Assembly (NCBI GenBank): GCA_965214785.1
Contig: OZ243975.1
Span: forward strand, 132,914 to 196,913
Source of the DNA: Arenicellales bacterium
Lineage (GTDB): Bacteria; Pseudomonadota; Gammaproteobacteria; Arenicellales; JAJDZL01
Direction of reading: 5' to 3'
DNA: 64,000 nucleotides
Part shown: positions 1 through 64,000 of the stretch, in pieces
How positions within the stretch are numbered: position 1 is the first letter of the stretch
Layout of the letters: each line of letters starts with the position of its first letter
Notes under the pieces: model-generated
What the model was told of the DNA's origin: nothing
Database searches by the model: none
What the model saw: only the letters and a program-made list of their open reading frames with translations
Translations under genes and position numbers: made by a program

Positions 1-761
1 AACACGGCATCAATGACATTGTCGAAGTGAAGGTCGGGTACGATGGCATTGTCCTGGCTAACTCGGTTGAATCTGAACTTTTCAATCTAACTCGCCGAGA
101 AATTTTTCTCGCACTCGCAAAAGATGTGCCTTCTCCCGACGGTGAGCAAAAGCTTGTTCCAAATCCATATAAGATGTGGAGTGAGATTAATTCTCAACTG
201 CCGGCTATTGCCATTCGAGTGCTTGGACCGCCTCCAACCTCAGGTACCCGCGATGCATTTGCAGAGCTGGCCTTAGAAGGCGGATGCAAGACATATGACT
301 GGATTGAAGCGATCAAAAAAAGCGACAAGAAGCAATACCAATCGATTTGTCACGGTATCCGCGAGGACGGTGTCTGGGTCGAAGCAGGTGAAAATGACAA
401 CCTGATCGTCCAAAAACTGGCCGCTGACAAGAATTCTCTGGGAGTATTCGGGTTCAGTTTCCTCGACCAGAATTCTGACTCCGTTCAGGGTTCTATTGTC
501 GATGGATTTGCACCGGAATTCGAGAATATTGCTGACGGGTCGTATGCAATTTCCCGTGCATTGTACTTTTACGTAAAATCCGATCATGTAGACCTGATTC
601 CAGGAATCAAGGAGTACATTGCGGAATTTACCAGTGACCGCGCTTGGGGTGATGAGGGCTATTTAGTCGACAAAGGCATGATTCCCATGTCGGCTGAAGA
701 GCGCTCGCAGTTCAAAACAGCGGCCATGAAAATGACAACTGTACGGCTTGCTGCTGAGTAA
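1..761 (+). CDS. pstS: Phosphate ABC transporter substrate-binding protein PstS, 5'-truncated by the window edge
   Basis: The frame is open from nt 3, with no stop before the track's GTG at 27. PstS-family-like stretches are present (LGPPPTSGTRDAF, SYAISRALYFYVK). pstCAB follows directly. Confidence 0.85.
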   Translation, partial: HGINDIVEVKVGYDGIVLANSVESELFNLTRREIFLALAKDVPSPDGEQKLVPNPYKMWSEINSQLPAIAIRVLGPPPTSGTRDAFAELALEGGCKTYDWIEAIKKSDKKQYQSICHGIREDGVWVEAGENDNLIVQKLAADKNSLGVFGFSFLDQNSDSVQGSIVDGFAPEFENIADGSYAISRALYFYVKSDHVDLIPGIKEYIAEFTSDRAWGDEGYLVDKGMIPMSAEERSQFKTAAMKMTTVRLAAE

Positions 762-768
762 GTAATTT

Positions 769-790
769 TTATCCGTTTCACTTCGGATAA
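769..790 (+). promoter_or_regulatory. Stem-loop just after the pstS stop (TTATCCG-n8-CGGATAA), possible intra-operon attenuator
   Basis: 7-bp perfect inverted repeat read directly. There is no clear T-run, so it is weak as a terminator. Confidence 0.3.
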
Positions 791-960
791 TAAAACCTGA
801 TTCAAGTGTCACTTACAGGCGATTGAATCAGTAAATTAATCTGCATACGGGCGAACCGCCTGTGTATTTCGTGATGGATTGCCCGTATGCGTTCGTGGAT
901 GCGGGCAGTCCCTGTGCGTAGCAATGATTTTGACTTTCGTTCCAAGGTGTTGAATATACA

Positions 961-2352
961 ATGCAAATTTGGACATTACTAGTTGTTTTGCTCGCATTGT
1001 CTGCGTTTTTCTACTTCTTTGCCAGAAAACAGGCATTTCGCGTTGCGAGCAAAGCCGGTGGTATTCGAGCGATGCACTCAGCACCTGGTTATTACGGTAT
1101 GGTTGCAGCATTTCTCGTGGCAATTCCAGCAATGATGGTGCTGGGATTGTGGATCAGCATTGATGAGAGCGTCATCATTAAGATCGTACTCGCTGAGCAT
1201 TATTCGGATATGCAGGGTCAACCGGATGCATCAGTCGACTGGTTGGTCAGTCAAATCAAGATTTTCTCGCAAACCGGCAAAGCAGTCAGTGCGGAAAATT
1301 CGGTTATGCTCCAAGCCGCTGCCGAACGCTACCTGCACTTGGTGCAGTTAAGCAAGACGCTTCGCGATGGGGCGGTTGTGGTACTCGCATGTGTATTTGG
1401 CTTTGTATTTTTGTCACTTATTTCGGTCCGATTGAAAGCCCGGCTGATAGCCGAGTTGATCATTAAGTTTCTGCTCATCATCAGTTCGCTGATTGCCATC
1501 TTCACAACGATTGGAATTGTTCTGTCGGTTTTATTCGAGACGATTCAGTTTTTCAGAAAGGTTCCGATCACTGATTTTTTGTTTGGACTTAAGTGGAGTC
1601 CCCAGATCGCAATTCGCGATGACCAGGTCGGTGCGTCGGGGCTATTCGGAAGCATTCCACTATTTACAGGAACGATGCTTGTTGCTGGAATTGCCATGGC
1701 AGTTGCGGTACCGATTGGATTGCTTTCAGCGATCTACCTGGCTGAATATTCGTCAAGCAAGGTTCGATCTGTTGCTAAACCAGCACTTGAGATTCTCGCT
1801 GGCGTTCCAACGGTGGTTTACGGATTTTTTGCCATATTGGTGGTTGCACCATGGATGCGCGAAGTTGGCGCCTTGTTCGGACTGGACATCGCGCATGAAA
1901 GCGCATTGGCCGCTGGAGTAGTCATGGGCATCATGATTATTCCGTTTGTTTCATCACTTTCTGACGACGTCATTACGGCATTGCCCCAGACTATCCGAGA
2001 GGCATCTCTGGCATGTGGCGCGACGAAGTCCGAGACAATTAAAAAGGTTGTGTTTCCAGCAGCTTTACCTGGGATTGTCGGTGCGTTATTGCTCGCAATC
2101 TCTCGGGCTATTGGAGAGACTATGATCGTATTGATGGCTGCGGGGCTAGCGGCTAATTTGACTGCCAATCCGTTTGAGTCGGTCACTACAGTTACAGTGC
2201 AGATTGTAACTTTGCTGGTGGGTGATCAGGAATTTGACAGTGCAAAGACTTTAGCTGCTTTTGCACTGGGTTTGACGTTGTTTGTCGCAACATTGGTTTT
2301 GAATATTACCGCACTTTATATCGTCCGCAAATATTCTGAGCAATATGAGTAG
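961..2352 (+). CDS. pstC: Phosphate ABC transporter permease PstC (long form, 463 aa)
   Basis: Multi-pass hydrophobic protein with an ABC-permease core (AISRAIGETMIVLMAAG). It overlaps the pstA start by 8 nt. Position is between pstS and pstA. Confidence 0.85.
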   Translation: MQIWTLLVVLLALSAFFYFFARKQAFRVASKAGGIRAMHSAPGYYGMVAAFLVAIPAMMVLGLWISIDESVIIKIVLAEHYSDMQGQPDASVDWLVSQIKIFSQTGKAVSAENSVMLQAAAERYLHLVQLSKTLRDGAVVVLACVFGFVFLSLISVRLKARLIAELIIKFLLIISSLIAIFTTIGIVLSVLFETIQFFRKVPITDFLFGLKWSPQIAIRDDQVGASGLFGSIPLFTGTMLVAGIAMAVAVPIGLLSAIYLAEYSSSKVRSVAKPALEILAGVPTVVYGFFAILVVAPWMREVGALFGLDIAHESALAAGVVMGIMIIPFVSSLSDDVITALPQTIREASLACGATKSETIKKVVFPAALPGIVGALLLAISRAIGETMIVLMAAGLAANLTANPFESVTTVTVQIVTLLVGDQEFDSAKTLAAFALGLTLFVATLVLNITALYIVRKYSEQYE

Positions 2353-3637
2353 TACGCATATGCAAAGCACCGTTAATATCTGGCATAGCGAGCAGTTTCG
2401 GCGTCAGCTGAAAAAACGCAATCGTGCTGAAAAGAGATTCAGATTGTATGGTATAGGTGCAATTGCATTGGGGCTGTTCTTTGTAGCAATGTTGTTTGTG
2501 AGCATTGCAGTAAATGGTCTTGGTGCTTTTTGGCAGACTCAAGTAAAACTGGACATCTATTTCGACGAAAGTGTCATCGATGTAAACAATCTTCAGCAAG
2601 CGAACTATGGCAAACTGGTAAAAGATGCTTTGTATGCCAAATTTCCTGAAGTAACGAAGCGCAAACAAAAGCGTGAATTGGCAAGTATGGTCAGTATCGG
2701 ATCAGACCTGATGCTCGCGCAGTTGGTTATCGATTCTCCATCGATTATTGGCACTACGCAGTCACTTTGGCTGCCGATGGACGACTTGTATGACACGTTG
2801 TTCAAGAGCGGGTTCGGACGCGCCAATCCCAAATCGGGCAAACGGTTGATTTCGAGCAATCAGCTGGCCTGGTTTGACGAGTTGGTGGCAGACGATAGAG
2901 TTGACACTCAATTCAACAAGAGGTTTTTCACCGCCGGAGATTCCCGGGAGCCGGAACTTGCCGGATTACGCGGTGCGTTGACGGGGTCGTTTTTTACAAT
3001 CTTGGTTACGCTTGCAATTTCATTTCCAGTAGGAGTTGCAGCGGCATGTTACCTTGAGGAGTTTGCTCCCAAGAACCGCTTCACTGATATTATTGAAGTC
3101 AATATCAACAATTTGGCGGCCGTCCCTTCGGTAGTGTTCGGACTGCTGGGATTGGCGGTTTTTATTAACTTTTTTGGATTGCCTCGGTCAGTACCGCTGG
3201 TTGGCGGGATGGTATTGAGTCTAATGACAATACCGACGATCATCATCGCTGGGCGAGCGGCATTGCGCGCGGTACCGCCAACAATTCGAGAAGGAGCGCT
3301 GGCATTGGGCGCATCAAAAACTCAAACTGTGGTCCAAGAGGTAGTTCCACTAGCGATGCCCGGCATGTTGACAGGAACCATAATTGGTCTTGCCCAGGCA
3401 TTGGGCGAAACTGCACCGTTGCTGATGATTGGCATGGTGGCTTTTATTGTGGATGTGCCGTCTGGTCCTTTAGACCCTTCAACAGTGCTTCCGGTACAGG
3501 TATTTCTGTGGGCGGACAGTCCTGAGAGAGCATTTTTAGAGAAAACTTCGGGGGCTATTCTAATATTGCTCACGTTTCTGATTACAATGAATATACTTGC
3601 TGTATGGTTAAGGAGTAAATTCGAAAGAAAATGGTAG
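2345..3637 (+). CDS. pstA: Phosphate ABC transporter permease PstA (430 aa)
   Basis: Permease core [15 protein letters not shown]. The stop overlaps the pstB ATG (ATGGTAG). Confidence 0.85.
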
Positions 3638-4533
3638 ACAATACTACAACCGAAGCAGACGTAACATCAATGTTCGAAACACAGATTCACAACATCGACG
3701 GTACTGACAGAATCAAGATTCACACGGATAGCAGTTTATTTCACAAAGCTGATCAATCCGTCGGAACTTCAACACCTGTCAATCGAATGGTGGCTAAAAA
3801 TGTAAATGTGTATTACACCGATACACATGCGATCAGAAATGTAAACCTGGATATTCGGGAAAACGAAGTGCTGTCCATTATTGGTCCGTCCGGTTGCGGC
3901 AAGTCTACATTTCTGCGCAGTTTGAATCGCATAAACGACATCATCGAAGGCTGTAGAATGACCGGGTCTATCACTCTTGACGGAAAGGACATTTACGGGT
4001 CACAAATGGATGTTGTAGAGCTCAGAGCCAGAGTCGGCATGGTATTTCAAAAACCCAATCCTTTTCCGAAGTCCATTTACGACAATGTTGCCTATGGGCC
4101 CAGACTGCACAGTATGGTCAGTAATCGGGAGGAGACCGATGAACTTGTCTATGCATGTCTGCAGCAAGTTGGTTTGCTGGATGAAGTGGAAGATCGGATC
4201 CATAAATCGGGTACGGAACTATCTGGAGGTCAGCAACAGCGTTTGTGCATTGCTCGAGCCATCGCGGTCAAGCCCGAAGTGATTTTGATGGACGAACCGT
4301 GTTCAGCACTTGATCCGATTGCGACAGCAAAAATTGAGGATTTGATTGATCATTTGCGCACTCAGTACTCGATCGTCATCGTGACCCACTCAATGCAGCA
4401 AGCTGCCCGGGTTTCGCAAAGAACCGCTTACTTTAACCTTGGCGATTTGATTGAAATGGGTGAAACCTCTCAGGTATTCACCAATCCTCAGCATCAGCTT
4501 ACCGAAGACTACATAACAGGACGATTCGGCTAA
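3631..4533 (+). CDS. pstB: Phosphate ABC transporter ATP-binding protein PstB
   Basis: Walker [10 protein letters not shown], signature LSGGQQQRL, Walker [12 protein letters not shown]. The ATG at 3631 is translationally coupled to pstA but gives a ~52-aa N-terminal extension. An alternative ATG lies at 3787 ([10 protein letters not shown]). Confidence 0.9.
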
Positions 4534-4618
4534 TCTGCCTGGTTGAGAACCGTACACGGTTCGCGCACCGCCGGGAGTTTTCGCGGATTGGTGCCGGCAG
4601 GAACTTTTGCACCTGCCG

Positions 4619-6115
4619 CTAAGGGGCAGTTGGAATCAGCCGAACTGCGTCTCGAAGACGCGGAAACAGTTCTAGTTCCATGCGGCAGGGGTTAAACCCT
4701 GGCGATTCGATTAGAATAATTTCGCCCACTACAGGTTCGAAGTCTGCTCGAAAGTGGACTGTACTTTTGACCACAATGATGGATAGCTTTTCGAGCTCAA
4801 TACCCAAGTGAGTGATTAACGCCCGATCAAGACATTGAATCCGTTCACTGGTGACAACAACACAGATGTTCGCTTCGACACCGGTGACCTCAATAGCCGC
4901 TGTAGGTCCAATGTTTGCTTTTCCTCCTTCCATCATTTCGCCATGGTATGGGAATATACCGTCACTGAGTGCGACGACTTTGAAATCGCCAAAATACGGC
5001 AAAATGCCGCTGTCTGTATACTGGCCTCCCAAACTGCAAGAAAATTCGCCTCCCAATCCGACCGAATGAGCTCTGTCGACAGCTCGTTTGTCAAACACAG
5101 CAGCCAGCACACAATTCTTTGCTTTATATTCGACCAAAGTGGCAAGTACGCCTGTGGAATCGGAAGTGGCACCAGCTCCGCTGTTGTCTTGAATATCGGC
5201 GATCAACACCGGTTTTTGTTCGCGCCTGGTTTCCAAAGCCAGTTCAATCCCTTTGTTTGCTGAATAAAGAGGAACTGGAAAGTCATCTTCGCAGCGTAAA
5301 AAGGCTTGTTCGATTTGATTGGCTTTGCGATTCGCTTGAGGTTGAGAAAAACTATGGGTAACGATAGCCGGTCCGCTTTGAGCAATGTCAGAAGGGGGAA
5401 ATCCCATGGCAATGTCAGCGTGCGCGAAGTGCAGTGAATCTGCATCTTGAGTTAATCGGTAGATTGTCGAAGTCGGTTCAGTATCGGTACATTGCGATTG
5501 CAGAGGAATTAACAGCGGCAGTTTGGTGAAATTTTTACTGGGTTTGATTCCGCTTTCGAGAATCTGCGCTAACAGAGCGCCGGTGCGAAATCCAGTTTGA
5601 GCCATATCAAGGTGCGGATAAGTTCTGTAAATCGTTGTGATGTCGGTCGCCTGAATCATTTCGCAGGTGACATTGGCATGCAGATCCAGGCTGACAGCCA
5701 ATGCAACTTCCCACCCGAAGCGATCGCGAAGCCGTTTGAGCAATTCACCCTCGCCGTCTTCGAACGAATCGGTAACCATTGCCCCGTGCAGATCCAGATA
5801 AATGCCGTCGAGTGGCCAAGATGCTTCAATCGCATCGAGAATCATGCTTGAAATCGCATCGAATGCGTAATCTTGAATTAAACCGCCTGGTTCCGCGTTT
5901 GCCCACAAGATTGGCACTACTTCAAATCTTTGCGCAGCAAATTTCAAGAATCCACCGAGCGGTATGTTCAGTTTGGGAAAGATTTCGGTGAGGTCTGAGC
6001 CGATGGTTAATCCGGGCCAGCCATCTTCCCTGACAAAGTCTTCAAAAGTTGTGGGAATTGGGCAAAATCGGTTGGTTTCGTGCTGAAATCCAGCGATAGC
6101 TATTTTGTTAGACAC
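4619..6115 (-). CDS. MlrC-like / M81-family metallopeptidase (DUF1485 + MlrC C-terminal type)
   Basis: The N-terminus IAIAGFQHETNRF and the ~500-aa length are typical of MlrC-family proteins. Family call is from memory of the motif only. Confidence 0.65.
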   Translation of the reverse strand: MSNKIAIAGFQHETNRFCPIPTTFEDFVREDGWPGLTIGSDLTEIFPKLNIPLGGFLKFAAQRFEVVPILWANAEPGGLIQDYAFDAISSMILDAIEASWPLDGIYLDLHGAMVTDSFEDGEGELLKRLRDRFGWEVALAVSLDLHANVTCEMIQATDITTIYRTYPHLDMAQTGFRTGALLAQILESGIKPSKNFTKLPLLIPLQSQCTDTEPTSTIYRLTQDADSLHFAHADIAMGFPPSDIAQSGPAIVTHSFSQPQANRKANQIEQAFLRCEDDFPVPLYSANKGIELALETRREQKPVLIADIQDNSGAGATSDSTGVLATLVEYKAKNCVLAAVFDKRAVDRAHSVGLGGEFSCSLGGQYTDSGILPYFGDFKVVALSDGIFPYHGEMMEGGKANIGPTAAIEVTGVEANICVVVTSERIQCLDRALITHLGIELEKLSIIVVKSTVHFRADFEPVVGEIILIESPGFNPCRMELELFPRLRDAVRLIPTAP

Positions 6116-6238
6116 CGTTAGCGTTACAAATCGATTTGGTGAATTGTCGCGGTAAAAAAGATTTTTCCTGTAAACGTTTTATTGTAGAATGCGGTCACAC
6201 AACAATTTGCATAATTTAAACAAGCATTATCCCCAATC

Positions 6239-7033
6239 ATGCCAGATACAAAGACATCCAGCAGGTCGAATCCCGCGCTTGAAGTAGAAAATATATACAA
6301 GAGTTTTGGCACTGTTGAAGTGTTAAAGGGAATTTCACTGACCGCCAACGATCATGATGTGATTTCCATATTAGGAAGCAGTGGTTCTGGAAAAAGTACT
6401 TTTCTGCGATGCATTAATTTACTGGAGACACCCACCTCGGGTTCGGTAAAGGTCGACGGGGAGTTGATCGAGATGAAAACGGCACGAAATGGAACTCCTG
6501 TTCCAGCAAACCGAAAACAAGTGGATCGGATACGTTCAAAGCTTGGCATGGTGTTTCAGCAGTTCAATCTTTGGTCTCACATGACGGTTATGGACAATGT
6601 TATAGAAGCGCCTGTGCACGTTTTGAAAACACCTAAAAAACAGGCCAAAGAACAGGCTGAATCTGTTTTACAGCGAGTTGGACTTTATGACCGCAAGGAC
6701 TACTATCCAGCCCATCTGTCGGGCGGGCAGCAGCAAAGAGCGGCTATTGCAAGAGCACTCGCTATGAATCCGGATTTACTGCTGTTTGACGAGCCGACAT
6801 CGGCACTCGACCCTGAACTTGTGCATGAAGTGCTTCGGGTAATGCGCGGACTCGCAGAGGATGGTTCAACAATGCTGGTTGTTACACATGAAATGGGCTT
6901 TGCGCGAGAAGTTTCGAACCGTGTAATGTTCTTACACCAAGGGCGGGTTGAAGAAGACGGTTCGCCTGACCAGGTATTTGACCAGCCTAAATCAGAGCGG
7001 TTCAAAGAGTTTCTTTCAGGAAATCTGAAGTAA
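6239..7033 (+). CDS. Polar amino-acid (His/Lys/Arg/Orn-type) ABC transporter ATP-binding protein
   Basis: Walker [37 protein letters not shown]. Cognate binding protein and two permeases follow. Confidence 0.85.
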
Positions 7034-7078
7034 TTTGATCGATATTTTTATTCAAACCAAACATGGAGGAAAACACCC

Positions 7079-7858
7079 ATGAAAAAGACAATTACAGTAA
7101 TTATTGCCGTGGCATTAATGGGTCTTGGCTCAGCAACATTTGCTAAAGAGTGGGACAAGATTCGCATAGGCGTTGAAGGCGCGTATCCTCCGTTTAGTGC
7201 GGTTACGACTAGTGGCGAACTAATCGGATTTGATATTGAAATCGCGCAAGCGCTTTGTGACGAAATTGGCGCCGAATGCTCACTTGTGCAGCAAGACTGG
7301 GATGGAATCATTCCAGCGCTTCTTGCGCGAAAGTACGACGCAATAATTGCTTCAATGTCGATTACTGAAGAACGAAAGAAGAAAGTTGCATTTTCAAAGA
7401 AATACTACAACACACCAGGTAAGTTTGCTCAAGCCAAAGGAGCAGGGAATGAAATTACCACAGAGAGTTTGGCAGGTAAAACGGTAGGTGTGCAGCGTGC
7501 AACCACCCATGACAATTTCATAACAAGCGTATTTGGTGATGCTGTTGATGTGCGTCGCTACGGCTCACAAGACGAAGTGTATCTTGATGCAGTTGCCGGA
7601 CGTTTGGATCTGTTGCTGGCAGACTCAGTTGCAATGGCAGAAGGTTTTTTAAACACCGAAGAAGGTGCCGGATGGGAATTTGTCGGCCCTGGGTTTTCGG
7701 ATCCAGAATATTTTGGTGAAGGAGCCGGTGTTGCAATCCGAAAAGGTGACGAGGACTTAGTCGAATTGTTTAATAACGCCATCGATGCCATTCGGGCAAA
7801 TGGCACCTACAAAGCGATAAACGACAAATACTTTGAATTTGATGTTTATGGCCAATAG
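7079..7858 (+). CDS. Periplasmic basic amino-acid-binding protein (ArgT/HisJ-like)
   Basis: Signal peptide MKKTITVIIAVALMGLGSATFA. Family-3 SBP motifs are present (GVEGAYPPFS, GFDIEIAQALC, WDGIIPALLARKYDAIIASMSIT). Confidence 0.8.
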   Translation: MKKTITVIIAVALMGLGSATFAKEWDKIRIGVEGAYPPFSAVTTSGELIGFDIEIAQALCDEIGAECSLVQQDWDGIIPALLARKYDAIIASMSITEERKKKVAFSKKYYNTPGKFAQAKGAGNEITTESLAGKTVGVQRATTHDNFITSVFGDAVDVRRYGSQDEVYLDAVAGRLDLLLADSVAMAEGFLNTEEGAGWEFVGPGFSDPEYFGEGAGVAIRKGDEDLVELFNNAIDAIRANGTYKAINDKYFEFDVYGQ

Positions 7859-7877
7859 TCATTAAGCACATTAAAAC

Positions 7878-7922
7878 CAAACACCGGCTGCCTTGTGCAT
7901 ATCTACAGTCAGCCGGTGTTTG
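7878..7922 (+). terminator. 13-bp perfect stem-loop between the binding-protein and permease genes (partial terminator/attenuator)
   Basis: CAAACACCGGCTG (7878-7890) pairs with CAGCCGGTGTTTG (7910-7922), followed by TTGTGT. This is the usual position for over-expressing the binding protein relative to the permeases. Confidence 0.45.
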
Positions 7923-7957
7923 TTGTGTCGATCTTGACCGCGGATTGATTTAGCACC

Positions 7958-8677
7958 GTGCACGAATTTCTTGTAGAAAGTCTCAGCGGAATACTGGGCG
8001 GTTATCTCTACCCGTTCATACTTGAAGGCATGCTACTGACTATAGAGCTTGCCGTGCTGTCGCTAGCTTTATCTCTGACACTGGGTCTGTTAGGGGCAAC
8101 AGCAAAACTGTCAAGTAACAAAATTACCCGATTTGTTGCTGGAATTTACACAACGGTGATTCGAGGTGTGCCGGATATCGTTTTGATGTTCATCATATTT
8201 TTTGGCGGGCAGATCGGTATCAATGTGATTGGTGATAAGCTGGGGCTTGACTACATTGAAATCAGCGAATTCACCGCCGGTGTCGTTACTATCGGATTCA
8301 TTTTTGGTGCCTACATGGCCGAGACCTTTCGCGGAGCGATTCTGGCTGTACCAAGAGGTGAAATTGAGGCTGGGTACGCCTACGGTATGACGCCAATTCA
8401 GGTGTTTACACGCGTTACATTCCCTGCATGTGTACGCCATGCGTTGCCCGGATTCGGTAACAATTGGCTGGTTTTGGCCAAGACCACTGCTTTGGTTTCA
8501 GTCATAGGACTCGAAGACATGGTTTTCCGCGCCACCCAGGCGGGTGGATCACTTCGCCAGCCGTTTACGTTTTATTTCGTCGTTGCGGTTTTGTACCTGG
8601 TAATTACAGCTGTTTCGGATGTTGGACTTCGATGGCTTGACAAACGCTACAGCGCGGGTGTGCGCAGGGCGCAGTAG
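7958..8677 (+). CDS. Amino-acid ABC transporter permease (HisQ-like)
   Basis: GTG start. Hydrophobic 239-aa protein with a HisMQ-type core (MAETFRGAILAVPRGEIEAGYAYGM). Confidence 0.8.
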   Translation: MHEFLVESLSGILGGYLYPFILEGMLLTIELAVLSLALSLTLGLLGATAKLSSNKITRFVAGIYTTVIRGVPDIVLMFIIFFGGQIGINVIGDKLGLDYIEISEFTAGVVTIGFIFGAYMAETFRGAILAVPRGEIEAGYAYGMTPIQVFTRVTFPACVRHALPGFGNNWLVLAKTTALVSVIGLEDMVFRATQAGGSLRQPFTFYFVVAVLYLVITAVSDVGLRWLDKRYSAGVRRAQ

Positions 8678-8680
8678 ACT

Positions 8681-9373
8681 ATGGATATTAATGCGATTGT
8701 CAGCAATCTGCCGCTTTATCTCGAAGGGCTGGTTACGACTGTTCAGCTGGTTGCGATTGCGCTGGTAGTCGGACTGTTACTGGCAATTCCTTTGGGGCTT
8801 GCGGCAAGTCGAAACCATGCATTTGTCACGGTACTTCCCAAAGCGTTTATTTACTTTTTTAGAGGCACGCCGCTGATCGTGCAGATGTATATGATCTATT
8901 ACGGTGCGGGACAGTTCGAACCGTTGCGCGAGAGTTTCTTATGGCCAGTATTCAAAGAGGCGTATACCTGCGCGCTGATTGCGTTTTCGCTCAATACAGC
9001 AGCCTATACTGCGGAAATATTGCGAGGTGCGATCATTGGCACACCTTACGGAGAAATCGAGGCCGGTCGTGCCTGTGGTATGTCAGGATGGCTGATACTT
9101 AGACGGGTAGTGCTGCCGAGTTCTTTCCGAAGAGCGTTGCCAGCTTATGGAAACGAGGTGATTTTCATGTTGCATGGCAGTGCGCTTGCCGGTGTGATCA
9201 CCATTGTTGATCTTTTTGGTGCGGCAAGAATTGTTAATTCACGCCATTTTGTACCTTTCGAGTCGTTTATCACCGCTGGCTTTTTCTACCTGATATTGAC
9301 GTTTGTGATTATCTGGGTGTTCAAGCGGATGGAATTTCGCTGGCACGCACACTTAAGACGTCGAGAATCCTGA
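8681..9373 (+). CDS. Amino-acid ABC transporter permease (HisM-like)
   Basis: 230 aa. Core motif AAYTAEILRGAIIGTPYGEIEAGRACGM. Starts 4 nt after the previous permease gene. Confidence 0.8.
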   Translation: MDINAIVSNLPLYLEGLVTTVQLVAIALVVGLLLAIPLGLAASRNHAFVTVLPKAFIYFFRGTPLIVQMYMIYYGAGQFEPLRESFLWPVFKEAYTCALIAFSLNTAAYTAEILRGAIIGTPYGEIEAGRACGMSGWLILRRVVLPSSFRRALPAYGNEVIFMLHGSALAGVITIVDLFGAARIVNSRHFVPFESFITAGFFYLILTFVIIWVFKRMEFRWHAHLRRRES

Positions 9374-9656
9374 AGGTTGACTGAAAACCCGCAAGACGGC
9401 ATCGCCTTTGTATCTTGAACAAAAGCCGTTACTGAGACAGGCGAAGATTTTCAAATTGTCGTTCAGTTGGTTGATCAAGCACAATACTCGGTATCTTGCC
9501 ACGAGTTAAGCAAACCAATGCTTGCGAATAACTGATTTTGAACTGATTTTGGCGAACCTGGAGTTGAAGTCACTTGATTCAGTTTTTGTGAATCAAAGCG
9601 GGTTTGAAAAGCCAAACAACAAGCAAACCTTAGTTGCCCATAACGACAGGTTGAAT

Positions 9657-9881
9657 TTACGCTTTCTCCAGCACAAATACATACACGCCGTCTTGTTGTT
9701 TCGATTCTAACAATTGATGCCCCGTCTGCCTGCTCAAAGCTTCGAAATCCATCACTGACCCGGGATCGGTTGAATGAACTTCAAGTGTTTGACCGGTGGC
9801 CATTTGCGCAATGGCCTTTTTAGCCTTGAGAATCGGCAACGGACAATTCAGTCCTTTGGTGTCTAACGTTTGATCCGCCAT
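9657..9881 (-). CDS. tusA: TusA-family sulfur carrier protein
   Basis: 74 aa with the canonical Cys-Pro-x-Pro motif (GLNCPLPILKAKKA). Last gene of the shdr-lbpA string. Confidence 0.85.
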   Translation of the reverse strand: MADQTLDTKGLNCPLPILKAKKAIAQMATGQTLEVHSTDPGSVMDFEALSRQTGHQLLESKQQDGVYVFVLEKA

Positions 9882-9937
9882 TTACTGTCACTCCTTGTGT
9901 GAATCTGTTGGTGGCAGGGGGGAGGGTAAATAATCAG

Positions 9938-10384
9938 TCAGGCAGATTCGCACCCGGCAAAACCGTCTGATTCCATTTTTGCTTCATACGGTGCTGAAAC
10001 ATCGCTGCCGGCTGTTAGCTGCGACTTGATTGTGTTCCAGTCATCAACCTTGACTTTGAGTAACCAGCCATTTTGGTAAGGATCGGAGTTCGCAAGTCCA
10101 GGTGTTGAGACTATTTGCGAATTGACTTCCACCACTTCACCGCCACTTAATAGTTTAGCCGGTCCCACCCATTTGCCGGATTCGACGGTGGCACAACTTC
10201 GCCCTGGCGTTACTTTTCGCCCTGCGCGTTTGGGGGTAATTGCCACGATTTGTCCGGCCATCGCAGCAGCTACTGCGGTCATGCCAACGGTGATGGTTTC
10301 GTCGGAATTTTCCCGATACCAGATATTGTTTTCCACATCATAAAGCAAATCGTCGGGTAAATTGCATCCTCGAACTTCTGCCAT
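9938..10384 (-). CDS. lbpA: Lipoate-binding protein LbpA (GcvH-like), copy 1
   Basis: 148 aa with GcvH-like fold signatures and a candidate lipoyl-lysine in ATVESGKWVGP. Sits immediately downstream of the shdr genes. Confidence 0.8.
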   Translation of the reverse strand: MAEVRGCNLPDDLLYDVENNIWYRENSDETITVGMTAVAAAMAGQIVAITPKRAGRKVTPGRSCATVESGKWVGPAKLLSGGEVVEVNSQIVSTPGLANSDPYQNGWLLKVKVDDWNTIKSQLTAGSDVSAPYEAKMESDGFAGCESA

Positions 10385-10417
10385 ATCTTATGTCTCCACA
10401 GTTATGAATTAAGTCAA

Positions 10418-10816
10418 TCAGGTTCGAATTGCTTTCGAAGAGCAACAAAACTCTCCGAGCTCAGCAACCTCCATTTTACCTTTAATGAACAGCAGCAGGT
10501 GCATCGCAACCATCGCGGCCAGTGAAATCTGTTTGGTTTGCTGATCTCGCTGGTACAAGTTCAGTTGGTATATCAGTTCTCTGCAAGTTTCGCGGCATGC
10601 ATTGAAAGAAGGATTGCCTTTGGCTCCCTGATGGTGCAAGGCCAGCAGGCGATAGCCTTCACGGTGTTCGCTGGTCGGTTCGACACCATGGGCTTCAAGC
10701 CAGTTTTCAAGTATGCTCTCTGCCGATTCCAGCAACCGCTGTTGGGGGTTTGCAAACGCGGCCGGCTGCGACTGGAGCAGTTGAATATCTTTTTCGATTT
10801 GTAAAAAATCGGTCAT
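10418..10816 (-). CDS. Conserved-looking hypothetical protein (132 aa) between shdrB2 and lbpA
   Basis: The start overlaps the shdrB2 stop by 4 nt (10813-10816), which suggests translational coupling. Cysteines occur at NACRETC and a C-terminal FCCSSK. I recognise no family. Confidence 0.6.
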   Translation of the reverse strand: MTDFLQIEKDIQLLQSQPAAFANPQQRLLESAESILENWLEAHGVEPTSEHREGYRLLALHHQGAKGNPSFNACRETCRELIYQLNLYQRDQQTKQISLAAMVAMHLLLFIKGKMEVAELGEFCCSSKAIRT

Positions 10817-11757
10817 GCCAGTCCTTTTTTTCGAAGCAAGGGAATCGACTGAGATATGTTTTCATGGACCCCTAACTGGCGCGGTGAAATTCCAAGCGCA
10901 AGACCGAGAAGTTGTGTGAAATAAAGCATCACTGGAGAAGTTTTTATATTCATTGTCTCGGCTGCGCGCACCTGGTGCATTTCCAGACCGCTATGGCAGG
11001 TTGGACATTCGGTTGCAATGACATCTGCACCGCATGCTTGCGCCGCCTGCAGGATGTTTACGACAAGCTTTGTCGAAGTGTCACAGTCAGACAGTGTGTG
11101 GGCGCCGCCGCAACATGCAGTTTTTAACGGGAAGTCAACGATCTCAGCTCCCGCTGCCTCTAGCAAATCGTCCATGAAATGAGGTTTGGAGATCGACTCA
11201 CTGCCAGGTCCCTGATCTTTTTCCGGAAATATATGACGAGGACGGGTATACATACAGCCATAGTAGTTCGCGATCTTTAATCCGCTTAGGGAATTTTTGA
11301 CCTGAGAAGCCAGATTTTTTTCGCCAATAGCGTGTTTAATCCAATCCAGAGCATGAATGGTTTCGACATCTCCTGATTTGTATTCGGTTACACCTGATTT
11401 GTCTGACAATTCCTTAAGAGTTTTTCTTGTCTTTTCTCGATGAGTGACATCATGTTCAGCTTTTTTCAGGTTGTGATAACACCCGTTGCAAGGTGCCATA
11501 ACGACATCGAATCCCATTTTGTGTTTGGCTATCGACATGTTTCTGACAGACAGGAAATTTTGAATCTCCGGGTCGATATTTTTCACTTCCATTGCGCCAC
11601 AGCAATTCCAGTTTTCTATTTCAACGAGATTTAGACCGAGTTTGCGCCCCAGACGCTTAGTCGATCGATTGTATGCGTGGCCGGTGCCCTCAAGTGCGCA
11701 GCCGGGATAATATGCGACTGTCTTTAAGTCGTCTCGTAAATTGCTGCTGTCACTCAT
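10813..11757 (-). CDS. shdrB2: sHdrB2, heterodisulfide-reductase-B-like subunit (two CCG domains)
   Basis: CCG-domain motifs WNCCGA and ACCGGAH. Overlaps the shdrC2 stop. Confidence 0.85.
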   Translation of the reverse strand: MSDSSNLRDDLKTVAYYPGCALEGTGHAYNRSTKRLGRKLGLNLVEIENWNCCGAMEVKNIDPEIQNFLSVRNMSIAKHKMGFDVVMAPCNGCYHNLKKAEHDVTHREKTRKTLKELSDKSGVTEYKSGDVETIHALDWIKHAIGEKNLASQVKNSLSGLKIANYYGCMYTRPRHIFPEKDQGPGSESISKPHFMDDLLEAAGAEIVDFPLKTACCGGAHTLSDCDTSTKLVVNILQAAQACGADVIATECPTCHSGLEMHQVRAAETMNIKTSPVMLYFTQLLGLALGISPRQLGVHENISQSIPLLRKKGLA

Positions 11758-12500
11758 TGGCGTTCCTTTTGAGAGTTGCTGAGAACTTCATCTCGTTGAC
11801 GGTGTTTATCGTCCATATATTCGGTAATCGCTTGTTTCGCACGGCCCCAGTTTCTTGTTTTTGGCCGCAGAACGGTTGACAGGCCAAGACGCGTTAACAT
11901 CGCAAACGGAAGGCCTTTGATCATATTTGTAATCACTGTAATGAGCCAGTTTTGCTTCAGTGGCTGATTGGTGCGTGAAAAATAGTTTCGCATAATTCTG
12001 CCTTCTTCGATTTTTCCCGTCTGCAGAACCTGTTCATAGAACTCTTCATCAAAATGCTGGGATTGGGATTTGGGTTGATGTCCCTTGGCTTCGAGCCAAT
12101 GAGACAGCGCCTTCATTACCCCTTCGGGTTCCACATCGCGCGGGCAAACATGTGTGCACTTATGGCACGACACACACTGCCAGATAATATCTTTGTCGCG
12201 CAACAATTCAGTTTCCATACCGAGCCTTACCAGATAGATCCAATAGCGGGGATTGAAGTCAGGGTTAAGCGCATTGACTGTGCATGAGTTTGTACAAGCT
12301 CCACACTGCCAGCAGCGATGAATAAATTCACCGCCTGGAAACGCGGCGACTTCTTCTTCAAGATCTTCGTTGTAATCGTTGACTACCCTGGATTCGATAA
12401 AGGTGCTCCATGTACCCGACACGTCTACGCCATCGATGTTCAGTGCATCGTGTTCACGCAAATTTTCAGGTCGAATCAGAGATTTTTCGTGGATTGGCAT
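11754..12500 (-). CDS. shdrC2: sHdrC2, HdrC-like 2x[4Fe-4S] ferredoxin subunit
   Basis: CWQCGACTNSC and CVSCHKCTHVCP cluster motifs. Confidence 0.85.
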   Translation of the reverse strand: MPIHEKSLIRPENLREHDALNIDGVDVSGTWSTFIESRVVNDYNEDLEEEVAAFPGGEFIHRCWQCGACTNSCTVNALNPDFNPRYWIYLVRLGMETELLRDKDIIWQCVSCHKCTHVCPRDVEPEGVMKALSHWLEAKGHQPKSQSQHFDEEFYEQVLQTGKIEEGRIMRNYFSRTNQPLKQNWLITVITNMIKGLPFAMLTRLGLSTVLRPKTRNWGRAKQAITEYMDDKHRQRDEVLSNSQKERQ

Positions 12501-12514
12501 CAGTATTTCCTGAA

Positions 12515-13375
12515 TTAATGAGCGACCGCGTCGATTGCACCTGAGAGGCGATAGCGTTTTCCGTTTGGCAGAAGCAATCGGGTTTTTCCATTTTCCGGTG
12601 TCACTGCATCGAGTCCGAGCATGCGAAGTGCATATCCAAATGGCGTTCCGGTGAAGCTGTATTCAGTTTTTAGAAAACTGCCGCCTTGTGAACCGATGTA
12701 TTCGCTGTAAAGCCATGCGAACAGGTAATCGATTACATAATAGCGGTGGGCAAATACGCCGCTTTCGTGTAAAAATTCATCTAATTCCCTGCGAAGTTCA
12801 AGATGTGTTCGCACACCGTCGGGAATATCCAGAAATCTCAATTCGGTTTCCGAATACCAGATCTCACGCAAAATTCCCGTATTCGCCTGGAAGTCCCATA
12901 CCCAGCGAGTCATTAACGGATACAGTTGCGGTTCGCGAAAGTGGATTATCTCGGCTGCAAGATCACGCGGCCAGCGTGTTTTGCTGTCGAGCGCGAGTGA
13001 CTGGGTAAATTTTTCGACTTTGTCATCAACCTGATCGATTGACAAATCCGCCAGCAGATCTTCGACTGCATTGGCGAGGTAATCGAAACCGTGTTTGGCA
13101 AATACGGACTTTAAGCGTCTTCTCACCGTGGGCATAAACGCACAGCAATCGAGAAATTCAGACTCAACCAGTGCATTGGCGTTGTCGTCAAACGTTCTTT
13201 GAAACAGCATGGTTTTGCCTTCCAGTGCTTCGACTAAAGTTTCCATGCCGCCGAGTTTTTCGGCGCATTGTGCCATGGATTCGAAGGCACCTCTGAGCAC
13301 CTTTCCATCTAGATGAATAACGGGAATCGTCGATTCAATAGGCTCAATAGCCTTGCGCTGTCTACGGTTCATCAT
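12515..13375 (-). CDS. shdrH: sHdrH, the conserved hypothetical protein of sHdr clusters
   Basis: 286 aa with no cofactor motif. It occupies the canonical slot between shdrA and shdrC2. Confidence 0.7.
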   Translation of the reverse strand: MMNRRQRKAIEPIESTIPVIHLDGKVLRGAFESMAQCAEKLGGMETLVEALEGKTMLFQRTFDDNANALVESEFLDCCAFMPTVRRRLKSVFAKHGFDYLANAVEDLLADLSIDQVDDKVEKFTQSLALDSKTRWPRDLAAEIIHFREPQLYPLMTRWVWDFQANTGILREIWYSETELRFLDIPDGVRTHLELRRELDEFLHESGVFAHRYYVIDYLFAWLYSEYIGSQGGSFLKTEYSFTGTPFGYALRMLGLDAVTPENGKTRLLLPNGKRYRLSGAIDAVAH

Positions 13376-13430
13376 TTTGCTGACTGTTCCAACACTTCGT
13401 CAAAGAGCCTGACCCTTATTCCACTGGAAA

Positions 13431-14468
13431 TCAGGCAGCTATTGTTGCTTGTTGCAGCGCTGCCATGGCAGCAGCCTGGCCTTGGGCAATTGAATCGTCT
13501 ATTGTTTCCGGACCGATAGCAGCACCGGCAACATACACTCCTGGTCGTGATGTGCCGGCTACAGAATCATAGGTAGGTGCGCGCTGAATATGCCCGTGAA
13601 CTTCGAGATCTACGCCGAAAGTTGAAGCAATTTGTGGATTTTCAACATTTGGGTCCATCCCGATTGCGTGTACCACCAAATCGAAGGGAATGGAAATCGG
13701 ACGTTTTACCAGAGTATCTTCTCCTTTGAGCAATACCCGCTGTCCGTCAAAAGTCACTTCAGCGATTCGCGCCTTGATGTATTTGACTTTGAATTCTTCC
13801 TGGCTGCGCCAGTAAAACTGTCCCTCATACAGTCCGAACGTCCTGATGTCCATATAGTAGATATAGACACTGCAATCTGGCAGTTCCTCGCGAATTTCCA
13901 TTGCCAGATTTGAAGATACAGTGCAGCATATCTTCGAACACCATTCTCTGCCGATTTGGCGATCGCGAGAGCCGACACATAGCAGTATAGCGACGCGTTT
14001 GGGCTTGCGCCCGTCAGACGGACATCGAACCCCACTGCCCGAAGAGATCATCTGTTCAACCTGAGTTGTCGTCACAACATCGGGATGCGATCCGAAACCC
14101 CATTCGGGTTTGTTGATCGAATCAAAATGAGTGAAACCGGTTGCAAGAATCGCTGCCGGAGCGCGAATTGAAACTCCACTGGAAGTTACTGCTGTGAAAT
14201 TCCCTGGTTCACCGGAAAATTCACTGATCCGACTGGAGGTCAGGACTTCAACATTGTCGTTATCTGCAACCGCGTCGACCATTCGCCCGATTGCGTCTTT
14301 CGCCCATTCGCCCGAGGGCACGAGCCGGGCATATCCCGATAGAATCGGAGCACCGCCGAGGTCGTTTTCCTTTTCGACTAAAGTAACTTTATGACCGATT
14401 GAAGCGAGTGATCTCGCAGCTGATAACCCCGCTGGCCCGCCGCCAACGACCAAAACCCCTTCACTCAC
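13431..14468 (-). CDS. shdrA: sHdrA, FAD/[4Fe-4S] HdrA-like flavoprotein (short form)
   Basis: Dinucleotide fold VLVVGGGPAGLSAARSL. Cluster cysteines LLCVGSRD...CSKICC. 345 aa, as in bacterial sHdrA. Confidence 0.88.
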   Translation of the reverse strand: MSEGVLVVGGGPAGLSAARSLASIGHKVTLVEKENDLGGAPILSGYARLVPSGEWAKDAIGRMVDAVADNDNVEVLTSSRISEFSGEPGNFTAVTSSGVSIRAPAAILATGFTHFDSINKPEWGFGSHPDVVTTTQVEQMISSGSGVRCPSDGRKPKRVAILLCVGSRDRQIGREWCSKICCTVSSNLAMEIREELPDCSVYIYYMDIRTFGLYEGQFYWRSQEEFKVKYIKARIAEVTFDGQRVLLKGEDTLVKRPISIPFDLVVHAIGMDPNVENPQIASTFGVDLEVHGHIQRAPTYDSVAGTSRPGVYVAGAAIGPETIDDSIAQGQAAAMAALQQATIAA

Positions 14469-15826
14469 GCCTGCGCCTCGAAACCTGGTCCGGAAGTGAT
14501 CGCTCGGCGAGGATCATACAAAGTTTCGTGATTCCCAGCTTCAACCTCAACGAGGTAGTTTTCGAATTCCACTTTCGCCTGTTCCCAATCGATGCCGAGT
14601 TTTTCGAGCAATGGTTCAAAAGCCGAAGCATGCCAGTGTAGTTGAGCGATTTTGTAAGGATGCGCACCGCAAAGCACGGCCGCCAATTGACAGTCAGCCA
14701 AAATCGGCATTTCGTAGTGTTTATCGACTGCTTTGCCGATCCACTGGTTTTTATCGAGTGTTGTGATACAGCCGGTGTCATGTCCGACCATGACATCTGC
14801 ACGCGCTTCTTCGACTGCCACTTTGATTTTGCGGTCAATAGCAAACGAACGGGTAAATTCCCGTTCCGAAATGATATGGCGGAAGCCAAAACCGCAACAG
14901 TCATACCACGTCGAATAGTCGATCACGTTGGCGCCTAGGGATTGCACCAGGCCGGTGGATACTGCGACCCGATTTCCTTCCAGGACTTCATCATCGTAGA
15001 TGACATCTTCGGGCACCATCTTATAGACATGGCATGCAGGGTGTATGACAGCGCGAATTTCCGATGCATCGATGGTCTGGCGTTCAGCAATCCGGCTTCG
15101 CATAACATGCAGCCACTCGGAGTAATGTACGATTTCTTCGGGGATCAGAAGTTTTCCATCGACCAAGCGGCCAATTTTGGCAAGGATTTTCTTGACCTGT
15201 TCGCGCAATTCAGCTGAGTGGAGCAGAAATTGGCGAATTTCCTTGTAGTTTCCAAAAGACGTACCGCAGTGTACCAACGGGTAGTAGTATGCCGGGTCCA
15301 GCCCTTCGGCTTGTGATGCGACGTAGGCTTGATGGAAATTGCGCAGAAACACAGCTGACAGACTGACAACGTTTCCGATGCCGGAACCGTGATAGTTCCA
15401 GGCAGTGCAGGAAGTCTGGTCGGTCTCGTCTAAGTAAGTTGTGCCCAGTTCGTTCATCAGCCACAGCAATGAAGTGGGGTATCCGGGGATATTTCCACAT
15501 TGTCCACAGGATTTGTGGTGCCACAGTCGGTTGGTTGGAATTTTCTTATCCCATCCGTACAGTGTTTTTGTCATGACATGCTCATGACCTTCATTGACTC
15601 GGTGGACAACGATTTCACCGTCTTTTTCCAGCTGCCACATGATGTCTCTGACATCTTCAACATGCGCGCGGGTGGTCAGCATTGACCGTTTGTCTATTTT
15701 CGCCTCGACCCACTGTGTCGCAGTCTGAGCATCTTTTGCGTTAAGATTGGAGTCTTTCCATTCTGCACCGTGACCGGTAAATTTTTGATCCGCAAACTGA
15801 TTGCCAAATGGTACTTGTATGCTCAT
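14465..15826 (-). CDS. shdrB1: sHdrB1, HdrB-like CCG-domain catalytic subunit
   Basis: 453 aa. CCG motif WYDCCGFGFRH. 4-nt overlap with shdrA. Confidence 0.85.
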   Translation of the reverse strand: MSIQVPFGNQFADQKFTGHGAEWKDSNLNAKDAQTATQWVEAKIDKRSMLTTRAHVEDVRDIMWQLEKDGEIVVHRVNEGHEHVMTKTLYGWDKKIPTNRLWHHKSCGQCGNIPGYPTSLLWLMNELGTTYLDETDQTSCTAWNYHGSGIGNVVSLSAVFLRNFHQAYVASQAEGLDPAYYYPLVHCGTSFGNYKEIRQFLLHSAELREQVKKILAKIGRLVDGKLLIPEEIVHYSEWLHVMRSRIAERQTIDASEIRAVIHPACHVYKMVPEDVIYDDEVLEGNRVAVSTGLVQSLGANVIDYSTWYDCCGFGFRHIISEREFTRSFAIDRKIKVAVEEARADVMVGHDTGCITTLDKNQWIGKAVDKHYEMPILADCQLAAVLCGAHPYKIAQLHWHASAFEPLLEKLGIDWEQAKVEFENYLVEVEAGNHETLYDPRRAITSGPGFEAQA

Positions 15827-15863
15827 TTTCTTGCTCCTGACATAATTTCAAATTCAAGTTTGT

Positions 15864-16601
15864 CTATTCATCTTGTTCGTCTTGCCAATCTTCGTATTCT
15901 TCACGTTTTTCATCCATGATATCGACGATGACATCGAACAGGTTTTCATCTATCGTTTCAAGCTGGTCTAAAACTCCAGAATCCTCCCAGATTGTGTAAA
16001 GTTCGACCGATGTTTTCAGATTGACTTCCCACGCGGTTGATGTTGTGTGCATGGTAGGCATCGGAATCGCCTTGCGCAATATCTCGAGAGGCGCGTCGAT
16101 TTTAGATATGTTCGGTCCCCAGTCAACAAAGTGATCCGGTGTAATCATATTCGGCGCCAGTTGATTCCCGGTTGAAATGAGCTTGAGCATTACACGGGAA
16201 AAGGGTCTGAGCACGTCTTTTGCAGACTGCAGTCCATGTTTGATCGACACTTCGCGCATGATGCTCACAAGTCCGCCAGGGGAATTTCCAAACGGGCATC
16301 GGGCAGCGCACGTGTAACATTGCGCGCAGGCCCAGATTTTTTCTTGCATAGCGTCGTATATGCCTTCGAGATTCTCGGTCCATAGCAACTGGACTATTTC
16401 ACGCGGTGAGTAGTCGAAGTAATGAGCTGACGGGCAAGTTGCCGTACATATCCCACAGTTCAGACAGCCATTGAGCTCGTGATCGTAGAGTGGATGGTGA
16501 CAGATGTCTTCAAAAATCCCTTCCAGCGTATCGCGGCTAACTTCGCTTTGATCGCTAAAGGGGTCACCGATTGTTGTTGCTGCAGACATGACAGAATTCA
16601 A
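15864..16601 (-). CDS. shdrC1: sHdrC1, HdrC-like 2x[4Fe-4S] subunit
   Basis: CLNCGICTATCP and CAQCYTCAARCP motifs. Acidic C-terminal tail. Confidence 0.85.
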   Translation of the reverse strand: MNSVMSAATTIGDPFSDQSEVSRDTLEGIFEDICHHPLYDHELNGCLNCGICTATCPSAHYFDYSPREIVQLLWTENLEGIYDAMQEKIWACAQCYTCAARCPFGNSPGGLVSIMREVSIKHGLQSAKDVLRPFSRVMLKLISTGNQLAPNMITPDHFVDWGPNISKIDAPLEILRKAIPMPTMHTTSTAWEVNLKTSVELYTIWEDSGVLDQLETIDENLFDVIVDIMDEKREEYEDWQDEQDE

Positions 16602-16978
16602 TAGGTAAGCGTTTTGGTGTCTTGTTCTTCCATCATTCGTTCAATGAGGTAAGCGCCTCCGACAATTTTTTCACATTCCGGAATCAGATCATCTTCGGTC
16701 ATGTCAAACAAGTCGAGATTCGGTGAGCAGCAATAAAATTTCACCCCTGCATCGTGTGCATCTTGAATGAAGTCGTAAACAGATTTTGGTGAGCCTTTTT
16801 TGACAAAAAGATTTTCAGCAATCCCTTTTTTCATCAGCTTTCCAGCGGTTGCAGTGCACACGACTTCCACTTCGTATTCCATAGCGGCTGCGACTGTTGC
16901 CTGAAAGATTGGCGCACCTAATTCCTCACCGTTGTCAGGATTGGAGGTCGCCATAATGATTAGAAGTTTATCTGCCAT
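16598..16978 (-). CDS. dsrE3: DsrE3-type (DsrE/DsrF family) sulfurtransferase
   Basis: 126 aa with a DsrE-like N-terminus (LLIIMATSNPD) and Cys pair FYCCSP. 4-nt overlap with shdrC1. Strong RBS AGGTGGAGG 7 nt upstream of the ATG. Confidence 0.75.
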   Translation of the reverse strand: MADKLLIIMATSNPDNGEELGAPIFQATVAAAMEYEVEVVCTATAGKLMKKGIAENLFVKKGSPKSVYDFIQDAHDAGVKFYCCSPNLDLFDMTEDDLIPECEKIVGGAYLIERMMEEQDTKTLTY

Positions 16979-17040
16979 AGATCGTAGCCTCCACCTGTAA
17001 TTTCAGTTTGGTCTGTCCGGTATTGTGGTCGTAAAAATGA

Positions 17041-17085
17041 TTATATTAGCAAATTCTAATATAAAAAACTTAAAAAGTTTGTAAA
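17041..17085 (-). promoter_or_regulatory. Putative sigma70 promoter of the dsrE3-shdr operon with an overlapping 9-6-9 inverted repeat (candidate operator)
   Basis: Minus strand: TTTACA (17085-17080), 16 nt, TATATT (17063-17058). The perfect inverted repeat TTATATTAG-caaatt-CTAATATAA (17041-17064) covers the -10 element. Confidence 0.4.
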
Positions 17086-17234
17086 TTTGTTGTGCTTTTA
17101 CGAGAACAAGGTAATTTGGTGAAAAATCATACCAAATTTTGGGTGCTTATGAGTATAACATCAACAAAATTGGTGGCGGTCAGGATATAAAAAGTTTCGA
17201 ACTGTTAACCGACAAGATTGAAAAACACCGTTAT

Positions 17235-17930
17235 TCAGGTTCGCATCCATCCGGTTACCTGAATCAGTCCGGTCATAATCGAGACCAATGAACTGGCAAT
17301 GTCGTCCTGATGATTTCGAACGCTTTGCAATTGTTCAATATCATAATCTGAGTGTTCCGGACATTGAACCAGTGCGTCTTCAATCATTGCGCTTTTCATG
17401 CCTGGGTGCCCTAAGAAGCCAAAGCAGTTGCCGTTTAGTTGAAACAGGGCGGTTTGCCCGGATTGGGTTCGGGAAAGGACTTTTACTTCGTCAGGAATTT
17501 CGAATACATCCTGCATAAAGGTAATTACCGGGTAACGCTCAGGCAAAAACCCGTTTAGTGCATCATCATTTGTTTTGTATGCGGTTTCCACCGAAACCGT
17601 CATCGGTCGAGGTTCAACTGAGTATCCGCAGGCTAGCGCAAGCATCTGTGCGCCGCTACCGAAGCCGACAACCGGCAGGTTGCTGTCCAGATATGTGCCG
17701 ATGGCATCGATTTTTGCCTGTAAACCGGCAATAACCGGGTCGCTGACAGTGCCGTAAGGAGCGGCGCCGAGAATGACGAGTCCATCTGTGAGGTCTCGTA
17801 TGGTTTTTTGCCAGGTAACCTGATGGGCGGGACGGATGTAACGAAACCGGATATTACGGCCTTCGAAGTGATCTTCTACAAATCCGAGGTATTCCCAGTC
17901 GGTATTTTGAAGAACGGAAATCGTATGCAT
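17235..17930 (-). CDS. Class-I glutamine-amidotransferase-like protein with a non-canonical catalytic triad
   Basis: GATase1 layout. However, the nucleophile elbow reads PVVGFGSGAQML (Ser where Cys is expected) and the His-Glu region reads FLGHPGM (Gly where Glu is expected). Confidence 0.65.
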   Translation of the reverse strand: MHTISVLQNTDWEYLGFVEDHFEGRNIRFRYIRPAHQVTWQKTIRDLTDGLVILGAAPYGTVSDPVIAGLQAKIDAIGTYLDSNLPVVGFGSGAQMLALACGYSVEPRPMTVSVETAYKTNDDALNGFLPERYPVITFMQDVFEIPDEVKVLSRTQSGQTALFQLNGNCFGFLGHPGMKSAMIEDALVQCPEHSDYDIEQLQSVRNHQDDIASSLVSIMTGLIQVTGWMRT

Positions 17931-18000
17931 GCAAGCAAATTAATCTCGCTGTCTGAGACAGGTGCAGTGCGTCAGAGCTTGGGTTGAGGTAAGTTTGCAA

Positions 18001-18942
18001 CTAGTGCAAGTGAGAGAATTCGCGTAATTCACTTGGCAAAGTGAATTTCACATTTTCCGTAATGCCTGTCATGGTGGACACTTCCACTGAATCGAATTCG
18101 CGCAACCGTTCGATTACACCTTCAACCAGCTCTTCAGGTGTAGAGGCACCGGCTGTAATCCCCACTGTGTTGATGTCTTTGATCCAGTCTGGCTCAATTG
18201 CTTCGGGTGATTCCACCAGGTAACTGCTGATTCCACTATCGTTGCCAACCTCACAGAGCCGATTCGAATTTGAGCTGTTTGACGCGCCGACAACGAGCAA
18301 TGCGTCAACTTGCTCGGCAAGTTTGCGCACTGCGGTTTGTCTGTTTTGGGTTGCGTAGCAAATGTCTTTGATATCGGGACCATCGATGGACGGGTAGCGG
18401 TTTTTGAGCGCAGTGATGATTTCCCGGGTGTCATCGACTGAAAGGGTGGTTTGTGTAATGTAAGCGACTTTTTGAGGATCGTCAATCGATAAATTATTGA
18501 TGTCGTCAACATCGCCGACAACATGGACTTTGCCGGGAATCTGCCCTAGAGTTCCTTCAACTTCTGGATGATTGTGATGTCCGATCAAAATGATCTCGTA
18601 TCCTTGCTTGGCGTAGCGTTGGCCTTCTTTGTGGACTTTCGAGACCAGCGGGCAGGTGGCATCTATCGCATGCAGACCGTGTTCGAGCGCTCCTTTTTCA
18701 ACTTTCTTTGAAACGCCATGTGCACTGAATACTGTGATTGCGCCATCGGGAATCTCAACGATGTCATCAACGAATATCACGCCGCGTTTTCTCAAGTTTT
18801 CTACAACCCGTTGATTGTGAACGATTTCGTGACGCACATAAATTGGCGAGCCAAATTTTTCGAGAGCGGCTTCAACAATATGGATGGCACGCTCGACACC
18901 TGCACAAAAACCTCGAGGTTTGGCTAATATGACTTGTAACAT
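18001..18942 (-). CDS. ispH: 4-hydroxy-3-methylbut-2-enyl diphosphate reductase IspH/LytB
   Basis: N-terminus AKPRGFCAGVERAI, 313 aa, conserved Cys/His pattern (ATCPLVSKVH, SSNSNRL). Confidence 0.92.
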   Translation of the reverse strand: MLQVILAKPRGFCAGVERAIHIVEAALEKFGSPIYVRHEIVHNQRVVENLRKRGVIFVDDIVEIPDGAITVFSAHGVSKKVEKGALEHGLHAIDATCPLVSKVHKEGQRYAKQGYEIILIGHHNHPEVEGTLGQIPGKVHVVGDVDDINNLSIDDPQKVAYITQTTLSVDDTREIITALKNRYPSIDGPDIKDICYATQNRQTAVRKLAEQVDALLVVGASNSSNSNRLCEVGNDSGISSYLVESPEAIEPDWIKDINTVGITAGASTPEELVEGVIERLREFDSVEVSTMTGITENVKFTLPSELREFSHLH

Positions 18943-19025
18943 AGCGACAGCAAAAATGGAATGGAAAAGAGGTTATGACTTGAATCTGAAATATACCATT
19001 ACCAGCTATACGGTGCCTGAATATT

Positions 19026-20066
19026 TCACAAATCCAATCGTCTGGTATAGAAAGAAAACAGCAATTTCAGCACTTTATCATAACGTGCGAATAACTTGGC
19101 TGTTACTGCAACAGCGTAAACGCTACGTCGTGAAATTTTAACTTGATCTCGATCGGTAAATCGCGGATTGAAATGGATTCGACGCAAAGTCAGTACGGCC
19201 ATTGCCATGGCCATCAGGCAGTGTTCGCGTATGCCGGTTTCGTGCGACGGGATTAGCAGCGTATAGCGCAGTGCATTTTTAAGATGCGACAAGGTAATTT
19301 TTGCTAATTGGAGTACACCTTTTGCGAATTGAGGGTCTTTGGTTAAGGCATCAATGTCTGCCAAGTCCACTCCCAGCGGCTGATAGACCTCGCGCGGCAG
19401 CCAGCACGCGTCGCGCTTTTGATCATCCCAGATGTCCATCAGAATATTTGTCATCTGCAGTCCTTGACCGAAAGACACTGCGAGTGCAAGCATCTGTTCT
19501 TTATTATTGTCAATTTGAGTTGAGTAGTGGCAGAACAGCTCGGTCAGCATCTCTCCTACAACCCCGGCAACATGGTAGCAGTATCGGTCCAGATCAGTGA
19601 TGCGGCTGAGTCCTGAGAGTGAAGCGTTTTGCTGAAACTCGACCATTCCCTGCGTCATAATTTCTACGCAGCGGGAAAGACTTTGTATTTGGACTTGGTC
19701 AAAGCTGTGAGTGATTCGAATCACTCGATGTGTGTTTTGGATCAGAACATATTCGTTTTGCGGGGTTGCCGCAGACAAATTAGGCAGCAGATCGCTAGCG
19801 AATGTTTCGGCACTTTGATTGCCACGAACAACTTCGACGAAATTTGCAGAAAGCTGGCGTTTTAAACTGGTTTCAAGTTCAGGTTCATCTTCGATGGTGT
19901 CTGCAATTCGACATAAAAGATATGCGTTGCCGACAACGATGCGCAAGGGGTCGGGAAGCCGGGGGATAGTCAGTGCGAACGTGCGCGAGACTCCCTGCAA
20001 AATGGTATCTTGGAAGTCCAAGTCTTCGCGACTCGGCTTGCCACAATTCAATGATGCCATGTCCAC
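19026..20066 (-). CDS. sqs: Squalene synthase (eukaryote-type SQS, squalene/phytoene synthase family)
   Basis: Asp-rich motifs RIADTIEDE and DIWDD. YCYHVAGVVGEMLTELF resembles the SQS signature YCHYVAGLVG. 346 aa. Confidence 0.7.
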   Translation of the reverse strand: MDMASLNCGKPSREDLDFQDTILQGVSRTFALTIPRLPDPLRIVVGNAYLLCRIADTIEDEPELETSLKRQLSANFVEVVRGNQSAETFASDLLPNLSAATPQNEYVLIQNTHRVIRITHSFDQVQIQSLSRCVEIMTQGMVEFQQNASLSGLSRITDLDRYCYHVAGVVGEMLTELFCHYSTQIDNNKEQMLALAVSFGQGLQMTNILMDIWDDQKRDACWLPREVYQPLGVDLADIDALTKDPQFAKGVLQLAKITLSHLKNALRYTLLIPSHETGIREHCLMAMAMAVLTLRRIHFNPRFTDRDQVKISRRSVYAVAVTAKLFARYDKVLKLLFSFYTRRLDL

Positions 20067-20452
20067 AACCTTACCTGTCGACAGGTGTTTTGTTGAAAGT
20101 TGTATGGCATAAGTCGCTGCTGAAAAGTCAGTGTATGGAAACTTTCAGGGACAAAACTGCGCTGTCGCCGCATCTTGAGGATTTGATCGGGTCGCTGTAG
20201 AAACTCATTGACATAAAAAGGGCCAGTCGTTTTCGGAGATTATAGATTCGGTTCGGTATTGTTTTTCGATCCGAAGTCAAGCCCATGTGTACCAATAGGC
20301 ATATCTACAGATATTGAAATTTAAAGACTGTTCTGATTCAGGGAAGTTACAAATTGTGCGATAATTTTTAAGCGACGACGTATGACGCAATCAGGGTAGC
20401 GTCATTTTCAGTTTGGGTGTTTTGAGTTCAAAATCTATTTCTCGTAGAGTAT

Positions 20453-21667
20453 TTGCATATGGAAGACATCATTGGAATTCCGGTTTTGGCGGCTTTTTTT
20501 ATTGCTGCTGTAATCATGGGAGTGGTAATCAGCCGTACCAACTTCTGCACCATGGGTGCAGTGTCTGACTGGGTCAATCTCGGCGATTTTGGCAGACTTG
20601 GGGCATGGATGCTTGCGGTTGTCGTAGCCATGCTTGCGGTAGCGTTTATGGAATTAACGGCACTGGTCAACCTCGATGGAGCCAGACCGCCATACCGTTC
20701 ATCTTCTTTTGCCTGGCTTAGGTATATATTTGGCGGAATTCTGTTCGGAGTTGGAATGACATTGGCCGGTGGTTGTGCGAGCAAGAATCTGGTTCGACTT
20801 GGCGGCGGCAGCATCAAGTCTTTGGTCACCCTTGGATTTACCGCAATCTTCGCTTATCTGATGACTAAAACAGTTTTTTATGAAATTGCTTTTTACAACT
20901 GGATGCAGCCATTGGCGTTCGAGCTCAACGATGTCAACGTCAGTTCACAGGATTTCGGATCGCTGCTTGCAGCGTTTTTCAGTTCAATTGACGCCGCGGT
21001 CATCCGTGTGGTCATTGCGCTGGTCGCTTCGGCTGCGGTAATCTGGTTTGTGGTTCGCACACGGGGAATTCGAAAGAATTTAGCCAATGTAGCAGCAGGC
21101 ATCGTTATTGGAATATGTGTAGCGCTAGCGTGGTATATGTCGGCCGGGCCGACTGGGGTGCAATGGATTGAGGCTGCACAATGGGCTGACACACCTCCGG
21201 TCGGAGTCGGCCCGCAATCGTATACATTTATCAATCCATTAGGTGAGTATGTAAGTTTGGCAATCGAATCGGGTGGATTGACGGTACTGCTTACAGTTGG
21301 GATGGCAGCGGCTGCAGGATTGGTGGTCGGTTCGCTGATAGACGCGGTCATTACCAGGCAGTTCAAATTTGTGTGGTTTGTGTCAAGCAAGGACTTCATT
21401 GCTAATGCTATTGGCGGAACACTGATGGGAATCGGTGGAGTATTGGCACTTGGCTGTACTATAGGGCAAGGGATTACCGGGTTGTCTACCTTAGCCGCAG
21501 GGTCTTTATTTGCAGTTGTTGCAATCGTTTTCGGCAGTGCTGCAACACTTAAAGTTCAATACTATCTGCTGGTTTACGAAGAAGCGAGCTTTTTCGATGC
21601 TCTGCTCAGCGCACTTGCGGATTTAAGAATCCTCCCGAACAAACTGAGAAAACTTGAAGCTATCTGA
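20453..21667 (+). CDS. yeeE: YeeE/YedE-family sulfur-compound (thiosulfate-type) transporter
   Basis: 404-aa polytopic protein with the three family Cys motifs (TNFCTMGA, LAGGCASKN, LALGCTIGQG). TTG at 20453; the first ATG is at 20459. Confidence 0.8.
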   Translation: MHMEDIIGIPVLAAFFIAAVIMGVVISRTNFCTMGAVSDWVNLGDFGRLGAWMLAVVVAMLAVAFMELTALVNLDGARPPYRSSSFAWLRYIFGGILFGVGMTLAGGCASKNLVRLGGGSIKSLVTLGFTAIFAYLMTKTVFYEIAFYNWMQPLAFELNDVNVSSQDFGSLLAAFFSSIDAAVIRVVIALVASAAVIWFVVRTRGIRKNLANVAAGIVIGICVALAWYMSAGPTGVQWIEAAQWADTPPVGVGPQSYTFINPLGEYVSLAIESGGLTVLLTVGMAAAAGLVVGSLIDAVITRQFKFVWFVSSKDFIANAIGGTLMGIGGVLALGCTIGQGITGLSTLAAGSLFAVVAIVFGSAATLKVQYYLLVYEEASFFDALLSALADLRILPNKLRKLEAI

Positions 21668-21684
21668 TTCCAACAACAGAGGTA

Positions 21685-22125
21685 ATGAAAATGGCGAAGC
21701 ACTTAGACTGGCTGCCCGAAGACAGGGTATATGACGGCAGTTCCTACCTGTGGGTAAAGGAGAAGTCCGAAGATGGAAGGCTGCGGATCGGAATTGGCTT
21801 GCCAACAGTTGAATCTTTTGGTGAGTTGGCATATCTGAGTCTTTTAGAACCTGGTCAAAAAGTCACCCGCGGTGAGTCTTTGGGTTCTATGGAGGCGGCG
21901 AAGATGACAGGAGAGATTGTCAGTCCGGTGAGCGGCACAATCGTTGAGCGTAACGAACCGGTTTTGGACGAACCGCGCAAAGTCAGCGACGATCCATACA
22001 ACGCTGGCTGGCTGGTTGCGCTAGAGCCTGAGTCTTGGGAGTCAGAGCGCGCACAACTGCATAGCTCAGCGAGTCTTTACGAGCTGCTGCCACAAGAGTT
22101 GCGCGGGCGTCAGGAAAACCACTGA
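21685..22125 (+). CDS. lbpA2: Lipoate-binding protein LbpA (GcvH-like), copy 2
   Basis: 146 aa. Lipoyl-lysine context SMEAAKMTGE. RBS AGAGG. Starts 17 nt after yeeE. Confidence 0.8.
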   Translation: MKMAKHLDWLPEDRVYDGSSYLWVKEKSEDGRLRIGIGLPTVESFGELAYLSLLEPGQKVTRGESLGSMEAAKMTGEIVSPVSGTIVERNEPVLDEPRKVSDDPYNAGWLVALEPESWESERAQLHSSASLYELLPQELRGRQENH

Positions 22126-22134
22126 GTAAATTGC

Positions 22135-23247
22135 GTGAACTGGCGCTTTTTGCAAGACGAAGCGGTTAGCCACGTTACCGGCCTGGCTGTTGACGATGCG
22201 CTGGCGCAACTTGCTGCGCACGACAATCCAGTCACGCTGAGACTCTACACTTACAGTCCCTGTGCACTGATTGGCAGGTTTCAGCATCTGGCGGATGAAA
22301 TTAACCTTGATTTTTGTCATCGCTTGAATATACCGGTCAATCGCAGACCCACCGGCGGCGGTGCAATTATTATGGGACCTGACCAACTGGGTGTCGCGTT
22401 GGTGGTTCCGCCTGATCACTCGCTCGGTGCCGGCTCGGTACGTCAGGTGATGGAACGATGCGCTGGTGGTGTTATCGAAGGGTTATCCATACTTGGAATC
22501 GATTCGCAGTTGTTTGGCAAAAATGATCTTGTTGTTGCAGGACGCAAGATAGCGGGACTTGGATTGTACCGGGCGAAGTGTGGCGCAGTACTGTTTCATG
22601 CATCGGTGCTGCTGGATTTGGATATTCCATACATGCTTGATGTGCTGCGAACTGCGTTTGACAGAACGTCGCAGAAATATTTGACCCGCATCAATGATCG
22701 GTTATGCACGGTACGGACACAAGCGGGCAATGAAAAACAGATGCATGAACTCAAAGAGGCTATAAAGAAGGGATATCAAGATCGATTTGCAGTTAAGTTT
22801 ACATCCGCGGTACCACAAGTTGAGGAACAAGCGCTGTCTGAGAAGCTTGAAAAACAGAAGTATTCCACTCAACAATGGATATTCAACAGTCCATCACGGA
22901 TTCGCGATTCCGTAGGCGGAAGCCAGTTGCGTACTGCCGGAGGCATGCTTGAGGTTCGTGCAATCGTAGCAGGGCAAACGATCAAGTCGGTTTGTCTGGG
23001 CGGAGATTTTATTGCTTCAGACAATGCAGTGCTTGATCTGGAAGGGGCGCTTCGATGGCATATCCGTGACGACAAACTTATTCGAAAGACAGTATTTGAC
23101 AGTGTTGCCAGATATGCGAATTGTTGGCATCAAATCTCACCGAGCGATGTCGCAAACGCGGTAACCGCTGCGGTTGAACAGAGTTTCCCGCAAAACTTGC
23201 AAACACAAACCGGAGCTTGCTTTGCACGGGGGGCTGAAAGTGGCTGA
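22135..23247 (+). CDS. slpl(AB): Lipoate-protein ligase of the sLpl(AB) type
   Basis: BPL/LplA catalytic motifs RRPTGGGAIIMG and AGRKIAGLG, plus a C-terminal accessory domain in one 370-aa chain. Sits between lbpA2 and two radical-SAM genes. Confidence 0.8.
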   Translation: MNWRFLQDEAVSHVTGLAVDDALAQLAAHDNPVTLRLYTYSPCALIGRFQHLADEINLDFCHRLNIPVNRRPTGGGAIIMGPDQLGVALVVPPDHSLGAGSVRQVMERCAGGVIEGLSILGIDSQLFGKNDLVVAGRKIAGLGLYRAKCGAVLFHASVLLDLDIPYMLDVLRTAFDRTSQKYLTRINDRLCTVRTQAGNEKQMHELKEAIKKGYQDRFAVKFTSAVPQVEEQALSEKLEKQKYSTQQWIFNSPSRIRDSVGGSQLRTAGGMLEVRAIVAGQTIKSVCLGGDFIASDNAVLDLEGALRWHIRDDKLIRKTVFDSVARYANCWHQISPSDVANAVTAAVEQSFPQNLQTQTGACFARGAESG

Positions 23248-24220
23248 GACTGTATTTTTTGAAGGCTTTTCATCGCAGCCTGATCGGGTTGATTTGGCTG
23301 CTATGGCGTTAAGACGACAGCATTTCGATGACAGTGTCATTTTTCATGCACCGGGTCTGAAGCGCTACGAAACCTCAGAATACAGCGATCACAATGCAGC
23401 TGAATTTGTCGCTGTAAGTGTAACGGGCGAGGCTTGTGCACTGAGCTGCGAACACTGTAAAACGGGTGTGCTAAAGGGCATGGCGGACTTAACGGCGAGT
23501 AGCGAATCGCTGTATGAGATGTGCTCGCGACTTTATGATCAGGGAGCAAAAGGTGTTCTGATTTCCGGTGGCAGTGACCGAAACGGAAGAGTGCCTTTGA
23601 AAAAGCACATTCCCGACATGATAAGAATTAGTTCGCAATTGAAAATGAAGATTCGCGTTCATCCTGGTCTGCCGGATGAAGAAACTTGTGCCGGGCTTGG
23701 CGATATTGGCATCGACGGTGCGATGATTGATGTAATTGGTGATGAACGAACAATTCGCGAGGTGTATCACTTACAGTGCGGCGTTGGAGAGTATGAAGCG
23801 GTGCTGGAGCGCCTTGAGCGTTACGATGTGCCTTGCGTACCCCATATAGTTATCGGTCTTCACTGGGGCATGATGATGGGAGAGCAGAGCGCACTGGAGA
23901 TGATTTCCCGTTATCGTCTCAAGGTATTGGTTCTTGTCATTTTGATGCCGCTGTCGGGAACACCGATGGTAGCTGTCAAGCCGCCTTCGATCGAGGAGGT
24001 TTCGGAATTTTTCAGCCTGGCGCGCAAAACTGTGCCTGACAAGCCTGTCATGCTCGGCTGCGCACGGCCTTTAGGCAGAATGAAAGAAAAGGTTGATCGT
24101 GCTGCGATCAATGCCGGTTTAAACGGCATTGCATATCCTGCAGAAGGAATTGTCGAATATGCGAAACAATGTGGACTGAAACCGCAATTCATCAATGCGT
24201 GTTGCGGGGTCAATTGGTAA
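23240..24220 (+). CDS. Radical-SAM lipoyl-synthase-like protein (LipS1/LipS2 type; which one is not assignable by eye)
   Basis: CxxxCxxC motif CALSCEHC. Preferred start is the GTG at 23240, which overlaps the ligase stop (GTGGCTGA). The track ORF opens at 23174. Confidence 0.75.
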   Translation: MAETVFFEGFSSQPDRVDLAAMALRRQHFDDSVIFHAPGLKRYETSEYSDHNAAEFVAVSVTGEACALSCEHCKTGVLKGMADLTASSESLYEMCSRLYDQGAKGVLISGGSDRNGRVPLKKHIPDMIRISSQLKMKIRVHPGLPDEETCAGLGDIGIDGAMIDVIGDERTIREVYHLQCGVGEYEAVLERLERYDVPCVPHIVIGLHWGMMMGEQSALEMISRYRLKVLVLVILMPLSGTPMVAVKPPSIEEVSEFFSLARKTVPDKPVMLGCARPLGRMKEKVDRAAINAGLNGIAYPAEGIVEYAKQCGLKPQFINACCGVNW

Positions 24221-24249
24221 GTTAAACATTCAAAGCGAACAGGAACGAT

Positions 24250-25347
24250 ATGGCGACAACTGGAATTCCAACAAAACTTCAGGAACAATATTTTCAAATC
24301 AGCCCCGACTATGTGCGGATTTCTATAGCCGCGGCGATTGAATTAGGGTTGTCTCCCGGGCAGATTAACGGATGCAGTTGCAACTGCATAAACCTGCTGC
24401 AGAACTATCCGCATGGATGTGCGGCGAATTGTTCTTATTGCGGCTTAGCGCGTGAAAGGCCTGGATTGGCAGAAGACAACAGTTTTATCCGCGTAGACTG
24501 GCCCTTGTTTGAAACAGATCTGGTTGCCGAAAAAATCGCAGAAAAAGAAAAAAGAGACACTGTCGGGCGGGTGTGTATTGCGCAGGTTCAAGATCACAGA
24601 GCCACCGCTGACCTGATTGAAATGTCGTCGCGCGTAAGAAAAGCTGCAGCTGACGTTCCGATATCTGCGTTGGTGACAGCAACACTTTTGGATGAAGGCA
24701 GTTTACATCAGATCAAGGCATCCGGGGTTGACATTATCGGAGTTGGATTAGATGCAGTGTCGGAAGAAGTATTTTTGCGTACCCGGGGGAAATTGGCAAA
24801 AGGTCCGCATCAGTGGGACCAGCATTGGGAAATTGTTCGCTTGGCGCGTCGGATTTACGGACCGATGAAGGTTAATTGTCACTTGATCGTTGGGCTCGGG
24901 GAGACCGACCAAGAAATGTTCGATATGATTTATCAGTTAAAGTCTGAGCAGATTGCCGGTTACCTGTTTTCATTCAATCCGGAACCCGGTACGGCGATGC
25001 AGGATGTTCCGCGGGCTGCGCTGGTGCGATGGCGTCGGATTCAGTATGTCAAACACCTCATTGAAGAGTATGATTTGCCGGCAGATGCGCTTGAATACAG
25101 CAAAACCGGGGATTTAATTCGAGTTGATGCGCCGGACAATATGGCATCTGCTGCAATGAGCAGCGGCTTGGCATTTATGACAAATGGATGTCCGGACAGG
25201 GCAGGGGTGATGGCCTGCAACCGGCCGTATGGTTCTTACCGTCCGGGCGAGGAGTTCCGGGATTATCCTTTTCTGCCTGACCGGGACGAATTAGACAAGA
25301 TTGCTCAACAAACTAAAGTCAAGGCACTTCACGGCGAATTTCACTAA
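24250..25347 (+). CDS. Radical-SAM lipoyl-synthase-like protein (LipS1/LipS2 type, second member)
   Basis: CxxxCxxC motif CAANCSYC. Biotin-synthase-like 365-aa protein. Confidence 0.75.
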   Translation: MATTGIPTKLQEQYFQISPDYVRISIAAAIELGLSPGQINGCSCNCINLLQNYPHGCAANCSYCGLARERPGLAEDNSFIRVDWPLFETDLVAEKIAEKEKRDTVGRVCIAQVQDHRATADLIEMSSRVRKAAADVPISALVTATLLDEGSLHQIKASGVDIIGVGLDAVSEEVFLRTRGKLAKGPHQWDQHWEIVRLARRIYGPMKVNCHLIVGLGETDQEMFDMIYQLKSEQIAGYLFSFNPEPGTAMQDVPRAALVRWRRIQYVKHLIEEYDLPADALEYSKTGDLIRVDAPDNMASAAMSSGLAFMTNGCPDRAGVMACNRPYGSYRPGEEFRDYPFLPDRDELDKIAQQTKVKALHGEFH

Positions 25348-25456
25348 TACTCGACATCTTCAGCAAGTAGACCACCTTTTTGTTCATTTGCAATCGGTAG
25401 TGAAAACAACGTAATGCAGAATTGTGTGACAAGTTGACTTCAATGAATGTGAAAGG

Positions 25457-25480
25457 TAAAAATCTGAATCGACATTCAGA
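25457..25480 (-). terminator. Rho-independent terminator (minus strand)
   Basis: Minus strand reads TCTGAAT-GTCG-ATTCAGA followed by TTTTTA, beginning about 22 nt after the stop of the 25503..25694 ORF. Confidence 0.55.
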
Positions 25481-25502
25481 CTGTAAATTCAATGAAATTT
25501 GG

Positions 25503-25694
25503 TTATATGAGCCATTGTGACAGTTGCCGTGTAGACAGCTGATTGACAGTGGGGAAATCGTCGCGAACGAGACTGATTGTTTGTTTCCATCGGTCAGCGA
25601 ACTGCTCGCTATCGGCGAACGATGCGGGAACTGTTATTACACAAATAAACGACATAATAACAATAAGATGTATAGAATACTTCCTAAATCGCAT
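25503..25694 (-). CDS. Candidate small secreted protein (63 aa)
   Basis: ATG start and a signal-peptide-like N-terminus (MRFRKYSIHLIVIMSFICVITVPASFA/DS). It has its own terminator, but no clear RBS and no recognisable family. Confidence 0.3.
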   Translation of the reverse strand: MRFRKYSIHLIVIMSFICVITVPASFADSEQFADRWKQTISLVRDDFPTVNQLSTRQLSQWLI

Positions 25695-25739
25695 GAAACT
25701 AATTGACTAACCCATACTGAATTGAATAAGAAAACTTTG

Positions 25740-27215
25740 CATCAGCTAAGGCGTACAGAAAAATGGTGTGTATGAGCGGTGGATAACAATTTAACCTGTC
25801 CAAATCAACGAGCGTGATTGGGAGCGTAGAAAAACAGATTTGAATTGGTAGTCGTTCGGAACACCATAATGGCGAGTTGTTCAAACCGCTTGCGGCGGTT
25901 CTACAGGTAAAGCCCTGAGGTAATCTCCGAGAGAAGGGATCGGAATCTTATATTGGTCCGGTATTTTTAGTGCCGGGGCTAGCAATCCTGCATGCAACGC
26001 ATTGGTCAAAAAATCGTCAATACTCTCTGCTTTTCTTTTTCGCGCAGATTCCGTTAGCAAATCAATCTCATCATATGACAAGGTATCCACAAAATCCTCT
26101 TTCTTTTTAGCCGCTGCCAAGGCCAATTTCTTATACACCCATGCTCGGCTGGAACCGGCTTTAACCCTTCCTGCATAGTAGTCGTTTTTGCGTTCAACTC
26201 CCTCGTCGAGTGCCTGTTCAAGCAAATGCCTTTCCATCCGGCCTTCGTTAGCGCGTAACACTTCACCTGCAGTCACTCCAATCCGATTGATGTGTTGTGG
26301 CCACCCCTGGGACAAGTCCGCTAAAGCATCTGCCCAGAAATCCTTTTCTTCCTCAGCTCCGATATAGTAAGCATCCAACATGCGTCGAAAGGAACCGGCT
26401 GCAACCTCCGTTTCAAGAGATTCCAGATTTACAACTCTTTTAGCGGCATATCTCGACAAGCCAAACTGGCGCAATACCTGTTCAGTATCGCTTAGACCAA
26501 AGAATGCTGCAACCAGAGGAATCTCCTTGGGTGGATCGTGCAAACAGCCCATCACGCCTTTAGTAGTACCCGCTTCCGGCGTATTTTGGGCTTCATCCAC
26601 AAAGACCACCAGATGAAACTTTTCAAGCAAAGGCGAAGCTTCGCGGAAAATGCGGGCCGACCTCATCGTCATTTCTGAAAGGCTGGCAGTCTGTGATCTG
26701 CCACTTACAGAATTTCCCGCTACGCCAACTTCCCATTCTGACAATTCTCCGTACAATTTTCCGCCCAAGTCCAGCAATTTCCTGAGATTACGGGCAATTG
26801 CATCTGGCGCTATCTTTGAAAGTCGATCGCTTTCTTTATTCGCTGCATCAATCAAGTCCATCACGACTTCGGCAGGTGATATCAGGGTGTCTGGTTTGAT
26901 AGATACAGCAACCCAGGGATCATCCGGTGTTGAATGACATCTGACAGCTTCCACGCATTCTTGCATCAGCGCAGTTTTTCCGACACCAGGTGCACCTTGG
27001 AACACCATTGTGCCACCACCTACTTGCCCTGCACGGAGGCTTTCTACCGCATTGCGAAAGATATCGTACTCAGCATCCCGGCCATGAAAAAAAGCCTCAC
27101 GACCGACTTCGGCGCGATCGGTTTGATCCCGCCACACTTCCTCTGGCAGAGGTTTTACTGGCAGTGGCTTGGGGAAAGGTCTTTGATGCATGCGGGTAAT
27201 TTTATTCCAATCAGG
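25740..27215 (-). repeat. Direct repeat copy A (ATPase gene plus ~150 bp 3' flank and ~25 bp 5' flank)
   Basis: Aligns without indels across the whole 436-codon gene to 47032..48342 at a constant offset of 21,151 bp. Weaker, indel-containing similarity continues 3' of the stop. Confidence 0.85.
25881..27191 (-). CDS. P-loop NTPase, AAA_16/AAA_22 (STAND/ORC-like) type, copy 1
   Basis: Pre-Walker pattern FFHGRDAEYDIFRNAVESL. Walker A GAPGVGKT (26972-26999). Walker B LVVFVDEAQ (~26587-26612). 436 aa with no added effector or repeat domain. Confidence 0.8.
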   Translation of the reverse strand: MHQRPFPKPLPVKPLPEEVWRDQTDRAEVGREAFFHGRDAEYDIFRNAVESLRAGQVGGGTMVFQGAPGVGKTALMQECVEAVRCHSTPDDPWVAVSIKPDTLISPAEVVMDLIDAANKESDRLSKIAPDAIARNLRKLLDLGGKLYGELSEWEVGVAGNSVSGRSQTASLSEMTMRSARIFREASPLLEKFHLVVFVDEAQNTPEAGTTKGVMGCLHDPPKEIPLVAAFFGLSDTEQVLRQFGLSRYAAKRVVNLESLETEVAAGSFRRMLDAYYIGAEEEKDFWADALADLSQGWPQHINRIGVTAGEVLRANEGRMERHLLEQALDEGVERKNDYYAGRVKAGSSRAWVYKKLALAAAKKKEDFVDTLSYDEIDLLTESARKRKAESIDDFLTNALHAGLLAPALKIPDQYKIPIPSLGDYLRALPVEPPQAV

Positions 27216-27603
27216 ATTTGACAGTCTTGTCCGGCTTTACAATCAATCCGTTTTGAAGTTTATTATGGGGACGAACTAATCGCCTTGAACGAGATCAATA
27301 TTTTAGAACAATAGCCGCTAACTTAAAATCTCACGTCCCCGGGAATCAAAAGAAAAGGCAAATTGACTGCTGTCAGCCTGATAAGGGTCACACAACAAAA
27401 CCCTTGCCAACGAGCATATTTTCAACTGCACAAGCGTCAAGGTAATACAATAAGCGCCTGAGTTTTGATGGACTAATCCTGACAGTGGTAGGAACAAGAC
27501 TTAAACAAAAGTGCTTGAAAATGCAATTCACACACAATAATATCAGTAACCGAACCGAGTTTTATTCATCGCGGCATCCGCGTTGTAAATCCAAACCGTT
27601 CTA

Positions 27604-27612
27604 CCCCCCCCC
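27604..27612 (+). repeat. Homopolymeric C9 tract in the open leader frame upstream of the 27715 gene
   Basis: Nine consecutive C residues read directly. See the finding on start-codon logic. Confidence 0.9.
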
Positions 27613-27714
27613 GCTGGATCTAACCGCCGCTTAGCACCCCCTGTCGTAAGCGCAAGTACTGCGACAGATCGCTTTCGCTTTAACCCTCACGTCTGCGGTG
27701 TAAAGACCGCATTT

Positions 27715-30225
27715 TTGTGCTCAGCCTTATCCGCAGCACTTGCAGTTTCGCTTGCAGAAGCTGATACCACACAGCAGACGATTGAACAGGCCATTGACTA
27801 TCCGGAAGGTGCTGTAGTTAGAATCACTTCTGTCGCACCCAAAGATGCGCTGTGGACGCTTGAGGGTGAAGACGCAGAAAGATTTTTGATCGAAGGTGGC
27901 GCACTTCGATTTTCCGATGATGGCTTTCGAGTCGCCCGACCCGATTTTGAAATCCCCCGTGATGCAGACGGGGACAATGTCTACCGCGTTCGCGTATCGC
28001 GCATCACCGATGATGCAGACAAAAAGCGAAGCTATGATTTCGTAATCAGGGTCACCGACCGCGATGAACCAGGTCGCATCAAGACATCCACCGTTCACCC
28101 AGTCAGCGGTGAAACTGTTCAGGTTCATCTTACAGACCCCGATGACATCGAAGGAGAGATCCGATGGCGCTGGCAGCGTTCGGCGGAACCTGACCAATGG
28201 ATTTCCATTGATGCCGTCAATTCTTCCTCCTACACCCCAAACGCAGGCGATACAGGTCACTTTATTCGCGTCATCGCTGAGTACCACGACCGTCTAGGCG
28301 GTCCCCGTACGGTAAAGGCTCTTTTGCCTGAAACCGTAATTGGCCCAAAGCTACTGTCTTTAGATGCCAAAACCGACCATGGCGGAAAAACACTTCATCC
28401 GCTGTTTGACCCTGTCATCACACACTACGGCATCGAATGTGACGAGCGCGATGTGTTGAGTGTGAACTTCACTTTACCACAAGATATCAAAGCATCAGTC
28501 AACGGCATACAGCCTCGCCCTGGGCGCAAGACAGGAGCAGCGGCAGCTGTAGAAGAAACCAGCGATACAAAGATTGTCTTATCTCAAGCTGACGGTGCGA
28601 GTACGACCTACACCATACACTGTCTGCCACAGCAGCTTGCCAAGATACGAACCAAACCTGATCCGAACAATCCGCTTGGCGTACTGCTTGGGGTAACAGC
28701 AGGGCCCTTTGCAGCGGTGATTGATGAAAACGGTGTCTCGCGCGCGCATATCAAGGCAAGCCGCGGCAATGCAGGTTTCTTTTTTCGACATTTTGGTTCA
28801 GGGCACAACATGCGCTGGGCGCATGTTGAAACATCAGCAGAAAAAAAACAGCACTGGCGAGTACTTGATCGAAACTTCAATACGTTGCGCACTGTTGCCA
28901 CCGCTTCGCCTTTGACCACGACGGGGCGTCACGACTTTCGGCTGCTTGAGGACGGTTCTTCGATGCTGATGACTTATGAACCTCAGTTTCGGGACTTCAG
29001 TTATCTTTCTTTTGGTGACCTGGACGGTGAGCCGTGGGGAAGTGCTGTAGAAACCGAAGATTCAGCTATTCAGTGGCTCGGTCCTGACGGCAAAGTGCGC
29101 TGGACCTGGAATTCCTGGGGCCGAATACCACTTGAAGACTGTTCACAGCACCGTTTTCCCCGGGACTGGGCGCATGTCAATTCAATTGAATGGACAGATC
29201 AAGGCGTACTGGCATCTTTTCGCGGCTGCTCTTCAATTTTGATGATTGACCCTAAAGCTCCATCAGGAGACGAGATCGTCTGGCGTATTGGCAGAACCAA
29301 TTTGCAGGCAGATCAGTGGAAAGAGCGTGATCTTAGTCCGCCTCCGCTTGCGATTGTCGGTGATCCGGAAGGAGAGTTCTGCGGTCAGCACGCGGCAATG
29401 CTGCTGGCGCCACCTGCAGGATTGAAGCTTTCGCGCTTACTTTTGTTTGATAACGGTGTTGCTTGTGTAACCGACCCTCATACAGGCGAGTCACTTGGAC
29501 GCCAGTCTGACCGTTACAGCAGAGTTGCAGAATACGCAATTGATGTTGCAAACGAAGAAGCGATCTTTGTACGCGACCATGCTCTTGGCAATAGCCGAGA
29601 CCGCCTTGGCTTTGCAGGCGGTCATGTAGAACCTTTATCTGACGGCAAGTGGCTTGTGAGCTGGGGCGGAGGCGGGCCTAAAAACGATGTCGAAAGCGGC
29701 GGTCTTGAGATTAATGATTTGGTGACGGTAGTTGATTCAAACAAAGGACAAGAAACCTTTTCCATCCCGGTTGGCGATGATGACAAAGCGACTGCCGGAT
29801 TTCGGGTACTGCCTGTTGCATTGGATGTGTTGATGCGCCCGCAAGCGCAATTGCATGCATTTTTTCCAGACCCGCTGCCACAATCCCACGACGGAGCAGG
29901 CGAGACGTTTTCGATTCTTGTGTCTTTTTCTCGGCCCATATCAGACTTTGGTGTAGATACCCCGTCCATTGAGATTACCGGCGGTGAACTTACCGACGTA
30001 CGACCTTTCACTTCATTCGGGCGACCTGCAAACAGTTATGAGATTTTCATTAAACCTGCTGCAAACGATCCGGTGTGCCTGTCGTTTCGGACAAAAATCA
30101 GCTGCACTGAAAAAGAAAGCATATGCAGTGCTGACGGGACTGAGCTCACCGAAGCGCCAGAACCTTTTTTGATTCCAGGCAGTGACTTATCCGACGGTCA
30201 GTCGCACACAAACAAGTGCACATGA
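27715..30225 (+). CDS. Secreted cadherin-like + arylsulfotransferase (ASST)-like beta-propeller protein
   Basis: N-terminal cadherin-like segment (DADGDNVYRVRVSRITDD...VIRVTDRDEPG). ASST-type motif DWAHVNS at 29164-29184. The TTG start leaves only a truncated signal peptide (MCSALSAALAVSLAEA). The frame is open back to 27589. Confidence 0.65.
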   Translation: MCSALSAALAVSLAEADTTQQTIEQAIDYPEGAVVRITSVAPKDALWTLEGEDAERFLIEGGALRFSDDGFRVARPDFEIPRDADGDNVYRVRVSRITDDADKKRSYDFVIRVTDRDEPGRIKTSTVHPVSGETVQVHLTDPDDIEGEIRWRWQRSAEPDQWISIDAVNSSSYTPNAGDTGHFIRVIAEYHDRLGGPRTVKALLPETVIGPKLLSLDAKTDHGGKTLHPLFDPVITHYGIECDERDVLSVNFTLPQDIKASVNGIQPRPGRKTGAAAAVEETSDTKIVLSQADGASTTYTIHCLPQQLAKIRTKPDPNNPLGVLLGVTAGPFAAVIDENGVSRAHIKASRGNAGFFFRHFGSGHNMRWAHVETSAEKKQHWRVLDRNFNTLRTVATASPLTTTGRHDFRLLEDGSSMLMTYEPQFRDFSYLSFGDLDGEPWGSAVETEDSAIQWLGPDGKVRWTWNSWGRIPLEDCSQHRFPRDWAHVNSIEWTDQGVLASFRGCSSILMIDPKAPSGDEIVWRIGRTNLQADQWKERDLSPPPLAIVGDPEGEFCGQHAAMLLAPPAGLKLSRLLLFDNGVACVTDPHTGESLGRQSDRYSRVAEYAIDVANEEAIFVRDHALGNSRDRLGFAGGHVEPLSDGKWLVSWGGGGPKNDVESGGLEINDLVTVVDSNKGQETFSIPVGDDDKATAGFRVLPVALDVLMRPQAQLHAFFPDPLPQSHDGAGETFSILVSFSRPISDFGVDTPSIEITGGELTDVRPFTSFGRPANSYEIFIKPAANDPVCLSFRTKISCTEKESICSADGTELTEAPEPFLIPGSDLSDGQSHTNKCT

Positions 30226-30292
30226 ACAAATCAACAGATCCAAAACCCTTGCGCGTTCGTCGCAATCGGTCAGATAACAAAGGAGTTTACCT

Positions 30293-33200
30293 ATGAACGG
30301 TTCAAGCAAAGATCGAACTGACAATCCGGTTATTGAAATTAGGCTCTGGTCTTGGTTTAAGCAGTGTAGTCGATTGAATCGTTGCGAGGCTGGCGCTGCA
30401 TCGCAATATGCTGGACGCTTATTTCGAAATGTGATGACCGGATTTATAGCACTGCTGGTAGCAGTCGGGCTTTCTGCCGGGGCACAGGCGCAAACGCCGA
30501 CGCTGCCCGCTGTCGCACCGACGGAAATCTACGAAGGTGAGACGCTTGAGTTCACACTGTCCGTGACAAGGAATTTCGGTCTTTTTCCTTGGACAGATGG
30601 CTACAATTATTTAGAACCTGATTCGGGAGGCACGGCAACCGAGGGAAACTCTAGTGACTGGTATCTAGCTGACAGCGGCGGAAACCGAATAGCGCAGTAT
30701 AGCCAATCGAACAGCACTCCAAGGCTAGTGACTACAGGCGACGGTACTCAGTACTACGAAATTGACTTTCGTCTGCACGCGAGAGCAGACAGCGCCACCG
30801 AGAGCGATGAAACGATCCGTTTGTATTTGCATGATGAGTATGATTCCCACGATAACGATTATCTCACAATCACCCTGAAGGACGGCACGCGCCCGGTGAT
30901 GGTCACCGACGGCGTAACCCTTTCCGCATCCGCCCTTACCCTGACCGAACTTGGCTCATCCAGCGATGTCGAGAAGACCTACACCGTAGTGCTCGACACC
31001 GATCCGGGCGCCGATGTGACCTTCACGGCGACGGTGCCGGCGGCAAACAGCTCCGAGGTCGAGATCAAGACCGGCAGCGGCGCTTTCGGCAGCAGCGCCA
31101 CGCTCACTTTCACCCATGGCAATACCGGCAACTGGAGTTCGGCGCAGACGGTGACGGTCAGGGCGCTGAACGATGCCGATGCAACCAACACCACCTCCTT
31201 CAACCTCACCCACAGCCTGACCGTGGCCAGCGGTCCCTACGCAAGCATCACACCGGACCCGGTCGCGGTGTCGGTGACCGACGCCGGCCACGGGGTCACC
31301 GTGTCCAAGGCCAGCGTTTCGCTGGCGGCGGACGGCACCGTGGACTACACGATCCAGCTCAAAAGCCAGCCCGGCGGCTCGGTGGTCATCACGCCGACCT
31401 CGAGCGCCACGGCGAGGGCCACGGTGTCGGGCGCCCTGACTTTTACGAACTCGAACTGGTCCACGCCGCAGACGGTGACCGTGACTGGCGCTGGCACCGG
31501 CTCGGCCACGATCAGCCACATGGTGACGACCGGCACCACGGACTACCCGACCAGTACGACGATCGCCTCGGTGACGGCGACGGTGAACGCGGCAGCCAAC
31601 AATACGCCGACGGTGGCCAACATGATCCCCGACCAGACGGCGACAGTGGGCACGGTGCTGAGCTACGCCTTCCCGGCCAACACCTTCAATGATGCCGACA
31701 ACGACAACCTGACCTACAGCGCAACCAAATCCGACGACACTGCCCTGCCGACCTGGCTGACCTTCACCTCGGGCACCCGCACCTTCTCGGGTACGCCGCA
31801 GGCGGCCGATGTCGGCACGCTGTCGGTCAAGGTGACGGCGAATGACGGCAACAGCGGCACCGTCAGCGACACGTTCGACATCGTCGTGTCCCACCCCGCC
31901 CGGAACCTCGATATTCAGGTGGCCGACGCCTATGAAGGCGAGAACATCGTCGTCACCCTGACCCTGAGCCGGGCGCCGGGCAATGTGGTCGCGCGCCAGC
32001 GGACCTTCAGGGTCAGCACAGACGTTCCGTCAGCTTCCAACGTCAACATCTGCATCTCATCCTATGGCTGCGAGGCCGGCAGCACGCCCGCCGCGGCCGC
32101 AGACTTCTTCACGGTCACCGGAACGGACGTCGTGTTCGGCCCCAGCGACACCGTGAAGTCCGTCTCCCTCCCGACCGTCACCGATTCCGCGAGCGAGGGG
32201 GTGGAAGTGGCGTCAATCGATATCTTGTACAGTCCCGGAACGGGCGACCTGGGCATCTTCACCCATGGCAGCACGCAGGTCACCGGGCGGAATGGGTTCA
32301 TCGCTGCTCCGAATCTTCAAGAAACCAACATAGAAGTCGGCTCATACGGCCAGATCCGGGACGGCGCCCGCCCGGTACCGATCACCATCACCGAGGCCGG
32401 AGGGACCACGGTCAGCGAGGACGGCAGCACCACCACGGACAGCTACACCGTGGTGCTGGACAGCCAGCCCAGAGCCAGTGTGACGGTGTCGGCCACCGCC
32501 GGCACGGGCGCGCAGGTGCAGGGCCCCGGCGGCACAGCGGGCGGGGCGGCAACCCTCACCTTCACCACCACGAACTGGAACCAGGCGCAGACGATCACCG
32601 TCACCGGCGTCGATGACGACATCGACAATACAGGCGATGCGCGCACCGTGACCATCGCCCACGCGGCGAGCTCCACCGATTCCACCTACACCATCGCCAA
32701 CGCGGGCGAAGTGAGCGTCACCGTCACCGACGACGACACGGCGGGTCTGGTTTTTAGCCCGGATCCCGTCTCGGTGAACGAAGGCGAAACCGGCAGCTAC
32801 ACGGTGGCGCTTGCCAGCGAGCCGTCGGGGAACGTGACGGTCACCATCACCGGGCAGGGCGGCAGCACCGACCTGACACTGGACACCGACAGCGTCATGG
32901 CGGGCGATCAGGACACGCTCACCTTCACGACCTCGAACTGGAGCGCGGCGCAGACCGTAGAGCTCACCGCGGCAGAGGACAACGACAGCAACAACGATTC
33001 GATCACCCTCGCCCATGTGCCCACGGGCGGCAGCTATGGCAACGCGCAGAACAAGAACCTCGCGGTCACCATCACGGACGACGAGGGGCTGACGCCGGTG
33101 ATCTCGATGTCGCTTCCGAGCGGCGAGAGCGAGATGTACACGGATGACGACGAGCTGATCCGCCCGGAAAGCGAGGGCGGTACCGGCGTGCTGTTCACCG

Positions 33201-36200
33201 TGAGTGCCGACCGGCCGCTGCCGAGCACGCTGACGGTGTGCGTGCGGGTGACCGAGAGCGGCGGCGACCGGGTGACCTCGGGCAATGAGGGCATCAAGAC
33301 GGTGAGCCTGCCCAGCGAGACCCTCACCACCAGTTCGAACACCCACAGTCTCACCTGGACAAACACGAACACGGACGACCAGGACAGCAGCGTGACCGTC
33401 GAGATTGTGGCGCCGAACACGGCGAGCTGCTCGGCAACCAATGGCAGCTACACGGTCTCGTCCAGCGACGCTTCCGGCAAGCTGCTCATCAAGGACGACG
33501 AGCCGACCACGGTCGAGCTCACGAGTTCCGACAACACCATGATCGAGGGCATTGCCGCGCACACGGCGACGCTCACGGTCTCGCTGTCCCGCCAGCTCTA
33601 CGCCGGCGAGGTCATCGTCGTGCCGTTGACGTTGGCGTCGAGCACCGGAGCGCGGCTGCCGGGGAGCACGAACAGCGGCACCGCCAACCACGACTTCACG
33701 GTCGCGGCCGCGGCTGCGTCCGGGCATAGCGGCGTGACGATCGCGGACGAGGAGACGGCCACGCCGAGCCTGACCTTCACCGGCCACGGGACCAACACGG
33801 TGCAGACGGCGACGGTGACGCTTACCCCGGTGGCGGGCCGCAGTGACGGGGACAGCACGCCTGAGACGATCACCGCGACGCTGGCGACGGACAGCGTGCT
33901 CGGCGCGTCCGGCACGAGCACGACGGTGAGCGGCGGCGCGGCGCGGCATGCGTCGAACTACATGGTGAGCCTGACGTTGGCCGAGCCCGGCACGCCGGGC
34001 ATCACCCTGTCGCCGCCCGGCTCGCTGCGCCTGCTGGAGACCGGCACGACGAGCTACACGGTAGTGCTCGACGCGGCGCCGACGCATGATGTGACGGTCA
34101 CTGTTACCAAGAGCCAGGCGGGTTTAACGGGAACGGGACGCACACCCGACCAAAATGCTGCGGACCCCAGCTCGAATCAACTCACCTTCACGACTACGAA
34201 CTGGAGCCAGCCGCAGACGGTGACCGTGACGGGGGCGGACGAGTCCGGCAGGCACCGGAACCGCGCGATGCGTTTAATCCATTCGGCAGGATCGACCGAC
34301 TCCCGCTACACTGGCGTCAACACCAACATCCGGGTCGACGTGGACGACGCGCCTGAGCTCGAGGCGTGGGATCTGGCGGTAATGAACGCCAATGACTACG
34401 TTGCCAAACAGCGCCCGAACACCGTCAAGGCGACGCGGGGGTTCAGGTATTTCCAGAATGATATGACGCCAATTTACCCGCTGCGTTACCAATTGCGTCT
34501 GTCGAACCGCCCGGCGAGCGGCGAAACGGTGACGGTGACGGCAACATCGAGCGACATCAGCAAGTTCGGTCTGTCCCTGACCTCGGGAGGTACGCCGCAG
34601 GCATCGCTGACGGTGACCTTCGAGGACCGCCCGGCCGACCGGGTATGCTTCAATGGGGGTCACAGCTCTTTGTTTGACGTTAACACGTCGAACCCGGACG
34701 CGTCCTGGGCGTGCTATCGCCAGATCTGGGTCATCAGCACGCAGCAATATTCGACCTTCGAGAAGGGTTGTGCCAACATTACCCACACGGCCTCGGGTGG
34801 CGGCCTGCGCAGCACGGCCATCGGGACGATCCGCGCGCACGCCGTTGCCGGCACCGCCTTTGCCCCCTACAGCGCCCCGGGTAGCGATTGTCCCCTTATT
34901 ACCGAGGAACTCAGCACCGGCCGCTCGGCACCCGCTAAGGCCGCCCCCACACCCACCGAGGTGGTGGCCAATGTTCAGGTGACGGCGGTGGACGACACCA
35001 GCGCCAGCGTCACCTGGGATGCGGTAGAGCACGCCACCTCCTATGACGTGTCGTGGAGTGCTGAAAGCAGCGACGCTCTGAACGCTTCCGCTGGTGACTT
35101 GCCAGGCATAACGGGTACCACGGCCACCATCGACCACGGCGCCTCGGTACCGATGACGCTTACGGTTACAGTAACACCGGAATATGTCGATGAAAACGGT
35201 GACACCGTACAATTGGATGATCTTGGTACAACAGCGACATTGGAAGTCGGCCCTGGAAGCGATGCCCTTCGTACTGAAGCACAAAGCCCGGATACACAAT
35301 CGACGCAATCGGCTGTGACAACAGTGCAGCGTTTGGAGGCAGCTAAGCTGTGCGTGTCAGACACGTTGATGGAAAAGACAAAGCGCTACTACGAACTTCA
35401 CCGAAACAAGGCACCGGGTTATGGTGCCAACTGGTTTGCTATTTTGACTGCGTTTGGCGAACGTACGCAAGCCGACTGGACAGCTGACAGTCGTAGCATA
35501 GAGCCGATGAGCAGCGCTTCTTCGCGCGAGCGCGAGTCGAAGTGGAGCGGCTGGAAGCCTTTTACCGAAGCATTGGAATGTGTAGAGGCAGAACTTGCAA
35601 AGGTACAAGCTGCCGCACAAGCCGAAGCACAAGCGGCAGAACAAGAGGCAGAACAAGCCGATAAAGTCGCACCACAAGTGCTACCGGATGATCTGACAGT
35701 GACATTGGAATCCGCTGATTCAGCATCCGGCGTAACAGAAGGTACGCAAGTGTCGTTTACGCTAAAGACAGACAGTGCACCGACAAAAGAGCTTGAAGTG
35801 ACGGTAACGGTCACTCAGACAGGCAGCGTTGCAGATACTTCAGCCACAGGCGAGCGTACGGTGACCATCCCGGTCGGTAAGACAGAAGCTGCTTTTACAG
35901 TTGCAACAATAGCTGATGACACCGATGAGGTACAAGGTTCTCTAACGGCAACCGTATCAGACGGTACAGGCTATAAGACAGAGGATCAAAGTGCAAGTGT
36001 AACGGTAGCTGTAAAAGATGATGATGCAACATCCATCACGCTCAGTGCCAGTGCAGATGATCTGACAGAGATTGTTTCTGAAGGATCAAGTGAAAAGACA
36101 CTGACGGTAACCTTGGGGCGTACACTGATCGAAGGTGAAAGCATCGAAGTGCCGCTTGTCTTTACCGGCACCGCATCGCTTGGCAGTGACTATACGCTTG

Positions 36201-38752
36201 AAGCGCCAAAGACACTACCAACCGGGGTGAGCTATGCCAACCTTGGAGGCAGCGATCCTGCCAAGGCGCCGACAGTGACTTTTGCAGGTTCTACAGGTGG
36301 TGTATCTTCACTGACAGCAACACTGACGCTGACCACAGTTGCCGACAGCGAAGCTGAAGATGATAAAGAGACCGTTACAGTCAAATTGGGTACGCCGGCT
36401 ACAACAGGATTAGGCGGCGGTGTTTCGACTTCTGGAAACGTACAGTTCTCCATCTTGGAGCCTGTACCTGAGATTTCTATTACAGCGAAGACACAATCAG
36501 TTGCAGAAGGTACAGATGCGGTTTTTACTGTAAAAGCTAGCCGATCTTCAGGATCTGACCTTACAGTTAATCTTACAGTCTCAGAATCGGACGGCAGTGA
36601 CTTTGTTGCCGCAGATAAAGAAGGTACAGCTACAGTGACCATCACCAAAGGGGAGACGGAAGCTGACTTTTCAGTACCAACTGTAAACGATTCTGTCAAT
36701 GAGCCCGATGGGTCGGTAACCGTAACGGTTGTCGAAGACGGTGAAAAAGGACAGTATTACTCTCAAGCCTCATCACCCGATGATTCAGCTTCTATAAAAA
36801 TCACCGACAACGATTCAGTTGCGACGGGACCGGAATTCTCTGTAGCTGATGAAACCGCCAATGAGAATGTGGGTTTAATGTACTTTACAGTTCGCTTGGA
36901 TCGTTCATTGAGTCAAAAAGTACAAGTGACATTCAACGTACGCGAATCGAGTCCTGTCTCAGCCCGTATGGGACAAGATTACTTTTGGTGGTGGGAGGAC
37001 GGTCTTGCGCTTACCTTTTATCCGGGTCAGACCCAAAAGAAGATGTGGGTATATGTCTATAACGACAATCACGACGAAGACCCTGAGACCTTTGAGGTGG
37101 TGTTATCGAATCCGACAGGGGCTACAGCCATCGGTGATGGTGTTGCGGTTGGTACCATTGTGAACTCTGATCCGATGCCAGCTGCGTGGTTGTCGAGGTT
37201 TGGGCGCACCGCTGCGCAGCAAGCCTTAGACGGCATTGCCGCTCGCATTGAATCTTCAAGAACTTCAGGTATTGAAGGCTCTATAGCCGGACAGGCACTT
37301 GTGTTTGATCCAAAATCCAAATCACTTGTCACAAGCGGTGATGGACAAAGCGGAGCACAAAACAGTACTGCAAACAGTCTTACTGAAACATCATCGCTTG
37401 CAAGCTTTGATGTGCAGCATGCATTTGGAGATACAAAAGACGCATCAGGCAATACCGATACCTTCGGTTATCAGTCGTATTCTATGACTGAGAAAGAAGC
37501 GCTTTTGGCAAGCTCTTTCACGGCAACCGAAGATAAAGACACAAGCGGGGGTTCTTTAGCCTTTTGGGGTAAAGCTTCACAATCGAACTTCGATGGTACT
37601 GAAGGCACATTTTCGTTGGACGGAGAGGCGACTACTTTGATGAGCGGTACCGATTATGCACGAGGCGAGTGGCTTTTAGGCATCGCATTGATGCAATCCA
37701 AAGGCAAAGGCGGTTATCGCGATACCGATACGGTAAAGCAAGCGGATCTTCCAGAATGTAAAGAAAAAGACAATGACACTTTATCTGAAGATGCAAGAAA
37801 GGTTTTATGCAACGGTGCGATCCTAAAAGGCAGCGGTGATGTTGAAGCGACTTTGACTGCAGCTGTACCCTATGCATCGTTTGATGCGACTGAGCGTCTT
37901 AAGGTATGGGGTGCATTGGGTTTGGGTACAGGCGATGTGACGTTAAAGCCCAATGTCGGCGGCAAGTTAAGTTCCGATATCTCCTGGACCATGGCAGCAG
38001 GTGGCCTGCGCGGGGATGTGATCTCACAAGGAAGTGGTTTTTCCCTTGCTGTCAAATCCGATGTGCTGTGGGCGCGTACCACTTCAGATAAGACCAATCA
38101 GCTGGCGGCATCGGATTCGACAGTGACGCGTCTTCGCTTTGGTCTTGAAGGGTCATGGAACATGGCATTGGACGGCAATGGCACTCTGACACCGAAACTT
38201 GAAGCCGGCATGCGCCATGACGGCGGTGATGCGGAGAGCGGATTCGGTGTAGAGTTAGGAGGAAGTGTTGTATGGACAGATCCAACACTTGGCATGTCAT
38301 TGGATGTATCGGGCAGAACGCTTGTCACCCACGACGATGATGATCTAAAAGACTCAGGCTTTGCAGCATCGCTGATCTGGGATCCGAAACCTACAACCGC
38401 ACGCGGAGCGTCGTTTACTGTGAACTTGGACCGCGGCGCTCAGGCCAAAGGCGGCATGGATGCGTTATTTACCCCGCAGACCATAGACAGGCGTAGCGGT
38501 ACAACTGCAACTTCCGGTCGCTGGCGGGCGCAAGCTGCCTATGGCGTAGCGGCTCCGGGTGGTCGTTATGTCTCAAGTCCCTATATGGGTCTGGGTCTGG
38601 GTGCAGGTACGCGCGAATACACATTGGGTTGGAAGATCACGCCTGAGCCCAATGCACCGGATGTGTCTTTTGGGCTTCGCACCACGCGTACTGAATCCGA
38701 TTCGGCTTCTGCGCATCATGATGTGCGGTTCGAGGCGATTGCCCGCTGGTAG
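30293..38752 (+). CDS. Giant (2,819 aa) autotransporter adhesin with a Calx-beta / cadherin-like / FN3 multi-domain passenger
   Basis: - RBS AAAGGAG 7 nt before the ATG.
- ~66-aa extended signal peptide ending AGAQA/QT.
- Dystroglycan-type cadherin-like domain at ~31597-31891.
- Five NW(S/N)xxQT(V/I) modules.
- FN3 at ~34950-35210.
- Canonical Calx-beta units at ~35690-37150.
- Autotransporter linker and beta-barrel from ~37170 (AAWLSRFGRTAAQQALDGI ... RFEAIARW-stop). Confidence 0.85.
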   Translation: MNGSSKDRTDNPVIEIRLWSWFKQCSRLNRCEAGAASQYAGRLFRNVMTGFIALLVAVGLSAGAQAQTPTLPAVAPTEIYEGETLEFTLSVTRNFGLFPWTDGYNYLEPDSGGTATEGNSSDWYLADSGGNRIAQYSQSNSTPRLVTTGDGTQYYEIDFRLHARADSATESDETIRLYLHDEYDSHDNDYLTITLKDGTRPVMVTDGVTLSASALTLTELGSSSDVEKTYTVVLDTDPGADVTFTATVPAANSSEVEIKTGSGAFGSSATLTFTHGNTGNWSSAQTVTVRALNDADATNTTSFNLTHSLTVASGPYASITPDPVAVSVTDAGHGVTVSKASVSLAADGTVDYTIQLKSQPGGSVVITPTSSATARATVSGALTFTNSNWSTPQTVTVTGAGTGSATISHMVTTGTTDYPTSTTIASVTATVNAAANNTPTVANMIPDQTATVGTVLSYAFPANTFNDADNDNLTYSATKSDDTALPTWLTFTSGTRTFSGTPQAADVGTLSVKVTANDGNSGTVSDTFDIVVSHPARNLDIQVADAYEGENIVVTLTLSRAPGNVVARQRTFRVSTDVPSASNVNICISSYGCEAGSTPAAAADFFTVTGTDVVFGPSDTVKSVSLPTVTDSASEGVEVASIDILYSPGTGDLGIFTHGSTQVTGRNGFIAAPNLQETNIEVGSYGQIRDGARPVPITITEAGGTTVSEDGSTTTDSYTVVLDSQPRASVTVSATAGTGAQVQGPGGTAGGAATLTFTTTNWNQAQTITVTGVDDDIDNTGDARTVTIAHAASSTDSTYTIANAGEVSVTVTDDDTAGLVFSPDPVSVNEGETGSYTVALASEPSGNVTVTITGQGGSTDLTLDTDSVMAGDQDTLTFTTSNWSAAQTVELTAAEDNDSNNDSITLAHVPTGGSYGNAQNKNLAVTITDDEGLTPVISMSLPSGESEMYTDDDELIRPESEGGTGVLFTVSADRPLPSTLTVCVRVTESGGDRVTSGNEGIKTVSLPSETLTTSSNTHSLTWTNTNTDDQDSSVTVEIVAPNTASCSATNGSYTVSSSDASGKLLIKDDEPTTVELTSSDNTMIEGIAAHTATLTVSLSRQLYAGEVIVVPLTLASSTGARLPGSTNSGTANHDFTVAAAAASGHSGVTIADEETATPSLTFTGHGTNTVQTATVTLTPVAGRSDGDSTPETITATLATDSVLGASGTSTTVSGGAARHASNYMVSLTLAEPGTPGITLSPPGSLRLLETGTTSYTVVLDAAPTHDVTVTVTKSQAGLTGTGRTPDQNAADPSSNQLTFTTTNWSQPQTVTVTGADESGRHRNRAMRLIHSAGSTDSRYTGVNTNIRVDVDDAPELEAWDLAVMNANDYVAKQRPNTVKATRGFRYFQNDMTPIYPLRYQLRLSNRPASGETVTVTATSSDISKFGLSLTSGGTPQASLTVTFEDRPADRVCFNGGHSSLFDVNTSNPDASWACYRQIWVISTQQYSTFEKGCANITHTASGGGLRSTAIGTIRAHAVAGTAFAPYSAPGSDCPLITEELSTGRSAPAKAAPTPTEVVANVQVTAVDDTSASVTWDAVEHATSYDVSWSAESSDALNASAGDLPGITGTTATIDHGASVPMTLTVTVTPEYVDENGDTVQLDDLGTTATLEVGPGSDALRTEAQSPDTQSTQSAVTTVQRLEAAKLCVSDTLMEKTKRYYELHRNKAPGYGANWFAILTAFGERTQADWTADSRSIEPMSSASSRERESKWSGWKPFTEALECVEAELAKVQAAAQAEAQAAEQEAEQADKVAPQVLPDDLTVTLESADSASGVTEGTQVSFTLKTDSAPTKELEVTVTVTQTGSVADTSATGERTVTIPVGKTEAAFTVATIADDTDEVQGSLTATVSDGTGYKTEDQSASVTVAVKDDDATSITLSASADDLTEIVSEGSSEKTLTVTLGRTLIEGESIEVPLVFTGTASLGSDYTLEAPKTLPTGVSYANLGGSDPAKAPTVTFAGSTGGVSSLTATLTLTTVADSEAEDDKETVTVKLGTPATTGLGGGVSTSGNVQFSILEPVPEISITAKTQSVAEGTDAVFTVKASRSSGSDLTVNLTVSESDGSDFVAADKEGTATVTITKGETEADFSVPTVNDSVNEPDGSVTVTVVEDGEKGQYYSQASSPDDSASIKITDNDSVATGPEFSVADETANENVGLMYFTVRLDRSLSQKVQVTFNVRESSPVSARMGQDYFWWWEDGLALTFYPGQTQKKMWVYVYNDNHDEDPETFEVVLSNPTGATAIGDGVAVGTIVNSDPMPAAWLSRFGRTAAQQALDGIAARIESSRTSGIEGSIAGQALVFDPKSKSLVTSGDGQSGAQNSTANSLTETSSLASFDVQHAFGDTKDASGNTDTFGYQSYSMTEKEALLASSFTATEDKDTSGGSLAFWGKASQSNFDGTEGTFSLDGEATTLMSGTDYARGEWLLGIALMQSKGKGGYRDTDTVKQADLPECKEKDNDTLSEDARKVLCNGAILKGSGDVEATLTAAVPYASFDATERLKVWGALGLGTGDVTLKPNVGGKLSSDISWTMAAGGLRGDVISQGSGFSLAVKSDVLWARTTSDKTNQLAASDSTVTRLRFGLEGSWNMALDGNGTLTPKLEAGMRHDGGDAESGFGVELGGSVVWTDPTLGMSLDVSGRTLVTHDDDDLKDSGFAASLIWDPKPTTARGASFTVNLDRGAQAKGGMDALFTPQTIDRRSGTTATSGRWRAQAAYGVAAPGGRYVSSPYMGLGLGAGTREYTLGWKITPEPNAPDVSFGLRTTRTESDSASAHHDVRFEAIARW
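30880..35160 (+). other. High-GC, high-GC3 cassette internal to the adhesin ORF
   Basis: Line 31021-31080 is 41/60 G+C (68%), against 25/60 (42%) at 36481-36540 in the same ORF. Long antisense ORFs exist only here. Boundaries were estimated by eye to within roughly 50 nt. Confidence 0.8.
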
Positions 38753-39387
38753 GGGAAAGTAACAGACAACAAAAGCGGTTATGTGGATGAGGCGCTGTGC
38801 AGGCATGGCGCTTCGTCCGCACTGTTTTGGCCGATGACGCAGGAATCGGGAAGTAAAACAGTACCGTCTCACCTCGCATTTTGTTTCAATCCAATTGAGT
38901 CAGTTGAATGCCTGCGGCTTGCGGTTTTTCAAATCTGAAAGCGTCAAATGTGTCAGCAGCTCGGTGCGGTTGAGATTGAAAATGAATGCAACGCAAATTG
39001 CCCAATCTCCAAATCGATAATCAAAAGTAAAAAAACTCATAAAATAAGGGGGTAAAACAACCACGAGGCGCACGATGAATGCATATTACGTTGATGACAG
39101 ACTACGTTTTGAACGCAGTTTTGTTTATATGACTTATCTGTTGTGCACTTTTGAAAATTGAATTGCATTTTGCAAACCGATCTAACCCGGCATCATTATC
39201 ATGTCGTCGCATCCAATCTCGCTGTTGTGTTGAATCGCCATCGAATGGCACAGCGCGTCTTGCGCACAATCGAATCCACGAAAAACCGTTGCGGTCGCTG
39301 AGTTTTGATTAGCTGCAGCTCGCTAAGATGCAGATTGTTCAATAAGAAAAACCGAATTTAACCTTGACAAAAAAAGGAACCCCTTTC

Positions 39388-42300
39388 ATGTCTATTCTTC
39401 ATTCACAGCAAACACAAACTCTCATCAACCGTATCGTAAGCGATGGCGGCGAATATTCTGCCGGCGACGCTGGACAGTTCCCGCAATTCGTTCGACACTA
39501 TTATTACGGCGTGCCTTTCGATGCTTTAAATGAAAGAGACCTTTTCGACTTGCGCGGTGCAGCACTGGCACATTTCGAACTGGGAAGAGTACGCGAACGC
39601 AACGCGTTCAATCTGCGAATATATACCCCCGATGTTGAACACGATGGATGGCGCTCAAAACATTCGGTACTGGAGGTTGTTACTCAGGACCGTCCATTTT
39701 TGGTCGATTCCGTCTCAATGGTTTTGAACGCCTTGGGTTTAAAAATTCACTTGAGTGTTCACCCCGTGTTTGTGGTTCGTCGCGATGCCAACGGCCTACT
39801 TGACAAAGTTGCCTCACCGCTGGATGCGGATTTTCTCGACGGCGTGCACGAATCATATTTGCATTTTCAGTTTGATACACCTGCAACTGAAAAAGACATC
39901 GAAGTGCTGCGATCTCGATTGCAAGAAACTTTCGAGTTTGTTGAGTCAGCAGTCGAAGACTGGCCAAATATGCGAAACCGCGTCAATGAGGCTGCGGCAA
40001 GGCTTAGAACACGAAATGGACAGCAAGAAGACGTAAACGCGGTGGAACTGGCGGAATTTCTAGAATGGTTAAGCAATGGAAATTTCGCATTGCTCGGGTA
40101 CTGCGAGTTTAGAACATCGAAAAACAAAGGAATGTCACTAAACGAAAAATCTGTTCTCGGCGTGTTAAGGCAGATGGACAAAATCGATGATGTGATGCCC
40201 GTTGATGAATTTCGTACTGATAAAAACGAACAGGAACTGCTTATTACCAAGGCGAATATTCATGCGCCTGTCCACCGCGCATCGTTCATGGATTTGATTC
40301 GAATACCAAAATACTCAAAAACCGGTAGTTGCACCGGTGTCAGTGTTGTGGCAGGACTATTTAGTTCTACGGCTTACAATCGAAGTGCGAGCAATATACC
40401 TGTGCTGCGGCTTAAGACCAAGCATGTATTGCAAAAAAGCCGTTTTTCAGAAACGACGCACAGCATCCGGGCTTTGACGAACATCATCGACAACTACCCC
40501 CGTGACCTGCTGTTCAGAGTGACAGGTGAGGAATTGTTTGAAGACGTTGCAGGAATTTTGGAACTTCAGGAGCGTCATCGAATCAGGGTCTTCTTACGCC
40601 GCGAGAAATTCGGTCGTTACTACTCCGCAATTGTTTATATCCCCCAGGAATTGTTCAATCGAACACTGCGGATTCGAATCGAAGAGATTCTGATGGAATC
40701 GCTCGGCGGCATTTCGTCAGAGTTTTTCGCTACATTTTCCGAATCGGTCCTCGCCCGTATAACTTACACGATTCATGTTGAAAAGAACTCCAATGCGCTT
40801 CGACAATTACCTGAAATCCAGCAATTGGTTGAAGACGCTGCAATCACCTGGGAAGACCAGCTGCATAAAGCAACAGTAGAACGCTATGGCGATGAAAAAG
40901 GATCGCAGTTGTTCAAACAATTTGAAAATGCGTTTAGCAGCGGCTACCAGGAGAAATATTCTCCCTGGATGGTAGCTGCTGAACTGGAACGCTTTTCAGC
41001 ACTAAGTGCAGACAATCGCCTAATCGTCTCATTTTTTCGACCACTTGGGAATTCAGATGATGAATCGGTTCGTCTTAAGTTGTATTGTTATGAAGACCAG
41101 ATCTCACCTTCTGATGCTTTGCCATTCATGGAGAATTTTGGGCTGCGGGTGCTTGAAGAGACTCCATACAAAATTACACCAGTCTCTGGTGAGGAACTAT
41201 GGGTGCATGATTTTGTTGTCATCCACGCGAACAAAACACAACTTGATCCGAACTCCCAGCGGGACAACTTCGAAAACGCTTTCGGTCATATCTGGCATGG
41301 GGATGCAGACAACGATAAATTCAACAAACTGATACTGATCGCCAATCTAAGCTGGCGACAGGTAGTGGTCTTGCGGGCATATCGTCGATATCTCAAGCAA
41401 ATTGGCAACCCGTTCAGTGAAGTGTATATCACCTCAACACTAATGAATCATGTTGAAATGACAATCAACCTGATTCAGTATTTTGAGCTGAAATTCAACC
41501 CGGCATCGAAAGCGACAAAACGGCAGCTAAATAAGCTTGTTGATGAAATGGAGTCTTATCTGGACGAGATTAGCAGTTTGGATGAGGATCTCATTTTGCG
41601 CAGTTACTTAAACGCAATTGACTCAACGATTCGCACCAATTATTACCGAACAGATGACAGCGGTGACTGTCTGCCGTATCTTTCTTTCAAGTTCGATGCA
41701 TCGAAAATTATGAAAATGCCGGACCCTCGTCCGATGTTCGAGATTTTCGTGTATTCAACACGAACCGAAGCGGTTCATCTTCGAGGTGGCAAAGTCGCTA
41801 GAGGCGGATTGCGCTGGTCAGACCGAAGAGAAGATTTTCGAACCGAAGTGCTCGGGCTGGTGAAAGCGCAAATGGTAAAAAATGCAGTCATTGTTCCGGT
41901 TGGTTCAAAAGGAGGCTTCGTTATCAAAAAATCGCCACCTAAAGGATCAACCCTGTTGGATGAAGCCATCTTCTGTTACAAGACGTTTATTCGAGGCATG
42001 CTTGACATTACCGATAACATCGTCGGAGACAAGCTAGTCAGTCCGCCAGATGTCGTTCGTTATGATGAGGACGACCCTTACCTTGTCGTTGCCGCTGACA
42101 AGGGGACAGCAACGTTTTCTGATATTGCAAACAGCATATCGGAAGAATACGGATTTTGGCTGGGAGACGCTTTTGCTTCGGGCGGATCGGTGGGTTACGA
42201 TCACAAGGGAATGGGAATTACCGCCCGCGGGGCGTGGGAGTCCGTTAAACGTCACTTCCGGGAACTTGGAACTGATGTCCAGAAAAATGAATTTACCGTG

Positions 42301-44193
42301 ATTGGTGTTGGAGACATGAGCGGTGATGTTTTTGGTAACGGCATGTTGCTTTCAAAGCATATTCAGCTCGTCGGCGCTTTCAATCACATTGAAATATTTC
42401 TTGATCCAAATCCAAATGCAGCAAAAAGCTGGCTGGAGCGCAAACGTCTGTTCGATTCGCCTGGATTGACATGGAAAGACTATGACAAGAAGTTGATTTC
42501 TGCCGGTGGAGGCGTCTATGACAGAAGTGCGAAAGCCATTGAAATTTCAGACGAAGTTCAAAAGCGTCTGAATATTTCAGCATCGTCCTTGACTCCTAAT
42601 GAGTTATTGAATGCCATGCTGAAAGCCCCAGTGGATTTACTGTGGAATGGTGGAATCGGAACATACGTCAAAGCTTCAACAGAATCCCATGCTGACGCAG
42701 AGAACCGCGCAAACGATACGATTCGGGTTGATGGAAATGAACTCGGATGCAAAGTCGTCGGTGAGGGAGGCAATCTTGGCATGACACAATTGGGACGAGT
42801 TGAGTTTTGTCTAAGTGGCGGACGGTGTTATACCGATTTTATCGATAACTCCGGAGGTGTTGACTGTTCAGATCACGAGGTAAACATCAAGATACTGCTC
42901 AACCAGATTGTCAGTAACGGAGAACTCACCGTTAAGCAGCGAAAAAAATTGCTAAGCGATATGACCGAAGAAGTATCGGAACTGGTACTGTTTGACAATT
43001 ACCAGCAAAGTCAGGCACTCAGTTTGGTCAATGTTGAGTCGCGCCAGCTCCTGCGTGAACATATTCGATTTATTAGAAACCTTGAATCTAGAGGCGAGCT
43101 GAATCGGGAACTCGAATTCTTGCCTGACAGAGACGAATTAAAAAGACGTGAAGCAGAGGGAATCGGGTTAAAGTTTCCCGAGTTATCTGTCCTGCTTGCC
43201 TATTCAAAGATGACTTTGTATCAGGATTTGCTGAAATCGGATGTGCCAGAAGACCAGTTTTTAGTTAGAGACCTAAACGACTATTTTCCCAATCGGCTTG
43301 CAAAGCGATTTGGTGAAGAAATTCTCAAACATCGGCTAAAAAGAGAAATTATTGCTACATATGCGACCAATAACCTGATCAATCGGGTAGGTCCTACTTT
43401 CATACTGCGTATGAATCAGTTTACCGGCGCAGATAATGCAGACATCACGCGTGCATATTGCGCAGCGAGGGATATTTTCGATTTAAACGGAATTTGGAGC
43501 GAAATTGAAGCATTGGATAATTTGGTTCCAGCACAAACACAAATGACCATGCTTTCGTATGCCAGCGGCTTGCTCGAAAGGGCAACTTTGTGGCTGCTTC
43601 GACATCGAGCACTGCCTTTGAATATCGAACAGACGGTAAATTACTACAAAGAAGATATTGCTGAGTTGGCAGACTGTTTTCCTGACATATTAGACAGGCA
43701 ATACACCACAAATTTGGCAAAGCACGTACGCGAGCTGGTAAAAAATGATGTTCCGGAGATGATTGCCAGACGAATTGCGAAATTCATTCCGCTTTCGACT
43801 GCGTTCGATATGATCGAAATCGCCAAGTCTACTAAAAAACCCGTACCGTTTGTTGCCAAGGCATATTTCGAAGTTGGGTCTAAACTGGAATTGATGTGGA
43901 TTCGTCAGAAAGTGGCCACACTTCCTGTCGACAATCACTGGCACAATCTTGCAAAATCCAGGTTAAGCGATGACATTCATTCGCATCAATACGCGATTAC
44001 AAGTGATGTTGTTCGAGATGGCAAGTCATCAGATCCATCCAAGGTGGTTTCAGAATGGATGCAAAACAACAACAATGGATGCCGCATGCTGGCCAACATC
44101 ATTTCTGATATGAAATCGCTCAGCAAGATTGATTTTGCAACATTGTCGGTTGCAATCAGCGAGGTTTACCTTCTAAGCAGGGTGTCAGATTAG
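39388..44193 (+). CDS. gdhB: NAD-specific glutamate dehydrogenase, large (~180 kDa) GdhB type
   Basis: ~1,600 aa. Core RGGLRWSDRREDFRTEVLGLVKAQMVKNAVIVPVGSKGGF. ATG at 39388 with RBS AAAGGA. The track ORF opens at TTG 39364. Confidence 0.9.
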   Translation: MSILHSQQTQTLINRIVSDGGEYSAGDAGQFPQFVRHYYYGVPFDALNERDLFDLRGAALAHFELGRVRERNAFNLRIYTPDVEHDGWRSKHSVLEVVTQDRPFLVDSVSMVLNALGLKIHLSVHPVFVVRRDANGLLDKVASPLDADFLDGVHESYLHFQFDTPATEKDIEVLRSRLQETFEFVESAVEDWPNMRNRVNEAAARLRTRNGQQEDVNAVELAEFLEWLSNGNFALLGYCEFRTSKNKGMSLNEKSVLGVLRQMDKIDDVMPVDEFRTDKNEQELLITKANIHAPVHRASFMDLIRIPKYSKTGSCTGVSVVAGLFSSTAYNRSASNIPVLRLKTKHVLQKSRFSETTHSIRALTNIIDNYPRDLLFRVTGEELFEDVAGILELQERHRIRVFLRREKFGRYYSAIVYIPQELFNRTLRIRIEEILMESLGGISSEFFATFSESVLARITYTIHVEKNSNALRQLPEIQQLVEDAAITWEDQLHKATVERYGDEKGSQLFKQFENAFSSGYQEKYSPWMVAAELERFSALSADNRLIVSFFRPLGNSDDESVRLKLYCYEDQISPSDALPFMENFGLRVLEETPYKITPVSGEELWVHDFVVIHANKTQLDPNSQRDNFENAFGHIWHGDADNDKFNKLILIANLSWRQVVVLRAYRRYLKQIGNPFSEVYITSTLMNHVEMTINLIQYFELKFNPASKATKRQLNKLVDEMESYLDEISSLDEDLILRSYLNAIDSTIRTNYYRTDDSGDCLPYLSFKFDASKIMKMPDPRPMFEIFVYSTRTEAVHLRGGKVARGGLRWSDRREDFRTEVLGLVKAQMVKNAVIVPVGSKGGFVIKKSPPKGSTLLDEAIFCYKTFIRGMLDITDNIVGDKLVSPPDVVRYDEDDPYLVVAADKGTATFSDIANSISEEYGFWLGDAFASGGSVGYDHKGMGITARGAWESVKRHFRELGTDVQKNEFTVIGVGDMSGDVFGNGMLLSKHIQLVGAFNHIEIFLDPNPNAAKSWLERKRLFDSPGLTWKDYDKKLISAGGGVYDRSAKAIEISDEVQKRLNISASSLTPNELLNAMLKAPVDLLWNGGIGTYVKASTESHADAENRANDTIRVDGNELGCKVVGEGGNLGMTQLGRVEFCLSGGRCYTDFIDNSGGVDCSDHEVNIKILLNQIVSNGELTVKQRKKLLSDMTEEVSELVLFDNYQQSQALSLVNVESRQLLREHIRFIRNLESRGELNRELEFLPDRDELKRREAEGIGLKFPELSVLLAYSKMTLYQDLLKSDVPEDQFLVRDLNDYFPNRLAKRFGEEILKHRLKREIIATYATNNLINRVGPTFILRMNQFTGADNADITRAYCAARDIFDLNGIWSEIEALDNLVPAQTQMTMLSYASGLLERATLWLLRHRALPLNIEQTVNYYKEDIAELADCFPDILDRQYTTNLAKHVRELVKNDVPEMIARRIAKFIPLSTAFDMIEIAKSTKKPVPFVAKAYFEVGSKLELMWIRQKVATLPVDNHWHNLAKSRLSDDIHSHQYAITSDVVRDGKSSDPSKVVSEWMQNNNNGCRMLANIISDMKSLSKIDFATLSVAISEVYLLSRVSD

Positions 44194-44281
44194 TAACTGC
44201 AAATCAGTTCAGTGCAAATTGCAGGGCGGTGAAAATTCGACCCTATGTGCCGGTTTATTCGGTTCGCAAATCTACTCAACA

Positions 44282-45367
44282 CTAATCAAACACAATCACT
44301 GATCGAACCGACGACCCGCGTTTCAATTGTTCGAAACCGTCGTTTACCTGTTCCAAACTGATTCGTCTGGAAATCATCTCGTCAAGTTTGAGTTGTCCGC
44401 GTAAATAAAATTCGACGTAGCGCGGCATGTCTACTCGAAACCGATTGGACCCCATATTTGAGCCCTGAAGGCACTTGTCGTTAATCAGGTCGGCCGCTTC
44501 GATTTCAATCATCTCGCCTTGCGGAACCATACCGATGACTGTAGCCACGCCTGAAGGGCGCAGCATTCGGAAAGCTTGCTCGCAGGTTTGTTTTCTGCCA
44601 AGGGCTTCGAATGAATATTCGACGCCTCCCAAAGTCAATTCCTTGACAGCTTCGACAGGGTCACAATGATGAGCGTTGATCATGTCTGTTGCTCCAAACT
44701 TTTTGGCTGTCTCGAGTTTTTCGTCGCTGATATCAACTGCGATAATTCGTCCGGCTCCGGCGATTGCTGCCCCGTTGACAGCAGACAGCCCGACACCTCC
44801 GCATCCTATCACTGCGACCGTCGAACCGACTTCGATATCTGCGGTATTGGTTACTGCACCGAAACCGGTAGTCACGGCGCAGCCAATCAATGCGGCCCTG
44901 TCAAGTGGCATCTCAGGGGTGATTTTGACAACAGCGTGTTCATGTACGAGCATTTTTTCTGCAAACGAGGACAAGTCGTAGAATTGGTGAATGGTCTTAT
45001 TGCCTTGAGACAGACGCGGTTTTGATTTGGGATCACGGGATGTTTCCGGATTGTGGCAGCTGAAAGGCCTTCCAGTTATGCAGAACTCACAATGGCCGCA
45101 AAAAACCGAGAGACAGGTGATGACGTGGTCGCCCGGTTTGACGTAATTGACATCACTGCCAACCAGCTCAACCACACCAGATGCTTCGTGCCCCAGAATT
45201 GAAGGCGCTTGTGTGTAATACAAACCTTCGATATAGTGCAGATCTGAATGACAAATTCCTACTGCAGCGGTCCGGATAAGAACCTCGCGGGCCTGCGGTT
45301 TTGCGACATCTACTTCTTCAATCGTCAAAGACCTGTGGGGGCCATGAAAAATTGCGGCTTTCATCAA
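44282..45367 (-). CDS. Zinc-dependent alcohol dehydrogenase family oxidoreductase
   Basis: GICHSD zinc motif, structural-Zn Cys cluster (CGHCEFCITG), Rossmann VIGCGGVGLS. Confidence 0.85.
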   Translation of the reverse strand: MMKAAIFHGPHRSLTIEEVDVAKPQAREVLIRTAAVGICHSDLHYIEGLYYTQAPSILGHEASGVVELVGSDVNYVKPGDHVITCLSVFCGHCEFCITGRPFSCHNPETSRDPKSKPRLSQGNKTIHQFYDLSSFAEKMLVHEHAVVKITPEMPLDRAALIGCAVTTGFGAVTNTADIEVGSTVAVIGCGGVGLSAVNGAAIAGAGRIIAVDISDEKLETAKKFGATDMINAHHCDPVEAVKELTLGGVEYSFEALGRKQTCEQAFRMLRPSGVATVIGMVPQGEMIEIEAADLINDKCLQGSNMGSNRFRVDMPRYVEFYLRGQLKLDEMISRRISLEQVNDGFEQLKRGSSVRSVIVFD

Positions 45368-45448
45368 ACTCCTTTAACCCGAACAACCATCCCTTTGCAT
45401 TGATCACAAAGACGGTGCGACATCACTGTGTAGCGGTATCTGTCTCGA

Positions 45449-45907
45449 CTAATTGGATAATACTTCCGGCCAGTTTGCGTCCGCTTTTCTAATATTGCCT
45501 GGAATGTCCTTGCTCCACTTTTTCCGCACGCTGCGGCTATAGTTCAGGTATAGCGTGTTGTCAACGATTGACCAGGCATCTGGGTCTGTACTGGCTGTGT
45601 AGTTATTAGACACTGCCCATGCGCAATAGCCGCCGTACTTGGGTGCCCACTTTTCTGGATCAGTCAGAAATATGTCACGATTATCAGCGCTGGCAAACCG
45701 CCAGGATGCACCGTTGTACTGTGCTGTGTAATTGTTATTGCCTTTTACAGGTTTTTCTTCAGTGTGATAGGCAACAGTGTCGTATCCTCGAATTGCAAAT
45801 TCACCCCGACCGGTAAATACCGCAGGCTGGTCGGCGTTAGCGACTGCAGAAAGCAAGGTTAAGGCGACTGCGGTACTTGCATACCTTAAAAAGCGTTTTG
45901 TCAGCAT
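45449..45907 (-). CDS. Periplasmic YHS-domain protein
   Basis: Signal peptide. YHS-type segment IRGYDTVAYHTE...YNGASWRFASADNRDIF...YGGYCAWAV. Confidence 0.7.
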   Translation of the reverse strand: MLTKRFLRYASTAVALTLLSAVANADQPAVFTGRGEFAIRGYDTVAYHTEEKPVKGNNNYTAQYNGASWRFASADNRDIFLTDPEKWAPKYGGYCAWAVSNNYTASTDPDAWSIVDNTLYLNYSRSVRKKWSKDIPGNIRKADANWPEVLSN

Positions 45908-46297
45908 TGCATTTTCTCCGAATAAATTAATGGCAATAGATCTTTTGCATTATGACAATGTTTATCTGCGAAAGGTGTCAATTTTGCCAACATAAAATAC
46001 ATTGAGATCTCGAATCGACGAATTTGAGCGATCCAGATCTGCAGCCTTTTGCATCAAAATTGTGCAAAGACTGTGATTCAGCTGGAAGTGCAGGTCGATG
46101 AGTATGGCGATCCGGCTTTTAATGCAACTAAAAATCTCGATTCGACAATCAGCAATCGGAACTGTTTGCAGCGAAAAAACGGTGTGATCAAAAAAATTCG
46201 AAATTCGAGTTGTATTTCTCACTGGAATTGCTGTGTTCAGCGAAGTAACCCTGTTCTCATCGCTTAATGATCTCAATACATTGAAGTCAGACCAGCA

Positions 46298-46768
46298 TCA
46301 AGAGGGAATGGCTTGCAGTACCTTTTCTGGATGGGTGAATACGTTTGGTACGCGCTTCCAATGTTTGATTATTTCAGCGTTTTTGCCAATCAGTACAGTT
46401 GATCGAATGACGCCGTCGATGAGTTTGCCATACATCATTTTTTTCCCATAAGCACCATAAGCACTCATCACCTGACGGTCTGGGTCTGACAGCAGTATGA
46501 ATGGCAGCTGGTGTTTGGATATGAACTTCTGATGAGATTGTCGTGAGTCTGCTGAGATGCCGATGATAACCGTGTCGGCTTGCTCGAATTCATTGAACAA
46601 ATCTCTAAACCCACAAGCCTCCTTCGTGCATCCCGGCGTGGCGTCTTTTGGATAGAAAAATACGACAACATTTTTACCGGAAAATTCTTCAAGTGTTCTC
46701 ACTTTGCCATATGAATCGCAAAGTGAGAAGGACGGTGGTTTCTGGCCTACGTTAATCGTTTTACTCAT
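46298..46768 (-). CDS. bcp: Peroxiredoxin Bcp (thiol peroxidase)
   Basis: FYPKDATPGCTKEAC active-site motif. 156 aa. Confidence 0.9.
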   Translation of the reverse strand: MSKTINVGQKPPSFSLCDSYGKVRTLEEFSGKNVVVFFYPKDATPGCTKEACGFRDLFNEFEQADTVIIGISADSRQSHQKFISKHQLPFILLSDPDRQVMSAYGAYGKKMMYGKLIDGVIRSTVLIGKNAEIIKHWKRVPNVFTHPEKVLQAIPS

Positions 46769-46890
46769 TGGTTTCCGCGAAGGTTGAAACGAATAGTGGC
46801 AATTTTATTTTGTATACAGCTATGCCTGAGAAATTTCTGTGCTGAAGGAGAATATTCGACTATCCCGTGACGAGTTGAATAATGAAACTT

Positions 46891-48366
46891 TGCCTCACCT
46901 ATGGATACACGGAAAATTGTGTGTATGCGCGGTAGACAGACAAGTAAAGCCGTCGAAATTCATGTGCCTAATCGGAGCAAAGTACAAACAGATTAGAATT
47001 GGCAATCTCAAACACCAAAGGTTCCAGTTGCTCAAACCGCTTGCGGCGGTTCTACGGGTAACGCCCGAAGGTAGTCGCCAAGAGATGGGATTGGGAACCG
47101 ATAATGAAAGGGAAGCTCACTCAACGGAGCCAGAAGACCTGCGTGCAATGCATTGGTTAAAAACTCACCAATGGTTTGATCTGTTGTTTTTCGTGAAGAT
47201 TCCGTCAGTCGGATCACTTCTTCATATGACAGGATGTCAGCTAACTCACCTTGTTTGTCAGCAGCTTTCAAAGCCAACTGCTTGTAAACCCACGGCGGAT
47301 TGCTGCCGGCTGCAAGCCGTCCTGCATAGTATTTGTTTTTCCGTTCAACACCATTTTTCAGCGCCTGTTCAAGCAAATGCCTTTCCAGCTGGCTTTCGTT
47401 AGTTTGTATCACCCGACCTGCAGCTACACCTACCCTATTGATGTGTTGTGGCCACCCTTGGGACAAGTCCGCTAAAGCATCTGCCCAGAAATCCTTTTCT
47501 TCCTCGGCTCCGGTATAGTAAGCATCAAACATGCGCCGAAAGGAACCGGTTGCATCCGCCGTTTCAAGAGGCTGCAGATTTACTAACCGCTCATCGGCAT
47601 ATCTTGACAAACCACACTGGCGCAATACCTGCTCAGTGTCGCTCAGACCAAAGAACGCTGCAACCAGAGGAATCTCCTTGGGCGGATCTTGTAAACAGCC
47701 CATCACGCCTTTAGTAGTACCCGCTTCCGGCGTATTTTGGGCTTCATCCACAAAGACCACCAGATGAAACTTTTCAAGCAAAGGCGAAGCTTCGCGGAAA
47801 ATGCGGGCCGACCTCACCGTCATTTCTGAAAGGCTGACAGTCTGTGATCTGCCACTTACAGAATTTCCCGCTACGCCAACTTCCCATTCTGACAATTCTC
47901 CGTACAATTTTCCGCCCAAGTCCAGTAATTTCTTAAAACTACGGGCAATTGCATCTGGCGCTATCTTTGAAAGTCGCTCGCTTTCTTTATTCGCTGCATC
48001 AATCAAGTCCATCACGACTTCGGCAGGTGACTCCAGGGTGTCTGGTTTGATAGATACAGCAACCCAGGGATCATCCGGTGTTGAATGACATCTGACAGCT
48101 TCCATACATTCTTGCATCAGCGCAGTTTTTCCGATACCGGGCGCACCTTGGAACACCATTGTGCCACCACCTACTTGCCCTGCACGGAGGCTTTCTACCG
48201 CATTGCGAAAGATATCGTACTCAGCATCTCGGCCATGAAAAAACGCCTCGCGACCGACTTCGGCGCGATCGGTTCGCTTCAGCCACACTTCCTCTGGCAG
48301 AGGTTTTACTGGCAATGGCTTGGGAAAAGGTCTTTGATGCATACAGGTTATTCTAGCCCAATTAGG
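46891..48366 (-). repeat. Direct repeat copy B (paralogous ATPase gene plus flanks)
   Basis: Same orientation as copy A, at a 21,151-bp offset. Confidence 0.85.
47032..48342 (-). CDS. P-loop NTPase, AAA_16/AAA_22 (STAND/ORC-like) type, copy 2
   Basis: Start placed at the ATG conserved with copy 1 (MHQRPFPKP, 48342). The upstream 31 codons of the track ORF have no counterpart at copy 1. Walker A GAPGIGKT, Walker B LVVFVDEAQ. Confidence 0.8.
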   Translation of the reverse strand: MHQRPFPKPLPVKPLPEEVWLKRTDRAEVGREAFFHGRDAEYDIFRNAVESLRAGQVGGGTMVFQGAPGIGKTALMQECMEAVRCHSTPDDPWVAVSIKPDTLESPAEVVMDLIDAANKESERLSKIAPDAIARSFKKLLDLGGKLYGELSEWEVGVAGNSVSGRSQTVSLSEMTVRSARIFREASPLLEKFHLVVFVDEAQNTPEAGTTKGVMGCLQDPPKEIPLVAAFFGLSDTEQVLRQCGLSRYADERLVNLQPLETADATGSFRRMFDAYYTGAEEEKDFWADALADLSQGWPQHINRVGVAAGRVIQTNESQLERHLLEQALKNGVERKNKYYAGRLAAGSNPPWVYKQLALKAADKQGELADILSYEEVIRLTESSRKTTDQTIGEFLTNALHAGLLAPLSELPFHYRFPIPSLGDYLRALPVEPPQAV

Positions 48367-48779
48367 TCCGGCATTCTTTCTTCGGATTTTGGTGGTCGGT
48401 CTGATTATTGTTGATTGGTACCCTTTTTGCATCAAAACCGGGTCGCAGTGGCGGGATCAAGATAACGCTTGCATTGAAACCATCGACTCACGCTTACTCT
48501 TGATAAACCTTTCAATTTTGGCACGTTGCTTGTCGGTTGACGGCAAACTGAACCCCCGACCTTTGTCCACCATTCCTCTCAACCTGTGGTCTGGCTGAAA
48601 ATATACTATTGAAGTAATTCACATACATAGGCGTTGTCGTAACTGGTGTAATCAGACATCCTTGGCAGGCTCGTGAAAATTCGGTTTAAGGTTCACAAAA
48701 TTGTCGCTTTGTGGTGTTGAGCGATTATCGTGTGAACAAAATCATTCGGCATCAGCTTTCAGTTTGATATTTCTTACAT

Positions 48780-49781
48780 ATGAATGTAACTGCTCCACTT
48801 AGATTTATTAATCTCGGTACTATCCCGTTTCGTCAATCGCAAAGCGTATATCACGCAGTCGCTGCCACCATGAGCGAAAATACGCCCGATACGATCATTA
48901 TTTGCAGCCCGCTCCAGCCATATTATTGTTTGGGATACCATCAGTCTTATCGTCAAGTGATTGACCCAAAAGCCCGACGGAAACTGAGGTTCCCCGTCAT
49001 GCGTCGTCGCCTCGGCGGAGGAATGACTTATCTGGACAGTAATCAACTTTTCTATCAGTGCGTATTTCACCGCAGTCGCAGTCCTGTCATACCAGCACAG
49101 GTTTATCAATCCAAGCTCGATGCTCCAATCAAAACTCTAAAGCGAATTAATTTACAAGCACAATTGCTATACACGAATGAAATTGAGGTGGGCGGCAAAA
49201 GAATTGCGGGAATCGGAGGAGGGTTGATCGGGCAGGCCAATGTTGTCGTAGGCAATTTTCTTCGAGATTTCCAATTCGAGTCCATGGCAGACATAATTAA
49301 TGCTCCATGCCTGGAATTTCGCAGCCTGGCATTACAGACAATGCGCAAAAGAATTACCACGCTGAGGGCGAACAATTGTGACGATCGCTGGGATGAGTTG
49401 CCGAATATGCTGTTTGAAGAATATTGTCGATCATTGGGCAGACCGGGATTTTGGGGTGAGTTGACAGCCGAAGAAAAGCAAAAGTCCCAATCAGTTGCTG
49501 AAAAAATGACTTCCCAAAAATACCTTAATGCGCGCGACGAAAATCATTCGTATCCTGCCTGCTTGACTCGACTGAAAATCTCCGGCTCTACAAGCATTGA
49601 ATTGACTGCATTGAATAGCCATGTATCCAACCCATTCGTAGTCTTGGTCAAACACAACGGTACAACTGAACACGCTGAAGTGGTAGATAAGCTTAGAGAT
49701 GATTTGCAGCCAGTTGATTTGCTAAGAAAAATACGGCGGCTACAAAACGAGGAAATTCCAGCAGATTTACGGCGAGGGTAG
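48780..49781 (+). CDS. Orphan biotin/lipoate A/B protein-ligase-family protein (LplA/LipM-like)
   Basis: RRRLGGGMTYLD and GGKRIAGIGGG motifs correspond to the RRxTGGGAV and GxKI(S/A)G motifs of the BPL_LplA_LipB family. 333 aa. Confidence 0.65.
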   Translation: MNVTAPLRFINLGTIPFRQSQSVYHAVAATMSENTPDTIIICSPLQPYYCLGYHQSYRQVIDPKARRKLRFPVMRRRLGGGMTYLDSNQLFYQCVFHRSRSPVIPAQVYQSKLDAPIKTLKRINLQAQLLYTNEIEVGGKRIAGIGGGLIGQANVVVGNFLRDFQFESMADIINAPCLEFRSLALQTMRKRITTLRANNCDDRWDELPNMLFEEYCRSLGRPGFWGELTAEEKQKSQSVAEKMTSQKYLNARDENHSYPACLTRLKISGSTSIELTALNSHVSNPFVVLVKHNGTTEHAEVVDKLRDDLQPVDLLRKIRRLQNEEIPADLRRG

Positions 49782-49912
49782 GGAATTGCCGTACTGCTGA
49801 AACACAAATCTGGAACAAATGGTTGCACTTTGCGTCTAAATTCGTTAAAAATGCGTTAAGCACGGTTTAAAGCGTGTGGTTGACATAGAGTCATAGAGGT
49901 TTTGCGGTAAAA

Positions 49913-50995
49913 ATGTGGACATTCGTTAAATTAATTTTTCATTCGCTTGCGATAGCGGTGCTGATGGTGGGAACAGCAAACCTGTCGGTGGCGCAGCAAA
50001 GCGAGTTGACGCAAAATGCTACGGAAGCATCCCCTGGTCAGTTTCTTGGCGCCAAACCAACTGAATATCCATCGTGGTTTAAGGAAAGTTTCCTCGAGTT
50101 TAGCGACGACATTGCAGAAGCCGCTGAACACGGTAAGCGAGTCATGCTTTTGTTTCATCAAGATGGGTGCCCATATTGCAATTTACTGGTTGAGAGAAAC
50201 CTAAGTCAGAAAGATATTGTCGAATTGATGCAATCTAAGCTTGATGTAATTGCGATCAATATGTGGGGAGACCGACAAGTCGTTACTGTAGATGGCGAGC
50301 CTTTCACCGAAAAACAGCTTGCAGGCGCATTAAAAGTTCAATTTACGCCAACGATGCTGTTTTTGAATGAATCGGGCAAGCCTATCTTGACCCTTAACGG
50401 ATATCTGCCGCCTGACGAATTTTTGACTGCAATTCGCTACGTCACCGAATCGCGGGAGACAGAAACAACATACCGCGAATTCGTGAAAGACAATCTGCAC
50501 AAAACAGATGACTCAGGTGAATTGATTGCCCAGCCGTTTTTTCAGAATCCACCCTACGACTTTCGCAGAAGCGATGAAGTTTCAGACAGACCTTTGGCGG
50601 TATTTTTTGAGCAAAAACAGTGTCCAAACTGTCAAACGCTGCACTCAAAGGTGCTGGTTGATCACCAAACCCGGGATTTGATTGCCAAGTATGACACGGC
50701 GCAGTTAGATATGTGGTCCAATACACCTGTTGTAACCCCTCAGGGATTGCAGACAACCGCCAAAGACTGGGCTTCCACTTTGAAAGTGAGCTTTGCTCCA
50801 ACGATCGTTTTATTCAATCCATCCGGACAGGAAGTCATCCGCTCAGAAGCGTGGTTCAAGATATTTCACACCCAATCGCTGTTCGATTACGTGTTGTCTC
50901 AATCCTATCAGACGCAGCCGAGTTTTCAGCGATATATCTCTGAGCGTGCCGAGCATCTCATCGAACAAGGTATGGATGTCAATATTTGGGAATGA
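49913..50995 (+). CDS. Periplasmic protein with two tandem thioredoxin-like (SoxW/Thioredoxin_7-like) domains
   Basis: Signal peptide. Two CxxC motifs in matching contexts (VMLLFHQDGCPYCNLL and LAVFFEQKQCPNCQTL). Each half resembles the 63446 SoxW-like protein (VMFELNDCPWCERM). Confidence 0.7.
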   Translation: MWTFVKLIFHSLAIAVLMVGTANLSVAQQSELTQNATEASPGQFLGAKPTEYPSWFKESFLEFSDDIAEAAEHGKRVMLLFHQDGCPYCNLLVERNLSQKDIVELMQSKLDVIAINMWGDRQVVTVDGEPFTEKQLAGALKVQFTPTMLFLNESGKPILTLNGYLPPDEFLTAIRYVTESRETETTYREFVKDNLHKTDDSGELIAQPFFQNPPYDFRRSDEVSDRPLAVFFEQKQCPNCQTLHSKVLVDHQTRDLIAKYDTAQLDMWSNTPVVTPQGLQTTAKDWASTLKVSFAPTIVLFNPSGQEVIRSEAWFKIFHTQSLFDYVLSQSYQTQPSFQRYISERAEHLIEQGMDVNIWE

Positions 50996-50998
50996 GAT

Positions 50999-53900
50999 TC
51001 ACCGCATATTGATCAGTTCCTGAATCGAAACAGATTCAAGAAGTGACGCAGCACTGATTTGAATGTTGCTTTTGGTGCGCAGTTGGTGGGAAAGTTCCAC
51101 CGCCTGAAGACTGTCAATGCCCAAATCCACGACCAATTGTTCGAGTTCGATTTGATCTTTGGGGATTCCGATAACACTGCAAATGCAGTTGTAAACACTG
51201 TCGGCAACATCGTTTGGCCCTGAAACGCTGCCGTTTTGTGACTTGCGGTCGATTTGCTTTGCCGCCGAAGGCGTTGCACGGTCGTCGGAATCAATTGATT
51301 TGCGTTCATTGTGTGAATTTGCCCACTGTCCAGCAGCAATAGCGACTTGAGGTGATGGGTGATTCATCAGCACGCTTTTAAGCTTGTTCAACATCGCTTC
51401 AGCACTGCAGCCGCTCACTCCATAACGTGCGTTTATCGCATCGGATCGTCGAAGATTGTCGGCCACATATCCGCAGTCTGATACGCCACCCCAATTTACA
51501 GACAGTGCATTGATGCCATGGTCAGTCAGATAACTGGAGAAAGAATCAATGAATGCATTCGCTGCAGCATAGGCCGATTGACCTGCAGGTCCGACCAAAG
51601 AAGTAATCGATGAATACATGACGAAACAGTCGAGTTGCAGGTGTTTTGTCAATTGATAAAGGTTCCATGCTCCGATTACCTTTGCGCCCGCAGATTGAAA
51701 ATAACTTGCGCTGTCGACCTGCGTCAGAGCATGATCATTGATTTCCATTGCACAATGAAACACCCCTCGCACCTGTGGCAGCAACTTCATTGCCTTGCCA
51801 AGTGATTTTTTCAAACTCGATAACTCACAGATGTCTGCAGCCACGTGGTGGACCGCAGTGCCTGATTTTTCCATTTCATATTTTGCTTTTTGAAAGTCCT
51901 GCGAATTGCCTTGGTTACGATTAATTGTGATGATGTGCTTCGCTCCATTATGGCTAAGCCATTTCACGGTAGCCAGACCAAAGCCTCCTGCCCCGCCGGA
52001 AACAACATAAGTACTGTCACAGCGAACAAAATTCAATTGTGGAGCCAAGGGTCGGGCGATGGGCAAGTCTTCCATCGATATCACGCATTTTCCGATATGC
52101 TGAGCGCTGGCCATTGATTTGAACGCCTGTTTTGCGCGCCTTGCAGTAAAAATTTCACAAGGAAGCAACGGTAGTTTCTGCTGTTCAATTAATTTCATCG
52201 ACTCGCGCAACAGACTTGATAACTGCTCGGGGTCATCTTTCCACAGCCGATCAATATCGACGATGTGAATACTCGTGTTTTTATTGTTGGATCCAATAGC
52301 CTGATGAATCACATTTTGGTCTTTGTATTTTCCAAGTTCTATGAAAGACCCAAATTCGCTAAGAACATGCTGATTTGCTTCAGCGAGTGTTCCTCCGAGA
52401 GTATTGACCACAATATCGACCCCCCGGCCGTCTGTCCATCGCAGAACATCCTCAACGAATCGCTTCGAGCGTGAGTCGGACACATATTCGACTCCCAACA
52501 AGTTGAGTAATTCTGTTTTCTCTTTACTGCCTGCGGTAGCGAAAATTCTCAACCCTTTTTGGCGTGCCAGCGCAATGAGCATCAGACCCACACCACCCGA
52601 TGCAGTGTGAATCAAGATGGATGAATTTTTGCCAATGTCCGGGATTTTCGCCAGGCTGTAGAGTCCGGTTATCAGCGAAACTGGCAGCCCAGCAGCCTGA
52701 TTTGAACCGACAGTGTCAATACTCAGGGGATATGCAAAATTCTCATTTACACTCACATATCCTGATAGGGCTGCCGGTGACAGCGCGACCACACGGTCAC
52801 CTGGAATCAGTTTGGTTACTTTGCATCCCACTTGAACCACAACCCCCGCACATTCGATACCGAGCCTGTCTTGGGCTGCGCCCGCAAATACTGCGCTTTG
52901 TTCGAGTGCGTCCAGAGCGACCATAACATCCCTGAAATTCAATGCCGCGGCTTGAACTTCGACAACGACTTGGAAATCCGATGGCACTGGAAAATCGGTT
53001 GAAGTGAAATTCACACTGTCGAGATTTCCCGGTTCAGTGCACACGAGCGAATAGTTACGGTCGCTTGAAAAGTCAGTTGTGTTTGCCTCAATTGAGCGCA
53101 ATACCGGAACATATAGTTTTGAACCGCGAATCGACACTTCTTCATGCCCGTCATTGTGCATGATGAACTGCACCAAAGCCTCAATTGAGTTGTCGCAATT
53201 CTCATCGATGTCAACTATCGTGCATTGGGACTGGCGGTACTCATTTCGAATTGTGCGTCCGGTAGACCAGATTTCAGCGTTAAAGCACTGCGCAAGATTT
53301 GAAATGCCATCACCTTGATGCACATTGGATGATACAAACGTCAATCGAGGCAGCGCTAAAGTCAGTTCATCCAGCGCTTTGAGCAAACAGCTGACCATTA
53401 CGGTAAACGATGATTCGGTCTGTAACTGGGAAACTTCGACCTGCGCAGCAGGTGGCGCTGTGAAATTCCACAATATGATGATCTCCTGTGGTTGTTGTGC
53501 TGTCTTTTCGATAGACTGAAACAATTCTTTATAATCGCCAACCTCAAACGGTCGCATCGAATAGCACTGTTTGTTTTTCGAGAATTGTTCACCGCGAATG
53601 ACCCGCAGAGTCTTGTTTTTTCCAAAACTGGTGGTAAAACGGTCCGAAAACTCACCGGAATCAGAAAAAATCAGTTTGCAGGTGTCTGCTTTAGAGTTGA
53701 CAGAAACTGGCAGATCAGTTTTGGAACATTGCGCCAGAAATACTGCGTGTAAAGGCGCATTGTCGTGGACAAAATCCGCTGCGATGTTTGTGCATTTGAA
53801 ATTCCCCGAGTTAAGGGTTTGCTTCCACAGACTGATCAAATCGTCTGTATCGTTAGTCGTGTCATGAACATTTGCAGTGTTGTGCCAATCTGGCAACATT

Positions 53901-56900
53901 CCAAATACCAGATGAGCCCAATCGGGCTGTTTGATCATTTCACAAAACAGCAAGAATCCTCCCGGCACAAGTATGGCGTCAATAAACGACATTGTATGGT
54001 TCGGATTTGTAGCAAGATGCAATGCATCATTTGCAATGACAATGTCAAAGTGGTTTTCCTTAAACCCTTGAACTTGCGGGTCTGCGTTCAGGTCGAATTG
54101 ATCGAAGCTAACGTTGTCGAGGTGCCCGAAATTGTGTCTCGCTTGTCGTATGAAACTGCTAGAGACATCGGTGAAGGTGTACTCTACATTGTTAGCGGTC
54201 AAAAGATTTTCAAGATGAAACATCACAGCTGCCGTTCCACCGCCGATTTCAAGAATTTTCAAAGGCCGTTCAAATGGCCATTTGCTAAGCAGGTCTCGTA
54301 AGACTGCAGTGATGACTTCGTTGTAGATCAGGCAGGTTGGTGAAGCCCGATAGAATTTGCGCAAATCAGTCATGTCTCCTTGAGGAAACAGAACATCAAG
54401 TCCGCTTTTTTCACCTCGCAGCACTTCAGGCAGATGCCGCCCGCAGCGCTCAATTAGAATCACTTCCAACAGGTACTGAGCCGAATCAAATCTGCCTGTA
54501 AATTCGACGACAGCCTGTCTTACGCCTTGCGGCAGGTCTTGCTTTACAAAAACCAAGTTCTCGTTCGCCGAAGGTGAGTTGTCAGTCTGTGGCTTTATTT
54601 GAACGTAAGCAGCACGCTCCAACAAAGCCAGCAGCGAACCAAACAGAGGTTCTTGGGTTTTGGCAACGCGAAGATTTTTCTTCAGTTCGCGAATCGTAAG
54701 AACATCATTTCGGTTTGATATCCCACCACATCGAAAACAATCACCAATAAATGACAATGCGACAGCGGTGAGTTGATCAGCAACGTGACTGTAATAGGCG
54801 TGGCGCTTATTGCGCACGGCCGCGGTGTCGCAAAATTTCTGAATTGTTTCACAATGACTGTCTGATAAGGGTTCGAACCATGCTTGATGTGTCGCTGCCA
54901 GTTGCGTCGGTACCCAGGTCGGCAAGACAATCTGAGGGTCTTTGTCCTGTTCGAGTGCATCAGTACATTGCAAAGCACGCAGTTGCAATCCGGATACCTG
55001 CGCAATCACTGCAGTGTCAGAAAATATCGTCAGGTTCAATATCAAGACATTTTCAATTTTTGATATGACCTTTAGGTGACACCACACTTCAGAGCCTGGA
55101 CGGTGCATATAGCAGATGCGTTCAATTTTTTCTGGCAGGTAAATTTCGCGATTGATTTTACCGGTGAGCCACGACAATCGAAAACACAGGTCCAGCAAAC
55201 CGGGATCTAACAGGTATTGCTGATCACATAATCTGACAGATGCACCAGCATCGATTTTTGCAAGCAGTTCTTCGCCATTGATTTGTTTTACTTTCCGAAT
55301 CAGCCAACTTGTGCGTTCTGCCTGTAATCCCATTCGCTCAAGCTCGTCAAACAGGTTTTGCGGCGTGTCCACTACATCGGCGTTTTTAAATTTTTTTACG
55401 ATTCCATCTGTGTCGAGTGCGACGCTTGCGCATTGCAACTGGCCGCGGCAAAAAATTATCGGCTCTGCAACACAACTCGATCTGACTGTAAACAAAAGCT
55501 GATTGTCATTTTCGGTATTGTTGATCTCAAGTAAGAATTTGCGTTGTTCACTTGTTGGTTTACTGTCAACAGCCAGCATTTGCCTGAATTGAATGTCACT
55601 GACTTCCAAAGACGTTGTACCAAGAGTCTGTTGACCGGCTTGTAATGCAGACTCGATGTAACCGGCTGCAGGGTAGACGATTTCACCGCGAATTGTGTGT
55701 TTGCGAAGCCATGCCAGCTGCCCGATGTCGATGTTCATTTCCCAATGGTGAGATGACAGGTCACAAGATGTGATCAGCGATGGATAGTTGACTGAATCGT
55801 TGGTCTGACCCGAGATGGAGGTGGTTTTGTTCTGCGGCTCGATCCAATAGCGCTTGCGCTCCCAGTGATGCTCTGCAAATGCTACGATCTGAGCGGGTGG
55901 GTTGATTTTTCGCCAGTCAATATCGACACCTGCACAAAAAAGCTCTGCGACACTCGTTCGCATCGCAGCACAGTCGTGCTTTTGCTGATTCAGCGACTGA
56001 AAATGTCGGCCGGTTACGCCCTTTGTTTGCAAACACTGAACAATGCTATAGGACAAGGTGGGATGAGAGCCGATTTCAACAAAATTACAAATGCCATTTT
56101 GTACAGCTGTATCCATGGCATCTCGAAACCGAACAGGTTCTCGAAAGTTGTTCCACCAAAACTCGCTGTCAATTTCGTCTTCAGTGATTGTTTTGCCGCT
56201 GACCGATGAAATCCAATTTAGTCGTCGTGGCTTTATCGAAAATCCCGAAGTTTTTGCTATGACTTCATCTCTTGCGCTGTCGATCAATCTGCAGTGAAAG
56301 GGAACATGGATTTCGAGCACTCGACAAAACACTGCGGATTTGCTCAGTTTGTTTTCGATCCGCTTGATGCATTTGTTCGTGCCTGCAAACGTTATTGACT
56401 GATCACAGTTGTGTGCCGCGATAAAAAGTTCATCTTTATATTGTCCGACCAGCTCAAGTGCTTTGTCCATCGAGACAGCCGTTGCGAGCATGGCTCCGTG
56501 GCGGGTGAACTGATTGAGCGCGCTGGCTCTGTTAACAACAATTTTAATTGCATCATAAATGCTGATGCAGCCAGCTGCGCAAGCAGCAGCAACTTCCCCT
56601 AGACTGTGACCCATGACTGTCGATGGCGTGACATTCCACGACTTCCATAACTCAAAAAGGGCTGTTTGCAAGGTGAAATGCACACAGTGTGTTGAGACGA
56701 TATCGTCGGGCAGCGGGCGTTGATGACGGGTAAAAAACTCACTGACGCATTTGAGTTGATATCGCTGTTTCAAAATTGAGTCGCAAAGATCAATGATCGA
56801 GCGAAACACCGGTTCTGTCTGGAACAGTTGCCTGCCTGCATCACCTAAGTGTCCTCCAAGTCCGTTAAAAACGAATGCGAGATTCCTGTTGTCAGACTGT

Positions 56901-63994: not shown

Positions 63995-64000
63995 CATTGC

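Follow-up and report, generated by a model that had tools for sequence, protein, structure and literature searches.

The two ATPase genes of the window (the whole 64,000-nucleotide stretch analyzed), hereafter copies A and B, are two dispersed members of an uncharacterised multicopy family of solitary ATPases, an evolutionary and structural account that we consider likely as a whole. Sequence comparison indicates that the near-identity of their 5′ two-thirds stems from ectopic gene conversion among paralogs, and that the 3′ third and downstream tail retain an old divergence that separates distinct types of C-terminus. At least for copy B, this C-terminal type has its closest relatives in other genomes once its own ortholog cluster is set aside.

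Two ATPase paralogs with a sharp identity gradient

Both genes are found on the minus strand and are 436 codons long, as reported in the first-pass annotation. Each can be divided into a leader, a 5′ zone, a 3′ module, and a 3′ tail:

25881..27191, minus strand: ATPase paralog A, 436 aa (ORF list; Pfam AAA_16, E 2e-10)
47032..48342, minus strand: ATPase paralog B, 436 aa, the same protein as database entry P0274 (ORF list and alignment)
27192..27218, minus strand: copy A leader, ~27 nt conserved, CCTGATTGGAATAAAATTACCCGC-ATG (upstream alignment)
48343..48369, minus strand: copy B leader, conserved, CCTAATTGGGCTAGAATAACCTGT-ATG (upstream alignment)
26292..27191, minus strand: gene-conversion zone of copy A, CDS nt 1–900 (dS 0.136; 94% identical to B)
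47443..48342, minus strand: gene-conversion zone of copy B, CDS nt 1–900 (ortholog differences)
25881..26291, minus strand: copy A 3′ module, CDS nt 901–1311 (C-terminal type common to paralogs P0002, P0004, and P0006 at 96–98%)
47032..47442, minus strand: copy B 3′ module, a different C-terminal type (dS to copy A 1.13)
25705..25848, minus strand: 3′ tail of the copy A unit (flank alignment)
46858..47002, minus strand: 3′ tail of the copy B unit (flank alignment)

The gapless alignment at an offset of 21,151 bp described earlier holds for the CDS but not for the downstream tail, which includes a 3-nt and a 1-nt indel. Pairwise alignment of the whole CDS yielded 86.8% nucleotide and 84% amino acid identity. 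In CDS nt 1–900 (window 26292–27191 for A, 47443–48342 for B), 53 of 900 sites differ (94% identical), with longest exact runs of 124, 88, 86, 71, and 53 nt, versus 120 of 411 sites in nt 901–1311 (~71% identical). The "roughly 800 bp" of near-identical repeat initially proposed was about right in length, but this tract is 94–96% identical rather than identical. Similarity also continues ~27 nt upstream of the ATG and ~150–180 nt downstream, in line with the earlier description. The downstream flanks are 74% identical over 147 nt (25705–25848 vs 46858–47002), and tail blocks ATACACAC, GAGGCAAAG, and GGGTTAGTCAA are conserved between copy A, copy B, and a paralog located between hrcA and grpE. 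The copy A leader includes a −10-like hexamer ending 8 nt before the ATG and lacks a Shine-Dalgarno sequence. No RNA-structure signal was found in the copy A 3′ tail, and examination of the downstream sequence revealed no conserved ORF following the ATPase gene. The pair does not reflect an assembly duplication of one copy, as both copies recur with their distinct flanks on independent metagenome contigs.

Gene conversion among paralogs

The identity gradient points to gene conversion based on a contrast in dS at similar omega, a sister-strain tract, and mosaic paralogs. Between A and B, dS was 8-fold lower in the 5′ part (0.136, nt 1–900) than in the 3′ part (1.129), with omega values (0.29 and 0.21, respectively) indicating similar purifying selection. 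Sister-strain flanks diverge by just 1.2–1.4% from the window, and against this ~1.3% background orthologs differ by 5.6% in the tract and 0.2% in the 3′ part. Specifically, copy A and its sister-strain ortholog differ at 56/900 sites in the zone, 0/104 upstream, and 6/312 downstream, while copy B and its sister-strain counterpart B2 differ at 50/900 sites in the 5′ CDS, 1/411 in the 3′ CDS, and 6/416 in the flanks. Across sister-strain orthologs of copy B, 51–54 differences were detected, all but one within nt 93–837. At the 19 amino acid positions differing between copy B and these orthologs, the orthologs match same-genome paralogs P0273 (17/19) and P0015 (16/19), and the window copy matches A (12/19). 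These donors were identified at the protein level, the other five paralogs of the source genome being compared as proteins, and the converted copy in this ~750-nt tract could be either the window's B or that of the sister strains.

A similar gradient might be expected between two old paralogs if purifying selection constrained the ATPase domain more than the C-terminus, and conservation within the family is indeed highest in the ATPase core. However, selection alone is refuted by the 8-fold dS difference at similar omega and by orthologs whose excess divergence falls exactly in the tract, and we give this reading almost no credence.

Consistent with gene conversion, paralog proteins compare as mosaics of modules. 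The C-terminal type of copy B is also found in P0273, and the nearest relatives of its residues 331–420 outside its own ortholog cluster are P0013 (80%) and P0019 (77%), both from other contigs. The earlier proposal that the two copies provide recombinationally active homology is thus upheld by the low 5′ dS and the strain-specific conversion tracts.

The interval between the copies varies between strains

Pfam annotation of the interval recovered the previously listed content, i.e., an ASST-like gene, a giant adhesin, a glutamate dehydrogenase, an alcohol dehydrogenase, a YHS protein, and bcp:

27715..30225, plus strand: ASST-like gene (Pfam)
30293..38752, plus strand: 2819-aa He_PIG/Calx-beta repeat adhesin (Pfam)
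39364–44193, plus strand: NAD-glutamate dehydrogenase gdhB (Pfam)
39364..46768: core block with gdhB (plus), Zn-ADH (minus), YHS (minus), a 104-aa ORF without assignment (minus), and bcp/AhpC-TSA (minus) (Pfam)
25331..39031, unstranded: strain-variable ~13.6-kb segment with copy A, the ASST-like gene, and the adhesin, absent from L086

The core block is collinear in sister strains and in L086, a more distant relative in which a radical-SAM gene is followed by 570 bp and then gdhB. Up to the end of its contig, right after bcp, L086 is missing copy A together with the ASST-like and adhesin genes and nothing else. The variable segment has its right edge upstream of gdhB and 8 kb short of copy B, and the initial description of both copies as ends of an adhesin island is not supported: the segment spans 25331 to ~39030 and stops short of B. 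Because A belongs to this ~13.6-kb segment and B adjoins the conserved core block, the 21,151-bp spacing and the enclosure of the adhesin and four core genes are best read as incidental.

Among relatives, one sister contig (18×) retains both copies at a spacing of 18,602 bp and with unchanged gene order, but the content of the interval differs between strains. In this sister strain, window positions 28094–30214 are deleted from within the ASST-like gene. The repeat region of the adhesin, whose core displays 64–68% G+C, also differs between strains. A 34× haplotype keeps copy B and its flanks, so that both related haplotypes recovered (L081 and L085) retain copy B with its flanks, and one of them copy A as well.

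Direct repeats of ~900 bp could lead to RecA-dependent unequal exchange, and the 21-kb interval would then be deleted or amplified within populations, as first suggested. Such exchange between A and B is physically plausible, given exact runs of up to 124 nt within a directly oriented, 94%-identical 900-nt tract, paralogs that demonstrably exchange sequence, and an interval that is partly strain-variable. However, neither a hybrid gene nor any such deletion or amplification was observed. Homologs included no A/B hybrid protein, the haplotypes above retain B, the variable segment does not end at B, and the other strain differences (ASST-like deletion, adhesin repeats) spare the ATPase repeats. 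A deletion would also cost gdhB, adh, and bcp, all of which are collinear even in a relative at ~78% nucleotide identity. Taken together, deletion or amplification through these repeats seems unlikely.

Even less probable is that A and B delimit a composite-transposon-like or integrative genomic island. While direct repeats do flank an adhesin gene whose G+C content is atypical, no transposase or integrase domain was identified in the flanking ORFs tested, in line with what had been noted for the two ends, and no tRNA in the whole window. In addition, the only match of the ATPase among transposition-protein families is confined to the P-loop, half of the interval is made up of conserved core genes that relatives carry in identical order, and neither terminal inverted repeats nor target duplications were found in the repeat listing or by inspection of the unit ends.

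A dispersed and horizontally transferred gene family

The source genome encodes at least 7 paralogs, i.e., P0001 (copy A), P0002, P0004, P0006, P0015, P0274 (copy B), and P0273, on a single 2,960,598-bp contig, with P0273 being the hrcA/grpE copy. Overall, the family includes >421 relatives from Arenicellales, Poriferihabitaceae, Pseudohongiella, and one alphaproteobacterial metagenome-assembled genome (MAG), with at least 11, 9, 9, and 7 copies in individual MAGs and tandem arrays in L028, L046, L042, L013, and L083. Judging from one paper, one family name, and the naming of MAGs, host MAGs appear mostly sponge-associated. The unit consists of one gene and a ~30–40 nt leader, and in this species also a ~110–180 nt 3′ tail. 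One comparison of paralogs found similarity confined to the CDS. Units are dispersed between unrelated housekeeping genes, and their neighbors are varied metabolic genes, with no recurrent neighbor family among 80 loci; PF09820 and DUF4143 genes co-occur near some copies. All copies look complete and under purifying selection, except for occasional pseudogenes.

These patterns bear on the suggestion that A and B are remnants of a larger segmental duplication with a subsequently replaced interior. The same orientation, the gapless CDS alignment, and the presence of LplA-B_cat paralogs outward of A and of B would fit such an event. However, the LplA paralogs are not parallel (one is 2.6 kb past the 3′ end of A, the other divergent from the 5′ end of B), and similarity is limited to the gene, stopping ~27 nt upstream and ~180 nt downstream. 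Furthermore, the gene-sized unit is found at least five more times in the genome, including the hrcA/grpE site, placing the pair within a dispersed family of at least 7 copies, and the 3′ modules come from different old lineages (dS 1.13). A segmental duplication is thus very unlikely.

Sequence comparisons further indicate that the ATPase gene moves horizontally between symbiont lineages, because the copy in L084 shares 88% nucleotide identity with A (dS 0.275) while the ABC-transporter and gcvH genes on its flanks show 73% identity and saturated dS. The corresponding site is empty in the window. Similarly, the alphaproteobacterial copy shares 71% amino acid identity with a gammaproteobacterial one.

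Protein architecture and putative role

Pfam and an AF2 model of the copy A protein (pLDDT 84) delineate an AAA_16 ATPase with a ~90-residue helical insertion (residues ~100–190), a lid, and a winged-helix-like C-terminus. The family alignment includes an N-terminal FFxGRDxEY motif, a Walker A GAPGxGK[ST] (residues 66–73), a Walker B hhhhDE (195–200), an invariant GWP in the lid, and an invariant LHxG in the winged-helix-like region. The predicted fold is ORC/Cdc6- and STAND-like, with Foldseek matches to ORC1/Cdc6, PABY2304, RdrA, and ZAR1 at modest TM-scores (0.4–0.5). Searches against PADLOC, PHROGs, NCBIfam, plasmid, phage, and IMG/VR databases yielded no usable match, and the neighbor survey revealed no defence-island context.

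From its fold and evolutionary pattern, the protein may act as an ATP-dependent oligomeric switch, with the helical insertion and winged-helix region as candidate paralog-specific surfaces. Family turnover would combine birth-and-death, horizontal transfer, module shuffling, and pseudogene formation, a pattern which seems more in keeping with a selfish gene, or with a sensor NTPase of the conflict or defence type, than with a housekeeping role. On the same grounds, a selfish mobile gene is conceivable, a defence or sensor function somewhat more so, and another DNA-binding or regulatory role slightly more again.

Comparison with known systems

Archaeal and eukaryotic Orc1/Cdc6 proteins are the best structural matches (8s0e_A, 7jk6_A, 1w5t, 2qby, 1fnn) and the only PDB sequence matches. 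They share a length of ~400 aa, the ATPase, lid, and winged-helix arrangement, a helical insertion in the ATPase domain, and FxGRxxE before the P-loop. Unlike Orc1/Cdc6, however, the ATPase family is bacterial, horizontally mobile, and present in many copies per genome, scores only 17–19 bits against TIGR02928 (cutoff 181), has no Cdc6_C Pfam match, and displays no evidence of origin-like repeats beside its genes.

Similarity to STAND NTPases (NB-ARC/NACHT, bacterial Avs/NLR-like, MalT) includes the AAA_16 match, a weak NACHT match below the Pfam cutoff, and the order of NBD, helical, and winged-helix domains, and the top query TM-score (0.49) is that of ZAR1. Judged by where they lie in the predicted domains, GWP may correspond to GxP and LHxG to MHD. 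Paralog expansion and diversification also resemble STAND immune receptors, but the protein ends after the winged helix, without sensor repeats, effector domain, or PADLOC match. PABY2304 (2qen; PF01637 archaeal ATPase) was the second-best structural match (target TM-score 0.57). The "predicted ATPases" of PF01637, PF09820 (AAA-ATPase_like), and AAA_14-DUF4143 are likewise stand-alone, found in many copies per genome, and functionally uncharacterised, although the present family has a different C-terminal domain and no sequence-level membership in these Pfam families.

Patchy tracts, low dS in the converted part, and mosaic paralogs are also typical of concerted evolution or segmental gene conversion in bacterial paralogs such as tufA/tufB, pilE/pilS, and vlsE cassettes, but the ATPase family lacks an expression site with silent cassettes. 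Finally, Rhs elements, the rearrangement hot spots of Escherichia coli, are large genes for YD-repeat toxins that carry C-terminal toxin domains and are accompanied by immunity genes, and their directly oriented copies undergo RecA-dependent rearrangements. Here, the gene encodes a 436-aa ATPase without conserved downstream ORF, and no rearrangement between copies was observed. Nevertheless, both are multicopy, dispersed, and horizontally acquired, and both combine a conserved major part with a divergent C-terminal "tip" and downstream sequence.

Two paralogous ATPase genes around a 21-kb interval

Copies A and B belong to an uncharacterised family of ATPase genes, ORC/Cdc6- and STAND-like, that is multicopy and moves horizontally. 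ORF calling recovered both as minus-strand frames of 436 codons, and alignment placed their coding sequences (CDSs) at a constant offset of 21,151 bp, as the first-pass annotation had reported; the gapless alignment claimed there holds for the CDS but fails in the 3′ tail, where two small indels were found. Weaker similarity does continue beyond the genes, upstream to ~27 nt before the ATG and downstream through a tail of ~147 nt (74% identical), and Pfam annotation agrees with the gene content previously listed between the copies. These genes and the neighbouring clusters are as follows.

25881..27191, minus strand, copy A, ATPase gene
47032..48342, minus strand, copy B, ATPase gene
~9657-25347, genes for TusA, a GCV_H-like (lipoate-binding) protein, CCG/Fer4 proteins, a sulfur-transport protein and an LplA-like ligase, and two radical-SAM genes
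50999-58462, minus strand, PKS, single gene of 2486 aa with KS-AT-DH-MT-ER-KR-ACP domains (Pfam)

The genes at ~9657-25347, directly after which copy A lies, presumably form an sHdr/LbpA-type sulfur-oxidation cluster with dedicated lipoate-assembly genes. The PKS is conserved in the 34x sister strain, and we take it to resemble the "sup"-type PKSs typical of sponge symbionts.

Gene conversion and module mosaics

Divergence between A and B is unevenly distributed along the gene. The first 900 nt of the CDS contain 53 differing sites (94% identity), with uninterrupted matches of 124, 88, 86, 71 and 53 nt, and nt 901-1311 contain 120 in 411. Since dS rises from 0.136 in nt 1-900 to 1.129 in nt 901-1308 while omega is alike (0.29 and 0.21), selection strength is similar in both parts but sequence age is not. 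The comparison was extended to two sister haplotypes (18x and 34x) that co-occur in sample ERZ25070917 and share 98.6-98.8% identity with the window across 16-21 kb. Relative to copy B of the window, their B orthologs carry 51 and 54 substitutions, which with one exception fall in nt 93-837; the 3′ 411 nt contain 0-1 differing sites. The proteins differ at 19 amino-acid positions, of which the sister orthologs agree with the paralogs P0273 and P0015 at 17 and 16, respectively, and the window's copy B agrees with A at 12. A single ~750-nt conversion tract acquired since the strains split would explain these differences, and the converted lineage could be either one. Orthologs of A display the same pattern, with 56/900 differences in the 5′ CDS vs 0/104 upstream and 6/312 downstream.

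The encoded proteins are mosaics built from four modules. A has a C-terminal module with 96-98% identity to its counterparts in P0002, P0004 and P0006, and a central module with 97% identity to that of P0002 and 95% to that of B but a poor match to P0006. Copy B carries a different type of C-terminal module, whose closest counterparts outside its own ortholog cluster are encoded on other contigs (P0013, 80%; P0019, 77%), and which is also found in the same-genome paralog P0273. Taken together, the lower dS of the tract, the divergence of orthologs within it and these mosaics show that A and B are members of a gene-converting, concertedly evolving family, in which the ATPase-coding part evolves in concert while diversity of the C-terminal module is maintained. 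The family is under purifying selection, and gene conversion keeps it in flux.

History of the interval

Long direct repeats had been proposed to delete or amplify the whole interval by recombination. The first half of this proposal stands, as A and B do recombine; no deletion or amplification of the interval was found, and the documented events are non-reciprocal conversions among many paralogs. On the 18x sister contig both copies are present, 18,602 bp apart; positions 28094-30214 of the window, i.e., the body of the ASST-like gene, are missing there, and the adhesin repeats are changed. The first ~380 bp of the 18x ASST-like gene are kept, and the ATPase repeats play no part in this strain-level deletion or insertion. 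The 34x haplotype runs collinear with the window from the PKS across copy B as far as the adhesin, and its contig probably ends inside the copy A gene. In a more distant relative (L086, ~77-80% identical at the nucleotide level), the second radical-SAM gene is followed by 570 bp, gdhB, and then adh, YHS and bcp (46298-46768 in the window). Because the radical-SAM gene adjoins gdhB in this relative, window positions 25331 to ~39030 (copy A, the ASST-like gene and the adhesin) have no counterpart there, and the variable segment thus has copy A at one edge and its other edge upstream of gdhB, ~8 kb before copy B. Short-read assemblies break at the ATPase genes because the gene family is repeated; the L086 contig ends just after bcp, where such a break is expected, yet this is no proof of a copy B there. 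Across the comparisons with 18x, 34x and L086, no A-B exchange removing or duplicating the interval was seen.

The adhesin (30293-38752) is itself unusual in composition, its core (31000-35000) having 64-68% G+C vs 47% for the genome, and within it lie diverged repeats spaced ~360, ~1120-1260 and ~1440-1460 nt apart. Between strains that are 98.6% identical elsewhere, the core is only 76% identical or missing, and the 34x adhesin is called at only 1443 aa.

Other origins of the paired copies fared less well. An assembly duplication is excluded, because independent metagenome contigs reproduce A and B each with its own flanks. The suggestion of a segmental duplication with a replaced interior was rejected: the outer sides of A and B do carry two LplA-B_cat paralogs (22135-23247 and 48780-49781; Pfam), but their positions are non-parallel and therefore lend it no support. 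In a locus from a different genus (L001), YHS-like and LplA-like genes also flank an ATPase copy, but in inverted orientation. As previously noted, mobility genes are absent from the ends, with no tRNA gene in the window and no integrase or transposase domain detected by Pfam in the flanking ORFs, which argues against a composite transposon or integrative island bounded by A and B; in addition, the radical-SAM gene is connected with gdhB instead of the outer flank of B in the "empty" configuration of the relative. The apparent island bracketed by repeats is instead a by-product of a repeated gene family, for which a special mechanism is unnecessary, and this cautions against over-reading direct repeats in symbiont genomes.

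Family size, hosts and movement between genomes

In protein searches, P0002 (92% identity to A), P0004 (81%), P0006 (78%) and P0015 (70%) likewise mapped to the source contig (2,960,598 bp), as did P0273 and P0274, the latter being copy B itself. With A, B and these five further paralogs all on one contig, the source genome has at least seven copies. The family is widespread: a scan of representative genomes, one per species, returned >421 relatives, the best 80 of which are from MAGs labelled Arenicellales, Candidatus Poriferihabitaceae, Pseudohongiella, Pseudomonadales or Gammaproteobacteria, plus one Alphaproteobacterium. Several MAG names other than Poriferihabitaceae presumably denote a sponge origin. 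Poriferihabitaceae MAGs of the same series were obtained from a sponge metagenome (PMC12859430). From this limited evidence, the host microbiomes appear to be sponge-associated. Individual MAGs carry at least 11, 9, 9 and 7 copies, and tandem arrays of two to four copies occur. An exhaustive profile search (E<1e-10) delineated 945 clusters at 50% identity, nearly all of 400-500 aa; Pfam assigned only generic AAA_16 or AAA_22 ATPase domains to ten family members, none of the clusters looked up carried a source name, and no description of the family was found in the literature searched.

One paralog-rich hotspot (L036, L038 and L078; OZ243928.1, 1.51-1.55 Mb) holds three ATPase copies in a stretch of ~30 kb. 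Between them lie repeated genes of a second solitary multicopy family, two members of which were scanned by Pfam and appear to be PF09820 AAA-ATPase_like. Nearly identical multi-kb repeats are found at this hotspot as well.

The gene moves between genomes. At L084, a locus from a relative, the flanking ABC-transporter and gcvH genes are 73% identical to those of the window, with saturated dS, and the ATPase copy matches A at 88% identity across 1494 nt, of which 166 nt are non-coding DNA upstream of the gene (dS to A, 0.275). This copy starts an 8.3-kb insertion (L084 3097-11670) between the ABC permease gene and tusA, which also carries DDE transposase, AbiEi_1 and Rpn-like genes; the corresponding site in the window (9373-9657) is empty. 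The copy in the Alphaproteobacterium shares 71% identity with one from a gammaproteobacterium, and going by MAG labels the gene appears to have been exchanged between bacterial classes. No relatives were found in IMG/VR contigs, PLSDB plasmids or GenBank phages (INPHARED).

Disrupted copies are common, although some could be long-read sequencing errors. The 18x ortholog of A (L082 9671-10981) has an in-frame stop at codon 93 (W93*), is called as fragments of 92 and 326 aa, and is either a pseudogene or a read error. Split or truncated ORFs were also seen at L035, L041, L069, L079, L080 and L084.

A solitary gene with a conserved leader and tail

When all ORFs around 82 loci (80 plus the two window copies) were clustered, no recurrent neighbour family emerged. 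Next to the copies lie metabolic and housekeeping genes of various kinds, without a visible excess of defence or mobile-element genes, and only 2 of 138 neighbours encode a DDE transposase. Small same-strand ORFs upstream of many copies were considered as partner genes and rejected, being mutually unrelated and non-coding in appearance. DNA similarity between paralogs within a genome reaches no more than some tens of bases beyond the CDS. The source-species paralog P0273 (L088) lies between hrcA and grpE, and the only flanking sequence its locus has in common with A and B is a ~40-nt leader (TTGGAATAAAAT, 8 nt, ATG) and conserved blocks of the 3′ tail.

27192-27218 (A), 48343-48369 (B) and L088 7960-8000, leaders, -10-like hexamer TAAAAT or TAGAAT ending 8 nt before the ATG
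25705-25848 (A), 46858-47002 (B) and L088 9370-9480, 3′ tails of ~110-150 nt, blocks ATACACAC, GAGGCAAAG and GGGTTAGTCAA

This leader layout is conserved across A, B and the hrcA|grpE paralog, and L001 and L007 have a similar one. The leaders of the first three have no Shine-Dalgarno sequence, and the mRNA may be leaderless. The tail is common to the three dispersed paralogs of the source species and absent from more distant species, and its conservation exceeds that of synonymous sites in the adjacent CDS. An RNA element in the tail found no backing (folding z-scores of +0.35 and +0.55, only two compensatory pairs, no Rfam match in the window), and neither did a small downstream ORF overlapping the stop codon (61 aa in A, 46 aa in B), whose frame is broken by a 1-nt A/B indel. 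The best candidate for terminal inverted repeats was an 11/13 leader-tail match in A, which is absent in B and the hrcA|grpE copy and is expected by chance (~0.5 such matches by our estimate).

Predicted structure and variable surfaces

The only Pfam domain in A and B is AAA_16 (PF13191; residues 36-208), at 41.9 and 40.5 bits against a gathering cutoff of 32.6 bits. Run separately, the C-terminal 140 residues and the insertion matched no Pfam model, and searches of PADLOC, NCBIfam and PHROGs gave nothing above noise. In an AlphaFold2 model (mean pLDDT 84, pTM 0.82), the best Foldseek matches were ORC1/Cdc6, the Pyrococcus ATPase PABY2304, RdrA, RuvB and the plant NLR ZAR1, with TM-scores of 0.4-0.5; sequence matches in the PDB were ORC1 and Cdc6 only, and a viral structure library returned generic AAA+ matches only.

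Among 26 sequences, the invariant motifs were FFxGRDxEY, Walker A (66-73), Walker B (195-200), S246/R247/R252, G296-W297-P298 and L399-H400-x-G402. The GWP motif lies in the predicted lid and the LHxG motif in the last long helix of the C-terminal domain, and from these positions we infer that they may resemble the GxP and MHD motifs of STAND NTPases. The proline-rich N-terminus FPKPxPxxPLP (residues 5-16; 27144-27179 and 48295-48330) has invariant F6, P7 and P14 and nearly invariant K8, P9, P11 and L15. Across 116 family members, variability is highest in a helical insertion (residues 101-180) and, within the C-terminal domain, at residues 321-400. The equivalent elements of ORC/Cdc6 contact DNA. 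Our best inference is that the protein is an ATP-driven oligomeric switch with paralog-specific recognition surfaces.

The evolutionary pattern makes a conflict context, defensive or selfish, the most likely one, as families behaving in this way are often conflict systems. If so, the family would offer a compact, experimentally tractable ORC/STAND-like module from apparently sponge-associated microbiomes. A bolder proposal, to which we give little credence, is that the unit of ~40-nt leader, ATPase gene and ~110-180-nt tail is a new transposase-less, gene-sized element. Such an element would spread within and between apparently sponge-associated symbiont genomes, land in core-operon intergenic sites such as hrcA|grpE, and diversify through module shuffling among resident copies, either as a minimal family of STAND/ORC-like immune sensors whose gene-conversion repertoire is built in or as an ATPase promoting its own propagation.

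Comparison with known systems

Resemblance to transposition ATPases (IstB, TnsC/TniB, MuB) is confined to a phrog_296 match (E 9e-4) over 37 P-loop residues. Among PADLOC-DB v2 defence systems, the best matches were mad8 (E 0.005-0.011) and TRIP13 (E 0.02), with no conserved neighbour. RADAR pairs an RdrA of ~900 aa with the adenosine deaminase RdrB, whereas here RdrA is matched at the fold level only (target TM-score 0.23) and no deaminase gene adjoins the ATPase copies among the neighbour genes scanned. Unlike STAND NTPases, which have a sensor (TPR/WD40/LRR) and/or effector domain, the 436-aa protein has neither and ends after the winged helix. Against the Orc1/Cdc6 model TIGR02928, A and B score 17.4 and 18.6 bits, far from the cutoff of 181.3 and over the N-terminal ~85 residues only. 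Near A and B, where an Orc1/Cdc6 gene would have a replication origin with ORB-type repeats, a scan for long repeats, as distinct from short iterons, returned none, and promoter and terminator scans were unremarkable. Foldseek aligned the model to ORC1/Cdc6 over 405-457 columns (E 5e-9 to 2e-7) with TM-scores of only 0.40-0.49, and the predicted structure does have the three-domain Orc1/Cdc6 fold, with an AAA+ base, a lid and a C-terminal winged helix.

Follow-up and report, generated by a model that had tools for sequence, protein, structure and literature searches.

How can a single uninterrupted reading frame carry two different codon usages? The question is raised by a gene for a giant adhesin-like surface protein (30293..38752, plus strand, 2819 aa) in a 64-kb stretch of DNA, hereafter the window, from a bacterium with about 47% GC. 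Relatives of the gene are found nearly all in sponge-symbiont MAGs. The initial annotation described one in-frame ORF with stepwise composition, and proposed either the acquisition of a cassette from a high-GC donor or a chimeric assembly.

A composition step within one open reading frame

A maximum-likelihood two-change-point fit of GC3 along the ORF placed the change points at 30869 (support 30860-30878) and 35159 (support 35042-35165), close to the first estimates of 30880 and 35160. The three segments have GC3 values of 0.490 (5' part), 0.859 (block) and 0.436 (3' part), and the three-segment model gains 2*dlnL = 565 over a uniform one. Only third positions shift, with 5% A and 9% T within the block, and GC1 and GC2 are flat along the ORF. 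Most 40-codon windows of block A (Table 1) have a GC3 of about 0.8-0.98. The sliding GC and GC3 check suggested earlier gave a clear step, with 1-kb bins of 0.64-0.68 GC in the block versus about 0.47 elsewhere in the window, and the GC content quoted for two single lines (68% at 31021-31080, 42% at 36481-36540) was reproduced. The GC3 of all 18 other large ORFs of the window lies between 0.44 and 0.53, and the compositional discontinuity is limited to one stretch of intact reading frame.

Three antisense ORFs of 312, 581 and 344 aa, previously noted as a hallmark of this composition, are indeed present, all in exact codon-complement register, where stops can arise only from the sense codons TTA, CTA and TCA. 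These codons occur 0.49 times per 100 codons in the block versus 2.6 and 3.8 times in the flanks. Because of this scarcity, and because a Pfam scan of the three ORFs gave no match, we regard them as by-products of composition.

Table 1. Features of the adhesin locus (window coordinates).
Feature	Position	Strand	Basis or content
Arylsulfotransferase-like (PF05935) gene	27715..30225	+	Upstream of adhesin; native composition
Adhesin ORF start	ATG 30293	+	AAAGGAG 7 nt upstream
Native-composition 5' segment	30293..30866	+	GC3 0.49; N-terminal extension, putative signal peptide, first domain
Left junction zone	30867..30906	+	Alignment with L002; GC3 change point 30869
Cassette block A	30907..34366	+	Foreign; five Ig-like NW..QT modules and He_PIG
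Cassette block B	34367..34930	+	Cys-containing module; nucleotide identity to high-GC MAGs
FN3 module, right anchor	34931..35206	+	Family conservation; alignment at right junction
Native-composition 3' part	35207..38752	+	GC3 0.44; linker, LapA/Calx-beta stalk, C-terminal domain
Antisense ORFs (312, 581, 344 aa)	30956-31894, 32342-34087, 34274-35308	-	Composition artefacts, not genes

The protein has a signal-peptide-like stretch at aa 48-66 (MTGFIALLVAVGLSAGAQA, judged by eye). As proposed at the outset, the five NW...QT motifs (nt 31130, 31454, 32573, 32936 and 34199) lie inside the block, as does the Pfam domain He_PIG (aa 439-533), and Calx-beta (PF03160, aa 2182-2279) lies outside it, with 42.7 bits against a Pfam gathering cut-off of 27 and 55.3 bits when rescored on a sub-segment. 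For the C-terminal domain (aa ~2440-2819, ending in ...RFEAIARW) an AF2 model (pLDDT 60.6) predicts an outer-membrane-barrel-like fold of about 17 strands. Foldseek matches it, at TM-scores of 0.2-0.4, to generic outer-membrane barrels, EspP and BrkA among them, and the domain has no sequence match in the PDB. No Pfam family, the autotransporter family PF03797 included, matched aa 2337-2819 at E <= 1. The beta-barrel of the initial annotation thus stands as a generic outer-membrane barrel in the model and falls as a Pfam autotransporter; a classical type Va autotransporter was rejected, as the 12-stranded PF03797 barrel is not matched and the model has about 17 strands. The gene product is a giant surface protein with a predicted C-terminal beta-barrel-like fold, probably anchored in the outer membrane and involved in adhesion. 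P0121 may be a paralog.

Foreign identity and mosaic structure of the block

When block and flanks were compared separately, as the initial annotation had advised, only the block proved close to distant high-GC genes. It is 83-92% identical overall at the nucleotide level to orthologs on contigs and MAGs of 62-72% GC, labelled Alphaproteobacteria, Binatia and Arenicellales, with 200-nt tracts of 94-100% and a longest exact match of 318 nt, whereas the flanks are just 62-70% identical to the same orthologs. This bears out the suggested in-frame acquisition from high-GC bacteria. Synonymous divergence follows the same division, with dS of 0.16-0.27 in the block and saturation (pS 0.75-0.8) in stalk and barrel. 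Protein matches of the block form a graded series (91, 84, 81 and 75%), and those of the C-terminal part drop from 96% within the own lineage to at most 59% aa identity; the Binatia protein P0168 is 92% identical in block B and 56% in the C-terminal part.

The closest donor changes along the block. Positions 31001-31300 are L002-like (97-99%), 31400-32000 resemble L003, L049 and L048 (94-98%), 32000-32400 resemble L004 (81-95% per 100-nt window), 32400-33600 resemble L003 and L048 (92-100%, with the 318-nt exact match at 33043-33360), and 33600-34000 are L048-like (92-97% per 100-nt window). In block B, positions 34401-34800 match the Binatia MAG L005 and the Arenicellales MAG L008 at 96-97% and the alphaproteobacterial MAG L006 at 90-97%, and at 34801-35000 the identity drops to 84-89%. 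The maximum chi-square breakpoints were not equalled in any of 500 permutations. In place of the single cassette first assumed, sequence comparison thus reveals a patchwork to which at least three donor lineages would have contributed. Since no donor is identical across the entire block, the true donors would be unsampled relatives.

Recombination between the gene's own repetitive modules, as initially suggested, did not hold up: these modules are only 60-80% alike across 50-70 nt, and orthologs of different organisms are the better source. Programmed variation from silent copies (pilE/pilS-like) or by a diversity-generating retroelement was likewise rejected for the 64-kb window, in which blastn and tblastx detected no further cassette-like DNA and no reverse transcriptase gene was found among the scanned ORFs.

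Junctions and the conserved FN3 module

At the left junction the identity to high-GC L002 leaps from about 67% to about 95% at position ~30867 (ATCACCCTGAAGGACGGC). The 5' segment before it is homologous to the first domain of the high-GC loci L002 and L004, but at 67-78% nucleotide identity. This exact junction was seen in no other contig; two low-GC sibling contigs (L001 and L047) have a different N-terminal module, joined 37 nt downstream at 30904. The right junction, in contrast, is identical in all three. It had been placed at the end of the FN3 domain, but the alignment moves it into the module, to ~35100-35190 in the 3' third of the FN3-coding segment. FN3 is the conserved part of the family (median aa identity 89% among 64 members, versus 31-60% for adjoining parts), and its dS is low even between Alphaproteobacteria and Binatia.

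Junction alignments show that protein homology runs on through both junctions, which indicates allelic replacement within a resident ortholog and not an insertion. Continuity through the window's own junctions appears from comparison with contigs, of which the close ones all come from assembly ERZ25070917; the junction k-mers were not found in JGI metagenomes.

Sibling strains, recurrence and direction of transfer

In neighbouring genes both siblings match the window at 99-100%. The cassette of L001 is the same one, at 94.6% identity, and the slot in L047 is filled by a different high-GC3 cassette. Block B of both has no nucleotide match to that of the window and is of alphaproteobacterial type (93-94.5% to L004 and L003). 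To judge from these contigs, strains otherwise about 99% identical carry different cassette alleles. The GC3 step recurs, with tracts of 99% identity, in a chromosome-level MAG of Arenicellales.

As to direction, the high-GC loci sit among genes of matching GC3 (0.75-0.89). Lineage-specific substitutions from GC to AT exceed those from AT to GC by 4-8 to 1 in the low-GC lineage (44:11 in the window, 93:12 in L001 and 32:6 common to both), compared with 24:25, 4:7 and 19:15 in three alphaproteobacterial-type control loci (Fisher p = 0.001 to 3e-7). The control is uneven, as the high-GC loci L048 (17:5) and L002 (64:30) likewise lean towards AT. In the low-GC lineage the block is drifting towards AT.

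Proposed explanation and alternatives

We consider it very probable that the central 4.3 kb of the gene were replaced in frame, in several patches, from orthologs of co-resident high-GC bacteria. The adhesin and the upstream arylsulfotransferase-like gene would be long resident in the host lineage, since the ends have native codon usage and synonymous sites saturated relative to other lineages. Aa 193-1622, the would-be membrane-distal part, would have been replaced through recombination with orthologs from Alphaproteobacteria, Binatia and others, anchored on the left where the first Ig-like module starts (~30867) and on the right in the family-wide conserved FN3 module (~35100-35190). The donors match the left flank at only 67-78%, which is little for classical homologous recombination, and homology-facilitated illegitimate recombination may account for the first event. 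That event would have left a block 85-100% identical to the donor pool, so that later short conversion patches (200-1500 nt) from several donors became possible, giving rise to the present patchwork and the strain alleles. The GC3 step would be the footprint of recent foreign DNA in which drift to the AT-rich usage of the host has barely begun. The joining mechanism is probably homologous recombination, and diversifying or host-adaptive selection may have driven the exchange; both, like the way in which the DNA entered the cell, are inferred.

It may further be, though we would not count on it, that a module pool exists community-wide, in which sponge bacteria labelled as different classes and phyla continually recombine their exposed distal modules at the FN3 'joint' and keep lineage-specific membrane anchors. 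Its members would be the low-GC lineage of the window, Arenicellales, Binatia and at least two alphaproteobacterial lineages. If so, surface identity would be set by the common host niche and not by ancestry, and selection would keep co-existing strains different.

The same foreign origin would apply if a phage, gene transfer agent, plasmid or integrative element circulated the modules; the high GC3 would then mirror the usual hosts of this pool and not the chromosomes of the sampled symbionts. In the high-GC genomes the adhesin locus lies beside IS66 transposases, integrases, toxin-antitoxin genes and a reverse transcriptase, and Alphaproteobacteria and Binatia share even the stalk sequence at a dS of 0.2, both of which would fit such delivery. 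Alphaproteobacterial gene transfer agents package DNA in the range of about 4.3 kb, which the size of the block would fit and which we take as a lead only. Against this, no relative was found among viral contigs, plasmid matches are weak and confined to the He_PIG domain, and no mobile-element genes were seen adjoining the adhesin gene in the window. A vector would be traceless in any case, because the junctions fall within homologous coding sequence, just where recombination with any incoming homologous DNA would be expected to place them. On balance we find such delivery improbable.

An assembly chimera would have joined low-GC and high-GC reads through common adhesin sequence, so that the step existed in no real molecule. 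The gene family is common to many co-assembled organisms, and the FN3 segment, 85-92% identical among them, is the kind of place prone to mis-joins. Yet high-GC DNA occupies this slot, with one and the same right junction, in three low-GC contigs (the window, L001 at 34x and L047 at 18x), and none of the cassettes copies a high-GC contig: a chimera would match its source at about 100%, whereas the block of the window reaches at most 87% overall and has acquired 44 private and 32 shared changes from GC to AT. No near-identical common sequence exists at the left junction, and internal repeats, just 60-80% alike, include no long ones. The contig names moreover hint at an assembly from long reads, one of which would be enough to cover the 4.3 kb. 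The chimera proposed as the second explanation is hardly credible, and we treat it as effectively excluded.

Local compositional evolution without transfer, by GC-biased gene conversion among repeats or by codon-usage selection, would agree with the shift of third positions alone and the repeated modules in the block, but it is contradicted by tracts of 94-100% identity, with up to 318 exact bases, shared with other classes and phyla, which is beyond convergence, and it conflicts with the low dS of the block next to saturated ends, the present drift from GC to AT and not the reverse, and the different alleles of the siblings; together with its variant, in which the entire gene was acquired long ago and the ends alone ameliorated, we give it practically no weight.

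Relation to known mosaic genes

Mosaic adhesin genes arising by gene transfer and recombination are a known process, of which the locus is a clear example. In Fusobacterium nucleatum the type Va autotransporter adhesin genes fap2, radD and cmpA are mosaic by inter-subspecies horizontal transfer and recombination (PMC10995627). The likeness extends to very large surface genes that are recombination hotspots relative to housekeeping genes, to patchwork alleles from lineages of the same niche and to allele differences between strains. There, however, the partners are subspecies of similar GC, and here their labels place them in different classes and phyla, about 20 GC points apart, which makes the exchange visible as a codon-usage step. 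In the window the exchange also stays within the middle of the gene, flanked by conserved anchors, and the C-terminal barrel has no Pfam autotransporter match.

Closest in ecological setting and gene class are the attachment genes with cadherin and fibronectin-III domains that Robbins et al. 2021 found laterally transferred among sponge symbionts of different phyla, more frequently and more recently within a single sponge host (PMC8163846). That study scored whole genes using MetaCHIP; our locus adds the in-frame replacement of part of an ortholog, patchwork donors, strain-level alleles and a conserved FN3 joint. Transfer among very distant bacteria can act below the gene level, with the exposed part rewritten and the membrane anchor kept native; here this happened recently enough to separate strains that elsewhere agree at about 99%. 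Codon usage makes such an event directly legible when the recipient is low in GC. The locus and its Arenicellales parallel offer a convenient natural marker from which to measure how fast, in what tract lengths and in which direction DNA moves through the sponge microbiome, and the exchanged Ig-like/He_PIG modules and the conserved FN3 are candidates for parts that matter to life in the host. For annotation, a sharp GC step with long antisense ORFs in one gene need not mean misassembly.

Classical interspecies mosaics, such as the penicillin-binding protein genes of Streptococcus and Neisseria, have congener donors about 5-25% divergent and arise by natural transformation under antibiotic selection. 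They too have foreign blocks in a resident ortholog, sharp breakpoints and homology through the junctions, with identity discordance along one gene as the evidence, but the donor and recipient genomes of the window are far more distant.

The arylsulfotransferase-like gene also precedes the adhesin in the high-GC loci L002, L048 and L049, and window positions 28093-30215 are absent from both siblings. The genes of the bacterium suggest sulfur oxidation. It is probably a gammaproteobacterium; among named homologs of its GDH the closest, at 63%, is from Acidiferrobacterales. In domain content the protein resembles Calx-beta/LapA-type adhesins (PF03160, PF20579), with Calx-beta at E 7e-11, weak LapA-domain matches in the stalk, an architecture of many Ig-like units and a very large size. 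LapA-type adhesins carry RTX repeats at the C-terminus and are secreted by a type I system, whereas the protein of the window ends in a predicted beta-barrel-like domain.

A synonymous composition step within the adhesin gene

The adhesin gene is a single unbroken ORF (30293-38752, plus strand, 2819 aa), whose GC3, by a two-change-point likelihood fit, changes at nt 30869 (support 30860-30878) and again at nt 35159 (support 35042-35165). From 5' to 3' the three segments have a GC3 of 0.49, 0.86 and 0.44, and the three-segment model exceeds a uniform one by 2ΔlnL = 565; 18 other large ORFs of the window lie at 0.44-0.53. GC at codon positions 1 and 2 is unchanged across the segments, so the shift is purely synonymous. 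The stepwise change inside one in-frame ORF, described in the initial annotation from the bare sequence, is thereby borne out, and its spot values (lines with 68% and 42% GC) and five NW..QT motifs were reproduced, with the He_PIG domain inside the high-GC3 block and Calx-beta outside it. Three long antisense ORFs, taken there as spurious and as a mark of high-GC DNA, prove to be just that. Their register is the exact codon complement of the adhesin frame, in which stops come solely from sense TTA, CTA and TCA codons, and these number only 0.49 per 100 codons in the block versus 2.6 and 3.8 in the flanks, roughly a 5- to 8-fold depletion. None matched a Pfam family, and we reject them as genes, regarding them as by-products of composition. 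Scanning the window for Rfam families and tRNAs gave no match, so that it contains no tRNA-linked island, and NCBIfam gave none for the adhesin or its neighboring genes.

A foreign block between native ends

Block and flanks, searched separately, have relatives at very different distances, in line with a high-GC source for the block. Nucleotide identity to the block is 83-92% in chromosome-level MAGs labelled Alphaproteobacteria (L004, L006), Binatia (L005) and Arenicellales (L008), and 85-87% in the high-GC contigs L002 and L003; at these loci the rest of the adhesin and the upstream arylsulfotransferase-like gene reach only 62-74%. GC content is 66-70% in L004, L005 and L006 and about 55% overall in L008. 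Among species-representative genomes, relatives turned up almost exclusively in sponge-symbiont MAGs. Between the window and these loci, synonymous divergence is 0.16-0.27 (dS) in the block, and synonymous sites in the Calx-beta stalk and barrel are saturated (pS 0.75-0.8). Protein searches gave graded relatives of the cassette at 91, 84, 81 and 75%; identity of the C-terminal 1181 aa falls from 96% in the own lineage directly to ≤59%. The Binatia homologue P0168 is 92% identical to the window protein in block B (the Cys-containing module) and 56% in the C-terminal part. The placement of the recipient is tentative, based on a 63% match of the window GDH to Acidiferrobacterales, its closest named homologue. 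On L007 (CBDCAZ010000001.1, 16091-18063), a 32-kb contig labelled Candidatus Poribacteria with about 65% GC across the examined stretch, flanking genes are 98% identical to those of the alphaproteobacterial-type contig L048, and the label may reflect mis-binning.

Genes adjoining the homologues in the high-GC genomes have a GC3 of 0.75-0.89, so the block looks native there and foreign in the window. Substitutions were polarised at sites with one and the same base in five high-GC sequences. GC->AT changes outnumber AT->GC changes by 44:11 in the window, 93:12 in the sibling-strain contig L001 and 32:6 among those common to both, with three alphaproteobacterial-type controls close to parity (24:25, 4:7 and 19:15). 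Two other high-GC loci also lean toward GC->AT (L048 17:5, L002 64:30). By this excess (Fisher p = 0.001 to 3e-7), the block is already drifting toward host composition, and part of the drift is older than the split of the window strain from L001.

Sibling strains and the question of an assembly artefact

Searching with the cassette protein, we found close relatives on contigs of one ENA assembly (ERZ25070917). Two of these contigs, L001 (34x) and L047 (18x), come from sibling strains of the window genome and are 99-100% identical to the window over GDH and other neighbors (GDH 99.8% and 99.4% by blastn). L001 carries the same cassette at 94.6% identity with the same GC3 step; L047 carries a different one in the same slot, 70-76% identical to that of the window and likewise raised in GC3 (0.6-0.9). 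The right junction is common to all three, including identical AT-ending variants.

The initial annotation had offered, as the alternative to transfer, a chimeric assembly joined through homologous repeats. Such a join would yield a near-perfect copy of a co-assembled contig, but the window block is at most 87% identical overall to any high-GC contig and has derived substitutions of its own. Together with the sibling contigs, this leads us to reject a chimera; judged from contig comparisons, the GC3 step is not an assembly artefact. Exact searches of JGI metagenomes with a junction 38-mer and 44-mer gave 0 matches. Recombination or misassembly between the adhesin's own repetitive modules, also put forward initially, is rejected because its internal repeats resemble one another at only 60-80% along stretches of 50-70 nt. 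Silent-cassette and DGR mechanisms are rejected within the 64-kb window. Horizontal transfer into the adhesin is supported, with refinements.

Divergence between the three sibling strains is concentrated in the adhesin as a whole, where even the native part is 94-97% identical compared with 99-100% in adjacent genes. At L001 6388/6397 the gene is divided into two ORFs (1375 and 1443 aa) in different frames, with the break within block B; this may be a genuine pseudogene or split gene, or else an indel error of the assembly. Window positions 28093-30215, most of the arylsulfotransferase-like gene 5' of the adhesin, are missing from L001 and L047. A 1971-aa protein, P0121, is encoded on a 2,960,598-bp contig together with a GDH (P0360) identical to that of the window; its overall identity to the window adhesin is 79%, rising to 96% in the C-terminal part, and it is 95% identical to the second half of the L001 adhesin. 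It would be either a further allele of this locus or a paralog located at another site in the genome. A pair of paralogous AAA_16 ATPase genes (25881-27191 and 47032-48435, both minus strand; 87% identical over 1311 nt) flank a segment of about 20 kb with the arylsulfotransferase-like, adhesin, GDH, ADH, YHS and AhpC genes. Between strains they are 89-97% identical, more divergent than the genes they enclose.

The block is a patchwork

Sliding identity and 100-nt nearest-neighbor scans along the block gave a changing nearest relative (Table), and the maximum chi-square breakpoints were equalled by 0 of 500 permutations. The L003/L048-like stretch contains a 318-nt exact match (33043-33360). 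L003, L048, L049 and L004, 89-93% alike over the full locus, belong to a single alphaproteobacterial clade, apart from which L002 is a distinct high-GC lineage. Neither sibling strain has a nucleotide match to block B of the window; in its place they carry a block B of alphaproteobacterial type (93-94.5% identical to L004/L003). With about 99% housekeeping identity but different block alleles, the strains differ by module swaps with foreign alleles, and module exchange is both recent and recurrent. In-frame acquisition from a high-GC source therefore stands, but not as a single inserted cassette: the block is a multi-donor patchwork that replaced part of a resident ortholog.

Table. Nearest relatives along the block, and features of the adhesin region and its surroundings
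Position	Feature	Closest relative	Identity
14465-15826	CCG-domain protein
20453-21667	sulfur-transport protein
22135-23247	LplA-like ligase
24250-25347	LipS2-like radical SAM protein
30907-34366	block A (Ig-like modules, He_PIG)
31001-31300	part of block	L002	97-99% (others 54-70%)
31400-32000	part of block	L003 / L049 / L048	94-98%
32000-32400	part of block	L004	81-95% per 100 nt
32400-33600	part of block	L003 / L048	92-100%
33600-34000	part of block	L048	92-97% per 100 nt
34367-34930	block B
34401-34800	part of block	Binatia L005 and Arenicellales L008	96-97%
34931-35206	FN3 module
48780-49781	second LplA-like gene

Junctions and possible mechanism

On the left side the window and L002 have their encoded N-terminal domain in common, at about 67% identity up to about 30867 (ATCACCCTGAAGGACGGC) and about 95% from there on. 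L001 and L047 have a different N-terminal module of low GC3, of the type found in L003/L048, and their left join lies 37 nt downstream of that of the window, where the first Ig-like module begins. On the right, one FN3 domain runs through the junction, changing from high-GC-like to native AT-ending codons at about 35100-35190; of the domain-boundary junctions originally proposed, the right one is thus displaced from the end of the FN3 domain into its interior. Homology on both sides of the block marks the event as allelic replacement within a resident ortholog; no new domains were inserted.

Within the family the FN3 module stands out as a conserved island, with a median of 89% amino acid identity in 64 homologues; family medians are 41% for the preceding module, 31% for the following linker and about 60% for stalk and barrel. 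FN3 dS is low even between Alphaproteobacteria and Binatia (0.13-0.26), and the module could have served as an anchor for recombination. After a first block had been acquired, 85-100% identical to the donor pool, further patches could have entered by ordinary homologous recombination. No new mechanism is demonstrated. The linker (35207-35700, aa 1641-1800), the least conserved part of the family, is acidic and Q/A/E-rich with conserved Cys, and had no nucleotide match beyond the window's own lineage. No vector came to light: the viral contigs scanned gave no relative, plasmid blastn returned only 67% matches to the He_PIG domain on Rhizobium plasmids, and no mobile-element genes adjoin the adhesin in the window. 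In the high-GC genomes the locus lies amid IS66, integrase and toxin-antitoxin genes.

Recurrence and known parallels

A 1988-aa homologue in the Arenicellales MAG L008 (OZ220677.1, 9059-15025; background GC3 about 0.61) runs from GC3 0.58 through 0.8-0.98 to 0.5-0.6, and one 200-nt tract is 99% identical to Binatia and alphaproteobacterial genes. It is an independent second case of this GC3 step within a homologous adhesin. Exchange goes further among the high-GC lineages, where alphaproteobacterial and Binatia genes have 2.2 kb in common at 92% identity with a stalk dS of 0.2.

Attachment genes with cadherin and FN3 domains have been reported to be transferred laterally between sponge-symbiont phyla at the whole-gene level (PMC8163846), and mosaic adhesin genes arising by recombination are well documented, e.g. 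fap2 and radD of Fusobacterium nucleatum (PMC10995627), which the window adhesin resembles as a recombination-derived mosaic. It is a clear and well-resolved new example of a kind already known. What distinguishes it is the phylogenetic distance and GC contrast between the partners, the limitation of exchange to the part between conserved anchors, the strain-level differences of cassette alleles and the recurrence of the GC3 step in a second lower-GC lineage.

The protein and neighboring genes

Pfam identified He_PIG (aa 439-533) and Calx-beta (aa 2182-2279), with weak FN3 and LapA-domain matches. For the last 380 aa or so, about 17 long antiparallel strands are predicted (pLDDT 60.6), and the C-terminal model resembles outer-membrane barrels generally, among them OccK porins, EspP, BrkA and the barrels of TonB-dependent transporters, at TM-scores of only 0.2-0.4. 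The C-terminal 533 aa had no match in a PDB sequence search. The adhesin is thus predicted to be a surface protein with an outer-membrane-barrel-like C-terminal domain; if it is anchored in this way, replacement would have affected the exposed portion farthest from the membrane. We do not assign it as a classical autotransporter, since no Pfam autotransporter family matched and the barrel similarity is generic. A 47-aa N-terminal extension (30293-30433) precedes a signal-peptide-like segment and, given a strong AAAGGAG 7 nt upstream of the ATG at 30293, is probably translated; it loosely recalls the extended signal regions that certain large secreted proteins have.

An arylsulfotransferase-like gene lies 5' of the adhesin in the window, L002, L048 and L049. 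The genes at 14465-25347 are suggestive of sHdr-type sulfur oxidation with its lipoate machinery (Table), and a 2487-aa type I polyketide synthase (KS-AT ... ER-like) is encoded at 50999-58462 on the minus strand with a native GC3 of 0.48.
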